In this document: positions 1 to 64,000 of the stretch, one piece after another
Layout of the letters: each line of letters begins with the position of its first letter
Numbering within the stretch: the first letter of the stretch is position 1
Assembly (NCBI GenBank): GCA_964244955.1
Contig: CAXTKQ010000001.1
Location: 28,265-92,264 of the forward strand
DNA length: 64,000 nucleotides
Source of the DNA: an uncultured Sphingobacteriaceae bacterium
GTDB taxonomy: Bacteria; Bacteroidota; Bacteroidia; Sphingobacteriales; Sphingobacteriaceae
Direction: 5' to 3'
Translations under genes and position numbers: made by a program
Notes under the pieces: generated by a model
What the model was told of the DNA's origin: nothing
Seen by the model: the letters and a program-made list of their open reading frames with translations, nothing else
Database searches by the model: none

Positions 1-22
1 TTTTAGGCGGTAAAAGAAGCAT
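1..22. repeat. Right-hand arm of the abundant repeat family, truncated by the window edge (..TTTTAGGCGGTAAAAGAAGCAT)
   Basis: Exact TAAAAGAAGCAT at 11..22, preceded by the usual AT tract and GC-rich linker. Confidence 0.7.
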
Positions 23-54
23 TGGAAATAAAATGGACCGGGTAGAACCAACAT

Positions 55-447
55 TCAACCGCCAATCCCGCTCAACATGCTGAACAGGATAATGCCTAAA
101 ACGATCAGCGTAATCACGACATACAGATAGTCTTTTTCCAGCAAAAAACTAAAAGCAGAAAGCAGTACGCGGGCAATGGGCGTGGCAATCAGCAATAAAA
201 TCCCGGTTTGGATAATTGCCCGGCCTTTAAATGCTATTACACCTTGTAAAATACCTTGTAATTTTCGCAAAAATTCCGGCTCGCCGTTAAAAGTATGGTA
301 AGAAGCTTTTTCCTGGCCGTGCCGGTAAAGGTAAACCAAGCCTCCAATAAAAACTACCGACATGGAAACGATAACGCCCCAACGCAGCAAAGAACCAATC
401 ATCAGCTTCACGTCCGCATCCTTAAATATCCTTTTTTCGCTGCTCAT
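55..447 (-). CDS. DUF1634-type small membrane protein
   Basis: 130-aa ORF with 3-4 hydrophobic helices. It overlaps the upstream TauE-like ORF by 4 nt, and this pairing is typical of TauE/DUF1634 loci. Confidence 0.65.
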   Translation of the reverse strand: MSSEKRIFKDADVKLMIGSLLRWGVIVSMSVVFIGGLVYLYRHGQEKASYHTFNGEPEFLRKLQGILQGVIAFKGRAIIQTGILLLIATPIARVLLSAFSFLLEKDYLYVVITLIVLGIILFSMLSGIGG

Positions 448-1277
448 ATTTTTCCGCTTAAACCTTTGTAGATCATTTGGATAGCGATCACAGAAATAAC
501 AATGGCAAAAATAGCTTTCAACGATTTAGTGTTGGCTTTCACCAAAATTTTTGAACCGGTAACTGCGCCCAAAACTACGCCCAGCACCACCGGCATCGAA
601 AGGCCCGGATCAATATAACCGCGCTGCAAATAAACCACGGCACTTGCGGCTGCCGTAACGCCGATCATAAAATTGCTGGTGGTGGTAGAAACTTTAAAAG
701 GGATGCGCATGATGTTGTCCATCGCAACCACTTTTAAAGAACCGGAACCAATGCCCAGCAAGCCCGAGATCATGCCAGCAAAACCCATCAAACCAAAACC
801 GCCAAAAATATTGCGCACGCCGTATGGTATTTGCTTCCCTTCGTCCGGAAACGAACTGCCTAACTTTAACCAAGTTGCAGGTTTGCTTGAAACAGGATCG
901 GCCTGTGTGTTTTTCTTTACAAAAGACATGATGGCCGAAAAAAGCAAAATCAAGCCAAACAAAACCGCAATATACGCTGCTGGGATATAACTGGACAGAA
1001 ACGCACCCAAAACTGCGCCGATGGTGGTTGCAATTTCCAAGAACATACCCAGCCGCATGTTCGTGATGCCTTCTTTTACATACGCTGCCGCGGAGCCAGA
1101 AGAAGTGGCAATAACCGAAACCAGCGAAGCGCCAATGGCATAATGGATGTCAACATTGAGCAGCAAGGTAAGCAGCGGGATAATGACAACGCCTCCGCCC
1201 AAACCGGTTAAAGAACCGATCAGCCCGGCAAAATAAGCACCAACCAAAATATATAGGGTTAAAAGAAGTATCGTCAT
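444..1277 (-). CDS. TauE/SafE (DUF81) family anion/sulfite exporter permease
   Basis: 277-aa polytopic membrane protein with the Gly-rich helices (GLTGLGGGVVIIPLL, GLLGIGSGSL) typical of the family. Confidence 0.8.
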   Translation of the reverse strand: MTILLLTLYILVGAYFAGLIGSLTGLGGGVVIIPLLTLLLNVDIHYAIGASLVSVIATSSGSAAAYVKEGITNMRLGMFLEIATTIGAVLGAFLSSYIPAAYIAVLFGLILLFSAIMSFVKKNTQADPVSSKPATWLKLGSSFPDEGKQIPYGVRNIFGGFGLMGFAGMISGLLGIGSGSLKVVAMDNIMRIPFKVSTTTSNFMIGVTAAASAVVYLQRGYIDPGLSMPVVLGVVLGAVTGSKILVKANTKSLKAIFAIVISVIAIQMIYKGLSGKI

Positions 1278-1322
1278 TTGTTTATGTGCATTTGCAATAA
1301 TACTTCTTTTAGCACTGTTTTT

Positions 1323-2420
1323 TTAGGAAGTTAAGCTAAGCGGCAAATTAAAACGCGGCATTTTTTTGATCGCAGGTGCAGAACGGTTTTTCTTAAACGC
1401 TAAATGCTGTTTTTGATAAGCAAAACGTGGGTTTCCTTGGCCGAATAATTGGAAGTTGCTGATTAGTTTTAAAAAATTAATAGTTGAGTTTGGCGCTTGC
1501 TGCGACGGGAGCGCCAACAGGTCGGCAACGTCATCGCCCACCAGATAACGCATCAATTGCATCGTTTCTTTTTGTGGGAAACTTGCATCAACCGTAGAAA
1601 AATACTGGATTAAAGAACGCGTAAGCGATTGGCCATGTTCCGAACTTTTAAAATTTCGGATGCGAATGGCTTCTTCCAGCAATAGCGCTTCTTTTCCGGT
1701 TTCCGGCAATAAGCGTTCGTCCACACCTAATAAAAAACCAATAACGTTCCACAGGTGCATAAACGCTTGTTGCTGTTGATATTCAACCGTCAACCCAAAC
1801 TTGCGCAAACCGCGGACCACAATGAGCGAAAAAGAAAGGTTAGTTCCGGCCATGTCTTCCTGGTTGACTGGCAAACCCCAATCTTCGTTCCATTTGCCGC
1901 TTTTTTGGGTGTAAAAACGGATGGCGGCGTGCAGCAAACGCACTTTCAAAATGCTGACAAAGGCTTTTCCTTCAGGCTCAAAAGCGTCTGGCGCCATCAC
2001 GTCCCAAATAAAATCGGCGGTTTCGCCTAAACGGTGTTCGGGCTTGTTTCGGATACGCTCGGAAAGGTCCAAAACTTTTGCGCCATCAGCCGCAGCATAA
2101 CAATAAGGAAGCGAAAGCAAACCCAGCAAATTCATGATGGCCGTAGCGTGAACGGCAAAAAAAGCGGTGCCTTGCTGCATCAGCTTTTGGTCGGCCCAGT
2201 TGGGTGATTTTTTTGCGCCAGCGAATACTTCTTTTACCGCATAAAAATCATCAAGCTGGTTAAGCTGGTGGTTGTAGGTGAGGGAATCTAAAAACGAACG
2301 GAAATTTGCTTTTTGACTGTCATCTGCAAAAACTTCCGCAATTAATTGATCTGCAAAAAAATCTCCCTGCCGCCGCATGGCAGAGAGGTTTTGAAAGGTA
2401 GGATCTACTGCTGGTTTCAT
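1323..2420 (-). CDS. Oxygenase MpaB/DUF2236 family protein
   Basis: 365-aa ORF with the pattern LPYCYAAADGAKVL ... RLGETADFIWDV ... VRLLHAAIRFY ... GLPVNQEDMAGT, which matches my memory of DUF2236. Confidence 0.55.
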   Translation of the reverse strand: MKPAVDPTFQNLSAMRRQGDFFADQLIAEVFADDSQKANFRSFLDSLTYNHQLNQLDDFYAVKEVFAGAKKSPNWADQKLMQQGTAFFAVHATAIMNLLGLLSLPYCYAAADGAKVLDLSERIRNKPEHRLGETADFIWDVMAPDAFEPEGKAFVSILKVRLLHAAIRFYTQKSGKWNEDWGLPVNQEDMAGTNLSFSLIVVRGLRKFGLTVEYQQQQAFMHLWNVIGFLLGVDERLLPETGKEALLLEEAIRIRNFKSSEHGQSLTRSLIQYFSTVDASFPQKETMQLMRYLVGDDVADLLALPSQQAPNSTINFLKLISNFQLFGQGNPRFAYQKQHLAFKKNRSAPAIKKMPRFNLPLSLTS

Positions 2421-2517
2421 CTCGTCAATTTACAGCAATAGAATGGTTGGCAGGGCAAATAGTTTGTTATACCGTCTCGATGTTTTCTTCTTTCTTCGAA
2501 TTAAAAAAATCAATTAA

Positions 2518-2883
2518 TCATTGGCCATTTGCAATAACAGGGTCCCAGGTTTGTCGCATAGCCGGGTTATCCATTTGAACACCCCAATCAAACATCGCTT
2601 TCAACACCGGGATAAGTGTCTTTCCCCGTTCACTTAATTCATATTCAACCCGCGGAGGCTTTTCCTGGTAGTCATGTCTTATAATCAACCCGTCTTCTTG
2701 CAATTCCCTAAGTTGTTGCGTTAAAATTTTACGGGATATGTCGGACACCTGAACCGTGAGTTTACCAAAACGAACCGGGCCATCAATCAGCCTGATCAGG
2801 ATAATAGGTTTCCATTTACCACCTATATAATGTACTGTGCGCACTACGGCACAGTTAAACGGGTTCTTCGTATATTTTCTCAT
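2518..2883 (-). CDS. HxlR-family winged-helix transcriptional regulator
   Basis: 121 aa with CAVVRTVHYIGGKWKPIIL ... RFGKL ... ISRKILTQQLRELQEDGLI ... PPRVEYELSERGKTL. Confidence 0.85.
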   Translation of the reverse strand: MRKYTKNPFNCAVVRTVHYIGGKWKPIILIRLIDGPVRFGKLTVQVSDISRKILTQQLRELQEDGLIIRHDYQEKPPRVEYELSERGKTLIPVLKAMFDWGVQMDNPAMRQTWDPVIANGQ

Positions 2884-2918
2884 ATGGTTACCTTTTTGTT
2901 ACCTCAATTTTGCCTTCT

Positions 2919-2934
2919 GTTACTAATTAGTAAC
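2919..2934. promoter_or_regulatory. Candidate HxlR operator: perfect 16-bp palindrome GTTACTAATTAGTAAC
   Basis: Lies in the 128-bp divergent region between the HxlR gene and the SDR gene. GTTACC half-site-like direct repeats sit at about 2887-2903. Confidence 0.45.
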
Positions 2935-3011
2935 CACCTATCCGGTTTAGTAAAGCAAATATCCAGAAATACTTTAGTTTCTTTATGAAACAATATCTAT
3001 AAAACATAAAA

Positions 3012-3806
3012 ATGAACAATCAACAAAATATGGAAACAAAGCTTGAAGGCAAAATTGCGCTTGTAACGGGTGGAACTAAAGGCATTGGAAAAGCAATTGC
3101 CGACAGGTTAGGGCAATCCGGAGCTAAAGTTATTGTTACCGCCAGAAATCACCCGGACGACACTGATCTTCAGCATCATTTTATTGCAACAGACTTAACC
3201 CAGCCAGAACAAGTTTCTAAATTCGTAAATGAAATAAATGAAAAGTTTGGCGGGATAGATATTTTGGTCAATAACATTGGTGGCCTTACAAGCCCGGGCG
3301 GAGGGTTCAGCACCTTGACGGATGAGCATTGGGAAAATGAACTCCAATTTAACCTGCTGGCCGCAATTCGTTTAGACAGGGAATTATTGCCCAAAATGCT
3401 TGAACAAAAAAGTGGTGTTGTCATTCATATCTCTACAACAAGTGCCATGCAGCCGCTTTGGGAAGTCAACATGGCTTACGCAGTTTCTAAGGCTGCGCTT
3501 AACAGTTATAGTAAAGCACTGGCAACAGAAGTAAGCAGCAAAGGAGTTAGGGTGTTAACGGTTTCTCCGGGACCGGTGAAAACGCCTATGATGGTGGAAT
3601 TTTTACAAGACTACGCTAAAACAAGCGGTATTACTTTTGAAGAAGCGTCCCAAAACCTGATGGACAAAATTGGTGGCATACCTATGGAAAGAATGGCCGA
3701 ACCTGAAGAAATTGCGGAACTCGTTAATTTTCTTGCTTCACCCGCGGCTTCTTATTTAACGGGATCTAACTACGTTATTGACGGAGGGGCTTTCCCTGTT
3801 GTTTAA
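3012..3806 (+). CDS. SDR-family oxidoreductase
   Basis: TGGTKGIGKA Rossmann motif, NNIG, and catalytic YAVSKAAL (YxxxK). Confidence 0.9.
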   Translation: MNNQQNMETKLEGKIALVTGGTKGIGKAIADRLGQSGAKVIVTARNHPDDTDLQHHFIATDLTQPEQVSKFVNEINEKFGGIDILVNNIGGLTSPGGGFSTLTDEHWENELQFNLLAAIRLDRELLPKMLEQKSGVVIHISTTSAMQPLWEVNMAYAVSKAALNSYSKALATEVSSKGVRVLTVSPGPVKTPMMVEFLQDYAKTSGITFEEASQNLMDKIGGIPMERMAEPEEIAELVNFLASPAASYLTGSNYVIDGGAFPVV

Positions 3807-3983
3807 ACAACAAATTGATCAGATTGAAGTAGGTTATTGATAAAATAAAGTTGACTGATACAAACCTGCGGCAAGTGTTTGCCAAAATGGGGATTTGAAG
3901 CGCAAAACTAAAAATTTGTGCTTCTGATTTTTCATTTCGGCAAACTCCAAACCGTTATCCGAAAGCCCTAAATCAAACGAGCT

Positions 3984-5378
3984 TTACGTTGTATAGCCTA
4001 AAATTTTCAAAACCTGCTTGCTGTTTTGTTCTTCGCCAAAAACATCAAAATTAAAAGTTTCATCACGGTTTCTGCGGATGATAACATGCTTTGGCGAAGG
4101 CAACAAACAATGATGGATACCACCGTAACCGCTTAAAACTTCCTGATAAGCACCGGTATTAAAGAAACCCAAATATTGCACTTTACGCGTTTTTGGCATA
4201 TAAACACTGTTCATGTGCGCTTCCTGGTTGTAATAATCCTGGCCATCGCAGGTAATGCCGCCTAAGTTAACACGCTCGTATTCCGCGTCCCAATTGTTAA
4301 TCGGCAGCAAAACATATTTCTGGTTCAAGGCCCAAACATCAGGCAAATTGGTGATGAAAGAACCATCCAGCATCAGCCATTTTTCGCGGTCGTTTTGCTG
4401 TTTCCGGCCCAGCACTTTGTACAAAATCCCGGAAGCTTCGGCAACGGTGTATTTGCCAAACTCGGTAATGATATCCGGTTCGACCGTATCGTTATCGGCA
4501 CAAATTTCTTTGATCCGGCTTACAATTTCGTTTACCATGTATTCGTAATCGAAATCAAAAACCAGCGAATCTTTAAACGGCATTCCACCGCCGATATCCA
4601 GCGTGTCCAAATCCGGGTTGATTTTTTTAAACTTGCAGTAAAGCGTAACATAGCGCTCCAGTTCGTTCCAGTAATACGGCGTATCCGAAATGCCGGAATT
4701 GATAAAAAAGTGCAGCAACTTTACCTTAAAATAAGGATTTGATACAATTTTGCTGTTGTAAAAATCAATTACGTCTTCCATCCGAACGCCTAAACGAGAC
4801 GTGTAAAACTGCGAATCCGGCTGTTCTTCCGAAGCAATACGGATACCGAGGTTGCAAGGCGTATCCAGTTCAACTTCATCGTCGTACAGGTTAAATTCTT
4901 CCTTGTTGTCTAAAACCGGGATAATGTTTTTAAAGCCATCGTGCAGCATATCAATGATATACTGTTTGTATTGATAAGTTTTAAAACCATTGCAAATTAC
5001 GGTAACATCTTTGCTTAAAGAGCCTTTTTTCTCCAGCGCATCAATCATCGGCATATCAAAAGCCGAAGATGTTTCTATATGAATGTCGTTTTTTAAAGCT
5101 TCTTCTACAATGTGGCGAAAGTGCGAACTTTTGGTGCAATAGCAATATTTATACGAACCGCGGTAATTGTTTTTCACAATGGCCGACTGGAAAAGCAACT
5201 TAGCTTGTTGTATTTTTTTACTGATTATGGGCAGATACGTAAAACGCAACGGTGTACCGTACGTTTCGATCATTTCCATCAAATTTAAATCGTGGAAATA
5301 CAATTCATCATCAATAATTTCAAAACCATCCTGCGGGAAACCCACGCTCAGGTCGAGGAACTCTTCGTAACTCTGCAT
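3984..5378 (-). CDS. Arginine decarboxylase-like PLP enzyme (fold-type III Orn/DAP/Arg decarboxylase)
   Basis: 464 aa with LDIGGGMP and a C-terminal GGITCDGQD...GAYQ pattern. Its neighbours are other arginine-pathway genes. Confidence 0.7.
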   Translation of the reverse strand: MQSYEEFLDLSVGFPQDGFEIIDDELYFHDLNLMEMIETYGTPLRFTYLPIISKKIQQAKLLFQSAIVKNNYRGSYKYCYCTKSSHFRHIVEEALKNDIHIETSSAFDMPMIDALEKKGSLSKDVTVICNGFKTYQYKQYIIDMLHDGFKNIIPVLDNKEEFNLYDDEVELDTPCNLGIRIASEEQPDSQFYTSRLGVRMEDVIDFYNSKIVSNPYFKVKLLHFFINSGISDTPYYWNELERYVTLYCKFKKINPDLDTLDIGGGMPFKDSLVFDFDYEYMVNEIVSRIKEICADNDTVEPDIITEFGKYTVAEASGILYKVLGRKQQNDREKWLMLDGSFITNLPDVWALNQKYVLLPINNWDAEYERVNLGGITCDGQDYYNQEAHMNSVYMPKTRKVQYLGFFNTGAYQEVLSGYGGIHHCLLPSPKHVIIRRNRDETFNFDVFGEEQNSKQVLKILGYTT

Positions 5379-5460
5379 CTATTAAAATTTTGGGCAAATG
5401 TGGAGTTTTATACGGGATTTAATAACATCCGGCCGTAATTTTTAAAGCTATTTTTCGGGC

Positions 5461-6411
5461 TTATTTTGATGCTGTTTTTACCGGCAAAAAAACCTCGGCC
5501 ATCATGCAGCGCGCGCTGCCGCCACCGTTAGTTTCGATGGTGTTTAAAGGCGAATGGACGAGTTTGCAATAGCGTTCCAAAGTTTCGGTTTGAGCTTTTG
5601 TTAAGGCTAAAAAAGCCGTTTCCGACATTGCCAATAAGCTTTCCCCGGATTTTGATTGAAGCTGGAGCATGTTTCCTGCAAAAGCATTCATTTGCGCAAA
5701 AGAGATTTCGACCACTGCTTTTCCCGATTGCTGCAATGCTTCTTTTACCGATGTTTTTTCAGTGCCGTTTACAATCGAATCTAAACAAATTACCGCAAAC
5801 CGGTCGCCAATACACATCAAAACATTGGTATGATAAATGGCTTTTCCGGCTTCATCCTCGGCATGGAACAAAACGGATTGGTAACCCGAAATTTTGCAAA
5901 ACTCATTAATTACCTCAACATCCGTTCTTGGCGAGATGCAAGCATAAGCGAGTTTGTTTTCGCGGTCTAAAACCAAGCTTCCGGTCCCTTCTAAAAACTG
6001 GTTCTGCGTTTCAAAATAACTCAAATCATAAACCTGTTTTGCTTCAAATGCTTCTTTTATGACATAAAAAACCTTGCGTTCCAGCCTTCGGTTTTCAGCT
6101 TGCATCGGGTATAAAAAAACAGAACCGTCTTCATGAAAAGAAACCCAGTTATTCGGGAAGATGGAATCCGGCGTGTGCGGTTCGGGCGTATCGTTTAAAA
6201 CGGTAACATCAACTCCGTTTTGGCGCAAAATATCCACAAAAGCATCAAACTCCAGCAAGGCTTTTTGCTGCACTTCGGTTTGCCTGCCTGGTTTTTGGAA
6301 AGCGTTGCTTGCGGCCGTTTGCTCGTTAAAAGCAAAATTTACGGGCCTGACCATCAGGATATGCGAAGTTAAATGTTCAATTGTTGGTTTCAATGCGGTG
6401 TTTTTTATCAA
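5461..6411 (-). CDS. ctlX: Amidinotransferase-fold guanidino-modifying enzyme, CtlX-like (citrulline utilisation hydrolase-like)
   Basis: 316 aa with N-terminal ILMVRPVNFAFNEQTAASNAFQ and C-terminal GGGSARCMMAEVF (catalytic Cys motif). Confidence 0.6.
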   Translation of the reverse strand: MIKNTALKPTIEHLTSHILMVRPVNFAFNEQTAASNAFQKPGRQTEVQQKALLEFDAFVDILRQNGVDVTVLNDTPEPHTPDSIFPNNWVSFHEDGSVFLYPMQAENRRLERKVFYVIKEAFEAKQVYDLSYFETQNQFLEGTGSLVLDRENKLAYACISPRTDVEVINEFCKISGYQSVLFHAEDEAGKAIYHTNVLMCIGDRFAVICLDSIVNGTEKTSVKEALQQSGKAVVEISFAQMNAFAGNMLQLQSKSGESLLAMSETAFLALTKAQTETLERYCKLVHSPLNTIETNGGGSARCMMAEVFLPVKTASK

Positions 6412-6566
6412 TCTTCAAATATTGAGGTTATTTTTTTCTTTGCCGGTAATAAAGTTTCCTTTTATATGTTTAACTTGAGGCAAACAGATTACTACATTGT
6501 TTTTTTGTCCTTTTAATGTGAAAAAGATATTGCCGGATCAAAAACCGGCAAAAAAGCAGAACGAAA

Positions 6567-6878
6567 ATGACCAAAATTATTATCCAGCCGGGCAAATACC
6601 GTGGTTTATACCAGGTTATACTTTTACAATGCCGTCGTTTTTTTCTAATTCAATGGTGGAAAGCCGTTAGCATTACCGAGCACCACGAAGAAGAAGCGGT
6701 TTCTAAATTGTGCGAACTGATTAAAAAGCACCAGATTGAACTTTGTGGCATTTACGATTGGAGCATTGACGAATATTACCGCGAAACCATCAAAAAAACT
6801 GTTAAGGAAACCATTAAAAAAAGGTTTGCCGACTTTGCAGAACCGACAGCCGGGAATTTACAACTCGGAACGGAATAG
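6567..6878 (+). CDS. Hypothetical small protein (doubtful)
   Basis: 103-aa ORF convergent with the ADI-like gene and overlapping its 3' end. No recognisable motif, and a minus-oriented hairpin at 6530..6551 argues the region may be a 3' UTR. Confidence 0.3.
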   Translation: MTKIIIQPGKYRGLYQVILLQCRRFFLIQWWKAVSITEHHEEEAVSKLCELIKKHQIELCGIYDWSIDEYYRETIKKTVKETIKKRFADFAEPTAGNLQLGTE

Positions 6879-7997
6879 CGGCATGCTCATGCAATGAAAA
6901 CCGCCGCGCGCACGTGAAAGTTCGGCGGAAGGAAAAGTAATAATGGTGTTGCTGATGTTTTCGGTTTTCAATTCGTTTCGTTCCAGTTGTTTGAGCAAAT
7001 CTGCTGCTTTGATCACGCTAAAACCTTGTTCTTTAAATGCGGACAGGGTTTTGTCATTGCGGTCGTAAGCCAAAACCACGCCTTCTTTTAACGCCAATAA
7101 ATTACAGCCGTCTGTCCACTGCTCGCGCGAATCGTAAGGAAAAACATTGTTGCCCGAATAGATGAACTGCGTTTTTTCTGTAAAGCCCAATTCGTTTTCG
7201 CTGATTTCGGAAAGCAAGTCCTCCAAGCGTTCAAACCTTTTTGGCCTGTCAATTTTCCCGTTTTCAAACTGGATAATTTCCGGCTGGTCTGGTTTTTTGG
7301 TTTCTGTGAGATAGTTGACTGGCTGAAGTTCCTGATCGTTTTGCTGCGGGTTAAAAAGCGAAGAAAGCAAAACCCACAAGCCTTTTTTTACCTGGGTAAA
7401 AACAGTATCGAGGTGCATAAAATCGCGTTTGTGCGGAATTTTGATCACCGTAACTTTTTGCACCACGTTTTTCTCGAACAACAATTTAATCACGTTGCTT
7501 GCTGCCAATGGCGTTGTGCGTTCGCCGCAGCCAATTAGTAAATGGTTGTTGCTCACCATCATCACGTCGCCGCCTTCCAAGGTGTTTTGCTGGTCAATTT
7601 CTCCTTCGGGGATTAAAAAATGCTCTTCGGTTTGCGGCACTTCGATGATGTTTTGCCGGTAAGCTTCAAAAAAAGGATGGTTAAAAAAGATGTATTTGCA
7701 CAACAAAGCCTCGCGCGAACGCGCTTTACGGGCCGGTTTGTTCAGTAAAATATGGTTGTTGATCGTTGTTCCCAAATCGCGCGTAAAAATTAAATTAGGC
7801 AAAGGCGCGAAAAAAATCTTTCCGTCGGGCAACGTTCCCGAAATAAAAAGCGTGGCCAAATCCGCCGAAGGCAAATCCATCAAAAGTTGCTGTTGCTGAT
7901 AATTGCAGTTTTCTGTGGCACAAACCGCGGCGATTAATTGCTGCCGAACGGTTTGTCCATTTAAAACTTCTGCCAGCAAAACTTCCAGTTCAATCAC
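6858..7997 (-). CDS. Arginine deiminase family protein, C-terminal three quarters (catalytic part)
   Basis: PLPNLIFTRD, LEGGDVMMV..LLIGCGERTT, FMHLDTVF, REQWTDGCN, and GGFHCMSMP (catalytic Cys) align with ArcA-type deiminases. The ORF starts at a GTG that overlaps the stop of the preceding fragment. Confidence 0.75.
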   Translation of the reverse strand: MIELEVLLAEVLNGQTVRQQLIAAVCATENCNYQQQQLLMDLPSADLATLFISGTLPDGKIFFAPLPNLIFTRDLGTTINNHILLNKPARKARSREALLCKYIFFNHPFFEAYRQNIIEVPQTEEHFLIPEGEIDQQNTLEGGDVMMVSNNHLLIGCGERTTPLAASNVIKLLFEKNVVQKVTVIKIPHKRDFMHLDTVFTQVKKGLWVLLSSLFNPQQNDQELQPVNYLTETKKPDQPEIIQFENGKIDRPKRFERLEDLLSEISENELGFTEKTQFIYSGNNVFPYDSREQWTDGCNLLALKEGVVLAYDRNDKTLSAFKEQGFSVIKAADLLKQLERNELKTENISNTIITFPSAELSRARGGFHCMSMPLFRSEL

Positions 7998-8371
7998 TTT
8001 TTCGGAAGCATAAAAGCCAGGCTGGTTAGGTTGTAAAATTGGCGCATACTGTTTTTAGCATCAATTTCTTGGATTTTGCCCTGGATCAAAGAAGGGTCTA
8101 AAAAGTAAAGTAAAACCTTGACATACAAATCGTACTCTTTTTTGCGGATCGTTTCGAGGTGGACAATATCTTCAAAAAGCCAATCCTGTGCTTTGGAAGG
8201 AATCACTTTTCCTAACCCTTTATCCGGGCTATGGATCAAAATCCGGCGCAAATCGCCAATTTCGGAACTGACTTGTAGATGAAAAGTATCTTTTTGAAGC
8301 ATATAAGTTTTAAGTGGAAAGGCAAATCTACCAGAATATTTAGAAACGGTTTCGATGCTGTTTTTATCCAC
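7994..8371 (-). CDS. Arginine deiminase family protein, N-terminal fragment in a different frame
   Basis: VSSEIGDLRRILIHSPD ... DWLFEDIVHLE matches the ArcA N-terminus (HSE.G.L..V...P ... LLFDD). It is out of frame with 6858..7997. Confidence 0.65.
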   Translation of the reverse strand: MDKNSIETVSKYSGRFAFPLKTYMLQKDTFHLQVSSEIGDLRRILIHSPDKGLGKVIPSKAQDWLFEDIVHLETIRKKEYDLYVKVLLYFLDPSLIQGKIQEIDAKNSMRQFYNLTSLAFMLPKK

Positions 8372-8419
8372 CTAAAACTTATGTTCGGCAAAAATTGCCC
8401 AATTGTGTAAATTTGCGCT

Positions 8420-10189
8420 ATGGATTTTATTTTAGAAGCTGCCGTTCGCGCCGTAAAAACTTTGTTTGCTGTTGGTATCTCTGCGGAAAGCCTGAGCCTG
8501 CAGCAAACACGCAAAGAATTTGAAGGCGACGTAACTTTAGTTGTTTTTCCGCTGACAAAATTTTCCAAAAAACCACCGGAACAAACCGGAACTGCCATTG
8601 GCGAGTTTTTGGTAAATGAAGTGGAAGCAATTGAATCTTTCAACGTCATCAAAGGCTTCTTAAATTTATCCCTTAAAAACAGCTATTGGCCGGCTGTTTT
8701 TTACCAGCAGATCAACCAGCCCGGTTTCGGTTCTTTTTCCGCAAACGGAAAAAAAGTGATGGTGGAATATTCTTCGCCCAATACCAACAAACCCTTGCAT
8801 TTGGGCCATGTGCGTAATAATTTGCTGGGCTATTCCGTCGCCGAGATTTTAAAAGCGAATGGTTATGAAGTGATCAAAGCGAATTTGGTGAACGATCGCG
8901 GCATTCATATCTGTAAATCTATGCTGGCCTGGCAGAAGTTTGGCAACGGCGAAACGCCTGAAAGTTCGGGTTTGAAAGGCGATCATTTGGTGGGGAAATA
9001 TTATGTGATCTTCGATAAAGAATACAAAAAGCAGATCGAGGAACTGAAAAATCAGGGCGAAGCCGAAGACGAGGCCAAAAAAAATGCGCCATTAATCCGC
9101 GAAGCGCAGGAAATGCTGCAAAAATGGGAGCAGGGCGATGCGCAAGTGATTGCTTTGTGGAAGGAAATGAACGGCTGGGTTTATGCCGGTTTTGAGGAAA
9201 CGTATAAAAAGCTGGGTGTAGATTTTGACCAGTATTATTACGAATCGAATACGTATTTATTAGGGAAATCCATTATTGATGAAGGCTTGGAAAAAGGTGT
9301 TTTCTTTAAAAAGCCGGACGGTTCAGTCTGGATTGATTTAACGGCCGATGGTTTGGATGAAAAATTGGTTTTGCGTGCCGATGGAACTTCGGTTTACATG
9401 ACGCAGGATTTGGGAACGGCGCAGCTAAAATACGATGAATACCAAACCGACAAAGCCATTAATGTGGTGGGCAACGAGCAGGATTACCATTTTAAAGTGC
9501 TGTACCTGATCTTAAAAAAGTTAGGCAGAAGCTGGGCGCAAGGTTTGTACCATTTATCGTACGGTATGGTAGATTTGCCTTCCGGAAAAATGAAATCGCG
9601 TGAAGGAACGGTGGTGGATGCTGATGATTTGATTGCAGAAATGGAAGCCACCGCCAAAGCGCAAACCGATATTTTAGGAAAAGCAGCCTATTTCCCGGAA
9701 GTAGAAAAGCAGGATTTGTACCATACCATTGGCATGGGCGCGTTAAAATATTTCCTGTTGAAGGTGGAGCCTAAAAAACGCTTGCTGTTTGACCCGAACG
9801 AGTCTGTAGATTTTCAGGGAAACACCGGTCCGTTTATTCAATATACTTATGCCCGTATCCGATCGGTTTTGACCAAAGGCGGGTTTAATGCCGATACTGT
9901 TTTTATGCCTATAAAAACAGTATCGCCGGTAGAAAAAGATTTGATCGTGCAATTGGAGCAATATCCCACGGTTTTAACGGAAGCTGCCCAAGCTTACAGT
10001 CCCGCTGTCATCGCCAATTATGTTTACGAACTGGCCAAGCTATACAATAAATTTTACCATGAAGAAAGTATTTTGAAAGCGGAGGAAGAAGCGGTAAAGC
10101 AGTTTCGGTTGCAATTATCAGCAGTTTCGGCTGAAATCATTCAAAAAGCAATGCAATTATTAGGGATAAAAGTTCCTGAAAGGATGTAA
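8420..10189 (+). CDS. argS: Arginine--tRNA ligase
   Basis: 589 aa with the class I HIGH-type motif PLHLGHVRNN, the KMSKS-type motif GKMKSREG, and a C-terminal DALR-like anticodon-binding region. Confidence 0.95.
   Translation: MDFILEAAVRAVKTLFAVGISAESLSLQQTRKEFEGDVTLVVFPLTKFSKKPPEQTGTAIGEFLVNEVEAIESFNVIKGFLNLSLKNSYWPAVFYQQINQPGFGSFSANGKKVMVEYSSPNTNKPLHLGHVRNNLLGYSVAEILKANGYEVIKANLVNDRGIHICKSMLAWQKFGNGETPESSGLKGDHLVGKYYVIFDKEYKKQIEELKNQGEAEDEAKKNAPLIREAQEMLQKWEQGDAQVIALWKEMNGWVYAGFEETYKKLGVDFDQYYYESNTYLLGKSIIDEGLEKGVFFKKPDGSVWIDLTADGLDEKLVLRADGTSVYMTQDLGTAQLKYDEYQTDKAINVVGNEQDYHFKVLYLILKKLGRSWAQGLYHLSYGMVDLPSGKMKSREGTVVDADDLIAEMEATAKAQTDILGKAAYFPEVEKQDLYHTIGMGALKYFLLKVEPKKRLLFDPNESVDFQGNTGPFIQYTYARIRSVLTKGGFNADTVFMPIKTVSPVEKDLIVQLEQYPTVLTEAAQAYSPAVIANYVYELAKLYNKFYHEESILKAEEEAVKQFRLQLSAVSAEIIQKAMQLLGIKVPERM
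9893..9924. repeat. Perfect 14-bp-stem palindrome GATACTGTTTTTAT-gcct-ATAAAAACAGTATC inside argS
   Basis: Built from both orientations of the second over-represented 12-mer (9894..9905 and 9912..9923). Confidence 0.85.
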
Positions 10190-10445
10190 TAGTGTTGAAA
10201 TTGGTTTAAATAATCAACTTATTCTGGTTAATAATAGGAATCAGTTAAAATAGACACCTTATAAAGCTTTAATAGCTGAGATATTACTCTTTTTACCTAT
10301 ATTTTTTTGGTTTTGCGAACAGAAGTTTACTAATCAATTAGTTTTTGTACTAATTTGTAATTTTTTTATTAAATTTTTATTAAATCTTTGATTGCCCTCT
10401 TTTTTTCATATTTTCGAAGATTACTTTAACTAAATAAAATAAAGC

Positions 10446-13400
10446 ATGAAGCAAAAATTACTTATTTTTTTTCTGTTCGGTTTATTTGCATTAAGCAGTG
10501 CATTTGCGCAAAACAGAAAAATTACGGGAATGGTAACGGGGGCAGATGATGGCCAGCCGTTGCCGGGGGTGTCGGTTATGGTTCAAGGCACAAAAGTGGG
10601 TACGCTTACAGATGGAGATGGAAAGTTTACATTAAACGTACCCTCGAACAGCGGAACATTAGTTTTTACTTTTATTGGTTACGCTACCCAAAACTTAACA
10701 ATTGGTGGCGGCAATACTTACAATGTTAAGTTAGCAACCAGTACAAGGCAGTTAACAGAGGTTGTGGTCCAAGATGCTTATGGAAGACAAGATAAAAAAT
10801 CTTTTACAGGTTCTGCGTCAACTGTAGGAGGCGCACAAAATGAAAATAAGCCATTTTCCACTCCTCTTCAAGCTTTGCAAGGTGAAGTTGCGGGTTTAAA
10901 TGTTAGTTTAAACTCTGGTCAGCCAGGGGCAAACGTTCAAGTTCGTTTACGGGGGGTTGGTTCAATAGGTGCAGGATCGAATCCGTTATATGTAGTGGAT
11001 GGTATGTTCATTAATGCTGGCGATCTTTCAGCTCTTACAACTACTACAAACGTATTAGCTGGTATTAATGAAAACGATATTGAAAGTGTTACAGTTTTAA
11101 AGGATGCTGCAGCAACAGCTATCTACGGTTCAAGAGGATCTAATGGTGTTATTGTAATTACAACCAAAAGAGGTAAAGCTGGCAAAACACAAGTTAGGTT
11201 TGATGCAGAGGTTGGATCAACTTCCAATTTGAAAATACCTGATGCGGGAAGGCAACTTAATGGTGATCAATATGGTATGCTACTTCAGGAAGGTTTAACA
11301 AATGCAGGCTACAGTGCAAAATCAAACCCTACGTTGCAAAGTGTACTAACAGGTTATGGAATTGGTGGGCCTACTAACGACTGGTATAAATTAGTAACTC
11401 GGAAAGGTAAGCAAGAACAATATAATGTTTCAATTAACGGTGGTAATGAAAGCACTAAAATATTTTCTTCTCTTGGATATTTTAACCAAGAAGCAACAAC
11501 AGTTGCATCAAGTTTAAAAAGGTTTTCTGGTTTGTTAAATATCGACCACAACATAAGCAAAAGGATTACACTAAACAGCGGTATAAATGTTTCAAACGTA
11601 AATCAATATACACCTTCAAATGGTGGTGCTTTTGCAAGCCCGGTGTTGGCAAGTTATTTTTTACGTCCACAACAATTAGCGTATAATCCTGATGGTTCAT
11701 TAAATTCTTCACGAGTAGGAAATACAAATTTCCCAGATATTTATAATCCTTTGTATATAGCAGCTAATGATAAAAAATTTGACTCTCAGACCAGAGCTTT
11801 AGTTAGCGAACAGTTGAAGTGGAACATTTGGGACGAGTTGAAATTTACTACTTATGGCAGCATTGATTATAATTTAACTGAAGAACAAGTATACAATAAC
11901 CCTATTATGGGTGATGGAAGAACTTCTGGTGGTAGGGCTTATGATTATTCTACTAGATATTTCAACTGGCTTACAAGAAATCAGTTATCCTATCGCTATA
12001 ATGTAAAAGGGGTTGAAGATTTTTATATCGATGCCAATATCGGTTATGAGGCTCAACGTTCGCAAGGTTATTTTATCAGAACTAATTCTAATGGCTTTCC
12101 TGCAACCCAACCATTGTTAACTGCTTCAGTAAATGCATCAACTCCCGTTTTAGGCAATGCCACATTTAGTAATTACGCATTCGCTTCTATTTATTCTCTT
12201 GCTACAGTTAACTTTAAAAACCGTTACAGTTTAAGTGGTACTTTTAGAAGAGATGGTTCGTCGGTTTTTGGTGAAAATAATCGTTATGGTAACTTTTATT
12301 CAGTTGGAGGTGCATGGAATATTGACCAAGAAGACTTTTTTAAAGCACAAAATTCTGTGTCATCGTTAAAACTACGTGCTTCAACTGGTACAACAGGTAA
12401 TGCACAAGGTTTGGGTAACTATTCGGCAAGGCAAACGGCAGGTTATGGTGTAAATTATGCAGGTGCCAACGGGCAAAACTATAATACCGTTGGAAATCCA
12501 AGTTTAACCTGGGAGTCTGCACATAAAAACGACGTTGGCCTTGATATAGGTTTTTTTAGAGACCGCTTAACTTTAACAGTTGATTATTACAATAATAACA
12601 TTAACAAATTAATACAAGCGGCACCAATATCTTTAACTACTGGTTTTGGTACTATCACTGAAAATGTTGGGGCAATGAAAAACAGGGGTGAGGAAATATC
12701 CATAAAAGGAATTCCGATCAGAACTCATGATTTTATTTGGACCACTAATTTTAATATAGCATTTAATAAAAACACGGTTACCTCACTGGTTAACCATGCT
12801 TCTTATGTCAATTCTGTTTATCACGTTGTAGAAGGGGAGGATTACTATACTTATTATGCACGTGCTTATGCAGGAGTTGACCAAGCAAATGGTAATGCAC
12901 TTTGGTACACTGATGCTACAAGAACTGCTACTACAAGCGTTTATAATAATGCTGCACGTATAGATAAATACCAGGCAGATCCTAAATATTTTGGAGGCTT
13001 TAACAACAGTTTTAGTTTTAAAGGAATTACTTTGGCCGCAGATTTTTATTATAATTTTGGTAACAGGATTAGAGATAGTTGGAATAATTACTTGGTTGAT
13101 GGTAATAGCTATACTTTTAATAAATATACTTATGAACTTAACCGTTGGACTACACCAGGACAGGTAACCGATGTTCCTAAATACGTAGCAGGCGGTATTC
13201 CTGGCAATGCATCTAATTCATTTTCAACAAGGTTCTTATATTATGGTGACTATATCAGATTGAAAAATGTTAGTATCGGTTATGATTTTAAAAATATTAA
13301 TTATCTAAAAAAATATGGCATAACCAGATTGTATTTGTATGGCAGAGGAACTAATGTTTGGACTAAAACTTACGATAAACGTTTACCTTTTGATCCCGAA

Positions 13401-13502
13401 GTTGGTTTTAGTGGCGCAGGTAATGGTACATTGGAGGGACAAAGTAATTTGGAAATTCCTCAAGTCAAAACATTCACTATTGGTTTAAATATTGGATTAT
13501 AA
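10446..13502 (+). CDS. SusC/RagA-family TonB-dependent outer-membrane receptor
   Basis: Signal peptide, CarboxypepD_reg-like N-domain (ITGMVTGADDGQPLPGVSVMVQGT), a plug region (NPLYVVDGM...VLKDAAATAIYGSRGSNGVIVITTK), and a C-terminal beta-strand ending ..TIGLNIGL. Confidence 0.9.
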   Translation: MKQKLLIFFLFGLFALSSAFAQNRKITGMVTGADDGQPLPGVSVMVQGTKVGTLTDGDGKFTLNVPSNSGTLVFTFIGYATQNLTIGGGNTYNVKLATSTRQLTEVVVQDAYGRQDKKSFTGSASTVGGAQNENKPFSTPLQALQGEVAGLNVSLNSGQPGANVQVRLRGVGSIGAGSNPLYVVDGMFINAGDLSALTTTTNVLAGINENDIESVTVLKDAAATAIYGSRGSNGVIVITTKRGKAGKTQVRFDAEVGSTSNLKIPDAGRQLNGDQYGMLLQEGLTNAGYSAKSNPTLQSVLTGYGIGGPTNDWYKLVTRKGKQEQYNVSINGGNESTKIFSSLGYFNQEATTVASSLKRFSGLLNIDHNISKRITLNSGINVSNVNQYTPSNGGAFASPVLASYFLRPQQLAYNPDGSLNSSRVGNTNFPDIYNPLYIAANDKKFDSQTRALVSEQLKWNIWDELKFTTYGSIDYNLTEEQVYNNPIMGDGRTSGGRAYDYSTRYFNWLTRNQLSYRYNVKGVEDFYIDANIGYEAQRSQGYFIRTNSNGFPATQPLLTASVNASTPVLGNATFSNYAFASIYSLATVNFKNRYSLSGTFRRDGSSVFGENNRYGNFYSVGGAWNIDQEDFFKAQNSVSSLKLRASTGTTGNAQGLGNYSARQTAGYGVNYAGANGQNYNTVGNPSLTWESAHKNDVGLDIGFFRDRLTLTVDYYNNNINKLIQAAPISLTTGFGTITENVGAMKNRGEEISIKGIPIRTHDFIWTTNFNIAFNKNTVTSLVNHASYVNSVYHVVEGEDYYTYYARAYAGVDQANGNALWYTDATRTATTSVYNNAARIDKYQADPKYFGGFNNSFSFKGITLAADFYYNFGNRIRDSWNNYLVDGNSYTFNKYTYELNRWTTPGQVTDVPKYVAGGIPGNASNSFSTRFLYYGDYIRLKNVSIGYDFKNINYLKKYGITRLYLYGRGTNVWTKTYDKRLPFDPEVGFSGAGNGTLEGQSNLEIPQVKTFTIGLNIGL

Positions 13503-13513
13503 TAATTGTTAAA

Positions 13514-14953
13514 ATGAGAAATTTAAAATATATATATATAATACTTGCATTTGTTATTGGATTAACATCTTGCAAAAAGTCCTTTTTGGATGAAAAGCCG
13601 CCTTCTGCTGATCCTGTTACAGTAGCTATTAAAACAGAAAACGATTTGGCGGACGCTGTAAATGGCATGTATAATTCTATGCGTTCAACTAATTCGTTCG
13701 GGACTAATGTGCCTATTTTGGGCGATGAACTTGCAGACAATGCTTATGTGAGTTCGTCCAATTCTGGTTATTTCCAGGCTGAACAAAACTATCTTTTGCT
13801 TGCAGTGAATGCAGAAGCACAAAGCATTTATTCTCAATGTTATTATAGTATCCTGCAAGCTAATAGAATAATTTACGCTGCTAATACTTTGCCTTCCTCA
13901 AATAATGTTCTACAGCTCAAAGGAGAAGCTTACACATCAAGGGCTTTAAATTATTTAACACTGGTTAATTTTTTTGCGTCTCCTTATACTGCTAATCCTA
14001 ACGCCGCAGGTGTACCATTGGTTACAGCCCCAACAAATATTACAGGGCCGTTTTCAAAACCAGCCAGAGCTACGGTAGGTGCTGTTTACACAAAAATCAT
14101 CAGTGATTTAGATAGTGCTTATGCAATAATGCCTACTGGTTCTACCAGTTTACATGCAACCAATTCTAATTATATTGCAAAATATGCTGCTAAAGCGATC
14201 GAAGCGAGAGCTTACCTTTATAAAGGTGATTATGCTAATGCACGTGATGCTGCTTTGTTAGTCGTTCAAAATGGTGCTTACTCACTAACGCCATCTACAA
14301 GTTTAATTAGCTATTGGGCAAGCCCGGCAGCAGCAACTAATAAAGTTGAAACTATATTTGAACTTGCATTAAACTTAGCAACAAATAATGGAACGGGCGG
14401 GGTAGATTATTTTTATAATCAAGCTGGATATGGACAAAATTTAATATATCAAGATCTTTATAATCAATATTCCTCTACTGATGCACGAAGAAGTCTGTTT
14501 TTAACTAATAGTCAAACAAGAGGTTCTGTTATTGTATTAAACAAATATTCAAATACAACTAATACTGCAGATAAGGATGATATTAAAATAATCCGATATG
14601 CTGAAGTATTGTTAACATTAGCTGAAGGATATGCTCGTAGCGGAGATAATGTTAATGGCTTGTTATATCTAAATCAAGTTGTGCAAAAGCGCGATCCTTC
14701 CTTTGCAGGTTACACCTCAACTGGTACTCAGCTTGCAAATGATATTGTTGCAGAAAGAAGAAAGGAACTTGTAGGCGAAGGATTACGTTTGTTTGATCTT
14801 AACCGTTTACAATTACCTATAAATAGACCAACACAAAGCAATATTTACAGTACTTTACAAGTAATTCCATTTACAGATTACAGAAGGTTATTGCCTATAC
14901 CACAAGTTGAAGTTGATGCTAACCCAGCTACAACTCAAAACCCAGGTTATTAG
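13514..14953 (+). CDS. SusD/RagB-family nutrient-binding lipoprotein
   Basis: Lipobox LTSC. It lies immediately downstream of SusC and carries the C-terminal RYAEVLL..AE, ERRKEL..EG.R.FDL pattern. Confidence 0.9.
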   Translation: MRNLKYIYIILAFVIGLTSCKKSFLDEKPPSADPVTVAIKTENDLADAVNGMYNSMRSTNSFGTNVPILGDELADNAYVSSSNSGYFQAEQNYLLLAVNAEAQSIYSQCYYSILQANRIIYAANTLPSSNNVLQLKGEAYTSRALNYLTLVNFFASPYTANPNAAGVPLVTAPTNITGPFSKPARATVGAVYTKIISDLDSAYAIMPTGSTSLHATNSNYIAKYAAKAIEARAYLYKGDYANARDAALLVVQNGAYSLTPSTSLISYWASPAAATNKVETIFELALNLATNNGTGGVDYFYNQAGYGQNLIYQDLYNQYSSTDARRSLFLTNSQTRGSVIVLNKYSNTTNTADKDDIKIIRYAEVLLTLAEGYARSGDNVNGLLYLNQVVQKRDPSFAGYTSTGTQLANDIVAERRKELVGEGLRLFDLNRLQLPINRPTQSNIYSTLQVIPFTDYRRLLPIPQVEVDANPATTQNPGY

Positions 14954-14985
14954 TAGTAAGTTGTTTTACAACCACAATTAAACAA

Positions 14986-15019
14986 ACAGATAAGGCTTCT
15001 AACAAGAAGCCTTATCTGT
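14986..15019 (+). terminator. Hairpin after SusD (15-bp stem ACAGATAAGGCTTCT/AGAAGCCTTATCTGT, loop AACA)
   Basis: Perfect inverted repeat 33 nt after the stop codon, but with a weak T tract. Confidence 0.55.
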
Positions 15020-15244
15020 TATAAAAGATTTGATATAATTAGTTGGTACTGTTTCCAAATGTATGATGCCTATAAAAGCCAATAATATTTTTTCAAATTA
15101 CAACTTAAATTTAGCTGTAGAAATGAAAACACCTGTTCCGATTTTATCTGTTTTTTAAACCAAAAAAATTCATCATACATTTAGAAACACAACCAATTAG
15201 TTAAAACCTACATCTATAAGTAAAAAACACTTTGAAAATAATAT

Positions 15245-15910
15245 ATGAAAAAGTTCCTTTTCATCCTACTATTTACGTTGGTTTATGGAAATGTATTAAA
15301 GGCTCAATTTTATCTAAATAATTTAAATGGTACTGCTTTTAAAGAACAAAATTATACTGATGTTAAAGGTTCGCCTTATGTAGTTGATGATTGGTCTGTT
15401 GGTACTGTTCTAACTAGGAAAGGTACTTACAATAACATTAACTTAAAGTACAGTGAGCTTGATGATCAGCTTTTTTTTAAAGGTAAAGATCAAGAAATGA
15501 TGCAATTCGCGGATCAGGTTAAAGAATTCACCCTGTCTTATAAAAAAGATGATAAACAATTATTAGTTCATTATAGAAACGGCTATACCAATATTGCCGG
15601 AGTCAATAATAACACTTATTTCGAAATTTTAGCAGATGGGAAATTCCAATTGTTGAGGAAAGCTACTAAAAAGGTTAAACAAGAAATAACTTACGGCTCT
15701 ACAGAACCAAATAAAAGCTTTATAACAACGGTTAAATATTATATCGTAACTTCAGAGAAAGGTATTTTGATTAAAAAAGATAAAAAATCAATACTATCTG
15801 TTTTAGGGGACAAGGAAAGTCAATTAGAAGTTTACGCAAAAGCTAACAACATTGACTTTAAAAGTGATGAGGACTTAGCAAAGCTGATTAACTATTATAA
15901 CTCTATTTAG
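15245..15910 (+). CDS. Hypothetical secreted protein
   Basis: 221 aa with an N-terminal signal peptide (FILLFTLVYGNVLKAQ). It shares the low GC content of the adjacent SusC/D genes. Confidence 0.6.
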   Translation: MKKFLFILLFTLVYGNVLKAQFYLNNLNGTAFKEQNYTDVKGSPYVVDDWSVGTVLTRKGTYNNINLKYSELDDQLFFKGKDQEMMQFADQVKEFTLSYKKDDKQLLVHYRNGYTNIAGVNNNTYFEILADGKFQLLRKATKKVKQEITYGSTEPNKSFITTVKYYIVTSEKGILIKKDKKSILSVLGDKESQLEVYAKANNIDFKSDEDLAKLINYYNSI

Positions 15911-16053
15911 CTGGTTTATTATTGTATATGGTTAGTGAAATCGAAGTTATCAATGCAAATTAATATTTACCATTACAGCTTTCAATATTTCTTTTACCAA
16001 CTAAATTTAGTAAGTATTAAGGTTGTGTTACAAAATAAGATGTTTGTGCAAAA

Positions 16054-16082
16054 CGCTAAATTTATATGGATAAAAGAAGCAT
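16054..16082. repeat. Solo arm of the abundant repeat family
   Basis: ..CTAAATTTATATGGATAAAAGAAGCAT, with the exact 12-mer at 16071..16082. Confidence 0.75.
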
Positions 16083-16126
16083 GACAATTGAAGGCTACAG
16101 CCTCACAATTTAATTGGTACTTTTAC

Positions 16127-16165
16127 AAAGAAGGGCTAACTTTAAATTAAAGTTAGCCCTTCTTT
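16127..16165. terminator. Bidirectional hairpin AAAGAAGGGCTAACTTTAA/TTAAAGTTAGCCCTTCTTT
   Basis: Near-perfect 19-bp palindrome with an A tract and a T tract, between convergent genes. Confidence 0.7.
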
Positions 16166-16199
16166 ATTTTTCACTTAAATTGTTCTACCCATTCACCGC

Positions 16200-16307
16200 T
16201 CAATCTTCTACAGCAACTTCCTGTTTTCCATTTTTTGCATAAAAATTGTAAACCAGCTTAAAGTTAATCGGTAAAAGAAGCAAGGTTAAGATAAACCCAA
16301 AAGTAGA
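16200..16307 (-). pseudogene. Relic 3' end of a third CzcA/CusA-type RND pump gene
   Basis: The 35-codon frame STFGFILTLLLLPINFKLVYNFYAKNGKQEVAVED* aligns with the C-terminus of the RND2 protein (TSTILTLLLLPIIYKMVYSFMHKRENRK), and the nucleotide similarity is visible too. An in-frame stop lies directly upstream. Confidence 0.55.
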
Positions 16308-16411
16308 TTATCAGAACAGTAAGCGTTCTAATGTTTCTTAAAATAGTTAAGACTAATAGTAAAGCTTTTAAAGAGCAACATTTCTCTCCAGGATTAATTT
16401 ACACACCTATC

Positions 16412-19400
16412 TTACCTCGTTGTTTCATCCGTTTTTCGATAAGCCCAGCCAAAAATCAGTGGGAAAACCCATAAACTAAAAACCATGGCACAAAGGATGC
16501 CGCCAATAACGACCCGGGCCAATGGCCTGGAACTTTCGGAGCCGATACCATGTGAAACAGCTGCCGGAAATAAACCAATGGCGGCCATCAGGGCAGTCAT
16601 CATCACCGGCCTGATCCGGGAATTTACCCCTAACTTTAAAGAAGTATATAAAGATTGGTGCTGGCCTTTAAACCTGTCAATATTCTGTTTAAACACGGTG
16701 ATGAGCAATACGCCGTCCTGGATACAAATACCAAACAAGGCAATAAAACCAATACCGGCAGAAATACTGAAATTAGTACCAGTTATCAGCAAAGCCAGGA
16801 TACCGCCGACAATGGCAAAAGGCACGTTCAGAAATACCAAGGCTGCATCTTTAATATCGCCAAACATAACATAAAGCAGTAAAAAAATAAGTGCCAAGCT
16901 GATAGGGACTACTTGGGCAAGGCGTTTTTCTGCCCGTTGCTGGTTTTCAAAATCACCTTGCCAGGCCAGGTGGTAACCGCGTTTTACTTTAACCTTGGTG
17001 ACTACTTTTTGTTGCGCTTCGGCTATTGTGCTGCCCATGTCCCGGCCGCGTACAGAAAATTTGAGGGTTGCATAACGTTCGTTCGCATCCCTGAAAATTA
17101 AACAAGGGCCTGTTTTTTGGCTGATTGCCGCTATTTCTTTAATCGGCACTTTTGTCCCGCTTTGGGTAGGCACCAATAGGTTTCCAATATCTTCAGGCGT
17201 TCTTCTGTATGCTTCCGGGAAACGGATACGGATATCAAACGTGCGTACGCCTTCATATAAGGTAGAAGCGGCCGTACCGCCGATAGCCATGGATATAACT
17301 GAATTGGCATCAGCGGTAGCTACACCGTACTGGGCCATTTTTTGCTGATCAAGTTTGATATCCAGTTCCGGCAATCCTATACTTTTTAGCACGCCCAAAT
17401 CTGCAATGCCTTTAACCCCTTTTAATACGTTATAAACTTCATTTACTTTTCCTTCTGCATAATTCAAAGAATCACCATAAACTTTTACAACGATAGAACC
17501 TTTTACACCCGAAACCGCCTCTTCCACATTATCGCTAATGGGCTGGGAAAAGTTAAGGTCGGCACCCGGAAGTACGGATAGTTTTGTGTTCATCTGGTCA
17601 ATCAGTTCTTCCTTGGTAATTTTGGGCTTCCAATCATCTTCCGGATACATAATCACATCAAATTCGTTATTGTAAAATCCGGCTACGTCCGTACCGTTAT
17701 CCGGCCGACCGGTTTGAGATACGGCGTATTGCACCTGCGGAAAAGACATTAATATCTGTCGGACTTTTTTTGATGTTTCTACGGATTTATCAAGCGATAT
17801 GCTATAAGGCAATTGAACCCTCAGCCATATCGAACCTTCATTCAATTCGGGCAAAAACTCGCTGCCTAAAAAGCTGAACGAGAATAAGCCTATTACCATG
17901 GCAATTAACGAAGTGATGACCACCAATTTTTTATACCTAAAAGAAGTAGTAAACCCGAAAAGCATAAACTTTGTAAGGTTGTGCACAAAAGGGTTATGCT
18001 TTTCGTGTACGTTTTTATTAAGAAGCATGCTGATCAGTACGGGTACTAAAGTAAGCGTGGTGATTAACGCGCCAAGCAGGGCAAAGCCCAAGGTAAAAGC
18101 AAGCGGCGAAAACAGCTTGCCTTCTACTTTTTGAAAGGCAAATACGGGCAACAAGCCTGTGATGATGATGAGTTTGGCAAAAAATATAGCCTTGCCCAGG
18201 TTGGCGCTGTTGTTTTTGATCAGGCCGAGTTTGATTTTTTTGTTAAACCGGTCCATACCTAATTGTACGGCTTCATGGTCTAAAATAACAAACATTCCTT
18301 CCGTCATTACCACCGCGCCATCTATAATGATCCCGAAATCTACCGCGCCTAAGGAGAGCAGGTTGGCAGACATGCCCATCAGGTGCAAACAGATAAATGC
18401 AAATAACAACGCCAGGGGTATGATGATAGAAACGATGAGCGTGGTACGCCAGTTGAACATAAAAATGGATACCAAAAAGGTTACCAGCAAGATCCCTTCG
18501 ATCAGGTTGTGCAGCACGGTGTGGGTTGCAAAACCGATGAGGTTTGAACGGTCGTAATAAGGCACAATCTTGGTATCGGCCGGCAAAACCTCATTATTGA
18601 TCTTGTTGATCTCTTCTTTTAAAGCAGCCAAAACTTCGGTAGGGTTTTGGCCTTTCCGCATTACGATAATTGCCTCTACTGCGTCTGCATCGTCAATTAC
18701 CTTTCTTTTGCCGTTTTTATCAATTATTGCATCGCTTCTGCCTACCCAACCCAACCGTGGCACATTTGATATGGAAACGGTTGCCACATCGTTCACAATT
18801 ACAGGCACGCCGTTGTTGTTGCTTACCACAACATTTCCGATCTGGTTGATATCCTGCAATAACCCTAAACCCCTTACCGCAAAAGCCTGGTTGTTCTGGA
18901 TGATCATGTCGCCGCCAACATTGATATTTGTTTTTTGAACGGCAGCAAAAACGTCTAAAGGCGTAATGCCCAAAGTAGTCAGTTTGCCTGGGTCAACTGT
19001 TATTTCATAGGCTTTTGTTTTACCGCCAAAACTGTTGATATCGCCAATGCCCTGGATAGCCCTTAAACGGCGGTCTATCACCCAATCCTGTATGGTTTTT
19101 AGCTCTCTTACATCTCTTACAGAACTTTTCAGCGTGTACCTGAATATCTCGCCTGTTGGGCCAACCGGCGGCTGTACCGACGGGGTAATACCGTTAGGCA
19201 AAGTAGCATTGGTTAATAAATTATACACTTGCTGCCTGGCTTCCTGGTCTAATACATTATCCTCAAAAATCACCTTTACGTAGCTTAAACCAAAAATGGT
19301 GGAAGAACGAAGGCTGGCTTTCTTTTGAACCGGGTTTAAAGCAATTTCTATCGGGATAGTTACGAGTTTTTCAACCTCTTCGGCACTTTGGCCCGGCCAT

Positions 19401-19564
19401 TGGGTTATAATGTCCACCTCGGTATTGGTAACATCCGGAAAAGCCTCAATAGGCATCTGCATAAAAGTAATGATACCTGTAATTACCAATGCCGCCGCAA
19501 GAAATAGAATGAGGTATTTGTTTTTTAATGAAAACCCAATGATACCTCTGAGAACCTTTATCAT
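16412..19564 (-). CDS. CusA/CzcA-family heavy-metal efflux RND permease (copy 1)
   Basis: 1050 aa with 12-TM RND architecture and the HME-type motif LGAVDFGIIIDGAVVM. Confidence 0.92.
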   Translation of the reverse strand: MIKVLRGIIGFSLKNKYLILFLAAALVITGIITFMQMPIEAFPDVTNTEVDIITQWPGQSAEEVEKLVTIPIEIALNPVQKKASLRSSTIFGLSYVKVIFEDNVLDQEARQQVYNLLTNATLPNGITPSVQPPVGPTGEIFRYTLKSSVRDVRELKTIQDWVIDRRLRAIQGIGDINSFGGKTKAYEITVDPGKLTTLGITPLDVFAAVQKTNINVGGDMIIQNNQAFAVRGLGLLQDINQIGNVVVSNNNGVPVIVNDVATVSISNVPRLGWVGRSDAIIDKNGKRKVIDDADAVEAIIVMRKGQNPTEVLAALKEEINKINNEVLPADTKIVPYYDRSNLIGFATHTVLHNLIEGILLVTFLVSIFMFNWRTTLIVSIIIPLALLFAFICLHLMGMSANLLSLGAVDFGIIIDGAVVMTEGMFVILDHEAVQLGMDRFNKKIKLGLIKNNSANLGKAIFFAKLIIITGLLPVFAFQKVEGKLFSPLAFTLGFALLGALITTLTLVPVLISMLLNKNVHEKHNPFVHNLTKFMLFGFTTSFRYKKLVVITSLIAMVIGLFSFSFLGSEFLPELNEGSIWLRVQLPYSISLDKSVETSKKVRQILMSFPQVQYAVSQTGRPDNGTDVAGFYNNEFDVIMYPEDDWKPKITKEELIDQMNTKLSVLPGADLNFSQPISDNVEEAVSGVKGSIVVKVYGDSLNYAEGKVNEVYNVLKGVKGIADLGVLKSIGLPELDIKLDQQKMAQYGVATADANSVISMAIGGTAASTLYEGVRTFDIRIRFPEAYRRTPEDIGNLLVPTQSGTKVPIKEIAAISQKTGPCLIFRDANERYATLKFSVRGRDMGSTIAEAQQKVVTKVKVKRGYHLAWQGDFENQQRAEKRLAQVVPISLALIFLLLYVMFGDIKDAALVFLNVPFAIVGGILALLITGTNFSISAGIGFIALFGICIQDGVLLITVFKQNIDRFKGQHQSLYTSLKLGVNSRIRPVMMTALMAAIGLFPAAVSHGIGSESSRPLARVVIGGILCAMVFSLWVFPLIFGWAYRKTDETTR

Positions 19565-19589
19565 TTCTGTTTGTCTGAAGATGAAGAAA

Positions 19590-20693
19590 TTAGCTGTTTA
19601 AAGAGCCGTAAATAAGGATGGCATTTGATGTGATTACCCTTTCGCCGGGTGCAAGGCCACTTTTGATATATGCCGTGTTTCCGTTCGTGCTGATGATATC
19701 TACCGGCCTGATCTGTACATCCTTTTCGCCTTTTATTATAACAACGTAATACTGGCTGTGGTCAAAAACAAGGGCATGGCTCGAAACAGAGATAGCCTGT
19801 TTGTTTTCATTATTGTTTACACTAACTGTGGTAAACATTTGCGGCTTTAACAGGTAGCCCGGGTTATTTAAAACAACCCTCATTTTCATCACTTTCGTGG
19901 TTGGGTCAATCACGTTCATGATCTCATTGATATTGCCCTTAAAAACCTTGTCAGGATAAGAAATGGTAGTTACATCAACGGGATCGCCCTGGTGCACTTT
20001 GCCAATATTTTCTTCATAAACGTTGGCTTGCACCCACACATTTTTAAGATCGGAAATGGTAAAAAGGCCAGTACTGTTGTCCGTGCGGATGGCCATCCCA
20101 TTGGTTACGTTTTTTTGAACAACAAAACCTTCTATCGGTGCTTTAATTACATACTCTCCGTTTGGGTTGTTGCCGTTGATGCTCAGTATCTTTTGCGCCG
20201 CAGTCCTGGCCGCTACCGCTTGCTGGTAGGCAGATTCTGCATTGGTTATATCCACTTGCGATGCCAGGCCGCTTTTGTAAAGGTCTTTTTGCTGCGATAA
20301 TTGCCTGGCCGTTAAACGCACGGAAGCTTGGGCATCAACCAGTGCCGAGTTATAGTTGGCCACTTCGGCACTTTTAATAATCCCCAAAGTTTGGCCTGCA
20401 TGTACATAATCCCCCGGCATAACATTAACGTTCTGTACGTTCCCGCTAACCAATGGAAAAACATTGACTACATTATTGGTATTAAAATCTACAATGCCGT
20501 TAAATTTTAAAACGTCAACAATGTTTGAAGTTTTTACGGTATCTATCGTCAGTGTTTTTAATAAAGAATCAGGGATTACGTAAGGAACACGTACATCGCT
20601 GGTTGTATCTTTTGGTTTGCACGAAAACAGGTTTAACAATACACAGCAAACAGTAACTGTTTGGATGCTGTTTTTAAGGGTACTTTTTTTCAT
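19590..20693 (-). CDS. Efflux RND periplasmic adaptor (membrane fusion protein, CzcB-like, copy 1)
   Basis: 367 aa with a lipoprotein-like N-terminus, a coiled-coil hairpin and beta-barrel pattern. It lies between the OMP and RND genes. Confidence 0.88.
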   Translation of the reverse strand: MKKSTLKNSIQTVTVCCVLLNLFSCKPKDTTSDVRVPYVIPDSLLKTLTIDTVKTSNIVDVLKFNGIVDFNTNNVVNVFPLVSGNVQNVNVMPGDYVHAGQTLGIIKSAEVANYNSALVDAQASVRLTARQLSQQKDLYKSGLASQVDITNAESAYQQAVAARTAAQKILSINGNNPNGEYVIKAPIEGFVVQKNVTNGMAIRTDNSTGLFTISDLKNVWVQANVYEENIGKVHQGDPVDVTTISYPDKVFKGNINEIMNVIDPTTKVMKMRVVLNNPGYLLKPQMFTTVSVNNNENKQAISVSSHALVFDHSQYYVVIIKGEKDVQIRPVDIISTNGNTAYIKSGLAPGERVITSNAILIYGSLNS

Positions 20694-20719
20694 AAAAATT
20701 ATATTAGAAAAAACAGTTG

Positions 20720-22057
20720 CTATTGGTTAAAGAAAGGCGTACCGGTAACAAAATTAAGTTGCTCTAACGACGTAACCCGGTTAAGCTGGATGTTATTTAG
20801 CTGAAGTACATTTGTTTTGTAAGAATCATAAAAATCCAAAAACTCCAGCAAGCTGATGTTGCGTTTTGCATAGTTTAAAAACACTTCTTGTATCAAATGA
20901 TTAAAGTCGGCTTTAAACTTGGGGTCGAACGTTTTGTATAAACTTTCCAGCCTTAGCGCTCCTTTGTAATTAGTGGAAACATCCATCGCAACCTGGTTCT
21001 GCACATTCTCCAAATCAACCTTGCTTTGGTCAACCGCTATCCGGGCCTGTTTAATGGCGCCCTGGTTACGGTTAAAAAACGGCAGGTTAAACTCAATTCC
21101 GCCACCCAGATAATTATTGCCGTAAGAGCCAAGCCTGTCAAAATTAAGCGACAGTGAAAAATCAGGCACGGCAATCGCTTTCTGCAAGCTTAAATTAGTG
21201 CTGTTGTAGGCTACGGTGGTTTTTGCCAGTTTAAGGTCGTACCGGTTTACATAGGCCGAATCCAACAATTGCATGTAGGGCATACTGGCTACAATAGTTT
21301 TGCCGCTGTACATATCTTCGTCAACCAAAGGAACGATATATACAGCCGGGGAAGCCCGTATCAGCATTTTAAATTCACTTTGCGTCGTATCAATGTTGAC
21401 CTGAAGGTTATTGTATTCTACTTGTAACGAGTACAATTGCGACTGGATACGCAACACTTCCTTTTCGGCAATGTTGCCTTTTGCGTACTGCTCCCGAAAA
21501 GCGGTTAGGAGTTTAGACAGGGAATTTATTTCCTGGTTATAAACCAAAGAAGACTGTTCCTGAAAATAAATACTGTAAAAATCATTTCTTAAAGTAAATT
21601 TAAGTGTGCGCAGGAAATCAAAAAACTGGTACCGCGCTTGCTCTACACCAATTTTTGCCAACTGTATATTTTTGTTTCGCTTGCCGGCAGTTGTAAAAAG
21701 CTGTGAAAAATTAAAAGAGTTTTCTTTGTAGGCCGGCCCCTGACTTATATCCGTGGCATATATGCCGTTTGAATAATTGAAATCAGGGTTAGGAAATAAT
21801 TTTGCAGTGATGATTGCAGCGGTAGCATTGTCTATGTTATAACGCTGGGCAATTATTTGCAGGTTGTTTTTTAAAAACTGGTCCTCAGCTTGTTTAACCG
21901 TTAATTTTAAAGTATCGGTGGTTTGCAGCGGTGATTGGGCAGAGGCAGGTTTTACGGCAGCTATCAACCCAAACAAACATAAAAAAATAGCTGCTACTGA
22001 TTTTCTATGCATCTTCAGTATATTTTTAACAAACATACGGGCCAAAAACAAGCGCAA
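20720..22057 (-). CDS. TolC-like outer-membrane efflux protein (CzcC-like, copy 1)
   Basis: Two OEP repeats and a signal peptide. The real start is more likely the ATG at 22012 (MHRKSVAAIFLCLFG..ASAQ). Confidence 0.85.
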   Translation of the reverse strand: MRLFLARMFVKNILKMHRKSVAAIFLCLFGLIAAVKPASAQSPLQTTDTLKLTVKQAEDQFLKNNLQIIAQRYNIDNATAAIITAKLFPNPDFNYSNGIYATDISQGPAYKENSFNFSQLFTTAGKRNKNIQLAKIGVEQARYQFFDFLRTLKFTLRNDFYSIYFQEQSSLVYNQEINSLSKLLTAFREQYAKGNIAEKEVLRIQSQLYSLQVEYNNLQVNIDTTQSEFKMLIRASPAVYIVPLVDEDMYSGKTIVASMPYMQLLDSAYVNRYDLKLAKTTVAYNSTNLSLQKAIAVPDFSLSLNFDRLGSYGNNYLGGGIEFNLPFFNRNQGAIKQARIAVDQSKVDLENVQNQVAMDVSTNYKGALRLESLYKTFDPKFKADFNHLIQEVFLNYAKRNISLLEFLDFYDSYKTNVLQLNNIQLNRVTSLEQLNFVTGTPFFNQ

Positions 22058-22133
22058 GATTAAACCTGGATTAGAATTTCAACCAGTTTGTGCGGATAGA
22101 AGACGGCCTGTTTCTAGTTGAGTTATTTTTTTG

Positions 22134-22231
22134 ATGCTTCTTTTATGCCCATAAATTTGGTGGTTGAAATTATAACCGGTACAAAAACCTCAAAAAAAAC
22201 CACACTAATTTTTATGCGGTAAAAGAAGCAT
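22134..22231. repeat. Inverted doublet of the abundant repeat (REPIN/MITE-like), 98 bp
   Basis: Left arm ATGCTTCTTTTATGCCCATAAATTTGGTG and right arm CACACTAATTTTTATGCGGTAAAAGAAGCAT, in inverted orientation. Confidence 0.85.
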
Positions 22232-22276
22232 GGGAAATAAACGGGACAAAACTTAAATAGGCTTAACAAACGCAGG

Positions 22277-22305
22277 CACCAATTTTATGGGCATAAAAGA
22301 AGCAT
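22277..22305. repeat. Solo arm of the abundant repeat
   Basis: CACCAATTTTATGGGCATAAAAGAAGCAT. Confidence 0.8.
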
Positions 22306-22346
22306 TGGGTTTTGGTTGAACAAAATTTAAGCAGGCCAAAGGCTTG

Positions 22347-23699
22347 TTAAAATGTGATGGTAAAAACCGTGCCCGCGCCCACAACAGAATTAAAGCTGAT
22401 TTTTCCGTTGAACAAGCGCACCACTTTATCGGCAATGTACAGCCCAATGCCGCTGCCCAAAAAGCCATAAGCATTTTCCCCTCTGTAAAAAGGGTTAAAA
22501 ACATGGTGGCGGTTTGCTTCCGGGATGCCAATCCCCTGGTCTTTTACTTGTATTTGCATCCCTTTGTCATCTGCAGCCAGCGTAAGCTGCACCGGTTTAT
22601 GGCCCGAAAACTTAAAAGCGTTCCCGATGATGTTGTTGAGGGCAATGACCAGCAACTGGCGGTTTACCGATAAATTAAGGTAGGTTTCATCTTCCGGCAG
22701 TTTTTGCATCAAAACGTTCAGCACGTTTTTGCCATACTTTTCGTTCCAGTAATTTTGCAGCTCCCAAATTAAATCATCAACCCGGATGGTTGATTGTTTG
22801 GCAATGGTATAATCTGCATCCACTTGGGCCAGCTCCATCAAACTGCTGATGGTTTCTTTTAAATTTTCTGAGTGGGAGAGTACAGACCTGAGCAGCGTTT
22901 TGTATTCTTCCCCGCTCCGGGGATGGTACAAGGCAACCTCAATCTCCCCGATAATGCTGGTAACCGGTGTCCGCAGTTCGTGCGAGGCATTGGCAATATA
23001 CGTTTTTTGCATTTCAAAAGCGTTTTCCAAATGCTCCAGCAACTGGTTAAAGCTAAAAGCCAGCTCGCCGATTTCGTCTTTGCTGTTCCCTTCTTTTACC
23101 CGCAGGTTTAGGTTGGTTGCCTTGATCCGCTGCATTTGCTTCACTACCTTTTTTAACGGAAGTAAAGCCTCCTGTGCAAACCACCTGCTGATTAGAAACA
23201 AACTGATGCCAACCGAGATAAACAAAAAAAGCATAATTTCCCGCATCTGTTTCAGCCGGTGCAAGCCTTCCAGGTCTTTTGCCGATACCAGGATCACAAA
23301 ATTGCCCTGGTTGTCTTTGTAATAAATGCCTACGGTTTGCCTGTCGCCTTCCACAAGCTGCATGTAATTGTTTTTTCGGACCTGATTGATAATGCCGGAA
23401 GCCCAGTACTGCAATTTATCCTGTATAAAAGCAGCATTGTTGTCGCTGTTATAAATCCTGACGATCTCTCCCGGCAGCTCATTCAAATAAAGTACCCTAA
23501 CTTTATTAAGCGAATCTGTTGATATTTCGTCGGCTTCTAAATAAAGCCTGGCGGTAACCGTTGCCCTTTCCTTTAAATGGGCATAAAAATCATTGCGGAA
23601 AAAAACAACAAACGAAAGATAGATGGCAATAAAAACAGCCAGCAATACCCCGGAACTGATCAGGGTAAAATAAAGGGAAAGCCGGTTTTTAATCTTCAT
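22347..23699 (-). CDS. Sensor histidine kinase (2 TM, HAMP, HisKA, HATPase_c)
   Basis: H-box ANASHELRTPVTSIIGEIE, N-box NIIGNAFKF, and G-boxes DQGIGIP and GSGIGLYIA. Confidence 0.9.
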   Translation of the reverse strand: MKIKNRLSLYFTLISSGVLLAVFIAIYLSFVVFFRNDFYAHLKERATVTARLYLEADEISTDSLNKVRVLYLNELPGEIVRIYNSDNNAAFIQDKLQYWASGIINQVRKNNYMQLVEGDRQTVGIYYKDNQGNFVILVSAKDLEGLHRLKQMREIMLFLFISVGISLFLISRWFAQEALLPLKKVVKQMQRIKATNLNLRVKEGNSKDEIGELAFSFNQLLEHLENAFEMQKTYIANASHELRTPVTSIIGEIEVALYHPRSGEEYKTLLRSVLSHSENLKETISSLMELAQVDADYTIAKQSTIRVDDLIWELQNYWNEKYGKNVLNVLMQKLPEDETYLNLSVNRQLLVIALNNIIGNAFKFSGHKPVQLTLAADDKGMQIQVKDQGIGIPEANRHHVFNPFYRGENAYGFLGSGIGLYIADKVVRLFNGKISFNSVVGAGTVFTITF

Positions 23700-23710
23700 T
23701 GCCGGTAATT

Positions 23711-24382
23711 TTATTTAAAAATATAGCCTTTGCCAATCACCGTATAAATAAGTTTCCGATCGAAGCCTTTTTCTATTTTTTTGCGCAGGTAGTTCACGTA
23801 AACATCAATCATATTGGTGCCGGTATCAAAATCAATGCCCCAAACTTCTTTTGCAATTAACTGCCTGGAAAGGATTTTATTTTTATTTTTGATGAACAAG
23901 ACTAATAAATCAAATTCTTTTGCGGTTAAATTAATAGCGTGTCCGGCCCTTTTTGCTTCATAGTTTAGCGTGTTTAAAACGATGTCTTCAAATTCAAGCA
24001 AATGGGTATCGTTTTGCTTTTTTCTCCTTAGCAAAGCTTCTATCCGGGCCAGCAATTCGCTGAAATGAAACGGTTTAAGCAGATAATCATCGGCCCCGGC
24101 CTTTAGCCCTTTCACTTTATCGTCAACCGTTCCTAAAGCAGTAAGCATCAGGATCGGAACTTGTTCATTATTGGCACGGATCTGTTTGCATACCTCAATA
24201 CCGTTAACATATGGCAGCATGATATCTAAAATAATCAGGCCGTATTCTTTGTTCAGCCCGTACTTTAATCCTGCTGCACCGTCTTTTGCCAGTTCAACCA
24301 TGTATTGGTTTTCTTCCAACCCTTTTTTAATAAATGAAGCCACACTGTCGTCATCTTCAACTAAAAGTATATTGACCATCAA
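23711..24382 (-). CDS. OmpR/PhoB-family response regulator
   Basis: REC domain (ILLVEDD...LIILDIMLP...LTA...K) plus a winged-helix C-terminal domain (..YVNYLRKKIE...IYTVIGKGY). Confidence 0.92.
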   Translation of the reverse strand: MMVNILLVEDDDSVASFIKKGLEENQYMVELAKDGAAGLKYGLNKEYGLIILDIMLPYVNGIEVCKQIRANNEQVPILMLTALGTVDDKVKGLKAGADDYLLKPFHFSELLARIEALLRRKKQNDTHLLEFEDIVLNTLNYEAKRAGHAINLTAKEFDLLVLFIKNKNKILSRQLIAKEVWGIDFDTGTNMIDVYVNYLRKKIEKGFDRKLIYTVIGKGYIFK

Positions 24383-24460
24383 TTTCCCCCTAATTAAATG
24401 TAACGAAAATAGCAGATGTGCTTTTATAAAAAAAGCCGGTTGTTTAATCAGGCAAAGCGC

Positions 24461-24537
24461 ATGCTTCTTTTACTGCCTTAAATTTAGGGTTGGTTTTTGT
24501 GTGATGACCACAAAATTAATAGGCATAAAAGAAGCAT
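24461..24537. repeat. Inverted doublet of the abundant repeat, 77 bp
   Basis: ATGCTTCTTTTACTGCCTTAAATTTAGGGT ... ACCACAAAATTAATAGGCATAAAAGAAGCAT. A further 1-mismatch arm (GTGCTTCTTTTATGCC..) lies at 24606..24634. Confidence 0.85.
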
Positions 24538-24635
24538 GTTTGTTGCCAACGCAAAGGGTTGTTTTAGGTTGATTAGAAACCCAAACATTTATTGCCCACC
24601 GGCTGGTGCTTCTTTTATGCCATTAAAAATGTTAC

Positions 24636-27600
24636 TTACTTGCTCACCGCACCAATTTTTTGCAGCAGCTTCCGGTTTTCCCGCTTGTGCATAAAACTAT
24701 ACACCATTTTATAAATAATTGGTAAAAGAAGCAAGGTCAGGATGGTGGAAGTAACCAAACCGCCAATCACCACAATAGCCAAAGGTTTTTGCGTTTCGGA
24801 GCCGATGCCGGTAGAAATTGCAGCCGGCATTAAACCAATGGCGGCCATCAAAGCGGTCATCACCACAGGGCGTACACGGGACAGAACGCCGGTTAAAATA
24901 GCTTCATCTATTTGCACGCCTTCCAATATATTTTTGCGGAAAACCGAGATCAGGATTACACCATTTTGGATACAAACACCAAACAGCGCGATAAAACCGA
25001 TACCTGCCGAAATACTGAAATTGGTATTGGTGATGTGCAAAGCCAAAATACCGCCGATCAAAGCAAAAGGCACGTTCAGGATTACCAATACGGCATCTTT
25101 TACATTGCCAAAAGTGGTAAACAGGATCAGAAAGATCACCAATAAACAGATTGGGACAACATTGGCCAAAGTATGCGATGCGCGGATCTGGTTTTCAAAC
25201 TCGCCGTTCCAGGTGGTGGTGTAGCCTTGGTCAAATTTTACCGCCTGGTTTACTTTCTGCTGTGCTTCGGCAATGGTGCTTCCCAAATCGCGGCCACGTA
25301 CCGAGAATTTTACGGCGATGTAACGCATGTTGTTGTCGCGGTAAATAAAGGCCGGGCCAGTCAACTTGGTAATTTGTGCAATTTCTTTGATAGCAATTTT
25401 AGAACCGTTTAAAGTTGGCACCATCAGGTTTTCAATCTTTTCTTCGGTATCGCGGTAATCTTTTTGGTAGCGGATCCGAATGTCGAACTTCCTTTCGCCC
25501 TGGTACAAAGTGGTTGCCGCTTTTCCGCCGATTGCCATCTCGATCACCGAGTTGGCATCGGCCGTAGAAATGCCATACAAAGCCATCTTGCTTTGGTCCA
25601 GTTCGATCCTAAATTCGGGCTGGCCCAAGTTTCTGAGTATTCCCAAATCTTCCACACCCTGAACTTTACTTAAAACGCGCATTACTTCATCGGCTTTTCC
25701 ATCCAAAACTTTAAAATCGGTGCCGAAAATTTTTACGGCCATTGAAGCCGGAACACCTGCCACCGCTTCGGCCACATTATCAATAATCGGCTGCGAATAG
25801 TTAAAGATAATTCCAGGAAATTGGCTCAGCTTTTTGTCCATCTGCGCAATCAGTTCTTCCTGGGTGATGTTTCGTTTCCACTCGTCTTTTGGCAAAAGAT
25901 CAACCTGGATTTGCACGTTAAAAAAACCTTTCGGGTCGGTTCCGTCGTTCGTCCGGCCAACTTGCGACATGGTTTGTTTAACCTCTGGGAACGAACCCAA
26001 AATACTGCGCATCTTATTGGTGGTGCTGACGGAACTTTCCAGCGACGTACTCATTGGCAATTGTGCCGTAACCCACAATGCGCCTTCGTTTAACTGCGGC
26101 AAAAACTCCGTCCCTAATAATTTGGCCGAAGCAAAAGTAAGCGCCATAAAAACTAAAGCCACAATCAAGCTTAGCTTCTGGTTTTTGTAGGTGAAATTGA
26201 ACATCTTGTGGATGCCGTTTTCAAAGAACAATACAATCGGGTTGTGTTTTTCGCGAACGTTTTTTCGGAGTAAAATGCTGGATAACGCCGGAACTAAAGT
26301 CAACGTAAAAATCAAAGCGCCCAGCAAGGCAAAGCTCAACGTGTAGGCCAAAGGCGAGAACATTTTGCCTTCCACTTTTTGAAAAGCGAAAATTGGCATC
26401 AAACAGGTGAGGATGATGAGTTTGGAGAAGAAGATCGCTTTCCCCATTTCTGTACCCACATTTTTGAATAAGCCCAACTTGGCCAGCTTGTTAAATTTTT
26501 CCATGCCCACCTCTTTGGCCTTGTGGTCCAGCGCGACGTAAATCCCCTCGACCATTACCACGGCCCCGTCTATGATGATCCCAAAATCAACCGCACCCAT
26601 AGAAAGTAAATTGGCGCTCATGCCTTTCAGCCTCAAACAAATAAAGGCGAACAATAAAGCTAAAGGAATAATGATGGCTACCGTTAGTGTGGTGCGCCAA
26701 TCGGCCATAAACAAAAACACAATCACGGTTACCAGCACAATCCCTTCGATCAAGTTATGGATAACGGTGTGCGTGGCAAAATCCATCAAAGTGGTACGAT
26801 CATAAAAAACATCAATTTTGGTGTCTTTCGGCAGGATATGGGCGTTCAAATCCTTTACTTTGTCCTTAATCCGTACCAAAACATCGGATGGGTTTTCGCC
26901 TTTGCGCATCACCACAATACCTTCAATGGCGTCGTTGTCTTTATCGCGCCCAACCTGGCCCAAGCGTGGCAACCCACTTTCGTGGATGTCGGCCACGTTT
27001 CGCGCTAAAATCGGTACGTTGTTTACGTTTTTGATGATGATATTTTGGATCTCGCTGATGTTGTTGATCACTCCAATCCCCCTAACCACATAAGCCTGGT
27101 TGTTTTTTTCGATCACATCGCCGCCCACGTTAATATTGCTGCGGTTAATGGCATTGTAAACATCTAAGGAAGTTAAGCCGTATTTTTGAAGCAGGGCAGG
27201 GTTTACGCTTACCTCAAAATCTTTTTCTTCCCCACCAAAACTGTTGACATCGGCAACACCGGGAATGGCCTTAAACTGGCGGTCTAAAACCCAATCCTGT
27301 ATCTCGGTCAGGTCATGTATACTTCTGATCTTGCTTCTCAGTGTATAACGGAAAATTTCACCGGTTGGGCCGTACGGCGGTTCTACTTCCGGTTTTACGC
27401 CATCAGGCAAATCGGCATTCAGCAACCGGCTTAAAACCTGCTGGCGCGCGAAGGCATCGTCCACATCGTCATCAAAAATAATGCGGACGTAAGACAAGCC
27501 GAAAGAAGAGGTGGTGCGCAGGTTGGATTTTTTCTGGACCGAATTCAGCACCGTTTCCATCGGGATGGTGATCATCCTTTCCACCTCTTCCGCACTACGG

Positions 27601-27773
27601 CCGGGCCATTGCGCAATGATGATGATCTGCGTGTTGGTTACATCGGGGAAAGTTTCGATCGGCGTATTCAGATAGCTCCAAACACCAAGCAGGGCAAGTA
27701 CGCCCGTTAAAAAGAACACTAAAAAACGGTGCCTTAACGAGAAGTAAATTATATTTTTAATGAAACTGTTCAT
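24636..27773 (-). CDS. CusA/CzcA-family heavy-metal efflux RND permease (copy 2)
   Basis: 1045 aa, collinear with and highly similar to copy 1, with the MGAVDFGIIIDGAVVM motif. Confidence 0.92.
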   Translation of the reverse strand: MNSFIKNIIYFSLRHRFLVFFLTGVLALLGVWSYLNTPIETFPDVTNTQIIIIAQWPGRSAEEVERMITIPMETVLNSVQKKSNLRTTSSFGLSYVRIIFDDDVDDAFARQQVLSRLLNADLPDGVKPEVEPPYGPTGEIFRYTLRSKIRSIHDLTEIQDWVLDRQFKAIPGVADVNSFGGEEKDFEVSVNPALLQKYGLTSLDVYNAINRSNINVGGDVIEKNNQAYVVRGIGVINNISEIQNIIIKNVNNVPILARNVADIHESGLPRLGQVGRDKDNDAIEGIVVMRKGENPSDVLVRIKDKVKDLNAHILPKDTKIDVFYDRTTLMDFATHTVIHNLIEGIVLVTVIVFLFMADWRTTLTVAIIIPLALLFAFICLRLKGMSANLLSMGAVDFGIIIDGAVVMVEGIYVALDHKAKEVGMEKFNKLAKLGLFKNVGTEMGKAIFFSKLIILTCLMPIFAFQKVEGKMFSPLAYTLSFALLGALIFTLTLVPALSSILLRKNVREKHNPIVLFFENGIHKMFNFTYKNQKLSLIVALVFMALTFASAKLLGTEFLPQLNEGALWVTAQLPMSTSLESSVSTTNKMRSILGSFPEVKQTMSQVGRTNDGTDPKGFFNVQIQVDLLPKDEWKRNITQEELIAQMDKKLSQFPGIIFNYSQPIIDNVAEAVAGVPASMAVKIFGTDFKVLDGKADEVMRVLSKVQGVEDLGILRNLGQPEFRIELDQSKMALYGISTADANSVIEMAIGGKAATTLYQGERKFDIRIRYQKDYRDTEEKIENLMVPTLNGSKIAIKEIAQITKLTGPAFIYRDNNMRYIAVKFSVRGRDLGSTIAEAQQKVNQAVKFDQGYTTTWNGEFENQIRASHTLANVVPICLLVIFLILFTTFGNVKDAVLVILNVPFALIGGILALHITNTNFSISAGIGFIALFGVCIQNGVILISVFRKNILEGVQIDEAILTGVLSRVRPVVMTALMAAIGLMPAAISTGIGSETQKPLAIVVIGGLVTSTILTLLLLPIIYKMVYSFMHKRENRKLLQKIGAVSK

Positions 27774-27878
27774 TGTTGGTTATGAGTTAAAATCGTTCTC
27801 TTTTTTTCGAAAATGGTTTCATTGCAATTTGTCTTGCAATTACTTAAGCCTGGTTAAATTTTGTCCTGTTTGTTTCCG

Positions 27879-27971
27879 ATGCTTCTTTTAGCACCTAAAT
27901 TTTGAAATCCCGGTGCTTTGTTCTACCTGTGCCACTAATAGAAACCAATTTTATAGGCATAAAAGAAGCAT
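27879..27971. repeat. Inverted doublet of the abundant repeat, 93 bp, inside the MFP2-RND2 intergenic gap
   Basis: ATGCTTCTTTTAGCACCTAAATTTTG ... AACCAATTTTATAGGCATAAAAGAAGCAT. Confidence 0.85.
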
Positions 27972-28015
27972 GTTGATTTTATGGCAGAAATTTAAACTGG
28001 CCCTTGCTAAAGCTT

Positions 28016-29110
28016 TTATTCTTCCGTCAGCGCATCGTACAACAACAATTGGTTTTTAGAAACCAACAGTTCTCCAGCTTTCAATCCTGACGACAGGTAG
28101 CTCACGTTATCTACTGTTTTTATCACATTAACTTCGCGCACCTCTAATTCGCACTTGCTTTTGTAAACCACCACAAAGTTTTTGCTATCGTTAAAAATAA
28201 TGGCAGAAGCCGGTACGGTTACTGATCGCGTTTGCTCGCTGTTGGTGATGACAACTGAAGTAAACATTTCCGGTTTCAGCAGCATGTTTGGGTTAGGCAG
28301 CGTGATTTTTACTTTCATCACTTTGTTGTCCGGGTCCAACACTGAACTTACTTCGTTTACTTTGCCCGGAAAAATTTTGCCCGGATAAGCAAGCGTAGAT
28401 ACTTTGGCTGCATAACCTTGTTTTACTTTAGAAATATCACTTTCAAAAACGTTGGCCCAGATCCAAACATCTTTCATATCCGAAATGGTGAACATACTGG
28501 CCGCATTGTCCTGCCGGATAAAGCTTCCGGGCGTAACGGTTTTTTCTACAATATAACCGCCTTCTGATGCTTTGATTACATATTGGCCGCTTGCGCTCGT
28601 GTTGCCACGGCCGTTAATAGAAAGTTGTTCCTGGATTTTCGTGCTGGCGGCCTGGGCTTTGTTGTAGTTTTCTTTGGCTTCGGTATAATCTCGCTCACTG
28701 GAAATACCGTTTTTATACAGGTATTCTGTTTGCGCCAACTGGCGTTTGGCAATAGCAAGGTCAGAATTTGTGGCCGATAAATCGGTATAGCTGCCTGCCA
28801 CGTCTGCACTTCGCATCACGGCCAAAACCTGGCCTTTGCTTACTTTATCGCCCAAAGAAACCCTGACGTCTGTAACTTGCCCGCTGGAAAAAGGATAAAC
28901 TTTGACTACGCGGTTTTCATCAAAAGAAACCTCTCCGGATAGTGTAAGCTCATCTTGCATATTGGTTGTTTTAACCGTATCAATACTGATGATCTTGGCC
29001 AAAGAATCGGTGATGCAAACCGCTTTTTTTTGTGCCACTTCTTCTTTTTTATGTTCGCAGGAAGTTAAAAACACCAATACGGAGAAACCGGCTATTAATT
29101 CTCTTTTCAT
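28016..29110 (-). CDS. Efflux RND periplasmic adaptor (copy 2)
   Basis: 364 aa with lipobox LTSC, collinear with copy 1. Confidence 0.88.
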   Translation of the reverse strand: MKRELIAGFSVLVFLTSCEHKKEEVAQKKAVCITDSLAKIISIDTVKTTNMQDELTLSGEVSFDENRVVKVYPFSSGQVTDVRVSLGDKVSKGQVLAVMRSADVAGSYTDLSATNSDLAIAKRQLAQTEYLYKNGISSERDYTEAKENYNKAQAASTKIQEQLSINGRGNTSASGQYVIKASEGGYIVEKTVTPGSFIRQDNAASMFTISDMKDVWIWANVFESDISKVKQGYAAKVSTLAYPGKIFPGKVNEVSSVLDPDNKVMKVKITLPNPNMLLKPEMFTSVVITNSEQTRSVTVPASAIIFNDSKNFVVVYKSKCELEVREVNVIKTVDNVSYLSSGLKAGELLVSKNQLLLYDALTEE

Positions 29111-29134
29111 TTTTTATCGAGTAGGGTTATTTTT

Positions 29135-30406
29135 TTAAGGGTTGATTACGGTAGAGCCAACATTAAAGTTAAGGTCGGCAATGGCTTTTTGCAGGTTGTA
29201 TTCCTGCTGGATCACTTTCAGTTTGGTGTCTTTGTACGATTCAAAAAAGTCAACAAATTCAACCAAACCCATTTGTCTCGAACGGTAAGCCTGAACCACG
29301 TTTCCAAACAACTTATCGTAAGTGTTATAAAACGCTAAGTTATTTTTAGAGAACAATTGCAGGCTTAAATTATATTGTTCTACAGCCGTTACCACATCAT
29401 TGCGTACTTGCAGGTCGCTGTTTTTAAGCACATTTTCCTGGTTTTGGATATTAAATTTTGCCGATTTGATATTGCCCTGGTTGCGGTTGAAAAACGGCAG
29501 CGGCAGGCTGATGGCCAAACCATAATAATTGGGCACGTAGTTACTGGCGCGGTCATAATCCACACCAATAGAAACATCAGGCACGGCAAGTGCTTTTTGG
29601 TACGATAAATTATGGCCGGCCTGTGCCAAAGCAAATTTGCTGGCCTGGTAATCGCCGCGGTTTGCCTTGGCCGTATCAATCAAAGCATTGATGTTTAACG
29701 AAACAGGGGTGGTGGTTGGCGTGCTGATATCCGGTACGATAAACGTGGTTTCCTTAACCACCAGCAAGGTTTTCAAGTCGTTCTCCAACTCGTTGATCTG
29801 GCGTACATTCTCCACCAAATCATTTTCCAAACCAAAAGCAACGGCTTGAAGGCGAACGACATCCCGCAAAGAAGAATTGCCAACGCTGTATTGGGTACTA
29901 ATGGCTTTGACCAAATTATTGGAAGAAGCGATTTCGTACTGAAAAATGCGGTTTTGTTCGATCAGGTTGTGCAATTGGGCAAAATCAACTTGCATGTTGT
30001 AGCGCAGGTTGCGCAGCAAATCATTAAACTGGGCTTGCTGTATGCTGGCATCGTCTTGCGCCACTTTTATTTGCTTGCCCCTTTTGCCTGCCGTTAAAAA
30101 TACCTGGCTGATCTGTGCGAAAAGTTGTCCGTTGCCGTTCGAGTGGTTAAAAAACCCCAATCCCCGGGAATACAAGTTTTGGTCGGTGCTTAAAGCCGGG
30201 TTGTCCCAAAGCCGGGCCTGCTGGATCAGTGCTTTGCTGGCATCCACATTGTACCGCTGCGCAATCAGGCTAAAGTTGTTTACCAGGAACCTTTTTTCGG
30301 CATCCTGAAATTTTAAGGTTAAAGTATCGGTTTGGTTTTGGGCATAAAGTGCTGCAGATAATGCCATAGCGGCAACTAAACTAACAGCAAATTTTAGTTT
30401 AAACAT
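29135..30406 (-). CDS. TolC-like outer-membrane efflux protein (copy 2)
   Basis: 423 aa with a signal peptide (..LSAALYAQ) and OEP repeats. It is the first gene of the OMP-MFP-RND operon. Confidence 0.85.
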   Translation of the reverse strand: MFKLKFAVSLVAAMALSAALYAQNQTDTLTLKFQDAEKRFLVNNFSLIAQRYNVDASKALIQQARLWDNPALSTDQNLYSRGLGFFNHSNGNGQLFAQISQVFLTAGKRGKQIKVAQDDASIQQAQFNDLLRNLRYNMQVDFAQLHNLIEQNRIFQYEIASSNNLVKAISTQYSVGNSSLRDVVRLQAVAFGLENDLVENVRQINELENDLKTLLVVKETTFIVPDISTPTTTPVSLNINALIDTAKANRGDYQASKFALAQAGHNLSYQKALAVPDVSIGVDYDRASNYVPNYYGLAISLPLPFFNRNQGNIKSAKFNIQNQENVLKNSDLQVRNDVVTAVEQYNLSLQLFSKNNLAFYNTYDKLFGNVVQAYRSRQMGLVEFVDFFESYKDTKLKVIQQEYNLQKAIADLNFNVGSTVINP

Positions 30407-30525
30407 AGGTAGTAACTCAGATTATTTTTAGTTAACTGTTTCGATGGATGTTCTTTCTACGTAAAAAGGATACGTACGGCTTGTTATTAATGTAAAATAA
30501 CAGTTAGCAATTGCATACTGCCCGG

Positions 30526-30554
30526 ATGCTTCTTTTAGCAGCATAATTTTAGCG
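30526..30554. repeat. Solo arm of the abundant repeat
   Basis: ATGCTTCTTTTAGCAGCATAATTTTAGCG. Confidence 0.75.
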
Positions 30555-30737
30555 GCATAAATTAAAGGTCGCAATTTTGTGTATTATTACGGCGAAAATA
30601 GCTATTATTCTAGTTTTCGTTTGCAACTTTATTGTTATTAACCTGTTAAAAACATCGTTAAATTGCATGTAAACAACAAACTTTAAGCTGCAATTTATTT
30701 AAATACCTGTATTGTATATTTAGTAACCTAAAACACC

Positions 30738-32840
30738 ATGGCCAAAAAAGCAGTTTCCGCAACAGGTGAAGCAGTAAACAAAAATACTTCGCCCAAAGAA
30801 AAAAAAGTGCCGGCCACTAAAAAAGATGTGGTAAAAGAAGCATCAACACGCACTAAAAAAATTAACGGTACGGAAGCCGCTGTTTTGGAAACCAGCCCTG
30901 CCGAAACAGAAACCAGCCAAGCCATCAGCTTAAACCCAGTTGAAGTTTACAGCCGCTTTACCGATTTTGATATTAGTTTGTTTAAAGGCGGCAAGCATTA
31001 CCGTTTGTACGAACTGTTTGGTTCGCACACGACGGAACATAAAGGTGTAACCGGAACATATTTTGCCGTTTGGGCACCCAATGCAGAAAAAGTTGCCGTC
31101 ATGGGCGATTTTAACGGTTGGGACAAACACAGCCATCCGCTTTTTGTGCGTTGGGACGGTTCCGGTATTTGGGAAGGTTTTATCCCGTACGTGGGCGATG
31201 GCGCAATTTATAAATATGCCATCCGCTCTTTTTATGGCGAAGAACTGGAAAAAGGCGATCCGTTTGCTTTGCGCTGGGAAGAACCGCCGCGTACAGCTTC
31301 CATCGTAACGCATACTTATTTTGAATGGAAAGATTCGGATTGGATGAAAACGCGCCATCAGCATAATGCGTTAACCAGCCCGTACTCCGTTTACGAGGTG
31401 CATTTTGGTTCCTGGGCGCGCAACCCAAAAAAACCTGAACAGTTTTTAGGCTATCGCGAAATGGCCGACGTGATGGTGAAATACGTAAAAGACATGGGTT
31501 TTACCCACGTGGAGTTTATGCCGCTGGCCGAGCATCCGTATTATCCAAGCTGGGGCTATCAAATTACTGGTTATTTTGCGGCCAGTACGCGTTACGGTTC
31601 CCCGCAGGACTTAATGTTTTTAGTTGATCAATTTCATGAAGCCGGGATTGGTGTGATAATGGATTGGGTGCCTTCTCATTTTCCGGGCGATGCACACGGC
31701 CTTTTCCGTTTCGATGGCACCAGTTTGTACGAGCATGAAGATCCGCGTAAAGGCTTCCATCCCGATTGGAAATCCTACATTTTTAATTACGGCAGAAACG
31801 AGGTTAAATCTTTTCTGATTAGCAACGCCTTGTTTTGGCTGGACCGTTACCACATTGACGGTTTGCGGGTTGATGCCGTAGCTTCCATGTTGTATTTAGA
31901 TTATTCGCGCGAGGCAGGCGGGTGGGAGCCAAACATTTACGGAGGCAACGAAAACCTGGAAGCCATCCAGTTTTTGCGCGAATTTAACGAAGCGGTTTAC
32001 GGCAATTATGCCGATGTGCAAACCATTGCCGAAGAATCTACTTCGTTTCCTGGCGTAAGCAAACCAACTTATTTGGGCGGTTTGGGTTTTGGCATGAAAT
32101 GGATGATGGGCTGGATGCACGATACCATCAAGTATTTTCAGGAAGACCCGATCAACCGGAAATATCATCACCAGCAAATCACTTTCAGCTTGCTGTATGT
32201 TTTTACCGAAAATTTTATGTTGCCGCTTTCGCATGATGAAATTGTTTACGGCAAGCATTCTATGATCAATAAAATGCCGGGAGACGAATGGCAGAAGTTT
32301 GCCAATTTGCGCGCATTGTACAGCTACATGTTCACGCATCCGGGAGCAAAACTGCTGTTTATGGGCGATGAGTTTGCGCAATCAGCAGAATGGGCTTTTG
32401 GCAAATCGTTGGACTGGCATTTGCTGCAATACCGGCCGCACCAAGGCATGCAAGATTTGGTGAAAGCGTTGAACCAACTGTACAAAACCGAACCGGCTTT
32501 GTACGAAAAAGCTTTTACGGGCGAAGGTTTTGAGTGGATTGATGACGGCAACGCTACGGATTCTGTGCTGCTTTACATCCGAAAAGGGAACGACCCGAAA
32601 GATGATTTGGTGGTGGCCTTAAATTTAACGCCGGTTGTGCGCACCGGTTTTCGTATCGGCGTTCCTGCTGCCGGAACGTGGAAAGAAATTTTTAATTCCG
32701 ATGATTTGGATTTTTGGGGAAGCGGGATTGTCAACCCAAAACCTTTAAAATCGGAAGACGTTGCATGGAATTATCGAAACCAATCGGTGCAATTAACCTT
32801 GCCGCCTTTAAGCGTTTCGGTATTAAAAAAGGTTGGATAA
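30738..32840 (+). CDS. glgB: 1,4-alpha-glucan branching enzyme
   Basis: GH13 motifs WGYQITGYFA, HIDGLRVDAVASMLY, IAEESTSFPGV and LPLSHDEIV. The first ~60 codons are a K/E/T-rich extension, so the true start may lie further downstream. Confidence 0.93.
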   Translation: MAKKAVSATGEAVNKNTSPKEKKVPATKKDVVKEASTRTKKINGTEAAVLETSPAETETSQAISLNPVEVYSRFTDFDISLFKGGKHYRLYELFGSHTTEHKGVTGTYFAVWAPNAEKVAVMGDFNGWDKHSHPLFVRWDGSGIWEGFIPYVGDGAIYKYAIRSFYGEELEKGDPFALRWEEPPRTASIVTHTYFEWKDSDWMKTRHQHNALTSPYSVYEVHFGSWARNPKKPEQFLGYREMADVMVKYVKDMGFTHVEFMPLAEHPYYPSWGYQITGYFAASTRYGSPQDLMFLVDQFHEAGIGVIMDWVPSHFPGDAHGLFRFDGTSLYEHEDPRKGFHPDWKSYIFNYGRNEVKSFLISNALFWLDRYHIDGLRVDAVASMLYLDYSREAGGWEPNIYGGNENLEAIQFLREFNEAVYGNYADVQTIAEESTSFPGVSKPTYLGGLGFGMKWMMGWMHDTIKYFQEDPINRKYHHQQITFSLLYVFTENFMLPLSHDEIVYGKHSMINKMPGDEWQKFANLRALYSYMFTHPGAKLLFMGDEFAQSAEWAFGKSLDWHLLQYRPHQGMQDLVKALNQLYKTEPALYEKAFTGEGFEWIDDGNATDSVLLYIRKGNDPKDDLVVALNLTPVVRTGFRIGVPAAGTWKEIFNSDDLDFWGSGIVNPKPLKSEDVAWNYRNQSVQLTLPPLSVSVLKKVG

Positions 32841-32895
32841 AAACAGTATCAATTTAAATTTACATAAGCCGGTTTAGCAAGCCGGCTTTTTGCTG

Positions 32896-32999
32896 ATGCT
32901 TCTTTTAGCACATAAAAATTATAGTTTATTGTTGATGGTTCATCGTTGATAGTTAATGGTTCATTGTTGACACCAAATTTATAGTGCTAAAAGAAGCAT
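32896..32999. repeat. Inverted doublet of the abundant repeat, 104 bp, with a second repeat family in its spacer
   Basis: ATGCTTCTTTTAGCACATAAAAATTATAG ... CACCAAATTTATAGTGCTAAAAGAAGCAT. Confidence 0.85.
32931..32970. repeat. Second repeat family (GTTGATGGTTCATCGTTGATAGTTAATGGTTCA-type)
   Basis: About 30 nt are near-identical to the reverse complement of 49225..49274. Confidence 0.65.
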
Positions 33000-33052
33000 T
33001 GGTGTTTTTAAAAAAAGCTTAAACCACCTTATCATATAATTTATTAACAAAA

Positions 33053-34057
33053 ATGAAGATATTTAAAAACAAAGCTTTTTTAACATTTGCCTTTTTTATA
33101 CTGCTTGCCACGGTTGGGTTTAAAAAAAACGATGTTAAAGCTGCGCCGGGTAACGACGGCAACAGAAAAAAATTTAGGGTAGTAGGTTATTTTCGGTATG
33201 AAGGCAATTTAAATGCCCAAGCCAGTGCCATCAGCTTCAATAGGCTCACCCATCTTAACGTGGCTTTTATCAACCCGGATAGCAATGGCATTTTTATGGT
33301 AAACGCAGATTTAAAAAAGGTGGCTGCAATGGCCCATCGTCAAGGCGTACAAATTTTGGTTTCCATTGGCGGCGGCAACCCGCCTGCATATCTCAGTAAA
33401 TTAATAAACCAGGCCAATCAGGCCACGCTGATAGCAAACCTTGTTGAGTTGACTACCAATAATAATTTGGACGGAATTGATGTTGACCTCGAAGGAAGTT
33501 TTGTAGATGAAAACTATGAATCATTTGTGGTTAACCTTGCTGCGGCACTTAAAGCCAAAAAGAAACTGATCACCGCTGCAGTTGCTACCGCTTATAAAGA
33601 CAGGTACACAGACAAGGCATTGGCAAAGTATGATTTTATAAACGTGATGTCTTACGATAAAACAGGGCCCTGGAACCTGAATAATGCGGGCCAGCATGCT
33701 CCATATGATATGGCTGTTGCAGACTTGGCCTATTGGAATGATATCCGGATGATAGCTAAAGAGAAACTAAGCTTAGGCGTACCGTTTTATGGTTATGGTT
33801 TTGGCGCCAATGCCCCCGCTAGCCTTGCATTTAAAGATATTATAACAGCTTACCCGGGAGCGGAGGACAAAGATGAAGTGGTTATAAACGGTGGCGGCAC
33901 AATTTATTACAACGGCATCCCTACCATAAAAAGCAAAACCGAGCTGGCACTTGATAAAGCAGGCGGTATCATGATGTGGCAATTGCTTCAGGATGCCAGC
34001 GGGACTAATTCATTGCTTGGTACAATTAATACCGTAATCAAAGCACGCAAAAAATGA
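33053..34057 (+). CDS. Glycoside hydrolase family 18 (chitinase/endo-beta-N-acetylglucosaminidase-like), secreted
   Basis: Signal peptide, catalytic DGIDVDLEG (DxxDxDxE), and a late MMWQL motif. Confidence 0.85.
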   Translation: MKIFKNKAFLTFAFFILLATVGFKKNDVKAAPGNDGNRKKFRVVGYFRYEGNLNAQASAISFNRLTHLNVAFINPDSNGIFMVNADLKKVAAMAHRQGVQILVSIGGGNPPAYLSKLINQANQATLIANLVELTTNNNLDGIDVDLEGSFVDENYESFVVNLAAALKAKKKLITAAVATAYKDRYTDKALAKYDFINVMSYDKTGPWNLNNAGQHAPYDMAVADLAYWNDIRMIAKEKLSLGVPFYGYGFGANAPASLAFKDIITAYPGAEDKDEVVINGGGTIYYNGIPTIKSKTELALDKAGGIMMWQLLQDASGTNSLLGTINTVIKARKK

Positions 34058-34082
34058 TCAGTGAAAATAAACCAGTTTGCCA

Positions 34083-34111
34083 ATGCTTCTTTTATCGGGT
34101 AAATTTTATAC
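34083..34111. repeat. Solo arm of the abundant repeat between convergent genes
   Basis: ATGCTTCTTTTATCGGGTAAATTTTATAC, which overlaps the stop of the response-regulator gene. Confidence 0.75.
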
Positions 34112-34759
34112 TTCCATAATCCCTTTTTTAATGGCATAAATCACCAAACCCACAATGTTTTTAGACCCTGTTTTTTCAAACAATTTCGTGCGGTAACCTT
34201 CTACCGTTCGCACGCTTAAAAAAAGTTTGTCGGCAATTTCGGTGTTTTGTTTTTCCTGGCAAATCAATTTTAAAACCTCGATTTCGCGTTCGTTCAGTTC
34301 GGTTTCTTCTTTGCTTTTTCCGCGCAGCGAACTTTTTTCCATAAACTGTTTTACCAACGAAATGGAAAGGTGTTCATTAAAATAATAGCCTTTTTTATGC
34401 ACGGTAAAAACAGCATCAATAATTTCCTGCGGCTCGGCGTTTTTTAATAAATAGCCGCAGGCCCCGGCTTTCATCATGTCCAGAATGTATTTGTCTTCGT
34501 TGAACATAGACAAAGCCAGCACTTTCACATGGCTAAAATTTTGCTGGATATGCGCCGTCGCCTGCATCCCGTCCATTTCGGGCATTTTAATGTCCATTAA
34601 AACCACATCCGGGTTTTTAAAGGCCAATTGTTTAACCAGTTCAATCCCGTTTCCGGCCTCAAACAAAATGTTCAGATCGGCACAATCTTCCAGCGTGGCT
34701 TTCAAACCTTCCCTGAAAATTTTATGGTCATCGGCGATGGCTAAGTTTATGACAGGCAT
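34106..34759 (-). CDS. NarL/FixJ (LuxR)-family response regulator
   Basis: REC domain (IADDH...DVVLMDIKMPEMDG) plus a LuxR HTH (LNEREIEVLKLICQEKQNTEIADKLFLSVRTVEGYRTKLF). Confidence 0.9.
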   Translation of the reverse strand: MPVINLAIADDHKIFREGLKATLEDCADLNILFEAGNGIELVKQLAFKNPDVVLMDIKMPEMDGMQATAHIQQNFSHVKVLALSMFNEDKYILDMMKAGACGYLLKNAEPQEIIDAVFTVHKKGYYFNEHLSISLVKQFMEKSSLRGKSKEETELNEREIEVLKLICQEKQNTEIADKLFLSVRTVEGYRTKLFEKTGSKNIVGLVIYAIKKGIMEV

Positions 34760-34801
34760 AGTAGTTTTTTTATCGTTAAAATTAATATTATCGCTTGAAA
34801 A

Positions 34802-35590
34802 TCAAGTAACTAAATTAATTTTTATTTCTGCCGACATGCCTTCGCCCGGCCTTGATTTAATTTCGATTTGCCCTTTGATAAAATCCGTTCGGCTTTGCAT
34901 GTTTTTTAAGCCCGAGCCGTTTTTGTAAGCAGCCACATCAAAGCCCAAACCATTGTCCTGGTAAGTTAAAACCAACGTTTCGTGGCCCGACACCAAATTT
35001 ATGCCGATAAAAGAAGCATGTGCATGTTTGATGGAATTGCCAAAAAGTTCTTGCACAATGCGGTAAAGCGTAACTTCGATTTCCGGCGTAAACCGGTTTT
35101 GTAAAGTTTCGTGCTTAAAACTTACTTCGATGCCCGTGTTTTGCTGTATCTTTTTGCAGAAGTCGGACAAGGCTTCCACCAAACCAAAATCGGTCAGCAG
35201 CGGCGGCCTTACATTTTGGATAATACTGCGGATTTCCTGGATGCACTCGTCAATCAAATTCCGCGTACTGCTTAACAGCGGAATTGCTTGTTCATCGGCT
35301 GCGCATGTTTTATTCAAACGGTGCAAATTGAGCTTTACGGCCGATAAAACCTGGCCCACGCTGTCGTGCAGGTCTTCGGCCAGCCTTTTGCGCTCGCTTT
35401 CCTGCGTTTCTAAAATGGCGCGCAGCAAATCGTTTTGTTTTTCGATCTGTAAATTCCTTTTTTCTTCCTGGTTCCTGATCATTTTCCGCTGGTAAATAAT
35501 CACAAACAGGAACAAAAAAACAATCAATAAAACTACGACAACGGTGCCAACTATTAATACGAACGTGAGACTGTTTTCTGAGTTTTGCAA
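34802..35590 (-). CDS. Sensor histidine kinase, HisKA_3 type, single N-terminal TM
   Basis: H-box RLAEDLHDSVGQVLSA, N-box ELFGNSIKHAHAS, DNGLGFD and GSGLKNM. The annotated start is a TTG that overlaps the upstream ORF. Confidence 0.85.
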   Translation of the reverse strand: MQNSENSLTFVLIVGTVVVVLLIVFLFLFVIIYQRKMIRNQEEKRNLQIEKQNDLLRAILETQESERKRLAEDLHDSVGQVLSAVKLNLHRLNKTCAADEQAIPLLSSTRNLIDECIQEIRSIIQNVRPPLLTDFGLVEALSDFCKKIQQNTGIEVSFKHETLQNRFTPEIEVTLYRIVQELFGNSIKHAHASFIGINLVSGHETLVLTYQDNGLGFDVAAYKNGSGLKNMQSRTDFIKGQIEIKSRPGEGMSAEIKINLVT

Positions 35591-36189
35591 GATAATCCGA
35601 TAGCAAATAATGTGTTGGAGATAATGTTAGAAATGGCGTTAATGATAAAATAATCTTTTGCCTGTATTTTTTCTGCAACCATGTATAAAAATATGGTAAA
35701 AGAAAAATAAATCAGCACGCCCGAATTGATCCAAAAAAGAGCCTGTTTTTCTATTTCCATAGAATCCTGCCGGTTAAATATCTGGTAAAAAAACAACAAT
35801 GAAACGATGATCAGGTAAATTCCCAAAGCCGTATTGGCCCAACCCGGATATTTTTGGATGCCCTGTATTGCAACAAAAATTATGATAAACAAAGTTGCAA
35901 GCGTGCCGGCATACAACGTAAAATTTTTAGCATGTAAACTGTAAAAAGACCGATAATAAAAGAATGTGTAAAAAAATATCGTAATCAAAATTAAGAAATA
36001 CAGAAGCGGATGGTTATATTTCATATGTATGTATTTCATATAACTTAGCCACATCAAGAAATCTATCAAAAAGCTAAGCAAAAAAAATAAAGCAACTGTT
36101 TTTAACGTATTGTTTAAATTTTTATAGTTAAAAACAGCCGCAATACATGGCAATAACCCCGATGCAAAACCTATGTAGTATAATATCAT
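35554..36189 (-). CDS. Polytopic (6-7 TM) membrane protein, candidate sensor partner of the adjacent kinase
   Basis: 211 aa, almost entirely hydrophobic helices, with a 37-nt overlap with the kinase ORF. Confidence 0.6.
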   Translation of the reverse strand: MILYYIGFASGLLPCIAAVFNYKNLNNTLKTVALFFLLSFLIDFLMWLSYMKYIHMKYNHPLLYFLILITIFFYTFFYYRSFYSLHAKNFTLYAGTLATLFIIIFVAIQGIQKYPGWANTALGIYLIIVSLLFFYQIFNRQDSMEIEKQALFWINSGVLIYFSFTIFLYMVAEKIQAKDYFIINAISNIISNTLFAIGLSCKTQKTVSRSY

Positions 36190-36224
36190 TTTAGTTTTAA
36201 CAATTTAAAACCGAATCAAACAAT

Positions 36225-36647
36225 TTACGGGCAACCTTTTGTTTCCGGGCAAGGCCATGACTGGTCATAAGAATTAAATTCGCCAGTCCTGTCAGCATTT
36301 GCCTCGGCCATAGTTACATGAAGCTGAATATCTTCTTTTAAGCTATCGTTTGTATGGTTGGGCAATTGGTCTTTCCCATGTTCATCTACACCAGTTAAAA
36401 TCAACTGCCTGTGGCCCTTGTCGTCCAACGCATAGTGCATCCGGATGCCGACACAGCCTCTTTGCTTGAGTAATTTCACAATCACATCCCTGCCAAAAAA
36501 GTGGGATGTCGTAATTGTTTTGTCGTTGATCTTTCGGTAATTGCCCGTCCAAAGCCTCACTTTTTCTAAAGAGATCGGCCCTCCGACACGTTCAAGTTTT
36601 CCTCTCCTGAAGTCGTTTTCTTCATTTACTGATTTTTCTGTTTCCAT
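36225..36647 (-). CDS. Hypothetical 140-aa soluble protein
   Basis: Clean ORF with no antisense competitor and no motif I recognise (..GCVGIRMHYALDDKGHRQLILTGVDEHGKD.. ..CPETKGCP). Confidence 0.55.
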   Translation of the reverse strand: METEKSVNEENDFRRGKLERVGGPISLEKVRLWTGNYRKINDKTITTSHFFGRDVIVKLLKQRGCVGIRMHYALDDKGHRQLILTGVDEHGKDQLPNHTNDSLKEDIQLHVTMAEANADRTGEFNSYDQSWPCPETKGCP

Positions 36648-36907
36648 GGTTTTTGGTTTTTGTTTAGGATAAATTTAATACAAAAGCTTTGATAATTTAT
36701 ATTGATGCCTTAATTAAAAAGCAAAAATTATTTGTGCAAAAATTGGTAAATGCCTAAAAATGAGTTGTTAAAAGAAGTATTTTTTTTAACCTGATGAAAA
36801 GATTCCGTAGCATCACGATGAAGATTACGTAATTTTACGCATCCAAAAAAAGAGGTCAAAAGCGTGTTTATGCTTGAAAAAGGGATTTTTCAAAAACCGT
36901 GTAAAAT

Positions 36908-36939
36908 AAAAGAAGCCGGTTAAAAAACCAGCTTCTTTT
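36908..36939 (-). terminator. Hairpin AAAAGAAGCCGGT-taaaaa-ACCAGCTTCTTTT downstream of gap
   Basis: 13-bp stem with 1 mismatch, flanked by A and T tracts, 46 nt after the gap stop. Confidence 0.7.
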
Positions 36940-36951
36940 GTTTATTGGCAG

Positions 36952-36980
36952 ATGCTTCTTTTAGCACCTAAAAATTGGTG
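36952..36980. repeat. Solo arm of the abundant repeat
   Basis: ATGCTTCTTTTAGCACCTAAAAATTGGTG, 5 nt from the gap stop codon. Confidence 0.8.
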
Positions 36981-36984
36981 TAGG

Positions 36985-38830
<1,846 letters not shown>

Positions 38831-38836
38831 ACGGGA

Positions 38837-39817
38837 TCAGATAGATAAAATATCAACCATGTCCAGCAAGTCCTGCTCCAGCTTAAACTCATGGTGCGAA
38901 ATTGCCTCGTCTAGTTCGGCCAGTTGTATCGTGTTGCCTTTTAAACCAACCATTTTGCGCGTTTCGCCATCAATTAAAGCCCTTACCGCTGCATAGCCTA
39001 AACGGCTGCCCAGCACACGGTCAAAACTGCTTGGGCTGCCGCCACGTTGCAAATGGCCCAAAATAGTTACTTTCACATCATAAGAAGGTACATGTTCTTT
39101 CACCCTTTTTGCGATGTCATAAGCACCGCCGTTTTTATCGCCTTCGGCAACAATTACAATGCTGGACGTTTTTTTGTTGCTGCCCGATTTCAGGTTTTCA
39201 ATCAGTTCTTCGATCGCGGTTTCTTTTTCGGGCAATAAAATCGCTTCGGCACCACCAGCAATACCGGCACGCAAGGCAATACAGCCCGAATCGCGGCCCA
39301 TTACTTCGATAAAAAACAAACGGTCGTGTGCATCGGCGGTGTCGCGGATTTTATCCAAGGCTTCAACAACGGTATTGGTAGCGGTATCAAAGCCCAATGT
39401 AAAATCAGAGCCGTACAAATCGTTGTCAATCGTTCCGGGAATGCCGATCACCGGGATATCGTAAATCCGCGAAAAACGTTCGGCCCCGGTAAAAGTGCCG
39501 TCGCCCCCAATCACGATCAACCCGTCAACATCGCGGTTTTTTAAATTTTTGTATGCTTTTTCTAAGCCGCTTTCTTCTTTAAATTCCAAGCAACGGGCTG
39601 TTTTCAGGATCGTGCCACCCAAATGCAGGATATTGCTCACCGAACGCTCGTTCATATCATACATATTGTTGTTGATCAAACCCTGATAGCCTTGCTTCAC
39701 GCCCACCACCTGTAGGCCGAAGTAGATACCTGTTCGTACAACTGCACGGATGCAGGGGTTCATCCCCGGTGCGTCCCCACCCGAAGTCAGTACGGCAATT
39801 TTGTTTACTTTAGACAT
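38837..39817 (-). CDS. pfkA: ATP-dependent 6-phosphofructokinase
   Basis: IAVLTSGGDAPGMN, VIGGDGTFTGA, IPGTIDND and GHLQRGG. The start is moved to the ATG at 39817 (MSKVNK), because the 27-codon extension of the ORF track has no homolog pattern. Confidence 0.93.
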   Translation of the reverse strand: MSKVNKIAVLTSGGDAPGMNPCIRAVVRTGIYFGLQVVGVKQGYQGLINNNMYDMNERSVSNILHLGGTILKTARCLEFKEESGLEKAYKNLKNRDVDGLIVIGGDGTFTGAERFSRIYDIPVIGIPGTIDNDLYGSDFTLGFDTATNTVVEALDKIRDTADAHDRLFFIEVMGRDSGCIALRAGIAGGAEAILLPEKETAIEELIENLKSGSNKKTSSIVIVAEGDKNGGAYDIAKRVKEHVPSYDVKVTILGHLQRGGSPSSFDRVLGSRLGYAAVRALIDGETRKMVGLKGNTIQLAELDEAISHHEFKLEQDLLDMVDILSI

Positions 39818-39849
39818 TTTAAACCAACTCCTTGTAGCGCGAAGATAAG

Positions 39850-39864
39850 GTGTAATCTTTACAC
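39850..39864. promoter_or_regulatory. Candidate operator GTGTAA-tct-TTACAC in the pfkA / Nudix-regulator divergent region
   Basis: 6-bp inverted repeat with a 3-nt spacer, 33 nt upstream of the pfkA start, supported by position only. Confidence 0.3.
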
Positions 39865-39925
39865 TAAGTAATATATTATTTATTAAATTTGAAAACACAT
39901 TCGCTGGCCTGTAAAAAACTTTAAT

Positions 39926-40621
39926 TTGGAAACCTCACTGCCAAAATTTGATTCGGTATTCTCGGTGGATTGTGTCATCTTCGGGTTTCAGGCAAATGAA
40001 CTAAAAATTTTGCTCATCGAACGAAACCAGGAACCTTATAAGGGCCGGAACGCGCTGCCCGGCTACATTGTAAAAAATGATGAAAGCATTGACGATGCCG
40101 CCGAACGTATTTTGTATGAATTGACCGGCCTGCGCGGCCTGCACATGGAGCAGTTCCATACTTTTGGTGATGTGGACAGGCACCCGCAAGGGCGTGTCAT
40201 TACGGTTGCTTATTATGCCCTGATCCGGATTGACGGGCACAACGAGGTAAAACCGGTTACCAATTTTGCCCGTAGCGCGTTTTGGCACCCGGTAAACAAG
40301 TTGGACAAACTGCCTTACGACCACAGTAAAATATTTGAAACTGGTTTCCAAAAACTGCGCCGCCGGTTAAGTTACCAGCCCATTGCTTTTGAGCTGCTTC
40401 CCGAAAAATTTACCTTAACCCAATTGCAAACGCTTTACGAAGCAATCCTGAACAAGAAGCTGGACAAGCGCAACTTCCGCAAAAAAATGCTGAGCTACGG
40501 TTTTTTGAAAGAACTGGACGAAAAGCAAAAAGGCGTTTCCTATCGCGCCGCAACCTTGTACCGTTTTGACCGGCGGAAATACAACAAGATTTTTCAGAAC
40601 GAATTGAACATTAATGGCTGA
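39926..40621 (+). CDS. Nudix-domain transcriptional regulator (NrtR-like), degenerate Nudix box plus C-terminal winged helix
   Basis: The Nudix box reads G..x..E-x7-RILYELTGL, so the catalytic REUxEE is lost. A ~90-aa basic wHTH-like domain forms the C-terminus. TTG start. Confidence 0.7.
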   Translation: METSLPKFDSVFSVDCVIFGFQANELKILLIERNQEPYKGRNALPGYIVKNDESIDDAAERILYELTGLRGLHMEQFHTFGDVDRHPQGRVITVAYYALIRIDGHNEVKPVTNFARSAFWHPVNKLDKLPYDHSKIFETGFQKLRRRLSYQPIAFELLPEKFTLTQLQTLYEAILNKKLDKRNFRKKMLSYGFLKELDEKQKGVSYRAATLYRFDRRKYNKIFQNELNING

Positions 40622-40664
40622 TGCTTCTTTTATCGGCATAAATTTAGTGTGGTAAAAGAAGCAT
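40621..40664. repeat. Compact inverted doublet of the abundant repeat, 44 bp
   Basis: ATGCTTCTTTTATCGGCATAAATTTAGTGTGGTAAAAGAAGCAT, whose first base is the last base of the stop codon TGA. Confidence 0.85.
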
Positions 40665-40675
40665 TAAACTGAAAC

Positions 40676-40714
40676 AAAAAACCTGCTTTAATTAAAATTA
40701 AAGCAGGTTTTTTG
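40676..40714. terminator. Bidirectional hairpin AAAAAACCTGCTTTAAT..ATTAAAGCAGGTTTTTT
   Basis: Long perfect palindrome with A6/T6 flanks, between convergent genes. Confidence 0.8.
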
Positions 40715-40729
40715 TGTTGAAGGAAAATC

Positions 40730-41593
40730 TTATTTTGCTGATAAAGGCGAAAGTTCCAAGTGGTATTTCACCAAATCATCTATTGGCGAACGGATAATAC
40801 GGCCAAAATTCATTCCGTATTCTTTGGCGGTTTCTTCCAAAACATTGCGGAAATTATAACCGACAGAACCGATACAGTTAAAAGAGTAATTTTTATAATC
40901 CGGGTAATGGCTCACCAGGTTGCGGAAAAAATCATCAAACGAAGTTTTTACCAAATTGCGCGAGTAGGCAATATTGGCCGTGTTGTCATACACAAATTTG
41001 CTGAAGCTGGCGCAAAAACGGTTGGGCAAAGGCTTGGTGTAAACGGTATCAATAATATCGTCGGGTGTTAGCTGGAAAGTTTCCCAAAAAACGTCTTTCA
41101 CTTCCTGCGGCATGTAGCCACGCACATAATCCGAAAGCAGTTTTTTGCCGATGTAGCAACCGCTGCCTTCATCGCCCAAAATATAAGCCAAAGAATTGAT
41201 TTTGAAAGTGATGTCTTTCCCGTCGTACAAACAAGTATTGGTTCCGGTGCCTAAAATGGCGGCAAAACCAGCGTTTACGCCCAGCAAAGCGCGGGCAGCA
41301 GCCATCAAATCGTGGCCAACAAATACTTTTGAATACTTAAAAACCACCTTTATCGCATCTTCCACAATCTTAACCTTGTCTGCCACATCGCAACCAGCAC
41401 CGTAGTAGTACAATTCGGTTATGTCGTCCTTTTTTAAATCGGAGGGAAGGTTCTCATTCAGCGAATTAATAATGTAGGCCGTATCAGAAAAAAAAGGATT
41501 ATAACCTTCGGTGTTGAAATATACTTTTTTTCCGAATTCATTGATCAGGCACCAATTGGTTTTTGTAGAACCGCCATCCGCTATAATAATCAT
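40730..41593 (-). CDS. BadF/BadG/BcrA/BcrD-type ATPase, N-acetylglucosamine kinase-like
   Basis: Canonical MIIIADGGSTKTNW, ILGTGTN and ILGDEGSG. Confidence 0.75.
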   Translation of the reverse strand: MIIIADGGSTKTNWCLINEFGKKVYFNTEGYNPFFSDTAYIINSLNENLPSDLKKDDITELYYYGAGCDVADKVKIVEDAIKVVFKYSKVFVGHDLMAAARALLGVNAGFAAILGTGTNTCLYDGKDITFKINSLAYILGDEGSGCYIGKKLLSDYVRGYMPQEVKDVFWETFQLTPDDIIDTVYTKPLPNRFCASFSKFVYDNTANIAYSRNLVKTSFDDFFRNLVSHYPDYKNYSFNCIGSVGYNFRNVLEETAKEYGMNFGRIIRSPIDDLVKYHLELSPLSAK

Positions 41594-41660
41594 ATCAATT
41601 AAACTTTTGTGTTAGGGTTTAAAAGTACAATAATAAATAATAAAGCTTATTTGGCTAAAT

Positions 41661-41699
41661 AAAAAAATCCTGTTGTTTTATCAGCAACAGGATTTTTTT
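41661..41699 (-). terminator. Hairpin AAAAAAATCCTGTTG..CAACAGGATTTTTTT
   Basis: 15-bp stem with A7/T7 flanks, downstream of the 41733..42446 gene. Confidence 0.75.
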
Positions 41700-41732
41700 G
41701 GAAAGCGTAACTCAAAATAAATTCAAGCCAAA

Positions 41733-42446
41733 TCAGGATTTTGGCGATGCTTCTTTTAGCCTATAAAAATCAAGCACCAACTGGTCCATGTTGCCGTAGC
41801 GGTATTTTTTGTTTTTTATTTTTTCTACGATTTCGGGCTGGCTGGCCATAATTTCGCTCATCACTTGTACAAAATTGTCTTTTCGCAGTTCCGTCAAACT
41901 GTTTGGGTCATCGCCATAGTAATAAACGGGTTTGCTTTTTCCGCCGCCACCGCCCAGGTTAATGCCCAAACCGCCGCCAATGCCGCTGCCGAAACTGCCG
42001 CCGCCAATGCCCAAACTTGGCCTGATTCCGGGCGACATGCCGCCACCGCCGCCACCGGTCGTGGCATACAATTTCATCGGTTCATCCACCAAAACTTTTA
42101 CAAAATCAATGCTTCGGCCGGTCCAAACACCTGTCCGGGGTGCATGTGCCACCGTAAAGCTGTCCCTTCCGGCTACAAAAGAGCGCACCATCGAAGCCGT
42201 TAACTTCTCTTTTTCTTCGCCTTTGTCTTTTCGGAACAAAATAAAACCTTCGCTGTCTTGCGGGCTTCTGCCGGATGGGCTGACAACAATTTGTCCCGGC
42301 ACTTTTTTGCCGTTGGCATCATAAAAATAACCATCGTCCCATTGGTTCAAACCCAATTGTGCCGAAGCTGAAAATGCAGTCAGCAAAAACAAGCCTGTTA
42401 AAAAAGGTAAGCGCATTGTGTGTAATTTAATTTCAGGAATAACCAT
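41733..42446 (-). CDS. Secreted protein with an internal Gly-rich tract
   Basis: The signal peptide begins at the internal ATG at 42416 (MRLPFLTGLFLLTAFSASAQ). It contains a GGGGGGMSPG..GIGGGSFGSGIGGGLGINLGGGGG tract, and its last codons (LKEASPKS*) run into a repeat arm at 41747..41775. Confidence 0.55.
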   Translation of the reverse strand: MVIPEIKLHTMRLPFLTGLFLLTAFSASAQLGLNQWDDGYFYDANGKKVPGQIVVSPSGRSPQDSEGFILFRKDKGEEKEKLTASMVRSFVAGRDSFTVAHAPRTGVWTGRSIDFVKVLVDEPMKLYATTGGGGGGMSPGIRPSLGIGGGSFGSGIGGGLGINLGGGGGKSKPVYYYGDDPNSLTELRKDNFVQVMSEIMASQPEIVEKIKNKKYRYGNMDQLVLDFYRLKEASPKS

Positions 42447-42576
42447 GATTTTTTGCTTTTATTATGCTTGCTCAGACTGTTGTTTTTGTAAAACGTTTAT
42501 GGCAGTTTAAAATTTTTGTTTTTTGGGAAAGGAATGCTTTGAATTGCGTTTATTTTGCACCAAAAATAAAATCAGG

Positions 42577-43596
42577 ATGATTGTTGATTTAAGAAGCGAT
42601 ACCGTAACCAAGCCAACGCCGGGAATGTTGGAAGCGATGTGGAGCGCCAAAGTAGGCGACGATGTTTACGGCGAAGACGAAACCGTTAACCAACTGGAAG
42701 CCAAAGCTGCGGCGATGTTCGGGATGGAAGCCGCCATTTTTTGCCCTTCGGGAACGATGACGAACCAAATCGCCATCAAATGTTTTACCCAACCGATGGA
42801 CGAACTGATTGCCGACCAAACCGCGCACGTTTACCGTTACGAAGGCGGCGGGATCGCTTTTAATTCGGCTGTTTCTACGCGGTTGTTGAATGGCGAACGC
42901 GGGATTTTAACGCCGGAAATGATCGCGCCGGAAATTAACGATCCGAACAATATCCATTTCCCGCGTACCAGTTTAGTGGTTTTAGAAAACACGGTGAACA
43001 AAGGCGGCGGCAATTGTTATCGCTTAGAACAAATCGCACCGATTGCAAATTTATGTGCTAAAAGAAGCATCAAGCTGCATTTGGATGGCGCACGTATTTT
43101 TAACGCCTTAACTTTCACCAAAGACAAAACTGCGGATTACGGGCAGTATTTCGACGGCATTTCTGTTTGCCTTTCCAAAGGTTTGGGCGCGCCGGTAGGT
43201 TCTGTTTTTTTGGCCGATAAAAAAAGCATTGCGCAAGCCCGCCGCATCCGCAAAGTTTTGGGCGGAGGGATGCGCCAGGCCGGCTTTTTGGCTGCCGCCG
43301 GAATTTATGCTTTGGACAATCATGTTGAACGTTTACAGCAAGACCACGGCCATGCTAAATTATTGGAAGAAACTTTGAAAAACTGTAATTGGGTTACCAG
43401 TGTTTTAAAAGTTGAAACCAATCTTGTTATTTTTGATACGGTAAAAGAAGCATCCTATTATCTGCAAAAATTAGCCGAAAAAGGGATTCGGGCTTCTGCC
43501 AATGATGTGCGCCGCATCCGTTTTGTAACGCATTTAGATGTCGGTTCGGATCAAATCCAACATACAATTGAAGCTTTAAAAAGTCTAAACGAATAA
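42577..43596 (+). CDS. ltaE: Low-specificity L-threonine aldolase
   Basis: DLRSDTVTKPT, GTMTNQ, and the PLP-lysine region CLSKGLGAPVGS. The start is moved to the ATG at 42577. Confidence 0.88.
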   Translation: MIVDLRSDTVTKPTPGMLEAMWSAKVGDDVYGEDETVNQLEAKAAAMFGMEAAIFCPSGTMTNQIAIKCFTQPMDELIADQTAHVYRYEGGGIAFNSAVSTRLLNGERGILTPEMIAPEINDPNNIHFPRTSLVVLENTVNKGGGNCYRLEQIAPIANLCAKRSIKLHLDGARIFNALTFTKDKTADYGQYFDGISVCLSKGLGAPVGSVFLADKKSIAQARRIRKVLGGGMRQAGFLAAAGIYALDNHVERLQQDHGHAKLLEETLKNCNWVTSVLKVETNLVIFDTVKEASYYLQKLAEKGIRASANDVRRIRFVTHLDVGSDQIQHTIEALKSLNE

Positions 43597-43606
43597 ATTG
43601 AAGTTT

Positions 43607-44500
43607 ATGGAATATTCCAAGTTGGGAAAATCAGATTTGTTGGTCAGCAAAATTGGTTTTGGTTGCATGTCGCTTCGCGGAAACAGTGATGACCATAAAA
43701 CTTTGCTAAACAAAGCATTGCAATTGGGCATCAATTATTTTGATACGGCCGACTTGTATGAAGACGGCGAAAACGAATCCAAGATTGGAACTTTGCTCAA
43801 ACCCAACCGAAAAGATATTGTATTGGCCACCAAAGTTGGCAACCAAAAACAAGCCGACGGCAGCACAACTTGGAACGCAAGTAAAGCTTACATTTTGCAA
43901 GCTGCAGACAAAAGTTTAAAACGTTTGCAAACAGACTACATTGATTTGTACCAATTGCACGGCGGCATGATCGAAGACAATATTGACGAAACGATTGAAG
44001 CTTTTGAATTTTTGCAACAACAAGGCAAAATAAGATATTATGGTATTTCTTCCATCCGCCCAAATGTAATCCGCGAATATGTTGCCAAATCAAACATTAC
44101 AAGTGTGATGATGCAATACAGTTTGCTGGACCGCCGGCCGGAAGAAACTTGTTTTGAGCTGCTCGAAAAAAACCAAATCAGCGTGGTAACTCGTGGAAGC
44201 GTTGCGCAAGGTTTATTGGTTGATAAACCTGCAAAACCGTATTTAAACTTCACTGAAAAAGAGGTGGTAAAAACAGTATCGGCCATTCAACAAATTGCTG
44301 GCGAAACCAAAAGTAAAGCACAAGTTGCGTTGCAATTTGCTTTGGCACCAAAAGTTGTTGCCAGTGCGGTAATTGGAATCAGGACGGTTGCACAATTGGA
44401 AGATGTGGTTGCAACTTTGGATGTTCCGCAACTTAAACCAGATGAATTGGATTATTTAAAAAATGCAATTGAACTAAATAAATATGAACAGCATCGGTAA
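43607..44500 (+). CDS. Aldo/keto reductase
   Basis: GFGCMSL, FDTADLYEDGENE, LATKVG, and IDLYQLHG. Confidence 0.88.
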   Translation: MEYSKLGKSDLLVSKIGFGCMSLRGNSDDHKTLLNKALQLGINYFDTADLYEDGENESKIGTLLKPNRKDIVLATKVGNQKQADGSTTWNASKAYILQAADKSLKRLQTDYIDLYQLHGGMIEDNIDETIEAFEFLQQQGKIRYYGISSIRPNVIREYVAKSNITSVMMQYSLLDRRPEETCFELLEKNQISVVTRGSVAQGLLVDKPAKPYLNFTEKEVVKTVSAIQQIAGETKSKAQVALQFALAPKVVASAVIGIRTVAQLEDVVATLDVPQLKPDELDYLKNAIELNKYEQHR

Positions 44501-44583
44501 GAAAGATACTGTTTTTACCGACATAATTTTGATATTCAAATTTTCTGTTCTTGCAATTGTCCAATGGTGATTAAAGTAAATTT

Positions 44584-45489
44584 ATGAAGTTTAACCAGCA
44601 AACAACTTTAGATACTTTCTTAAATATTTTGTTTGAGCGTTATCAGGCAAAAGTTCCGGCGGTAAACCAAATTACGGAAGCTTTGGTTGACTGTGGCGTT
44701 GTTAATTCTCAGCAGGAAATTGTAAACGACCATATCGCTTTTCGCACGTTGCGTGTCCCGCATTTGGGCATTGCTTCTTTCGAAAAGATATTTTTGCAGC
44801 ACGGTTACCAAAAACGTGATTATTATTATTTTGAAGGAAAGAAACTGAACGCTTATTGGTATGCGCCGCCTTCTCCAACTTATCCACGCATTTTTATTAG
44901 TGAATTGATTGTTGATGGACTTTCCACTCATGCACAAGAAACAATTTATCGTTACACCAACGAAATAAATTTTGATCCTGTCGATCAGTTGGATCTAAAT
45001 AACGGCGAAGAAATCGACGAATTTTTCCACCAATCTTTGTGGACATTGCCAACCAAGCAGGATTATTTAACCTTGTTGGAAGAAAGCGAATACGCCGCCT
45101 GGGTAATTTACAACCGCTATTACTTAAACCATTATACCATCAGCGTTCATGCTTTAAAAACAGGCTACAACACAATTTTGGAATTTGATAATTTTGTGGA
45201 AGGATTAGGCATTAAACTCAATACTGCGGGCGGAAAAATAAAAACAAGTGCCGACGGCTTATTATTGCAAAGCAGTACCGTAGCTGAAATGCAGGAAGCT
45301 ACTTTTGCCGCCGGCGAAACTTTAAATATTGCAGGCAGTTATGTAGAATTTGCAGAGCGCAAGGTTTTACCGGAGTTTAAAAATTTGCCATTAAAAGAAG
45401 TAGAGCCTCAACATCGCCGTGATGGTTTTGAAACTACGAATGCCGATAAAATTTTTGAAAGCACTTATATCGGGCAGGTTAGGGGTTGA
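44584..45489 (+). CDS. DUF1338 (HglS-like 2-oxoadipate dioxygenase/decarboxylase family) protein
   Basis: 301 aa with VNDHIAFRT, the YWYAPP..P.IFISEL pattern, and a C-terminal YVEFAER. Confidence 0.75.
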   Translation: MKFNQQTTLDTFLNILFERYQAKVPAVNQITEALVDCGVVNSQQEIVNDHIAFRTLRVPHLGIASFEKIFLQHGYQKRDYYYFEGKKLNAYWYAPPSPTYPRIFISELIVDGLSTHAQETIYRYTNEINFDPVDQLDLNNGEEIDEFFHQSLWTLPTKQDYLTLLEESEYAAWVIYNRYYLNHYTISVHALKTGYNTILEFDNFVEGLGIKLNTAGGKIKTSADGLLLQSSTVAEMQEATFAAGETLNIAGSYVEFAERKVLPEFKNLPLKEVEPQHRRDGFETTNADKIFESTYIGQVRG

Positions 45490-45517
45490 TGGAAAATTAA
45501 CTGTTGATCGTTTTTTT

Positions 45518-46021
45518 TTATTCGTTATCAAGTTCTTTTAAAAAATCTTCGAATGAAGTTGAATTGTTTTTTCTTTCTTCCGGCGTCATATTTTCATATT
45601 CTTCTGCCGTTTTTTTAATTTCTGAAAGTTGCTTTTGGATTTCGATTTCGTCAAAACCCATAAAAGTCATTTCGTACAAAGAATGGCTGATAATTTCTAA
45701 TTGGTTAAATTGTTTTAAAGCATCATTGCTTACGGTCATTCCCAGCCATTCTGTCCAAGGTACAAATTCAATAGCCAAACCTTCTGTTGGATTGTCTTTT
45801 TTTAATCCCGAAACAGCAACATAAATTTCTTCGTTGGTTTCGTCGTCATAACACTGTTGCAATACAATTTCAATATCACTATCTGTTGGTTCCATTTGTA
45901 GAAGAATGGCATATACTTTTTCGTATGCTGTTAAACTTTCTTTTTGGTTTGGATAAAGATTTGTCAGAACTATCGAAACGCTTAACCAGTTATTGGTTTT
46001 TATCAATTCATAAAGTTTCAT
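45518..46021 (-). CDS. Hypothetical acidic 167-aa protein, last gene of the low-GC RM islet
   Basis: Clean ORF in the same orientation as the RM genes and 58 nt after them, with a motif ..LEIISHSLYEMTFMGFDE.. of an uncharacterised family. Confidence 0.6.
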   Translation of the reverse strand: MKLYELIKTNNWLSVSIVLTNLYPNQKESLTAYEKVYAILLQMEPTDSDIEIVLQQCYDDETNEEIYVAVSGLKKDNPTEGLAIEFVPWTEWLGMTVSNDALKQFNQLEIISHSLYEMTFMGFDEIEIQKQLSEIKKTAEEYENMTPEERKNNSTSFEDFLKELDNE

Positions 46022-46079
46022 GTGTTGCTATCATTTTGTTTATCTATTCAATTTGAAAGGTTAGAATTACAAATTATAA

Positions 46080-47219
46080 TTAACAGTATGACTTTTGCTC
46101 TGCTTTTAATATTTGAAATTCCGGTATTGTCGAAAATAAATCTCCAGGTATAGAATTTATTTTAGTTGTAATGGCCTTAATTGCTTCTTCGGATTGGTCA
46201 ATTCCTATCCAATTTCGGCCATTTACTTGTGCTGCTTTTAAAGTAGTTCCAGAACCTGCAAAACAATCTAATACTATACTATTCTTGTTAGATGAAGTTT
46301 TGATAATTAAATCCAAAAGGCTAAAGTTTTTTTCGGTTGGATAAGATGGGTATTGCGGGTCTTTAAATTCCCAAATATCCTGCATTCTTTTGCCTTCCTG
46401 TTCTTCAAAAAAAATTTTTTTTCTTGGGTTTCCTTTATCGCTCCATTCAATAAGACCTTCGCTATCAAGTTTCTCCAATACTTTTACTTCACTACGCCAG
46501 TGTCTGCCTTTTGGTGGCAGTATTCCCTTAAACTCTTGTGCTGTTTTGCCATTTAAAGTTTCGCCAGGTGCATGTAAAGGTATGGTTGTATAACGGCGTC
46601 CATCTGTATCAACCTTTGCAAATAATTTCAATTTATCTTCTTCTGTGTAATTTACTTTTGGTTCATTCCATATCGGATTGTTTGATTTAGAATAAAATAA
46701 AATAAGATCTTTTATATTTCCATAACCTTTTCGGAAAAAATTTTTAGGATTACATTTTATTCTTGTTATATCGTTTCTAAAATTTTCAATTCCAAAAACT
46801 TCATCCATAATTACTTTAATATAATGACCAATTTTGTAATCAATATGAAGGTAAATAGAGCCTTGATCGGATAAAAGTATTTTTAACAATACAAGCCTTT
46901 CTCTGATAAATTCTAAAAAAGCTTCACCTTTTAACTTGTCGGTGTAAGCAAGATTGCCATTAGAACTGTTACTAATTGTTGATGCCCTTCCAGCCGAAAT
47001 AGTAAATGTATTATTGGTAGCAAATGGCGGATCAATGTAAATCAAATCTATTTTCCCTGCTAAATTACAATCATTAATCAAATACTTTAACGCCGAAAGG
47101 TTTTCGGCATTAATGAGTAGATTTTTAATATTTTTATTTACATTGTTGGTGAGTTTAATAGGTGTTATTTTATCAAAAATTTCTTTTTCAGTTTGTTTGT
47201 TTTTATATTGTAAACGCAT
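46080..47219 (-). CDS. Beta-class N6A/N4C DNA methyltransferase (N6_N4_Mtase type)
   Basis: Motif IV (IDLIYIDPPF) lies near the N-terminus and motif I (VLDCFAGSGTT) near the C-terminus. DPPF favours N6-adenine. Confidence 0.88.
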   Translation of the reverse strand: MRLQYKNKQTEKEIFDKITPIKLTNNVNKNIKNLLINAENLSALKYLINDCNLAGKIDLIYIDPPFATNNTFTISAGRASTISNSSNGNLAYTDKLKGEAFLEFIRERLVLLKILLSDQGSIYLHIDYKIGHYIKVIMDEVFGIENFRNDITRIKCNPKNFFRKGYGNIKDLILFYSKSNNPIWNEPKVNYTEEDKLKLFAKVDTDGRRYTTIPLHAPGETLNGKTAQEFKGILPPKGRHWRSEVKVLEKLDSEGLIEWSDKGNPRKKIFFEEQEGKRMQDIWEFKDPQYPSYPTEKNFSLLDLIIKTSSNKNSIVLDCFAGSGTTLKAAQVNGRNWIGIDQSEEAIKAITTKINSIPGDLFSTIPEFQILKAEQKSYC

Positions 47220-47221
47220 AT

Positions 47222-48004
47222 TTAAATTTGATAAAGAAATTCGCGCAGAACCAAACTACTTAGTATATTATATTCAGAATAAGTAGTTGTAATGGCATTG
47301 TACATTTTGTTGTTACCTTTTATAAATAAAACTCCATCCAAAATTGCAATCTTAATTGCATTTACACCTTCTGCTTGTACAGTACTAATTGCATCATTAA
47401 ATTGTGCGTTTTGGTGTCCGCCAAAATCTGTTAAAAATTTCGCTTCACCAATAACGTACTTTCCATTAAAACGTCCTATAAAATCAAGACCTTTATCGTG
47501 ATGGTAGTTAAGATGGGTTTTTGCAAAATCCATTAACTGTGCATCGCTTCCTCTCAAAATTGCGTTTTCATTTGTTGCCATAAATTGTTCTATTCCAACT
47601 GGCAGAATGCCTAATACACCTTTATCAATCCATCGTTTAAAGAAAGGCCCAATTTGTCTGTTGGTTTCTTTAGGTTCTGTGCACCGGGTGTATATTATTT
47701 CTAAACCCATTTCATAAAGTCGTCCACTTATACGGTTTACAGTTTGCGGATTACGTTCGATTGCAGCTTTATCTCTTCTTAAATAAGCTATGTAGCTGTC
47801 TTTTATCGGAAATAAATCGAGTTTAATTAGCTCTTTAAGTAAATCATGATTATTGCTGTTATTAAAAGCAGTTTCAATATTTGCCCAACGGGCAGCATTA
47901 ATTTCCCTAATGCCTTCGGGTATAGTAGGATAAACCTGAAACAAATCATCCAAATAACTCCTTTGATTTGCGTATTCAATACTTAATTCCGTCCAATAAT
48001 TCAT
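47222..48004 (-). CDS. Putative type II restriction endonuclease (PD-(D/E)xK candidate)
   Basis: 260 aa, with its stop 2 nt before the MTase start. The candidate catalytic motif is GLDFIGRFNGKYVIGEAKF, and the composition matches the MTase gene. Confidence 0.6.
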   Translation of the reverse strand: MNYWTELSIEYANQRSYLDDLFQVYPTIPEGIREINAARWANIETAFNNSNNHDLLKELIKLDLFPIKDSYIAYLRRDKAAIERNPQTVNRISGRLYEMGLEIIYTRCTEPKETNRQIGPFFKRWIDKGVLGILPVGIEQFMATNENAILRGSDAQLMDFAKTHLNYHHDKGLDFIGRFNGKYVIGEAKFLTDFGGHQNAQFNDAISTVQAEGVNAIKIAILDGVLFIKGNNKMYNAITTTYSEYNILSSLVLREFLYQI

Positions 48005-48113
48005 ATCTCAAAAATATGTTTTTGAGGTGGATTTTTTATCCACATGAAACAGTTGCTCCGGAAGAATAGATTAAACTAATTTCAATACCAATTTTATCCC
48101 CCTAAAAACAGCA

Positions 48114-49136
48114 TCACCCAATCTTCCGGTCATTCCCTTGCCGCTCCACCATCCAGCCCGGATATTCTGCTGGCAAAGCACTTACTTCATTCAATCTTTT
48201 TAGTTCATCTGCGTTTAAAGTGATCTCGGTGGAATGCAAGTTGGATTTTAATTGATCCGGGTTTTTTGCACCGATAATCGTACTGGTTACACCAATTTGC
48301 TGCCTTACCCAGGCCAGCGCAATTTCGGCTGCTTTCACGTCGTATTGCTGTCCGATCTCGTTCAAAACATCAATAATAGCGTAACCTTTTTCTTTGTTTA
48401 CCGGCGGGAAATCAAAACTGTCGCGACGGGAATTTCCGGCTTTTTCGGTTTCCCGTGTGTATTTTCCGGAAAGAAAACCACCAGCCAACGGGCTCCAAGG
48501 CATCACGCCAATATTTTCGGCTTTGGCCAAAGGCAAAATTTCGCGTTCAATATCCCGGCCGGAAAGCGAATAGAAATATTGCATACCCACAAACTTGTTC
48601 CAGCCATGTTTTTCGGCAATGCCCAAAGCTTTCATCACCATCCAGGCCGGCCAATTGCATACGGCTACATAACGCACTTTTCCGGTGAGTACAATATCGT
48701 TTAAGGAGCGCATAATTTCTTCAATCGGCGTTAAAGGGTCAACACCATGAACATATAAAATATCAATATGATCTAATTGCAAACGCTGCAAACTTTCATC
48801 CACAGAAGCAAAAATATGGTAGCGCGATAGGCCTACTTGGTTTTTGCCTTCGCCCATTTTACCACGCACTTTGGTGGCGATAACCAAATCGTTTCGGTTC
48901 AAACCTAAATCTTTAATGGCTTGGCCCAGCATTTTTTCTGATTGGCCGAAAGAGTAAACATTGGCGGTATCAATAAAATTGATGCCTGCATCTACCACTT
49001 GTTTTATCATGTCGTTTGCCCCGGCCTGCTCTACGCCGCCGATAGCCGCCCACATGCCGCCTGAACCAAAAGTCATCGTTCCAAAGCAAATTTCTGAAAC
49101 TAATAAACCTGTATTACTTAAAACGTTGTATTTCAT
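48114..49136 (-). CDS. Aldo/keto reductase
   Basis: CFGTMTFG, IDTANVYSFGQSE, IATKV, and IDILYVHG. The start is moved to the ATG at 49136, because the upstream 41 codons are read-through of a repeat. Confidence 0.88.
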   Translation of the reverse strand: MKYNVLSNTGLLVSEICFGTMTFGSGGMWAAIGGVEQAGANDMIKQVVDAGINFIDTANVYSFGQSEKMLGQAIKDLGLNRNDLVIATKVRGKMGEGKNQVGLSRYHIFASVDESLQRLQLDHIDILYVHGVDPLTPIEEIMRSLNDIVLTGKVRYVAVCNWPAWMVMKALGIAEKHGWNKFVGMQYFYSLSGRDIEREILPLAKAENIGVMPWSPLAGGFLSGKYTRETEKAGNSRRDSFDFPPVNKEKGYAIIDVLNEIGQQYDVKAAEIALAWVRQQIGVTSTIIGAKNPDQLKSNLHSTEITLNADELKRLNEVSALPAEYPGWMVERQGNDRKIG

Positions 49137-49224
49137 GATGCTGTTTTTATCGTATAAAAGTTTAACCTGCCAATGCTTGGTTTTGTTCTGGAAAAGCTTT
49201 CGGCGGTAAGCTATCAGCTTTCGG

Positions 49225-49274
49225 CCATCAACAATTAACCATAATCCATTAACGATCAACTATGAACCACCAAC
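49225..49274. repeat. Second repeat family copy (reverse orientation relative to 32931..32970)
   Basis: CCATCAACAATTAACCATAATCCATTAACGATCAACTATGAACCACCAAC. Confidence 0.65.
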
Positions 49275-49312
49275 GTTAAAACCTATCCGCAAATATTCCG
49301 TTTATTAGCACC

Positions 49313-50353
49313 ATGCAGCAACTCCGTAAACAATTAGATAAAATAGGGCGCGACCCGCAAATTACCGCCAAATCCGTTGGGTTAAGATATGTAAACGATT
49401 CTTCGCCAGGTTATACCCGCGAAAAAGTAGGCGAGGAATATATTTTTAAAGATGCAAAAGGGGCAGTGGTAGAAGATGAAGAGCTGTTGGAACGTTTCCG
49501 CAAACTCATTATTCCGCCCGCTTATACCGATGTAGATGCGGCCGGAAGAAAACAATACCGTTACCATGCCGATTGGAATAAAATCCGTAACCAATCCAAA
49601 TACCACCGCATGGAAGTTTTTGCCAACCACATTCCAAAAATCCGGGAAGTGATAGACCGGGATTTGGCACGAAAAAAATTAGACAAGCAAAAAGTGTTGG
49701 CTTTGGTGGTGCGGGTGATGGAACTGACGCATATCCGCATTGGCAACGAAAACTACCGCGAATTGTACGGCTCTTATGGTTTAACTACATTGAACGATGA
49801 GCACGTAGAAATTGAAGGCGGAACCGTAAAGTTTGGTTTTAAAGGGAAAAAAGGCGTTTACCACGATTTAAAATTAGAAAGTAAAAAGCTGGCCAAGCTC
49901 ATTAAACAATGCCAGGATATTCCCGGCCAGGAACTGTTTCAGTATTATGATGAAGAAGGCAACCCGCAGGATATTAAAAGCGACGATGTAAATACTTACC
50001 TGAAAGAAATAACCGGCGAGGATTTTACGGCAAAAGATTTCAGGACCTGGAGCGGAAGCGTACATGCTTTGTATGCGTTTAAAGCAGCAGGCGGGTTTGA
50101 AACAACCACACAATGCAAAAAAAACATCAAAAATGTTTTGGATGACGTGGCTTTTCATTTAGGCAACACGCGTACGGTTTGCAAAAAATACTACGTCCAT
50201 CCAACCCTAATTAAGAGTTATGAAGAAGGCCGGATCGAGCGTTACTTAGAACAGATCACCGAAGACAAACCGCTTTCTGAACCAGGCTTAAACCAGGCCG
50301 AAAAGGTTTTGCTGGAATTGATCGGCAAGGAGAAAATTGCAGAAGCGTTGTAA
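49313..50353 (+). CDS. DNA topoisomerase IB (poxvirus-like bacterial type)
   Basis: GLRYVNDSSPGY, GRKQYRYH, IRIGNENY, KDFRTWSGS, and the catalytic-Tyr region CKKYYVHP. Confidence 0.85.
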   Translation: MQQLRKQLDKIGRDPQITAKSVGLRYVNDSSPGYTREKVGEEYIFKDAKGAVVEDEELLERFRKLIIPPAYTDVDAAGRKQYRYHADWNKIRNQSKYHRMEVFANHIPKIREVIDRDLARKKLDKQKVLALVVRVMELTHIRIGNENYRELYGSYGLTTLNDEHVEIEGGTVKFGFKGKKGVYHDLKLESKKLAKLIKQCQDIPGQELFQYYDEEGNPQDIKSDDVNTYLKEITGEDFTAKDFRTWSGSVHALYAFKAAGGFETTTQCKKNIKNVLDDVAFHLGNTRTVCKKYYVHPTLIKSYEEGRIERYLEQITEDKPLSEPGLNQAEKVLLELIGKEKIAEAL

Positions 50354-50387
50354 GAGACTGTTTAAATTTATATCATAAAATTTTACA

Positions 50388-50483
50388 ATGCTTCTTTTAT
50401 GCCTATAAATTTGGTGTGGCCAGATATTTAAGAGGCACAAAAACGACAAAAAGACAATGATTTTTATGTGGTAAAAGAAGCAT
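50388..50483. repeat. Inverted doublet of the abundant repeat, 96 bp
   Basis: ATGCTTCTTTTATGCCTATAAATTTGGTGTGG ... ATGATTTTTATGTGGTAAAAGAAGCAT. A further arm ending TAAAAACAGTAT lies at 50533..50544. Confidence 0.85.
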
Positions 50484-50806
50484 GGCAAATAAGTTTAACA
50501 AAATTTAAACAGGTTATAAGAATTTATAGGGGTAAAAACAGTATCTGTATTATTTAGGCTGAAAATAGCTCAAATAAAATTTGTTGTTCTTTTAATCTTT
50601 CGCCACAAAGAATAATTGTAGGCTTTATTTCTGCCAAACACTTTCAAAATTTAACTACTGTTGCTAATAATAAAACGATAAATGCTTTTAAGCATAGATT
50701 TTTCTTTTTTATTAAAAAAATTGTAAAAATTTGATCGCAAATTCAATTTAAACATAACTTTGTTTTAGTTTTAACAAATTTTTAACATTTGTATCCTAAA
50801 ACAAGT

Positions 50807-53800
50807 ATGAAAAAACTTCTATTCTTTCTTTTATCGTTTACGGCTTCGCTAACTGTTTTTGCCCAAAACCGAACGATAACTGGTGTAATAACCGATGCAA
50901 AAGACGGTTCAGGTTTGCCCGGGGTTAGTGTTACCGTAAAAGAAATCCCAACGATAGGGACACAAACAGATGTAAGCGGAAAGTACAGCATTTCTGTTCC
51001 TGCTAATGCCAAAACCCTCATTATAAATTATATCGGGTTCGGTACGCAACAGCTACCCATTACCGGAAGTGTGCTTAATACGGCCATCCGCGAAAATGCA
51101 CAGCAATTATCAGAAGTGGTGGTGGTGGGTTATGGTACGCAAACCCGACAATCGGTAACCGGTTCGATAGCTGGCGTTACGGCAAAAGACATCGCCGAAA
51201 CGCCCGTGCCAAGTGTTGAACAGGCTATCCAGGGCAAAATTCCGGGCGTGGCCATTCAATCCAACAATGGTAAATTAGGGCAGGGGATACAAATACGGGT
51301 AAGGGGCACTTCCTCTTTATCTGCCAGCAACCAGCCTTTGTATGTAGTTGATGGTATCCCGATTACTTCTTCCAGCCAGTCAGGCACAGATGCGCCAACC
51401 AACCCAATAGCCGATATTAATTTTAACGATGTTGAATCATTGGAAGTGTTAAAAGATGCTTCTGCATCAGCTATTTATGGTGCAAGGGCTTCCAACGGTG
51501 TTGTTTTGATCACCACAAAAAAAGGTAGGGCAGGCACGCCGCGCATCAATTTTACGGCCCAATTTGGCGGCAGCCAGCCTTCACGGCACCGCGACTTTTT
51601 AAACGCTTCGCAGTATGTGCAGTTGGAAGAAAGGGCCGGGCTGGGGGCTGCTACACAGGATTTTAACGCCGGTTATTTTTCAACTTTGGCAGATGCACAA
51701 AGCTATTACAAATCCTATGTGGATCGTCGCCTTACACGTTACGCCGCCGGAAGCACCAACTGGCAAACGGCAGCCGTAAACACAGATTGGGAAAAACTTG
51801 CTTTTCAAAAGGCGCCGCAATCGCAATATGATTTAAACCTGTCTGGCGGAACCGATAAAACCACGTATTACATCGGCGGCCAATACTTGAACCAGGATGG
51901 GATTTTGATTGGCAATAATTTTAAAAGATATTCCGGCAGGATCAACCTGGACAGTAAGATGTACAAAAATTTTACGGTGGGCATGAACCTGAGCTTTACC
52001 AGGACGATCAATAACCGTGTATCTAACGATGATGCTTTTTCTACCCCGCTGCAAGTTGTGGCTTTGTCGCCCATTACACCACAATTTGACCCGAGAACAG
52101 GCTTGTTAAGCGGTACTTTGCCAAACGGTGTTTCCAGTACTTCAGCTTTGGGCGGCACGCTGGCCAGTACGTACCCGGTTTATTATAACCCATTGTTAAG
52201 CCTTGGCAATGCTTCTTTTATCACCAATGTTTACCACACTTTAGGCAATGTTTACGGCGACCTTAAAATTGCCAAAGGTTTTTCTTTCCGTACCGAGTTT
52301 GGAATTGACCAGATCAACCAGAACGAAGACAGCTATTACAACAGTTTGACTTTCAGGAATACCGGTACGGCCAATGGTTCCGGCTCAGATGGTTATAACC
52401 AGGTTTTAAACTATACCACCAACAATTACTTTACCTATAAAAACACTTTTGGCGATAACCACATTGTTGATTTTACAGGCGGCATGAGCTACCAACTTTC
52501 GCAAACCAATTATAACCTGGCAACGGGCACACAGTTTCCTTCCGATGCTTACCGCACTATATCTTCGGCCGCGGTAACAACAGGCTCTTCCGGAAGTACA
52601 AATTATAGTTTTGTGGGCTATTTTTTGAGGGGAAATTATGCTTATAAAAACAAATATTTAGTTTCTGCAAGTATCCGCGAAGATGGTTCTTCCCGTTTTG
52701 GCAAAGGCAATAAATATGGCGTTTACCCGGCCGGGTCTATCGGTTGGGTTTTGACAGAAGAAGACTTTTTAAAACCGGTAACTGCTTTAAGCAATTTAAA
52801 AATCAGGTTGAGCTATGGGTTAACCGGCAACGCAGAAATTGCCAATTATGCTGCTTTAGGCTTATTTACCGGTACGGCCAGTTACAACGGCGTTGCCGGC
52901 CAGGCAATTACCCAGATTGCCAACCCAAATTTAAAATGGGAATCTACGGCACAGTTTGATGCCGGTTTAGATTTTGGTTTGTTCAATAACCGTTTGTCCG
53001 GTTCGTTTGATTTTTATCGCAAAAACACTTATGACCTTTTGTTTAATGTAAATGTTCCGGGTACTTCCGGTTTTTCTACGCAATATCAAAATGCAGGCAA
53101 ATTGTACAACCAGGGTTTAGAGTTTGGCTTATCTACACAAAACTTAGTGGGCAAGTTTAAATGGTCAACTTCTGCCAATATCGCTTATAACAAAAACGTG
53201 GTTACCGATGTAGGCGGGCAAATTTTGGGCACCAATGATTTAAACCGTGTACTTGAAGGGCAGCCAATCGGCGTTTTTTACGGAAGGGAATATGCCGGGG
53301 TTGACCCTGCAAACGGCGACGCGATCTATTATTTAAATACCACTAACCCCGACGGAACACGTAACCGCACCACAACCAATAATTACAATGCTGCCCAAAA
53401 CGTAGTGTTGGGAAACCCAACGCCAAAAATCAACTACGGCTTTACCAATAATTTTGCTTATTCGGGCTTTGATCTTTCTGTTACTTTCCAAGGTGTTTAT
53501 GGCAACAAAATTTACAACGGCGGCGGCCAATACATGAGCGCCAATGCCAGCAACGGTTTTGACAACCAGACAACCGACCAGATGAACTACTGGAACAAAC
53601 CGGGCGATATCACCAATGTGCCCGAGCCGCGTTTGTTTCAGGGAAATGGGATTGCAGCTTCCAGCCGTTATTTGTCCAACGGTTCTTATTTAAGGTGTAA
53701 AATTGTTTCTTTCGGTTATAACCTGCCTAAAGAATGGCTTAGCAAAATCAATGTGGCCAGGGCAAGGATTTTTATGAATGCTTATAACCTGTTTTTGGTA

Positions 53801-53929
53801 ACCAAGTATAAAGGCTGGGACCCGGAAGTTAATGCCGATTACCAGGCTTCAAACATCAATTTGGGTGTTGATTTTTATTCGGCACCGCAACCGCGCACCA
53901 TTACTTTTGGTTTAAATATTGGTTTATAA
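50807..53929 (+). CDS. SusC/RagA-family TonB-dependent outer-membrane receptor
   Basis: Signal peptide, ITGVITDAKDGSGLPGVSVTVK, QPLYVVDGIP...VLKDASASAIYGARASNGVVLITTKKG, and a C-terminal ..TFGLNIGL. The start is moved to the ATG at 50807. Confidence 0.9.
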   Translation: MKKLLFFLLSFTASLTVFAQNRTITGVITDAKDGSGLPGVSVTVKEIPTIGTQTDVSGKYSISVPANAKTLIINYIGFGTQQLPITGSVLNTAIRENAQQLSEVVVVGYGTQTRQSVTGSIAGVTAKDIAETPVPSVEQAIQGKIPGVAIQSNNGKLGQGIQIRVRGTSSLSASNQPLYVVDGIPITSSSQSGTDAPTNPIADINFNDVESLEVLKDASASAIYGARASNGVVLITTKKGRAGTPRINFTAQFGGSQPSRHRDFLNASQYVQLEERAGLGAATQDFNAGYFSTLADAQSYYKSYVDRRLTRYAAGSTNWQTAAVNTDWEKLAFQKAPQSQYDLNLSGGTDKTTYYIGGQYLNQDGILIGNNFKRYSGRINLDSKMYKNFTVGMNLSFTRTINNRVSNDDAFSTPLQVVALSPITPQFDPRTGLLSGTLPNGVSSTSALGGTLASTYPVYYNPLLSLGNASFITNVYHTLGNVYGDLKIAKGFSFRTEFGIDQINQNEDSYYNSLTFRNTGTANGSGSDGYNQVLNYTTNNYFTYKNTFGDNHIVDFTGGMSYQLSQTNYNLATGTQFPSDAYRTISSAAVTTGSSGSTNYSFVGYFLRGNYAYKNKYLVSASIREDGSSRFGKGNKYGVYPAGSIGWVLTEEDFLKPVTALSNLKIRLSYGLTGNAEIANYAALGLFTGTASYNGVAGQAITQIANPNLKWESTAQFDAGLDFGLFNNRLSGSFDFYRKNTYDLLFNVNVPGTSGFSTQYQNAGKLYNQGLEFGLSTQNLVGKFKWSTSANIAYNKNVVTDVGGQILGTNDLNRVLEGQPIGVFYGREYAGVDPANGDAIYYLNTTNPDGTRNRTTTNNYNAAQNVVLGNPTPKINYGFTNNFAYSGFDLSVTFQGVYGNKIYNGGGQYMSANASNGFDNQTTDQMNYWNKPGDITNVPEPRLFQGNGIAASSRYLSNGSYLRCKIVSFGYNLPKEWLSKINVARARIFMNAYNLFLVTKYKGWDPEVNADYQASNINLGVDFYSAPQPRTITFGLNIGL

Positions 53930-53945
53930 TACCTCAACATAAACA

Positions 53946-55340
53946 ATGATGAAAAAATTGAACATAAAATATACGGTTTGTACAGGTTTGATGCTTCTTT
54001 TATCGGCCTGTAATAAGCAATTAGATTTAAAACCAACGCAAAGCATCGAAACCAGCCAGGCTTTGTTAACGGCAAAAGATGTACAGATTACCTTGATCGG
54101 TGCTTACAGTAATTTAGCTGCGCTTGATGCAAACGGTGTAGAACATTTGTATAGCGGCTCTGTATTTTTAATGCCAGACCTGTTAGGAACTTCCGGGCAA
54201 AATATTATAGAGTGGACGGGAACGTACCAACAATTAACGGAGATGGCCAACCAGTCAATTACGGTTACCAATAGTTATGTAGCCAATACCTGGCTTACGG
54301 CTTATAACGATATCAACCAGATCAACAATGTACTTTCCGCGTTGGATAAAGTAACGGTTCAAGCCGATAAAGACCGGATAGAAGGCGAAGCCAAGTTTTT
54401 GCGTGGTATGATTTACTTTGATTTGGTAAGGCTTTATGGAAAAGCTTGGAACGATGGCGACCCGAATACCAACCTCGGCGTTCCGATAGTTTTAACGCCG
54501 ACTGCACAAATTGACGCTTCTTCTTATGTTGCCCGTTCTACCGTTGGCCAGGTTTATACACAAGTACTTTCTGATTTGACAACGGCACAAGCCAAGTTAC
54601 CGGCTTCCAACAGTTTTTATGCCAATAAATATTCGGCGGCAGCCTTACTTTCAAGGGTTTATATGCAGAAACTGGACTATGCCAATGCTGCAACCGCTGC
54701 AAATGTGGTTATCAGTTCGGGTGCTTTCGGTTTAATGCCGACTTACGCTGCCGAGTTTCCGTACAGTACAACCGGCCCGGCACATGCTGACAACACTTCC
54801 GAAGATATTTTTGCTGTCCAGATTACTTCGCAACAAGGTGTTAACGCTTTAAACGAATTTTATGGCGGCTCAACATATGGCGGCCGCGGCGATGCTGTCA
54901 TTTCACCTTCTTTTCCTGCCGAATTTGAGCCGGGAGATGCGCGCGGTGCTTTCTTTTATAATGATGGTGGTTCGCTTTATTCCTCTAAGTTTCAAAACCA
55001 ATATGGCAACATTAAAATATTGCGTTTGGCCGAAATGTATTTAAACCGTGCCGAAGCAAATCTGCGTTCAAATACCACTACCGGCGATACGCCTTTAAAC
55101 GATGTCAACAAAATCCGTACACGTGCCGGTTTGGCCCCGCTTGCTTCCGTTACTTTGGCACAGGTTTTAACCGAACGCAGGCACGAGTTGGCTTTTGAAG
55201 GCGGTTTCTTTTTGCACGATGCCAAACGGACGAAGCAAAGCGTAGGCGCGCTCGAATGGAACTCGCCTAAACTAGTGTTTCCCATCCCGCAACGCGAAAC
55301 CATTGCTAACCCCAATTTAAAACAAAATACAGGTTATTGA
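53946..55340 (+). CDS. SusD/RagB-family nutrient-binding lipoprotein
   Basis: Lipobox LLSAC and the RLAEMYLNRAEA, ERRHELAFEG pattern, directly after SusC. Confidence 0.9.
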   Translation: MMKKLNIKYTVCTGLMLLLSACNKQLDLKPTQSIETSQALLTAKDVQITLIGAYSNLAALDANGVEHLYSGSVFLMPDLLGTSGQNIIEWTGTYQQLTEMANQSITVTNSYVANTWLTAYNDINQINNVLSALDKVTVQADKDRIEGEAKFLRGMIYFDLVRLYGKAWNDGDPNTNLGVPIVLTPTAQIDASSYVARSTVGQVYTQVLSDLTTAQAKLPASNSFYANKYSAAALLSRVYMQKLDYANAATAANVVISSGAFGLMPTYAAEFPYSTTGPAHADNTSEDIFAVQITSQQGVNALNEFYGGSTYGGRGDAVISPSFPAEFEPGDARGAFFYNDGGSLYSSKFQNQYGNIKILRLAEMYLNRAEANLRSNTTTGDTPLNDVNKIRTRAGLAPLASVTLAQVLTERRHELAFEGGFFLHDAKRTKQSVGALEWNSPKLVFPIPQRETIANPNLKQNTGY

Positions 55341-55344
55341 TCTG

Positions 55345-55400
55345 ATGCTTTTTTTAGCAGGTAAAAATTGGTATCAAATTTATGCCGATAAAAACAGTAT
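55345..55400. repeat. Mixed inverted doublet (ATGCTTTTTTTA-type arm plus TAAAAACAGTAT-type arm)
   Basis: ATGCTTTTTTTAGCAGGTAAAAATTGGTATCAAATTTATGCCGATAAAAACAGTAT, 5 nt after the SusD stop, followed by the GGCCGG..CCGGCC hairpin at 55401..55423. Confidence 0.75.
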
Positions 55401-55468
55401 GGCCGGAAAAATAGTTACCGGCCGTGCTTTTTTACCGGTAGAAAAACTTTTAAACCCAAACATCGGTC

Positions 55469-56143
55469 TCAGAATTTAAACAGTATTTTTAATCCGGTAA
55501 AGGCAATTTGCAAGCCTACACAAAATATTAAAAAAGCAGAGATACGGTTTACAATATTTTCGCCGTTTTCGCCGAGAAAATTAATCAGCGTTTTGGTGTT
55601 GAAGTAGAAAATGTAAATCAGCGTACACATCACCAATACCGAAACCAGCAAAGCCAGGGTATTGATGAGATAACCGTTCGTGTTGTTGGCCGCACTGTGC
55701 GCGCTTAAGGTAAAAAGTACCGAAATGGTACCTGGGCCGGTGGTGATCGGGAAAGCTATCGGGTAAAAAAGCTTGCTGGCCACTTGCTCATATCCGTCGT
55801 CGGTATTGTTCAATGCTGCATCACTTGGCTGCACTTGTGTTGTTTTATCGGAAGACAAAAACCCCCAACCAATTTTGCAGATCATAATGCCGCCAGCAAG
55901 TTGTATAATGGGTATGGAAATGCCGAAAAGTTTTAAAATCCATTGCCCGGCAAACAACGAAACCATGCAAATCAAAAAAGCATACAAACTTACTTTTTGC
56001 ACCACTTTGCGCTTGTCTTTTTTATGAAGGTTGAGAAAATACGGACTGACGATAAACGCTGAACCAATCGGGTTGATAACCGGGAACAGCGCAATGATAC
56101 CGATAAAAACAAGGTTAATAAATGAATGGTAAAATTCGTCCAT
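55469..56143 (-). CDS. MarC-family (UPF0056) integral membrane protein
   Basis: 224 aa with 6 TM and the INPIGSAFIV, FPITTGPGTIS pattern. Confidence 0.8.
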   Translation of the reverse strand: MDEFYHSFINLVFIGIIALFPVINPIGSAFIVSPYFLNLHKKDKRKVVQKVSLYAFLICMVSLFAGQWILKLFGISIPIIQLAGGIMICKIGWGFLSSDKTTQVQPSDAALNNTDDGYEQVASKLFYPIAFPITTGPGTISVLFTLSAHSAANNTNGYLINTLALLVSVLVMCTLIYIFYFNTKTLINFLGENGENIVNRISAFLIFCVGLQIAFTGLKILFKF

Positions 56144-56305
56144 AAAAGAGGTACTGTTTTAACGTCAGGATGGATAAAGCTAATAGAACATTTTGGTTTT
56201 TAAACCTCTAATTATTTTTTCGTTATAAACCCAACTGGTCAGGATTTGCAAATCCCGGCTTTTGAGCTTAAGGTTTCCTAATCCTTATTTGTGAATTGCC
56301 TAAAA

Positions 56306-56349
56306 AAAAGAAGCATGGCCAGGAGAAACTTCCCGGCCATGCTTCTTTT
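56306..56349 (-). terminator. Hairpin AAAAGAAGCATGGCC..GGCCATGCTTCTTTT built from two inverted copies of the repeat core
   Basis: 15-bp perfect stem and 14-nt loop, 16 nt after the stop of the oxidoreductase gene. Confidence 0.75.
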
Positions 56350-56364
56350 ATGCCTATAATTTCA

Positions 56365-57756
56365 TCAGCTTTCTTTTGGCGGCGTGCCCCGGAAAGCATC
56401 CAGTTTGTCAATGCGTTCTAATTGTACAGGTTTGCCGGTGCGGGCAGATTCATAAATGGCCTCCATGATTTTTTGGTCCTGCAAACCTTCTTCGCCTGGT
56501 GTATAAGGCGTTTTGTTTTCAATCACACATTCCGAAAAATGGTCAATCTCTAAAGCAAACTGGTTTTCTTCCGGCAACTTCGGGTTCGATTTGTTCTGAA
56601 CTTTACCTTCTACATGTCCAACTTCTGGCATCAAGCCTTTATAATCAAATGCCGGGTCCATGCCAAACCAACCGCCGTTATCGGCATAACAACGGTAATG
56701 TTTGGAGTTGTGCGCACCGTAACTGCAAGTATTGTTGGCGATGGCGCCACTCGGAAAAAACATCTGGAACATCACCGCTTCTTCCACTTCCTTAAAACGC
56801 GGGTCGTTGGGCGTGGTATAAGTGGTTGCATTCACCATATAAGGTTCTTCGCCAAGCAAATAGCGGTTGGTGTTGATGTCGTACAAGCCAATATCCGGCA
56901 AAGAGCCGCCGCCAGAAAGTGCTTTTTTCAAACGCCATTGGTTTGGGTCGCCGATGTTTTGCACATTAACGGAAGTGATCACTTTTACTTTTCCAAATTT
57001 TTTCTGGCGGGTAAAATCCTTGATCTGCCGGTTGTTCGGTTCGTATTGGATGCGGTAAGCAACCATCAGTTTTTTACCGGCTTTTTTGCAGGCATCAATC
57101 ATCCTTTCTGCAGATTTGGAAGAAGTGGTCATCGGCTTTTCGCACAATACATGCTTGCCTGCTTTGGCTGCCCGAACCACAAATTCTTCGTGCATAGCAT
57201 TCGGCAAAACAATGTAAACGGCATCAATTTCCGGGTTGTTTTTAATGTTGTCGTAATTCTGGTAGTTGTAAATGTTTTTTGGGGAGATGCCGTATTGCTG
57301 CGCTACTTTTTGCGCTTTTGCCGCATCGCCGCTTACCAAAGCTACCGGTTTCGAGTTTTTGCATGCACCAAAGGCTTCCATAATCTGGCCTAAAGTCAGT
57401 TCGCCCAAACCTACAATGGCGTAACCCACGCGTTTTTCTTTGGGCAAAATAGTTGGCAAAGACAGTTGCTCGCCTTCGCTTTTGGCGTGCTGGCTCGGCA
57501 CTTCTACTTTTATCGCTGCCGACATTGGCCCCGGCCCGCTGCTTGTGCTTTGTGCACTGGCCGTACCGCTTGCCAGTAATTCGCCTGCAACGGTAGCGGC
57601 AATAATCCCTTTGCCTGCACTTTCTATAAATTGCCTTCTGCCGTATGCTTTTGGGGATGGTGTTTCCGGCCCAATGTCTTTAAAATCTGTCATTTGTTTT
57701 GCTTTAGTTTTGATCAGTGTTGATTTTTGTTTGTCCATAAAAAAACTCATAGCCAA
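56365..57756 (-). CDS. Gfo/Idh/MocA-family oxidoreductase with a twin-arginine signal
   Basis: GRRQFIESAG..ATVAG TAT motif, the Rossmann motif YAIVGLGELT, and the EKP motif (LCEKPM). The true start may be an internal ATG. Confidence 0.85.
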   Translation of the reverse strand: MAMSFFMDKQKSTLIKTKAKQMTDFKDIGPETPSPKAYGRRQFIESAGKGIIAATVAGELLASGTASAQSTSSGPGPMSAAIKVEVPSQHAKSEGEQLSLPTILPKEKRVGYAIVGLGELTLGQIMEAFGACKNSKPVALVSGDAAKAQKVAQQYGISPKNIYNYQNYDNIKNNPEIDAVYIVLPNAMHEEFVVRAAKAGKHVLCEKPMTTSSKSAERMIDACKKAGKKLMVAYRIQYEPNNRQIKDFTRQKKFGKVKVITSVNVQNIGDPNQWRLKKALSGGGSLPDIGLYDINTNRYLLGEEPYMVNATTYTTPNDPRFKEVEEAVMFQMFFPSGAIANNTCSYGAHNSKHYRCYADNGGWFGMDPAFDYKGLMPEVGHVEGKVQNKSNPKLPEENQFALEIDHFSECVIENKTPYTPGEEGLQDQKIMEAIYESARTGKPVQLERIDKLDAFRGTPPKES

Positions 57757-57774
57757 TGCTTTAGTTTACAATTA

Positions 57775-57855
57775 ATTAAATTTTTTGCCGATAAAAGAAG
57801 CATCGTTCTGTCGCTACAGGTTTTTGCACTAATTTTTTGCCGGTAAAAGAAGCAT
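57775..57855. repeat. Two direct copies of the repeat arm
   Basis: ..TTTTTTGCCGATAAAAGAAGCAT (to 57803) and GCACTAATTTTTTGCCGGTAAAAGAAGCAT (57826..57855). Confidence 0.8.
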
Positions 57856-57906
57856 TGGTTGATTATTCGTGCCCAAATCTTCGGCACAACTATTAACTTC
57901 GTGCAA

Positions 57907-58692
57907 ATGGATTTAAGCTTTCTGCGTTTTTCTTTTTTTGACGTGCTGGATGTGGTACTGGTGGCCATCATCATTTACCAAATTTACAACCTCATCCGCG
58001 GCACCATTGCTGCCAATATTTTTATCGGTTTGGCCATTTTGTGTGCTTTGTATTTTGTGGTAAAAGCTTTAAACATGCGCCTGCTTACCGGCATTTTAGG
58101 CAATTTTATGAATGTTGGTATCCTGGCGCTCATCGTGGTTTTTCAGCAAGAGATCAGGCGGTTTTTGCTGCTGGTTGGCCGCAATGCTTCCCTTCAAAGA
58201 AACAAAGCTTGGTGGAAATATTTTTTTGGGCGGAAAGAGGAAGAGAAAAACAACCTGGCACGTATCAAACCAATTATTGACGCCTGCAAAACCATGAAAG
58301 ACAGCCGGACCGGCGCATTGATTGTTTTTGCCAAATATTACGACGAAGAGTTTTTTCACAACAGTTGCGAATATTTGGACGCCAAAATTACCAAACGTTT
58401 GCTCGAAAGCATCTTTCAGAAAAACGGCCCGCTGCACGATGGCGCCGTCATTATCTCCGGAAACAAAATCAAATCGGCCAGTTGTATTTTGCCTCTGACC
58501 GATAATACAAACCTGCCGCCACAGTTTGGTTTGCGCCACCGCGCCGGCATCGGTATTTCGGAAGCAAGCGATGCAACGGCCTTGATCGTATCCGAAGAAA
58601 CCGGCGAAATTGCCTACGCCAAACAAGGAAAAGTGAAGATGGACATCAGTTTTAACGAACTGGAAAAACTGCTGAACAAAGATTTTGACTGA
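57907..58692 (+). CDS. cdaA: Diadenylate cyclase (c-di-AMP synthase), membrane-anchored CdaA type
   Basis: 3 N-terminal TM helices, then a DisA_N domain with TGALIVF, LHDGAVII and GLRHRAGIGISEASDATALIVSEETGEIA. The start is moved to the ATG at 57907. Confidence 0.88.
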   Translation: MDLSFLRFSFFDVLDVVLVAIIIYQIYNLIRGTIAANIFIGLAILCALYFVVKALNMRLLTGILGNFMNVGILALIVVFQQEIRRFLLLVGRNASLQRNKAWWKYFFGRKEEEKNNLARIKPIIDACKTMKDSRTGALIVFAKYYDEEFFHNSCEYLDAKITKRLLESIFQKNGPLHDGAVIISGNKIKSASCILPLTDNTNLPPQFGLRHRAGIGISEASDATALIVSEETGEIAYAKQGKVKMDISFNELEKLLNKDFD

Positions 58693-58731
58693 TAAAAGAA
58701 GCATTTTTGTTTTTTGGCGATGCTTCTTTTA
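58693..58731 (+). terminator. Hairpin TAAAAGAAGCAT-15 nt-ATGCTTCTTTTA directly after the cdaA stop
   Basis: 12-bp perfect stem made of the two orientations of the repeat core, with a T-rich loop and tail. Confidence 0.65.
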
Positions 58732-58800
58732 CCGGTTTAAAATTGGTTTTTTACAACCGTATTTTTTTATAAAAATAAAAGGTTTGTTTTTTGGCAATGC

Positions 58801-60528
58801 TTATTCTAAAATAGCTTGCGGTTGCGGTGCAAATGCGTACTTTTTGATCAAGGCCAGCATTTGGTAAGGCTCAAATGGTTTTGAAATGAAATCTGTAAAA
58901 CCGATCAGCATTAGCTCGGCCAACATTTCCTGGTCCATTAAAGATGCCGTAAATGCAATTACCGGTAAGTTCGGATATAAATTTTTCACCTCTTTGATGG
59001 CCGTAAAACCATTCATCACCGGCATTTCCAAATCCATCAAAACCAAAGAATAATCTGCGTTTTGTTCTAAAATATCCAAAGCTTCCTGCCCGTGATAAGC
59101 ACAGGTAACGGTAGCATTATAACCGGTTAAGATTTTTTTGGCAATCATCATGTTGATCTTGTTGTCTTCTGTAACCAGGATATTTAAGCCCGACAGGTCG
59201 TTTGTGTCCGGTTTGGCGCTTAACAAAGGCGACTCCTTTTTATCAGCAAGTTTAAAATTGATGATAAAGCTAAACTTGCTTCCCTGGCCTTTTTCGCTTT
59301 CTAATTTCAAAGCGCTGTCCATCAATTCCAGCAAACGGAGACAGATAGAAAGCCCTAAGCCAGTGCCGGTGTATTTGCGGGTGCTTTCATCATAAACCTG
59401 CCAAAAACTTTCAAATATTTTGCTTTGGTCTTCTTTTGCAATGCCTAAGCCCGTGTCTTTTACTATAAATTCTACCGAGAGCCCTGCACCCTCTTTTTGC
59501 CGGCAAAGCAAACTCAACTTTACAAAACCTTTCTCGGTAAACTTTAGTGCGTTTGACAGCAAATTGTTGAGGATTTGAATGATGCGTACATCATCGCCCC
59601 AAACCAGCGCGTTGGCTTCAGGCACTATGTCCACCATCAGTTGCAGGTTTTTTTCTTCAAAACTGTTGTAAAACGGCAAGGTAGCGTCTGTAATCAACTG
59701 CTTCAAATTGAACTCGACCAGGTGGATTTCCAGTTTGCCGGCCTCTATTTTGTTAAAGTCGAGTATATCGTTTACCAAGTTGAGCATGTGTTTAGAACAA
59801 TACTTTAAAATTCGGTAATATTCGTTGTCTTCCGAAAGGTATTTTTCATCTTTTAGCAAATTAACTGCACCTAAAACACCATTAAGCGGCGTCCTTAGTT
59901 CGTGACCCATGGTGGAAAGGAACCTGGTGCGGGAAGAAATGGTGTTGTTTTTTTCTTCGATCAATTCTTCAAAGTTTAATTTTTGAGAACGGATGAACGC
60001 ATAGGCAAGGCCAACCGTCATCACTACGGAGGAGAGGGCATTGCACATAAATATTACGGCGCCAATCCGGTGCGAGACTGGTTCTAACGGCTTAACATAC
60101 AGCCCCAAAAAAATGCAGGTTAAAAAGGAAACCACGGTAATGGTAAAATTAAACAGCAAGGTGTTGTAGTTTGACTTTTCAAAATCTATCAGCACCGGCA
60201 AACAAATCAGCAGTGGGAAATAATAGAAGCATTGGCCGGACTGCGCCCCTTCTACCAATACGCTAATTATCAAATGTGTGCTTACAATAAATAGAAATAC
60301 GTATTCTGTTTTGTTTAGAATGCCTGCCTTTTTTAAAAGCATTACAGATCCAAGGCAAAAGCAAAACAAGCTTGTTGATGCACAGGAAAAGTTGAGGTGT
60401 AAACAAAAATAAACGATTGATAAAACGAAGCCGGAAGCAAACGCCACAGAATAAACCAGGAAAAGCCTTTTAGAAAGATCCCTTAAATCAAATATTGACA
60501 GGAAAGAGTCTTTTGTGATGAAAGGCAT
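58801..60528 (-). CDS. Hybrid sensor histidine kinase/response regulator with an N-terminal multi-TM sensor region
   Basis: 5-6 TM, H-box STMGHELRTPLNGVLG, DTGLGIA, GTGLGLSI, and a C-terminal REC domain (ILVTEDNKINMM...LVLMDLEMPVMNG...K). Confidence 0.88.
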   Translation of the reverse strand: MPFITKDSFLSIFDLRDLSKRLFLVYSVAFASGFVLSIVYFCLHLNFSCASTSLFCFCLGSVMLLKKAGILNKTEYVFLFIVSTHLIISVLVEGAQSGQCFYYFPLLICLPVLIDFEKSNYNTLLFNFTITVVSFLTCIFLGLYVKPLEPVSHRIGAVIFMCNALSSVVMTVGLAYAFIRSQKLNFEELIEEKNNTISSRTRFLSTMGHELRTPLNGVLGAVNLLKDEKYLSEDNEYYRILKYCSKHMLNLVNDILDFNKIEAGKLEIHLVEFNLKQLITDATLPFYNSFEEKNLQLMVDIVPEANALVWGDDVRIIQILNNLLSNALKFTEKGFVKLSLLCRQKEGAGLSVEFIVKDTGLGIAKEDQSKIFESFWQVYDESTRKYTGTGLGLSICLRLLELMDSALKLESEKGQGSKFSFIINFKLADKKESPLLSAKPDTNDLSGLNILVTEDNKINMMIAKKILTGYNATVTCAYHGQEALDILEQNADYSLVLMDLEMPVMNGFTAIKEVKNLYPNLPVIAFTASLMDQEMLAELMLIGFTDFISKPFEPYQMLALIKKYAFAPQPQAILE

Positions 60529-60616
60529 ACTTAATTTTTACGAACCGCTAATATTAATGTTTCAAAATCCCTGCTATATTGTTGTCATTTAGGCAATTGC
60601 TTTTTGCTTCCGCGTA

Positions 60617-60645
60617 CACCAATTTTATAGGCATAAAAACAGTAT
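60617..60645. repeat. Solo arm, TAAAAACAGTAT-terminated subfamily
   Basis: CACCAATTTTATAGGCATAAAAACAGTAT, identical to 27943..27971 except for the first base and the last 7 nt. Confidence 0.8.
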
Positions 60646-60664
60646 GCGGGCTTTTTATTGGTTT

Positions 60665-61048
60665 TTAAGGATTGGGTTTTGGCACTTCCGTTTTTGGTTG
60701 AACAACCGGCGGCAAACGTTTAATTGGCATTGTGTAGATTACGGTTCCATCAGGTTTTACAATTGGCATATTCCAGTTGCCCTGGGGCGTGGCAATCGGC
60801 ATGTTATCCAACGAAGCCGTTAAATTTTGGTTTGTTGAAGTGGGTTTTTTTGGTTGAACACGAGGCGAAAACAATAAGTTCAAATCGTTTTGTTGCTGTT
60901 TAGAAAGCTTGTTTGATGGAACCGTATCGGAAAAACGATTAACGCCAGGTACATTTTGAGGCGTACGGTTTGGCGTAATTGTATTTTGCTGGGCCTTTAG
61001 CGTAAAAACCGTTCCTGAAAACAAGATGAAGAAAATAGCTTTTTTCAT
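60665..61048 (-). CDS. Small secreted Pro/Gln/Asn-rich protein
   Basis: 127 aa with a signal peptide (FFILFSGTVFTLKAQ) and a low-complexity mature part. Confidence 0.5.
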   Translation of the reverse strand: MKKAIFFILFSGTVFTLKAQQNTITPNRTPQNVPGVNRFSDTVPSNKLSKQQQNDLNLLFSPRVQPKKPTSTNQNLTASLDNMPIATPQGNWNMPIVKPDGTVIYTMPIKRLPPVVQPKTEVPKPNP

Positions 61049-61115
61049 AACCTCGGGATTTGATGTGTAATTTACAAATGTTTATCCAAAAACTTTGCAA
61101 ATTAAATGCAAATAA

Positions 61116-61168
61116 AAAAAGCATCCGGGAAAATCCGGATGCTCTTTTTATGCCCATAAAAACAGTAT
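61116..61168 (-). terminator. Hairpin AAAAAGCATCCGG..CCGGATGCTCTTTTT plus an adjoining repeat arm (ATGCTCTTTTTATGCCCATAAAAACAGTAT)
   Basis: 13-bp stem with one bulge, immediately downstream of the aminopeptidase N stop. Confidence 0.7.
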
Positions 61169-63682
61169 TTATTTAGCTGCCTTTATTTCGTCTATCGCTT
61201 TGGAGATGTAATCGGCCTGGGCATTTAACTGGCTTTTTAAATTTGCATCAGCGTTTTTGGCCTGGTTTTGTTTTTGGGTTTTCAGGTCGCCCAACATGCC
61301 CATTACGTATTGGTCAACGCCGTATTGTTTGTATTGAATAGCCAGTTTTTTAAACGCATCAACCCGCGGGTTTACTTTTTGCGTGTCGTTCACTTTCCCC
61401 AGCATGGCAACATAACCTTGCATCACGTTGAATTTTGCCTGTACGCCACCCTGGTCAAATGCTTTGCTTACAAAAGGCAATTCGGCTTCCGATCCTTTTG
61501 TGGTGTAAAGCAGCACGATGGCTTGTGTAAGCGCGCCTTTGTTGTCTTTTTCAAAACCTTTTGCAATTTTTAAAGCTTCGTCTGGGTTTTGCGCGGCCAA
61601 AGCATTTAAAGCCGCACCTTGCACCGCGTACGACTGGCTGTTTAAAGCCGTCCTGAACAAGGGCATATCAGCAGAATTTTTGAGTTTGCCCAAAGCAATG
61701 ATCGCTGCTGCTTTTACCGTGTTGTTTTTATCGTTTTGGGCGATGTTTGTCAATTCGGGCAAGGCCGCTTGTTTAACTTCATCACTGCTGAGGTTTACAT
61801 TCCGGATAGCCAAAGTGCGCAGCCCGTAATAGTTATCTTTTAATGCCGCCAGTATTACTTTGCGCGCCCCGGCATCGCCTTGTTTGCCCGTTACGGCGTT
61901 CATCGCTTCCCATCGGTCTAAATACAAAGGCGCGTTAAAGTACTGGAACACATATTCGTCCGTAGTTTTATTGTCGGTTTTTTGGGCGAGCAAAGTTTTA
62001 TCGCCATCCACATTTACCAAATTTGGTTTGGATGCAACTTTAAAACTTAGCGTATCTGCTTTATCACGCATCCAAACCTGATGGCGTTCTTTCTTTCCGC
62101 CAACATATAAATCAATGGCCATTGGCAAGGCAAAAGTCTGGCCTTCCTGCGTTTGCGTTAAATAAACAAACTGCGTTTTGTTGCCTTCGTCCCATTTATA
62201 ATCAATCTTTAAATCCGGGTTGCCCGCGCCATAATACCATTGGTTAAAAAACCAGTTTAAATCCTGGCCGCTCACTTTTTCCAATGCCAAACGCAATTGT
62301 TGCGCTTCGCCGTTGCCCAAAGCATTTTGGCGGAGGTATAAATTTAAGCCGGCAAAAAAAGCATCCTCGCCCAAATAAGTGCGCAGCATATTTAAAATGC
62401 AGCCGCCTTTTTGGTACGTAACCACATCAAACATGTCTTCTTTATCCGTATAATAAAAACGGACCAAGTTTTTTGTCCGCGCATCTTTAGAATTCAAATA
62501 AGCCAGCCTATTTTCGTTGATGTGCGCGCCGCCTTCATCTTTTCCGTAGCGGTGTTCGGCCCAAAGTGTTTCGCTGAAATCCGCAAAAGATTCGTTCACC
62601 GTCAAATTGCTCCAGCTTTCGCAGGTTACATAATCGCCAAACCATTGGTGGAAAAGTTCGTGCGCGATGGTGCTTTCGCCTTGGCTGTAATTGTCGTCCA
62701 GCATTTCGCGCGGCGTTTTCTGTACGTATTCGCCGTGCAAAGTTGCCGTAGTGTTTTCCATCGCGCCGCTCACATAATCGCGCACCACAATCTGGCTGTA
62801 TTTGTTCCAGGGAAAATCAACGCCTAACTTCTGCGAATAAAAACCGATCAGTTCCGGCGTAAAACCAAAAATTTGCTTGGCAAAAGGGGCAAAGGCAGGT
62901 TCCAGATAATAGTTCACTTCCTTGTCTTTCCATTTGTCTTTGTAAATTTTGAAATCGCCAACGGCCATCATAAACAAATACGGCGCATTGGGCTTGTCCA
63001 TCTTCCAGGTATCGGTCCGTAAACCATTTCCGGCAGGTTTCTGGGAGATGAGTTTTCCGTTAGAAAGCGTAACGTATTTAGCAGGGACCGTCATGCTGAT
63101 TTCTTCCAGCGTTTTTTGGTCGGGCTTGTCAATCGTTGGAAACCAGGCGGAAGAACTTTCCGTTTCGCCCTGCGTCCAAATCTGGATCGGTTTGGTTTTG
63201 TCCGCGCCATCCGAATTGATAAAATATAAACCTTTCGCATCGCTGATGGCCGCGCTGCCTTTCACTTTCAGTTCGTCTGGTTTAGCCGTGTAACTTAAAT
63301 ACAGCGTGTAGTTTTCTGCTGAAGTATATTTTTTATCGAGTCTGATCTTCAATTGCAAACTATCGTATGTGTATTTCAAAGGAATATTCTTACCGTTTTT
63401 TACCACAGAAATATTGCTAATGTCCATTCCTTTGGCATCTAAAGTCAAAGAATCGGTCGGGTAAAAATGCGGTTTCAGCGTAACCCATTCTTTGCCGTAT
63501 AAATAGTGTTTGGCGTAATCAAAACGGACATCCAGTTTGGTGTTGACCAAATCGTTGATTTTTACCGGCGTGGCGCGGTAAATTTTTAAAGCCGGGTTAT
63601 CATTGGTTGTTTGGGCAGATAAGGCTGAGGAAACCAAACAGGCTGCGCCGATTGCGGCAAAGCGTTTAAAAAGGTTGATCAT
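61169..63682 (-). CDS. pepN: M1-family aminopeptidase N, secreted
   Basis: GAMEN motif (SGAMENTT), the zinc site HELFHQWFGD-x18-E (NESFA), and C-terminal HEAT-like repeats. The start is moved to the ATG at 63682 (MINLFKRFAAIG.. signal peptide). Confidence 0.9.
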   Translation of the reverse strand: MINLFKRFAAIGAACLVSSALSAQTTNDNPALKIYRATPVKINDLVNTKLDVRFDYAKHYLYGKEWVTLKPHFYPTDSLTLDAKGMDISNISVVKNGKNIPLKYTYDSLQLKIRLDKKYTSAENYTLYLSYTAKPDELKVKGSAAISDAKGLYFINSDGADKTKPIQIWTQGETESSSAWFPTIDKPDQKTLEEISMTVPAKYVTLSNGKLISQKPAGNGLRTDTWKMDKPNAPYLFMMAVGDFKIYKDKWKDKEVNYYLEPAFAPFAKQIFGFTPELIGFYSQKLGVDFPWNKYSQIVVRDYVSGAMENTTATLHGEYVQKTPREMLDDNYSQGESTIAHELFHQWFGDYVTCESWSNLTVNESFADFSETLWAEHRYGKDEGGAHINENRLAYLNSKDARTKNLVRFYYTDKEDMFDVVTYQKGGCILNMLRTYLGEDAFFAGLNLYLRQNALGNGEAQQLRLALEKVSGQDLNWFFNQWYYGAGNPDLKIDYKWDEGNKTQFVYLTQTQEGQTFALPMAIDLYVGGKKERHQVWMRDKADTLSFKVASKPNLVNVDGDKTLLAQKTDNKTTDEYVFQYFNAPLYLDRWEAMNAVTGKQGDAGARKVILAALKDNYYGLRTLAIRNVNLSSDEVKQAALPELTNIAQNDKNNTVKAAAIIALGKLKNSADMPLFRTALNSQSYAVQGAALNALAAQNPDEALKIAKGFEKDNKGALTQAIVLLYTTKGSEAELPFVSKAFDQGGVQAKFNVMQGYVAMLGKVNDTQKVNPRVDAFKKLAIQYKQYGVDQYVMGMLGDLKTQKQNQAKNADANLKSQLNAQADYISKAIDEIKAAK

Positions 63683-63774
63683 ATTTTCAATAAAAATTAC
63701 ACAGGTTAAGAAATGTAAATTTACATTCATCCGGCTAATAACGCACAATTAGTTAAATTTGGATAAAGCATAAC

Positions 63775-64000
63775 CATGGAAACTTCAGAAATCAAAAAAA
63801 AGCTGCACGATTACATTGAATTTGTAACAGAAGAAAAACTGAAAGCGATTTATACAGTTTTGGAAACTGATATCGAAAGCGTTCACAACCATCAAAACAA
63901 TCCTGGATTTGTTGCCGAAACGGAAAGCCGGACGAAAGAACCGGAAGCTGGAACGGTGAAGGAAAGCACCTGGCAGGAAGTAAAAGCAAAGGCAATGAAA
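63775..64000 (+). CDS. 5' part of an ORF running off the window (hypothetical)
   Basis: ATG at 63775 and 75 sense codons with no stop ([30 protein letters not shown]...). A TAAATTTG box lies about 15 nt upstream. The ORF is absent from the track because it is open-ended. Confidence 0.4.

Follow-up and report, generated by a model that had tools for sequence, protein, structure and literature searches.

A clade-restricted 12-bp word of Mucilaginibacter with the sequence-level features of a DNA uptake signal

Bacteria of the Mucilaginibacter arboris clade carry, approximately once per kilobase, a 12-bp word that behaves at the sequence level like the uptake sequences known from Neisseria and Haemophilus. 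The motif is restricted to this one clade of Mucilaginibacter, a soil bacterium; it arises by substitution and not by insertion, is conserved far better than its flanks, and is read at the level of DNA, whatever the strand or frame. The best fit, held tentatively, would be a USS/DUS-like uptake signal of natural transformation. We know of no earlier description of DNA uptake sequences from the phylum Bacteroidota.

The word and its extended site

Within the window (the whole 64-kb stretch of DNA analysed), the word is present in two exact forms, ATGCTTCTTTTA (32 copies, 16 on each strand) and ATACTGTTTTTA (12 copies, three on the plus and nine on the minus strand). Dinucleotide shuffling predicts 0.05 and 0.02 copies, respectively, and Markov models (orders 1-5) fitted to the window's own sequence predict 0.03-0.5 and 0.03-0.24. 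The excess claimed in the initial annotation is therefore real (44 exact copies against approximately 0.05 expected); every coordinate listed there for both words was found again, including the 16 plus 16 copies of the first, and its gene names agree with the Pfam assignments (DDAH/amidinotransferase, Beta_elim_lyase, argS, split ADI, glgB-like, SusC/SusD, HisKA_3, AKR). Its counts of 11 copies for ATACTGTTTTTA and 43 in total were each one short because the copy at 38699(-) had been missed; this copy lies in a BadF/BadG-like ATPase gene, and also raises the exact copies in coding sequences from the 14 reported to 15. The pattern ATRCTKYTTTTA is matched by 58 copies in the window, and 68 copies differ from one or other word at no more than one position.

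Both words represent alleles of a single motif, ATRCT(TC/GT)TTTTA. Specificity is sharp, the exact word being found 792 times and each single substitution at most 54 times, except G3A (121 times). On the 3' side of the 12-bp core, a 7-nt G+C-rich spacer (yCssnnn) is followed by a 4-5-nt A/T tract in genes and spacers alike, with 94-99% A/T at +19 to +23 even within genes, confirming the fixed distance already noticed in the initial annotation. The extended site is the same whether copies lie in ORFs (n = 328) or stand alone between genes (n = 280), and the single unit is asymmetric, not palindromic; the putative recognition site is best explained as an asymmetric one of approximately 24-27 bp on double-stranded DNA. 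Such a core with an A/T tract has the architecture of the Pasteurellaceae USS, in which a core is combined with phased A/T tracts. Between genes, the tract is frequently TAAATTTG, which fits TAnnTTTG.

Features of the window (strand in brackets; L081 and L083 are related loci):

11..22 (-): core ATGCTTCTTTTA, intergenic, 3' of DUF1634 gene; conserved in L081
1260..1271 (-): core variant ATACTTCTTTTA, N-terminus of TauE ORF, M-T-I-L-L-L
1300..1311 (+): core variant ATACTTCTTTTA, intergenic TauE/MPAB, divergent pair with 1260; kept in L081 and L083 although flanks differ
2225..2236 (+): core variant ATACTTCTTTTA, MPAB_Lcp_cat ORF, antisense, V-K-E-V; ATGCTTCTTTTA at this site in L081
5469..5480 (+): core variant ATGCTGTTTTTA, 3' end of DDAH/amidinotransferase ORF
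5736..5747 (+): core ATGCTTCTTTTA, DDAH/amidinotransferase ORF, antisense, V-K-E-A; GT allele in L083
6048..6059 (+): core ATGCTTCTTTTA, DDAH/amidinotransferase ORF, antisense, I-K-E-A
7397..7408 (-): core ATACTGTTTTTA, ADI ORF, sense, D-T-V-F-T; identical in four genomes
8046..8057 (+): core ATACTGTTTTTA, ADI N-terminal fragment ORF, antisense
8355..8366 (+): core variant ATGCTGTTTTTA, at or upstream of ADI start
9894..9923 (cores 9894+, 9912-): 30-bp perfect palindrome ATACTGTTTTTA-tgccta-TAAAAACAGTAT, inside argS
16071..16082 (-): core, intergenic, between convergent genes
20665..20676 (+): core variant ATGCTGTTTTTA, N-terminus of RND MFP ORF
22134..22305 (22134+, 22220-, 22294-): three-core cluster, 5' of OEP gene; IS5-type TIR box 15 nt upstream of the 22220- and 22294- arms
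23426..23437 (-): minor variant ATGCTGCTTTTA, HisKA kinase ORF
24461..24537 (24461+, 24526-): convergent core pair, intergenic RR/RND pump
27846..28003 (27879+, 27960-): 158-bp MITE, IS5-type TIRs, convergent cores, MFP/pump spacer of RND operon; compact 44-bp pair at the orthologous site in L083
30526..30537 (+): core, divergent intergenic OEP/glgB-like
30832..30843 (-): core, glgB-like ORF, antisense, V-K-E-A
32838..32849 (-): core ATACTGTTTTTA, overlaps stop codon of glgB-like gene
32896..32999 (32896+, 32988-): convergent core pair, intergenic glgB-like/GH18
34083..34094 (+): core, between convergent GH18/LuxR-type RR genes
34405..34416 (-): core variant ATGCTGTTTTTA, LuxR-type RR ORF, sense, D-A-V-F-T
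35008..35019 (-): core, HisKA_3 kinase ORF, sense, H-A-S-F-I
36769..36780 (-): core variant ATACTTCTTTTA, intergenic
36952..36963 (+): core, 21 nt off GAPDH stop codon
38699..38710 (-): core ATACTGTTTTTA, BadF/BadG-like ATPase ORF
40621..40664: compact 44-bp pair, core-N6-TAAATTTA-N6-core(rc), from last base of NrtR stop codon; a terminator-like hairpin (40674-40715) is separate and 3'
41747..41758 (+): core, 3' end of ORF237, antisense, L-K-E-A
43059..43070 (-): core, Beta_elim_lyase (ltaE-like) ORF, antisense, A-K-R-S
43218..43229 (-): minor variant ATGCTTTTTTTA, ltaE-like ORF
43442..43453 (-): core, ltaE-like ORF, antisense, V-K-E-A
44268..44279 (-): core ATACTGTTTTTA, AKR ORF, antisense, V-K-T-V
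44506..44517 (+): core ATACTGTTTTTA, 5 nt past AKR stop codon
48103..48114 (-): core variant ATGCTGTTTTTA, AKR stop codon, edge of low-GC R-M island
49138..49149 (+): core variant ATGCTGTTTTTA, AKR ORF
50354..50516 (50388+, 50472-): 163-bp MITE, IS5-type TIRs, convergent cores, 3' of TopIB
50533..50544 (-): core ATACTGTTTTTA, adjoins 50354..50516 MITE
52209..52220 (+): core, SusC ORF, sense, N-A-S-F-I
53991..54002 (+): core, SusD signal peptide, sense, M-L-L-L
55345..55400 (55345+ minor variant, 55389-): convergent pair between convergent SusD/MarC
56305..56350 (56305- with one mismatch, 56339+): divergent pair flanking a G+C-rich hairpin; sole copy resembling a bidirectional intrinsic terminator
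57792..57855 (57792-, 57844-): two tandem cores, divergent promoter region
58693..58731 (58693-, 58720+): divergent pair between convergent CdaA/hybrid HK
60634..60645 (-): core ATACTGTTTTTA, intergenic
61113..61168 (-): minor variant 61113- and core ATACTGTTTTTA 61157-, directly 3' of peptidase M1 stop codon

Copies inside and outside genes

ORFs were called heuristically. In the window, 15 of the 44 exact copies lie in ORFs and 29 (66%) between genes, close to the two thirds first reported, the intergenic share of the window being approximately 10%. Among 1249 copies, 29% are coding; the density is 0.35/kb in coding and 4.5/kb in non-coding DNA (a 13-fold intergenic enrichment), which resembles the distribution of Neisseria DUS. 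Coding copies are spread evenly along gene length, lie on both strands (168 sense, 199 antisense) and use every frame except that reading TAA, in keeping with the several frames initially seen. Exact and one-off copies number 802 and 149 between genes, and 258 and 328 within them. All intergenic classes carry copies, with the highest density between convergent genes (6.5/kb) and 3.6/kb in divergent promoter regions; in the window, 16 intergenic copies are directed at a gene start and 20 are not. Many copies lie 0-60 nt from stop codons, and the inverted pairs near gene ends were seen again. Pairs have preferred spans of 30, 44, 57-58 and 93-94 bp and tandem copies a period of 35-36 bp; inverted pairs fold well into hairpins (z = -4 to -10), and the spacers of paired units have no complementarity to each other.

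Some intergenic copies belong to a MITE of 150-200 bp with 17-nt IS5-family TIRs (AGAGCCTGTTTAAATTT), a probable TNA target duplication and two or three cores approximately 32-44 bp from the element ends, found 75 times in 1.3 Mb. TIR-bounded elements hold 19% of intergenic and 13% of all copies (4 of 58 in the window, plus two half-elements). An 859-bp IS of the IS5 family (L113:1840-2698), which shares these TIRs and shows a TAA duplication, has no core, so that transposition is independent of the core.

Spread among relatives and conservation

The motif is shared with sister genomes, its density being 1.0/kb (573 plus, 569 minus) in 1.13 Mb of related metagenome contigs, whose loci were selected on the presence of a convergent pair. 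Relatives with 86-93% identity in argS, among them the cultured M. arboris, harbour 13-18 copies per 21.8 kb, one at 83% has two in 8 kb, and one at 75% has none in 17 kb; 80 further loci from Sphingobacteriaceae/Bacteroidota showed no excess, and nothing comparable to the word is present in outgroup Mucilaginibacter. Coding copies occupy orthologous positions, and in 197 orthologous comparisons (72-93% identity), made within BLAST-alignable segments, there were no indels; in 70% the 12-mers were identical, and in 15% the orthologue had another allowed allele, with flanks approximately 80% identical. Loss of intergenic copies through a gap of at least 4 nt in the orthologue was observed for 4 of 116 aligned copies, and smaller gaps accounted for 11 more. 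The palindromic pair in argS encodes DTVFMPIKTVS, conserved throughout the clade. It overwrites a loop that varies strongly among other Mucilaginibacter, where its sequence is unrelated. Low-GC genes, which are probably foreign DNA, carry the motif 4-7 times more rarely (0.09 copies/kb in ORFs with GC <0.36 against 0.32-0.41/kb at typical GC) despite the A/T-rich word, and the low-GC Tsp45I R-M island (45.5-48.0 kb) has no motif copies. The copies do not, then, reduce to one IS or MITE without coding enrichment or conservation in sister genomes.

Possible functions of the word

Every sequence-level hallmark of uptake sequences testable here is present: a density of approximately 1/kb, strand symmetry, a core with an A/T tract in phase, conserved genes with in-frame copies gained by point substitution, restriction to a clade with its sister genomes, and depletion in foreign-looking DNA. 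The uptake signature proposed in the initial annotation stands for these hallmarks, and is as a whole partly supported. We infer that the reader of the site would be an uptake receptor and that bacteria of the clade may be competent. A surface or periplasmic DNA receptor would bind fragments bearing the site, and conspecific DNA would therefore be preferentially taken up and recombined. Over time, such uptake bias (molecular drive) would fix word-creating point mutations where the sequence tolerates them, chiefly in spacers but also in signal peptides, at the ends of genes and in variable loops of proteins; foreign DNA of recent arrival would not yet have the word, and an IS5-derived MITE that by chance had two or three sites would have added intergenic copies.

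Against uptake, the enrichment between genes and the fixed pair geometries, for which we know of no equally structured USS or DUS, suggest a binder that acts as a dimer or multimer, or copy-and-paste spread. The word could instead be the site of an abundant cytoplasmic protein without a role in uptake (an IHF/HU-like architectural protein, a nucleoid-organising factor or a self-marking factor), or could arise from an unknown repair or methylation process with a sequence bias, for which the cyanobacterial HIP1 word is a parallel; in either form, thousands of sites would be maintained by selection. This reading is possible but doubtful. DNA-bending proteins typically recognise a core and, at a distance of one to two helical turns, an A/T tract, and IHF sites combine a core with a dA+dT element; the 30/44/58-bp pairs and the tandem period suggest dimers or arrays, and the cores of the MITE have positions near the ends that in IS10 and other transposons are occupied by host-factor sites. 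Conservation and foreign-DNA depletion are equally expected under selection for any host-specific binding site as under drive. However, we know of no architectural or regulatory protein whose exact 12-mer sites are enriched approximately 20-60-fold in coding sequence and can overwrite protein loops, the core is dispensable for transposition of the autonomous IS, and the lack of orientation relative to genes, with all intergenic classes occupied, speaks against a regulator. Since outgroup Mucilaginibacter lack such a word, the protein or its specificity would have to be a recent invention.

It is unlikely that the copies are selfish MITEs or REPIN-like doublets spread by an IS5-family or RAYT transposase, with the 12-mer as their best-conserved part. 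The core-bearing MITEs, the IS that shares their TIRs, and the inverted, regularly spaced, hairpin-forming doublets agree with such spread, as does the higher exact to one-off ratio between genes, expected if copy-and-paste adds intergenic copies. The REP/REPIN fit initially proposed nevertheless holds only for the approximately 19% of intergenic copies within the MITE: the 29% in ORFs show no indels against orthologues or outgroups, few aligned intergenic copies are missing through gaps, the units are not REP-type palindromes, the parent IS is coreless, and a crude pattern search found no HUH/Y1 (RAYT-like) ORF among 1059. A transcription or RNA signal (terminator, mRNA-stabilising hairpin, Bacteroidota promoter of the -33 TTTG/-7 TAnnTTTG type, or structured RNA) is improbable. 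Proximity to stop codons, the density between convergent genes, the folding of pairs, the terminator-like 56305-56350 and the promoter-like A/T tracts would suit it; against it are the absence of strand or gene-start bias, the copies in divergent promoter regions, the pair within the RND operon, the non-complementary spacers, the absence of TTG at the -33 distance, and zero Rfam or tRNA matches, while terminator-like sites are not enriched (33 against 26 +/- 5) and lie mostly elsewhere. Very improbable is a polar chromosome-maintenance motif of the Chi (RecBCD/AddAB) or KOPS (FtsK) type, which would be over-represented in resident coding and non-coding DNA and depleted in foreign DNA, as here; yet the orientations are interleaved and balanced (16/16, 3/9) in a window almost certainly within one replichore, head-to-head pairs, unexpected for polar motifs, are frequent, and the 12-mer with its tract is enriched >100-fold, far above the known 8-mers. 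None of the readings as promoter, terminator, Rfam RNA, Chi/KOPS or REP/RAYT passed every test.

As regards the uptake signal, 1.3 Mb contained neither a prepilin motif of type IV nor a Walker motif of PilB/PilT, and a literature search returned no uptake or transformation data for the M. arboris clade. The one competence gene seen, on a motif-bearing contig, encodes a protein of the ComEA family, homologues of which are common among non-competent bacteria. Self-biased uptake does exist in Bacteroidota, since Riemerella columbina favours its own DNA in transformation (PMC7965970).

Abundance and sequence of the word

By far the commonest 12-mer in the window is ATGCTTCTTTTA (the TC allele), with 32 exact copies, 16 on each strand; a related word, ATACTGTTTTTA (the GT allele), differs from it at positions 6-7 and has 12 exact copies, three on the forward and nine on the reverse strand. 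Dinucleotide shuffling leads to an expectation of 0.05 and 0.02 copies in the window, respectively, and Markov models of orders up to 5, a comparison proposed in an initial annotation of this DNA, expect at most 0.5 against the 44 exact copies seen, a value that is itself inflated by the word because the models were trained on the window. An excess of orders of magnitude (44 exact copies in the 64-kb window, where 0.05-0.5 would be expected) is a hallmark of the DNA uptake sequences of Neisseriaceae (DUS) and Pasteurellaceae (USS), which the initial annotation had put forward, beside REP/REPIN elements, as the kind of feature concerned. All positions that it had listed for the two words were recovered, as was its count of 32 for ATGCTTCTTTTA; its overall total of 43, however, rises to 44 with a copy at 38699 on the reverse strand that had been overlooked. 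Its estimate that about two-thirds of the copies are intergenic stands, with 29 of the 44 exact copies falling in intergenic DNA, which makes up ~10% of the window, but 15 rather than 14 lie within open reading frames (ORFs). Its gene assignments agree with Pfam.

Among the matches listed, at least 120 metagenome loci (1.13 Mb), selected for having a head-to-head pair of copies, carry the word at 1.0/kb (573 forward, 569 reverse). In the window and 1.2 Mb of related DNA, positions 6-7 of the core read TC in 916 copies and GT in 279, against 48 and 27 for the one-step intermediates TT and GC; the two positions covary strongly across all loci, and position 3 is either G or A. The exact word has 792 copies and each remaining single substitution 0-54, which indicates a very sharp specificity. 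On the 3' side of the core, a G+C-rich spacer of 7 nt (y, C in 71-78%, s, s, n, n, n) precedes a tract of 4-5 nt (+19 to +23) with an A/T content of 94-99%, the choice between these two bases being free. T is avoided at position -1, and in isolated copies conservation ends by ~27 nt. The profile is identical in 328 copies deep in ORFs and in 280 isolated intergenic copies; hence, the site is asymmetric, ~24-27 bp long, and read as DNA, not as codons. Both words are alleles of this one site, and the covariation of TC and GT could reflect two 'dialects' or two readers. The GT allele accounts for ~45% of coding copies versus 15-28% of intergenic copies, and its share varies among genomes, being higher in the M. 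arboris locus.

Placement in and between genes

The 1249 copies counted in 1.3 Mb are divided between ORFs of at least 100 aa (29%, 0.35/kb) and the spaces between ORFs (71%, 4.5/kb), a 13-fold intergenic bias that is based on ORFs called by a length heuristic with over-extended 5' ends. At least 250 copies are well inside genes, and coding copies are spaced evenly along genes, apart from an artefact at the over-extended starts. Orientations are used equally, as in DUS and USS, both in the window (16+/16- and 3+/9-) and in ORFs, where a balanced 168 copies are sense and 199 antisense. The coding copies are distributed over the frames A1 (136), S1 (103), A2 (63), S0 (56) and S2 (9), and the sole unused frame (A0, 0 copies) is that in which the complement reads TAA. 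Between genes, density is 6.5/kb for convergent, 4.6/kb for tandem and 3.6/kb for divergent neighbours.

A promoter of the Bacteroidota sigma-A type (-33 TTTG/-7 TAnnTTTG) was rejected: there is no TTG at -33, coding copies do not have TAnnTTTG, and 16 intergenic copies in the window face a gene start versus 20 that do not. A general role as intrinsic terminator was likewise rejected. Terminator-like sites show no enrichment (33 versus 26 +/- 5 expected) and are mostly elsewhere, one core pair separates the MFP gene from the pump gene within an RND efflux operon, and only 56305-56350 has the form of an intrinsic terminator. Cores are often found beside hairpins rather than forming them, e.g. 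at 32855-32890 and 36920-36945, and at 40674-40715, where a hairpin with a 19-bp stem flanked by A and T runs resembles a bidirectional terminator and adjoins the 44-bp core pair at 40621-40664 without being part of it. A structured RNA was discarded, with no Rfam match at the gathering score and no tRNA in the window, as was a polar motif of the Chi/KOPS type, since orientations in the window are balanced and interleaved, with no strand bias. Short ORFs that would use the ATG in the word as their start codon (MLLL...) have no consistent stop codon or frame.

Pairs, tandem copies and a composite MITE

Head-to-head pairs favour spans of 30, 44 and 57-58 bp (a step of 14 bp, or one A/T tract plus one spacer) and of 93-94 bp, the spans of 28-58 bp being inflated by locus selection; tandem copies favour a period of 35-36 bp. 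Inverted doublets at such favoured spacings are a property of REP/REPIN elements. In the 30-bp pair the TTTTA of each core serves as the A/T tract of its partner, and in the 44-bp pair at 40621-40664 one TAAATTTA is common to both cores. Simple target duplications were not found around bare core pairs, where the flanks just lengthen the palindrome.

Some copies are carried by a miniature element (MITE) of 150-200 bp that recurs 41-75 times (75 elements of 90-260 bp bounded by terminal inverted repeats, TIRs, were counted). Its TIRs, AGAGCCTGTTTAAATTT, are 17 nt long, each end has a core 15 +/- 1 nt further in, the cores number two or three, and the target duplication is probably TNA (3 bp). 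An IS5-family element of 859 bp (DDE_Tnp_1 + DUF4096; 1840-2698 of a word-bearing locus, L113) shares these ends, is flanked by a TAA duplication and contains no core. In shared TIRs, length, copies and duplication, the composite element, and this alone, resembles the MITEs of IS5-family insertion sequences (cf. the Correia elements of Neisseria): its 17-nt TIRs are identical to those of the 859-bp element but, unlike that parent, its interior is made of the genome-wide word. The insertion sequence is intact, with TIRs starting GAGCCTGTTTAAA, and directly adjoins one of its own MITE derivatives. The representatives in the window are as follows.

27846-28003, MITE
50354-50516, MITE
22220 and 22294, half-elements of the MITE
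27846-27861, 27988-28003, 50354-50369, 50501-50516, 22249-22264 and 22323-22338, TIR box CCTGTTTAAATTTTG

As the source of the word, the MITE was rejected, for no coding copy lies in it, its share of the intergenic copies is 19% (165 of 882), and its parent is without a core. Exact copies relate to one-off copies as 802:149 between genes and as 258:328 within genes; the higher ratio between genes fits a copy-and-paste process that adds to the intergenic pool. The TIR box CCTGTTTAAATTTTG, of IS5 type, is a second over-represented word, with 342 sites in 1.3 Mb, and only ~44% of its copies adjoin a core. The densest core array seen (4.5/kb for its locus, L131) has four MITE-type units in direct tandem at 3419-3874, with a period of ~119 nt, and the contig ends within the array.

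Evolution by substitution

When the window is aligned with the syntenic DNA of three relatives, the coding copies fall at orthologous positions and are more conserved than their flanks. Alleles interconvert, with TC changing to GT in one step at 5736, and the word is gained or lost by substitution, e.g. at 5592, where the window has GAGCTTTTGTTA and two relatives GTGCTTCTTTTA. Among 197 coding comparisons (72-93% identity), scored within BLAST-alignable segments only, 138 gave identical 12-mers, 30 swaps between allowed alleles, 29 substitution differences and none an indel; the flanks of coding copies are ~0.8 identical, and 0.8^12 is 7%. Intergenic copies were identical in 87 of 116 comparisons scored in the same way, with flanks at ~0.7. 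In argS, a perfect 30-bp palindrome at 9894-9923 encodes (D/N)(T/A)VF(M/I)P(I/V)KTVS throughout the clade, and in other Mucilaginibacter the same loop is hypervariable, unrelated and of equal length; the protein has been overwritten here by the DNA word. Copies in genes in several frames, arising by point substitution at tolerant positions, are as in DUS and USS. The E. coli SOS box has the form CTG-N10-CAG, and literature matches to ATACTGTTTTTA are papers on the E. coli SOS response; the likeness to this LexA site is a coincidence, because the argS palindrome is CTG-N20-CAG and the copies are far too many.

With GC content taken as a proxy only for foreign origin, the density of coding copies is 0.32-0.41/kb at typical ORF GC versus 0.09/kb (5 copies in 53 kb) at GC <0.36, a depletion that occurs despite the word being 75% A+T. 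Under-representation in acquired DNA, by the same proxy, is a further property of DUS and USS. There is no copy in the low-GC island at 45.5-48.0 kb of the window, which is composed as follows and is probably a horizontally acquired type II restriction-modification system.

45500-48010, low-GC island (GC 0.30-0.32 versus a window mean of 0.41)
45518-46021, DUF6557
46080-47219, N6/N4 DNA methylase
47222-48004, Tsp45I-type restriction endonuclease

A strong force acting at the level of DNA, independent of strand and frame, creates and keeps the exact 12-mer and its A/T tract in the resident DNA of the clade. It works by point substitution, and foreign-looking genes are not yet affected.

Distribution among relatives

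The window comes from a metagenome-assembled genome of the Mucilaginibacter arboris clade. Per 21.8 kb, relatives have 18 copies (93% argS identity), 13 copies (89%, the cultured M. arboris, GCA_009754915.1) and 18 copies (86%). A relative at 83% has two copies in the 8 kb sampled, a weaker presence, and one at 75% has none in 17 kb. No excess of the word was found at 80 argS loci of other Sphingobacteriaceae and Bacteroidota (at most 74% identity, among the matches listed), nor was a comparable hyperabundant word, save for a few loci with unrelated local repeats. Like DUS and USS, the word is common to sister species and missing outside the clade. Where metagenome loci can be aligned by BLAST to the window or to one syntenic relative (L081), they are ~75-79% identical in nucleotides. 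Viral contigs gave no match to the paired pattern and only one-per-contig chance matches to the single pattern, and the MITE consensus had no match among plasmids and phages. The topoisomerase IB of the window (49313-50353), encoded beside one cluster of cores, was considered as a reader specific to the clade that would recognise the pyrimidine-rich core, and was rejected, because homologues of 63-66% identity are widespread in Mucilaginibacter, while the Mucilaginibacter sampled from outside the clade are without the word. Several metagenome-assembled genomes labelled Janthinobacterium lividum at NCBI have argS and topoisomerase IB proteins (P0024, P0030, P0033, P0132 and P0133) 83-87% identical to those of the Mucilaginibacter clade; these bins are probably mislabelled or contaminated.

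Function of the word

A full-text search of the literature gave no match for these words as a bacterial repeat, and neither for Mucilaginibacter nor for the Bacteroidota did it find an uptake sequence described. Features of this kind are known; the instance is new in phylum, in sequence and in architecture. To our knowledge, only two families, both proteobacterial, take up DNA in a sequence-specific manner. The most likely function of the word, proposed tentatively and by analogy, would be that of an uptake signal, whereby word-bearing DNA would be taken up preferentially and, through recombination, would spread the word in the genomes of the clade. This reading was chosen because biased DNA uptake with recombination is the only documented process that gives the whole pattern; we know of no other that yields it (USS, DUS). 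The word may then, with like reserve, be the first DNA uptake sequence outside the Proteobacteria, a USS-type signal that would have arisen recently within one Mucilaginibacter clade.

The arrangement of core and A/T tract is USS-like in particular. The Pasteurellaceae USS (in Haemophilus influenzae AAGTGCGGT plus flanking A/T tracts) is likewise restricted to one lineage and has ~1 copy/kb in equal orientations. It too combines a strong core with an A/T tract of free base identity, set at a constant distance beyond it, arises by point substitution, and has copies inside genes that are read in several frames and lie in poorly conserved protein segments. The Mucilaginibacter word differs in its unrelated sequence, in its phylum, in the two covarying alleles (TC/GT) of its 12-bp core, in having only one A/T tract that is clear, 7 bp away from that core, in its much more intergenic location (13-fold), in fixed pair and tandem geometries, and in being partly MITE-borne. 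In the way its copies divide between genes and spacers, and in the inverted pairs found where genes end, the word is DUS-like. The Neisseriaceae DUS (the 12-mer ATGCCGTCTGAA, with ComP as its receptor) is again a 12-nt word at ~1/kb, mostly intergenic with about a third in genes, and its inverted pairs are common just downstream of genes; its 'dialects' have a parallel in the TC/GT and G/A alleles, the proportions of which differ among genomes. The DUS, unlike the Mucilaginibacter word, is not known to have a phased A/T tract; moreover, the pairs of the latter are mostly not terminators, and the DNA sampled showed no type IV pilin.

Two observations count against uptake, namely the unusually rigid geometry of pairs and tandem copies and the location of a fifth of the intergenic copies on MITEs. 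The main rival, which is somewhat less likely, is a site for another genome-wide DNA-binding protein, or a process like that behind HIP1. An IHF-like bender as the reader would also account for the subterminal cores in the MITE, and the cyanobacterial HIP1 palindrome GCGATCGC is likewise hyperabundant in genes and spacers and spread by substitution; HIP1, however, is an 8-bp palindrome with no flanking tract, whereas the present word is asymmetric, consists of 12 bp plus a tract and is far more intergenic. A purely selfish spread, improbable as a whole, would explain a minority of copies only. REP/BIME and REPIN-RAYT systems share with the word hairpin-forming doublets, copies between genes of one operon, and intergenic mosaics in which a short conserved unit alternates in orientation at favoured spacings, but REPs are essentially extragenic and their unit is palindromic. 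With 29% of the 1249 copies in ORFs the word is not almost exclusively extragenic, and its unit is asymmetric, with only TTTTA/TAAAA able to pair and no hairpin of its own. A crude search of 1059 ORFs (~1.3 Mb, several genomes) for an HUH + YxxxNPV pattern found no RAYT.

A membrane-anchored protein of the ComEA family, with two HHH_3 repeats, is encoded on a word-bearing contig (L091, 425-1342, reverse strand). Its ORF has a GC of 0.33 and one copy of the word. Crude patterns for DprA, PilB/T, ComF and prepilin found none in 1.3 Mb from several genomes. In Riemerella anatipestifer, transformation involves ComEC, DprA, ComF, RecA and four unknown proteins, and atypical transformation machinery is known in Bacteroidota (PMC8459023). 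Riemerella columbina, also of the Bacteroidota, prefers its own DNA, and a k-mer search there gave only low-complexity words (PMC7965970).

If the uptake reading is true, it implies a sequence-specific DNA receptor in a phylum with atypical transformation machinery, and a genetic handle on soil Bacteroidota would follow. The origin of uptake specificity is an old open question, and a word with all the genomic hallmarks is now found in Bacteroidota, confined to a young clade that includes the cultured M. arboris and has close relatives without the word. The lineage at 83% argS identity, with its intermediate density, and the coexisting TC and GT alleles would let the birth of such a specificity be followed. 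Since the word occurs in a cultured species, this is testable. Even if the word is not an uptake signal, it represents a genome-wide constraint at the DNA level that rewrites protein loops, at ~0.3 sites/kb of coding sequence.

Further features of the window

The window has two paralogous RND efflux operons (OEP-MFP-pump) at 16412-22057 and 24636-30406, with ~65-73% nucleotide identity, and in the second a MITE lies between the MFP and pump genes. An inverted repeat at 15036-15203, between SusD and ORF221, has 33-nt arms that are 85% complementary and 102 nt apart, and is unrelated to the word. A frameshift divides the arginine deiminase (ADI) gene between two ORFs that overlap (6858-7997 and 7994-8371), whereas the three syntenic relatives have a single gene of 477-481 aa; the cause is either a pseudogene or an error in the metagenome assembly.

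What the first reader, a model, noticed from the sequence alone, without database searches (positions are those of the whole stretch)
22134..22305. Repeat arms form inverted doublets of 44-104 bp (REPIN/MITE-like) at seven intergenic sites
Doublets lie at 22134..22231, 24461..24537, 27879..27971, 32896..32999, 40621..40664, 50388..50483 and 55345..55400. Each consists of a ~29-nt arm ATGCTTCTTTTA-N4-6-(A/C)TAAAWTTGGTG, a non-conserved spacer of 0-45 nt, and the same arm inverted, so the termini always read ATGCTTC...GAAGCAT. Within each arm a mini-hairpin TTTTA-loop-TAAAA is preserved by co-varying bases (TTTAT-gccc-ATAAA, TTTTAG-cac-CTAAAA, TTTTA-ccggtt-TAAAA). Solo arms also occur (22277, 30526, 34083, 36952, 41747, 16054, 60617). 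I see no target-site duplication, and no transposase, RAYT or integrase in the window. This is the organisation of REP doublets (REPINs), but with unrelated sequence.
Basis: seen in the sequence. Interest (0 to 1): 0.7.

Follow-up and report, generated by a model that had tools for sequence, protein, structure and literature searches.

The report
Uptake-sequence-like 12-base word in Mucilaginibacter
The reported inverted repeats are real, but they are paired copies of a 12-base DNA word that one Mucilaginibacter clade carries about once per kilobase, inside genes as well as between them, which resembles the DNA uptake sequences of Neisseria and Haemophilus more than a small mobile element.

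Summary

The REPIN/MITE reading fails its own tests:
- Single arms do not fold, and the mini-hairpin shows no covariation.
- Doublet spacers are unrelated to one another.
- Divergent pairs (12) are about as common as convergent ones (15).
- I found no clean empty site in relatives, and no transposase or RAYT in the window.
- Nine exact copies lie wholly inside real genes and a tenth overlaps a stop codon.

In two enzymes the coding copies arose in place, without indels, by rewriting poorly conserved residues (for example outgroup VEPAD became VKEAS).

The word belongs to a family, ATRCTKYTTTTA, with 54 copies on both strands in nearly equal numbers. It is restricted to the M. arboris clade and absent from 39 outgroup loci. 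Word proportions shift between species. Low-GC islands carry no copy. Core positions are 323/324 identical to a sister species whose third codon positions are only 77-79% identical.

These are the genomic hallmarks of DNA uptake sequences, which are not established in Bacteroidota. Uptake bias itself is untested. Confidence is about 0.45. The rivals are a REP/BIME-like host element and another genome-wide protein-binding signal.

The parts
22134..22231 (.). Convergent doublet between the histidine-kinase stop and the OEP start. Arms 22134-22162 (+) and 22203-22231 (-).
   Evidence: (I8). Both cores identical in L001 and L002.
22277..22305 (-). Solo arm 41 nt after the HK stop, in tandem with the arm at 22231.
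   Evidence: (I2: 97% complementary to 22134-22162).
24461..24537 (.). Convergent doublet between the AcrB-type gene stop and the response-regulator start.
   Evidence: (I3).
24606..24734 (.). Degenerate convergent pair (GTGCTTCTTTTA and TTGCTTCTTTTA). With 24461-24537 it forms an alternating + - + - array.
   Evidence: L002 has the exact word at 24606.
27879..27971 (.). Convergent doublet between the MFP and AcrB genes of an RND operon.
   Evidence: L002 carries an extra tandem arm here.
30526..30563 (+). Solo arm with a 14-nt internal duplication, in a divergent promoter region.
32838..32849 (-). Word B (ATACTGTTTTTA). Its TAA is the stop codon of the GlgB-like gene.
32896..32999 (.). Convergent doublet after a GC hairpin and T-run that follow the GlgB-like gene.
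   Evidence: (I6).
34083..34111 (+). Solo arm. It is a direct repeat of the 32896 core and bounds the GH18 segment that is absent from L002 and M. arboris.
40621..40664 (.). Tight convergent doublet (12-bp cores, 20-nt loop). The first base is the last base of a TGA stop codon.
   Evidence: z -7.1. Conserved with the same 20-nt gap in M. arboris L047 7018/7050.
50388..50483 (.). Convergent doublet after the topoisomerase IB gene.
50521..50544 (-). Word B arm next to the 50388-50483 doublet.
   Evidence: (I12).
55345..55400 (.). Convergent doublet with variant cores (ATGCTTTTTTTA and ATACTGTTTTTA), 4 nt after the SusD stop.
1260..1311 (.). Divergent pair of ATACTTCTTTTA. The left copy encodes ILLL at the start of the TauE gene.
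   Evidence: (I5).
56305..56350 (.). Divergent pair flanking a GC-rich hairpin, which looks like a bidirectional terminator.
   Evidence: (I14). Conserved in L047 and L048.
58693..58731 (.). Divergent pair starting immediately after the CdaA stop codon.
   Evidence: (I13).
57775..57855 (-). Two tandem arms in a divergent intergenic region.
11..22 (-). Solo copy 32 nt after the DUF1634 gene stop.
16054..16082 (-). Solo arm between convergent genes.
36952..36980 (+). Solo arm 21 nt after the GAPDH stop. Conserved in M. arboris (L047 3347).
36769..36780 (-). Intergenic ATACTTCTTTTA.
44506..44517 (+). Word B, 5 nt after the aldo-keto reductase stop.
60617..60645 (-). Solo arm with the word B core.
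61113..61168 (-). ATGCTTTTTTTA and word B in tandem after the M1 peptidase stop.
5736..5747 (+). CDS copy in ctlX, antisense, encoding VKEAL.
6048..6059 (+). CDS copy in ctlX, antisense, encoding IKEAF.
5469..5480 (+). ATGCTGTTTTTA encoding the clade-specific C-terminal extension VKTAS of CtlX.
30832..30843 (-). CDS copy in the GlgB-like gene (VKEAS).
   Evidence: Identical in L002 although the flanks differ.
34991..35019 (-). Full 29-nt arm inside the HATPase domain of a histidine kinase (ASFI).
41747..41758 (+). CDS copy 14 nt before a stop codon (LKEAS).
43059..43070 (-). CDS copy in threonine aldolase (AKRSI).
43218..43229 (-). ATGCTTTTTTTA in threonine aldolase (DKKSI). The same site holds the major word in L048 and a GT-type word in M. 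arboris.
43442..43453 (-). CDS copy in threonine aldolase (VKEAS). Identical in three species while the flanking synonymous sites vary.
52209..52220 (+). CDS copy in SusC (ASFI).
53991..54002 (+). CDS copy in the SusD signal peptide (MLLL).
2225..2236 (+). ATACTTCTTTTA in CDS (VKEVF).
8355..8366 (+). ATGCTGTTTTTA in CDS.
20665..20676 (+). ATGCTGTTTTTA in the N-terminus of the MFP gene (LKNSI). Conserved in L001-L003.
34405..34416 (-). ATGCTGTTTTTA in the LuxR-type response regulator CDS.
48103..48114 (-). ATGCTGTTTTTA overlapping a stop codon. The orthologous site in M. arboris has the TC word.
49138..49149 (+). ATGCTGTTTTTA in CDS (DKNSI).
7397..7408 (-). Word B in CDS (DTVF).
8046..8057 (+). 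Word B in CDS (AKNSM).
9892..9925 (.). Convergent pair of word B forming a perfect 15-bp inverted repeat inside the ArgRS CDS.
   Evidence: (I23).
38699..38710 (-). Word B in CDS.
44268..44279 (-). Word B in CDS (VKTVS).

Best explanation
The repeat is a clade-specific, non-palindromic 12-bp word, ATRCTKYTTTTA. The main form is ATGCTTCTTTTA and the second form is ATACTGTTTTTA. A weaker extension follows the core: Y-S-N-S, then an A/T tract about one helical turn after the core's T-tract.

It behaves as a signal read on double-stranded DNA across the whole genome, not as a transposable unit. The most likely mechanism is that of DNA uptake sequences (DUS/USS). A DNA-binding part of a natural-transformation machinery prefers fragments that carry the word. 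Repeated uptake and homologous replacement then drive the word to high density wherever it is tolerated. In genes that means poorly conserved residues. Between genes it often means inverted pairs just after stop codons, which can also act as hairpins or terminators.

Shown here: over-representation, strand symmetry, presence in CDS and intergenic DNA, origin in place by substitution, extreme conservation, clade restriction with shifting word proportions, absence from low-GC islands, and a preference for inverted pairing.

Inferred, not shown: competence of these bacteria, biased uptake, and the receptor.
For: 1. Over-representation and symmetry:
- 32 exact copies against 0.05 expected, 16 on each strand.
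- The four-word family totals 54 copies in 64 kb, each word expected ~0.02 times.
- Perfect copies outnumber all single-mismatch variants together, 32 to 14.

2. Coding copies:
- 9 of the 32 exact copies lie wholly in Pfam-supported genes and a tenth overlaps a stop codon. They use five of the six reading frames and both orientations. The 31% in or on ORFs compares with 34.5% of N. meningitidis DUS in ORFs (PMC2817400).

3. Origin in place:
- In CtlX and threonine aldolase the word-encoded peptides (VKEAL, IKEAF, AKRSI, DKKSI, VKEAS) align without gaps to different residues in outgroup Mucilaginibacter (VITSL, LEDEF, KQRGL, NKATI, VEPAD). The sites are poorly conserved.
- At one site three species carry three different words of the family.

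4. Constraint:
- Core positions are 323/324 identical between the window and L002 plus L048, where third codon positions are 77-79% and other intergenic DNA about 80% identical.
- Against M. arboris, cores are 92% identical where third positions are 60%.

5. Clade restriction and dialects:
- Present in L001-L007, L047 and L048. Zero exact copies of the main word in L008-L046 (39 loci). All four words were counted in a subset of 11 of those loci and none was found.
- GT-type words are about as common as TC-type words in L006 and outnumber them in L007.

6. Islands:
- No copy in about 10 kb of low-GC islands (10-16 kb, and 44-48 kb with a Tsp45I-type R-M system), although the word is AT-rich. 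About 7 copies would be expected.

7. Pairing:
- Neighbouring copies are inverted in 27 of 36 cases (p=0.002), many within 0-40 nt of stop codons. This matches the dyad pairs of DUS/USS at gene ends.

8. Precedent in the phylum:
- Riemerella columbina is naturally competent and prefers its own DNA, with no validated uptake sequence (PMC7965970).
Against: - There is no experimental or genomic evidence here that this clade is competent. Competence genes and any receptor could not be searched genome-wide.
- Enrichment between genes is about 24-fold. That is higher than my rough back-calculation for DUS (about 7-fold), which rests on the 34.5% ORF share and an assumed coding fraction of about 80%.
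- Positions 13-16 fall into discrete subfamilies (TGCC, GCAC, TCGG, CCRC). A few arms share longer similarity, up to 47 nt. Both point to some copying by descent or gene conversion, which a pure point-mutation drive does not predict.
- Two co-abundant words differing at three correlated positions within one genome are unusual for known uptake sequences.
- Extreme conservation fits any strongly selected protein-binding site equally well.
Confidence: 0.45

Rival explanations
1. A REP/BIME-like host-adapted repeat. Arms are spread or maintained between genes by a RAYT-like or other recombinase, or by gene conversion. They serve as hairpins, mRNA stabilisers, terminators or protein-binding sites. 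On this view the coding copies are a by-product.
For: - Strong intergenic enrichment and a position just after stop codons.
- Inverted pairs and alternating arrays such as 24461-24734 and L003 4608-4984 resemble BIMEs.
- Doublets fold far better than shuffles (z -2.8 to -7.1).
- Positions 13-16 form subfamilies, and there is a 47-nt similarity between two loci.
- L002 has one extra arm-length insertion next to an existing arm.
Against: - Arms are not palindromes and do not fold, and there is no covariation.
- Spacers are unrelated between doublets.
- Convergent and divergent pairs are about equally common.
- 10 of the 32 exact copies, and about 40% of the family, lie in or on the edge of CDS. 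They were created by substitution and changed amino acids.
- No clean empty sites among 27 aligned sites.
- No RAYT or transposase in the window or among the called genes of L047 and L048.
Confidence: 0.2
2. A genome-wide recognition word for something other than uptake. Candidates are an abundant nucleoid or chromosome-organising protein, a self-recognition or recombination signal (Chi-like), or a word favoured by a sequence-specific repair or methylation system, as proposed for cyanobacterial HIP1.
For: - The same facts that show DNA-level constraint in both CDS and intergenic DNA.
- Clade restriction.
- In-phase T and A tracts that suggest bent DNA and protein binding.
Against: - There is no strand bias: 16/16 for the main word and 25/29 for the family. 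That argues against Chi- or KOPS-type signals.
- From my own knowledge, known Chi and KOPS sites are 5-8 nt and known nucleoid-protein sites are degenerate.
- The only DNA methyltransferase gene in the window belongs to a Tsp45I-type R-M pair in a low-GC island, and nothing links it to the word.
- Absence from recently acquired islands fits slow accumulation by drive better than a structural need.
Confidence: 0.25
3. A purely RNA-level element, such as an intrinsic terminator or 3'-UTR motif, in which the U-rich word acts as the terminator tail.
For: - Divergent pairs flank GC hairpins (56305-56350, conserved in two other species).
- At 32896 the word follows a GC hairpin and a T-run.
- The 40 nt upstream of intergenic copies fold slightly better than controls (p=0.047).
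Against: - Terminator-like sites are not enriched (33 vs 27 expected), and the T-rich tail coincides with a family word at only 2 of the 33 listed sites (20647-20663 + and 23448-23432 -).
- Copies occur in both orientations relative to transcription and inside CDS.
- One doublet lies inside an operon (27879-27971).
- No RNA data could be found.
Confidence: 0.05

Closest known systems
DNA uptake sequences: Neisseriaceae DUS (GCCGTCTGAA and its dialects) and Pasteurellaceae USS (AAGTGCGGT plus AT-rich flanks)
   Same: - A short non-palindromic word at about 0.5-0.9 copies per kb on both strands.
- Present in CDS and intergenic DNA, but under-represented in CDS (31% of exact copies in or on ORFs vs 34.5% for N. 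meningitidis).
- Coding copies lie at poorly conserved residues and in several reading frames.
- Dyad pairs at gene ends.
- Absent from recently acquired DNA.
- Clade-specific, with dialect-like variants.
- An extended consensus with a phased A/T tract, as in USS.
   Different: - The phylum is Bacteroidota.
- Competence, biased uptake and a receptor have not been demonstrated.
- Intergenic enrichment is stronger.
- Two words co-exist in one genome with three correlated differences.
- Positions 13-16 form discrete subfamilies.
- Inverted pairs are often 50-80 nt apart with unrelated spacers.
REP / REPIN / BIME elements with RAYT (Enterobacteria, Pseudomonas)
   Same: - Short intergenic repeats, often as inverted doublets or alternating arrays.
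- Long-lived and vertically inherited.
- Capable of forming hairpins.
   Different: - The single unit is not palindromic.
- Doublets are not copied as units.
- Many copies lie inside genes and arose by substitution.
- No RAYT was seen.
- No conserved GTAG or CGTC tag.
HIP1 (GCGATCGC) of cyanobacteria
   Same: - A highly iterated word in both coding and non-coding DNA.
- Conserved at orthologous sites.
- Function still debated.
   Different: - HIP1 is an 8-bp palindrome tied to methyltransferases.
- The present word is 12 bp and asymmetric, with an extended flank.

Membership tests
DNA uptake sequence (DUS/USS) | A short (9-12 bp) non-palindromic word, hugely over-represented, in similar numbers on both strands. 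| tested here: met
   32 copies vs 0.05 expected, 16 on each strand. The family totals 54 copies in 64 kb. M. arboris loci carry about 0.8 copies per kb. Genome-wide totals are extrapolated.
DNA uptake sequence (DUS/USS) | Occurs inside ORFs as well as between genes, in several reading frames, at poorly conserved residues, and arises in place. | tested here: met
   Compared with PMC2817400.
DNA uptake sequence (DUS/USS) | Intergenic copies often form dyad-symmetric pairs near gene ends. | tested here: met
   27 of 36 neighbouring copies are inverted, and many lie 0-40 nt from stop codons. Terminator function itself was not shown.
DNA uptake sequence (DUS/USS) | Absent from recently acquired DNA. 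Lineage-specific, with dialects. | tested here: met
   No copy in about 10 kb of low-GC islands, where about 7 would be expected. Zero exact copies of the main word in 39 outgroup loci, and none of the four words in the 11 of those checked. Word proportions shift in L006 and L007. The sample is small.
DNA uptake sequence (DUS/USS) | Competent cells preferentially take up DNA carrying the word. A cognate receptor and competence machinery are present. | not testable with these tools
   No experiment was possible. No competence gene lies in the window.
REPIN / REP-RAYT | The REP unit is an imperfect palindrome that forms a hairpin. | tested here: not met
   Single arms fold with z 0.0 to -1.3. 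The proposed stem shows no covariation.
REPIN / REP-RAYT | Strictly extragenic. | tested here: not met
   9 of 32 exact copies lie wholly in CDS and one more overlaps a stop codon. About 40% of the family lies in or on CDS.
REPIN / REP-RAYT | The doublet replicates as a unit, so spacers are related between copies. | tested here: not met
   An all-against-all comparison of intergenic DNA finds only arm-length matches.
REPIN / REP-RAYT | A single-copy RAYT gene flanked by the repeats. | tested here: inconclusive
   None in the 64-kb window or among the called genes of L047 and L048. Whole genomes could not be scanned.
MITE | Terminal inverted repeats around a conserved interior, a target-site duplication, insertion polymorphism and a related autonomous IS. 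| tested here: not met
   Interiors are unrelated. Flanks show no duplication. 27 of 27 aligned sites are occupied in the sister species. No transposase was found.

The most novel reading that the evidence does not exclude
The M. arboris clade of Mucilaginibacter (Sphingobacteriaceae) has evolved a true DNA uptake sequence system. It would be the first outside Proteobacteria. It uses a 12-bp word with two co-existing dialects, which implies an unknown sequence-specific DNA receptor in a phylum that has no known ComP-type pilin receptor.
Probability: 0.35. Interest if true: 0.8.

Novelty: new variant of a known kind. Interest (0 to 1): 0.65.

Why it matters
Sequence-specific DNA uptake is firmly established only in Neisseriaceae and Pasteurellaceae (my own knowledge). 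Whether it exists elsewhere is an open question.

This clade shows the full genomic signature of an uptake sequence in Bacteroidota. Competence and a preference for self DNA have been reported in that phylum for Riemerella columbina, but no signal has been found (PMC7965970).

One member, M. arboris HMF7410, appears as a named strain with its own genome assembly, so the idea can probably be tested directly.

Even if uptake is not the mechanism, the case stands on its own. A 12-bp word is conserved more strictly than second codon positions, has rewritten protein sequences, and bounds at least one gene-content difference between species. That is a strong example of DNA-level constraint overriding coding constraint.

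Tried and rejected
- Rfam scan of the window: no family matched.
- Full-text search for the word and its complement: only chance primer hits.
- Exact-protein look-ups of the response regulator: not on record.
- Mini-hairpin covariation: rejected.
- Pairing of positions 14-17 with the GGTG tail: below the shuffles.
- A stem formed by the 5' flank and positions 13-17 around the core: only a weak signal (16-25 of 500 shuffles reach it), probably inflated by orthologous copies.
- The word as the U-tract of intrinsic terminators: terminator-like sites are not enriched, and only a few clear cases exist.
- Arms as Bacteroidetes promoters (the tail contains TAAATTTG, a TAnnTTTG-like motif): rejected, because most arms point into convergent doublets or lie after stop codons.
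- Laying metagenome contigs on the region to find empty sites: the contigs were too fragmented, and the apparent joints came from arms at other loci. This only showed that many other loci carry arms ending exactly at base 1 of the word.
- The apparent deletion in L001 at 24473-24775 is a run of N, so it is not evidence.
- Scan of viral contigs for the arm: only single chance matches.
- Repeated 12-mers in outgroup loci turned out to be tRNA arrays, local tandem repeats or palindromes, not dispersed words.
- RNA-seq runs: none available.

Full report
**What is there**

The window comes from a Mucilaginibacter (Sphingobacteriaceae, Bacteroidota). It carries SusC/SusD pairs and RND efflux operons. 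The closest public loci are Mucilaginibacter MAGs and M. arboris.

ATGCTTCTTTTA occurs 32 times exactly, 16 on each strand, against 0.05 expected from dinucleotide-preserving shuffles.

A logo of the copies shows a fixed 12-bp core followed by a much weaker extension. Positions 13-16 read Y-S-N-S, an A/T tract follows at about 19-25, and G is preferred at 27 and 29.

Nine exact copies lie wholly inside Pfam-supported genes and a tenth overlaps a stop codon. Three related words are also far over-represented: ATACTGTTTTTA x12, ATGCTGTTTTTA x6 and ATACTTCTTTTA x4, each expected about 0.02 times. They have the same tails and the same behaviour in coding sequence. The family ATRCTKYTTTTA therefore has 54 copies in 64 kb.

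**Tests of the REPIN/MITE reading**

- Single arms fold no better than shuffles (z 0.0 to -1.3). Only the trivial arm-to-arm pairing of doublets is stable.
- The proposed TTTTA-loop-TAAAA hairpin shows no covariation. It is 73.1% paired against 72.2% in shuffles, and the extension pair is 24/47 against 22.8 expected. In 9 of 80 copies a T-run replaces the A-run.
- An all-against-all comparison of intergenic DNA finds matches of arm length only (33 nt or less), apart from one 47-nt pair. Spacers are unrelated, so doublets are not copies of one another.
- Among neighbours within 150 nt, in the window plus five related loci, there are 15 convergent, 12 divergent and 9 tandem pairs. Inversion is favoured (27/36, p=0.002), but no fixed terminus exists.
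- No transposase, RAYT or integrase is present in the window or among the called genes of L047 and L048.
- In the sister species (L002 and L048), all 27 fully aligned sites are occupied and 26 are perfectly conserved. The only structural differences are one extra tandem arm in L002, a 14-nt internal duplication, and a 1.19-kb segment described under structural variation below.

**Coding copies arose in place**

In the citrulline hydrolase CtlX (5461-6411), the clade has VKEAL and IKEAF. Outgroup Mucilaginibacter have VITSL, VIASL or LIEMF, and LEDEF or LKKQF, with no gap at the word. A clade-specific C-terminal VKTAS is encoded by ATGCTGTTTTTA.

In threonine aldolase (42523-43596), AKRSI, DKKSI and VKEAS replace KQRGL, NKATI and VEPAD.

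At the DNA level, GTA AAA GAA GCA TC is identical in three species while the flanking synonymous sites vary. At site 43218 the three species carry TAAAAAAAGCAT, TAAAAGAAGCAT and TAAAAACAGTAT, so family words have switched at one orthologous position and changed the amino acid (K, R or N).

The copies use five of the six reading frames and both orientations.

**Constraint and distribution**

Core positions are 323/324 identical between the window and L002 plus L048. In the same comparison, third codon positions are 77-79% identical, other intergenic DNA is about 80%, and second codon positions are 97-98%. Against M. arboris, cores are 92% identical where third positions are 60%. Arm tails are only mildly constrained (87.7% vs 80.4%).

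The family is present in L001-L007, L047 and L048. L008-L046 (39 loci) hold no exact copy of the main word, and none of the four words appears in the 11 of those loci that I checked for all four. An unbiased k-mer count finds no comparable dispersed word in the outgroup loci. GT-type words are about as common as TC-type words in L006 and outnumber them in L007.

Low-GC segments carry no copy, although the word is 75% A+T and about 7 copies would be expected. These segments are 10-16 kb and 44-48 kb, the second holding a Tsp45I-type restriction-modification pair.

Perfect copies outnumber all single-mismatch variants together, 32 to 14.

**Interpretation**

The following are the published genomic properties of DNA uptake sequences (PMC2817400):

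- over-representation with strand symmetry
- presence in ORFs at tolerant positions (31% here vs 34.5% for N. meningitidis)
- dyad pairs at gene ends
- absence from acquired DNA
- lineage-specific dialects

The in-phase T and A tracts recall the extended USS consensus (my own knowledge).

Natural competence with a preference for self DNA exists in Bacteroidota (Riemerella columbina). No specific signal was found there, only A-rich low-complexity k-mers (PMC7965970).

My best explanation, at confidence about 0.45, is therefore an uptake-sequence-like word spread by biased uptake plus homologous replacement, with inverted pairs doubling as hairpins. Competence, uptake bias and a receptor are inferred, not shown.

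**What does not fit neatly**

- Positions 13-16 fall into discrete subfamilies (TGCC, GCAC, TCGG, CCRC).
- Four arms share an outer-flank motif at fixed spacing, and two loci share 47 nt. This suggests some copying or gene conversion.
- Intergenic enrichment is about 24-fold.
- Two words with three correlated differences co-exist in one genome (odds ratio about 16, computed from the counts).

These points keep two rivals alive: a REP/BIME-like host element (0.2) and another genome-wide protein-binding, repair or recombination word (0.25). A purely RNA-level terminator role is unlikely (0.05). Terminator-like sites are not enriched, and copies occur in both orientations and inside genes. A few divergent pairs do flank GC hairpins and look like bidirectional terminators.

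**Structural variation at the words**

The GH18 gene 33053-34057, together with one arm, is absent from both L002 and M. arboris. It is bounded by direct copies of the 12-mer at 32896 and 34083.

The SusC/D pair 50789-55340 lies between arm sites and is replaced by a DUF421 gene in L047 and L048.

Words therefore mark at least one boundary of gene-content change. This fits recombination at or near the words but does not prove it.

**Verdict**

The REPIN/MITE interpretation is only superficially right. The feature is best described as an uptake-sequence-like word family, which is new for this phylum, and its function remains to be tested.

Noticed in passing
window 45518-48004: Low-GC (0.32) island with an N6/N4 DNA methyltransferase and a Tsp45I-family restriction enzyme. 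The same slot holds HNH plus a C5 methylase in L048, and ParE-toxin genes in M. arboris L047. It is a variable defence-island hotspot with no copy of the word.
   Followed up: partly
window 32896-34094: A 1.19-kb segment carrying a GH18 chitinase-like gene and one inverted arm is absent from L002 and M. arboris. It is bounded by direct copies of ATGCTTCTTTTA.
   Followed up: partly
window 50789-55340: A SusC/SusD pair lies between arm sites. Relatives L047 and L048 have a DUF421 gene there instead. The pair still carries two in-CDS copies of the word and has normal GC content.
   Followed up: partly
window 9892-9925: A perfect 15-bp inverted repeat (CGATACTGTTTTTAT / ATAAAAACAGTATCG), made of two word-B copies, lies inside the arginyl-tRNA synthetase coding sequence.
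   Followed up: no
window 6858-8371: Arginine deiminase appears split into two overlapping ORFs in different frames (7994-8371 is the N-terminus, 6858-7997 the rest). This is either a frameshift or pseudogene, or a sequencing error.
   Followed up: no
window 22246, 22320, 27853, 50498: Four arms share an extra motif, TTAAATTTTGT, exactly 14 nt 5' of the core. Regions 22220-22266 and 27844-27890 are 87% identical over 47 nt. This looks like a longer subfamily of the repeat.
   Followed up: partly
arms in L003-L007, e.g. L004 7953 and L005 9108: In some copies the 4-5 nt before the core are complementary to positions 13-17 (GGTGA..TCACC, GCTGA..TCAGC), which would place the core in a loop. The covariation signal is weak (16-25 of 500 shuffles reach it) and may be inflated by orthologous copies.
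   Followed up: partly
L006, L007 (JBPBPL010000013.1, JBPBQN010000253.1): These records are titled 'Janthinobacterium lividum' MAGs. They carry Mucilaginibacter-like genes (71-76% identity to the window's histidine kinase) and the same word, so the bins are probably mislabelled or mixed.
   Followed up: no
window 49313-50353: A bacterial type IB topoisomerase gene, conserved next to an arm in L047 and L048.
   Followed up: no
runs X1-X15: The region is held by lichen metagenomes and related samples. Contig depth spikes about 7-14-fold over the arms, showing many further arm-bearing loci in those genomes.
   Followed up: partly
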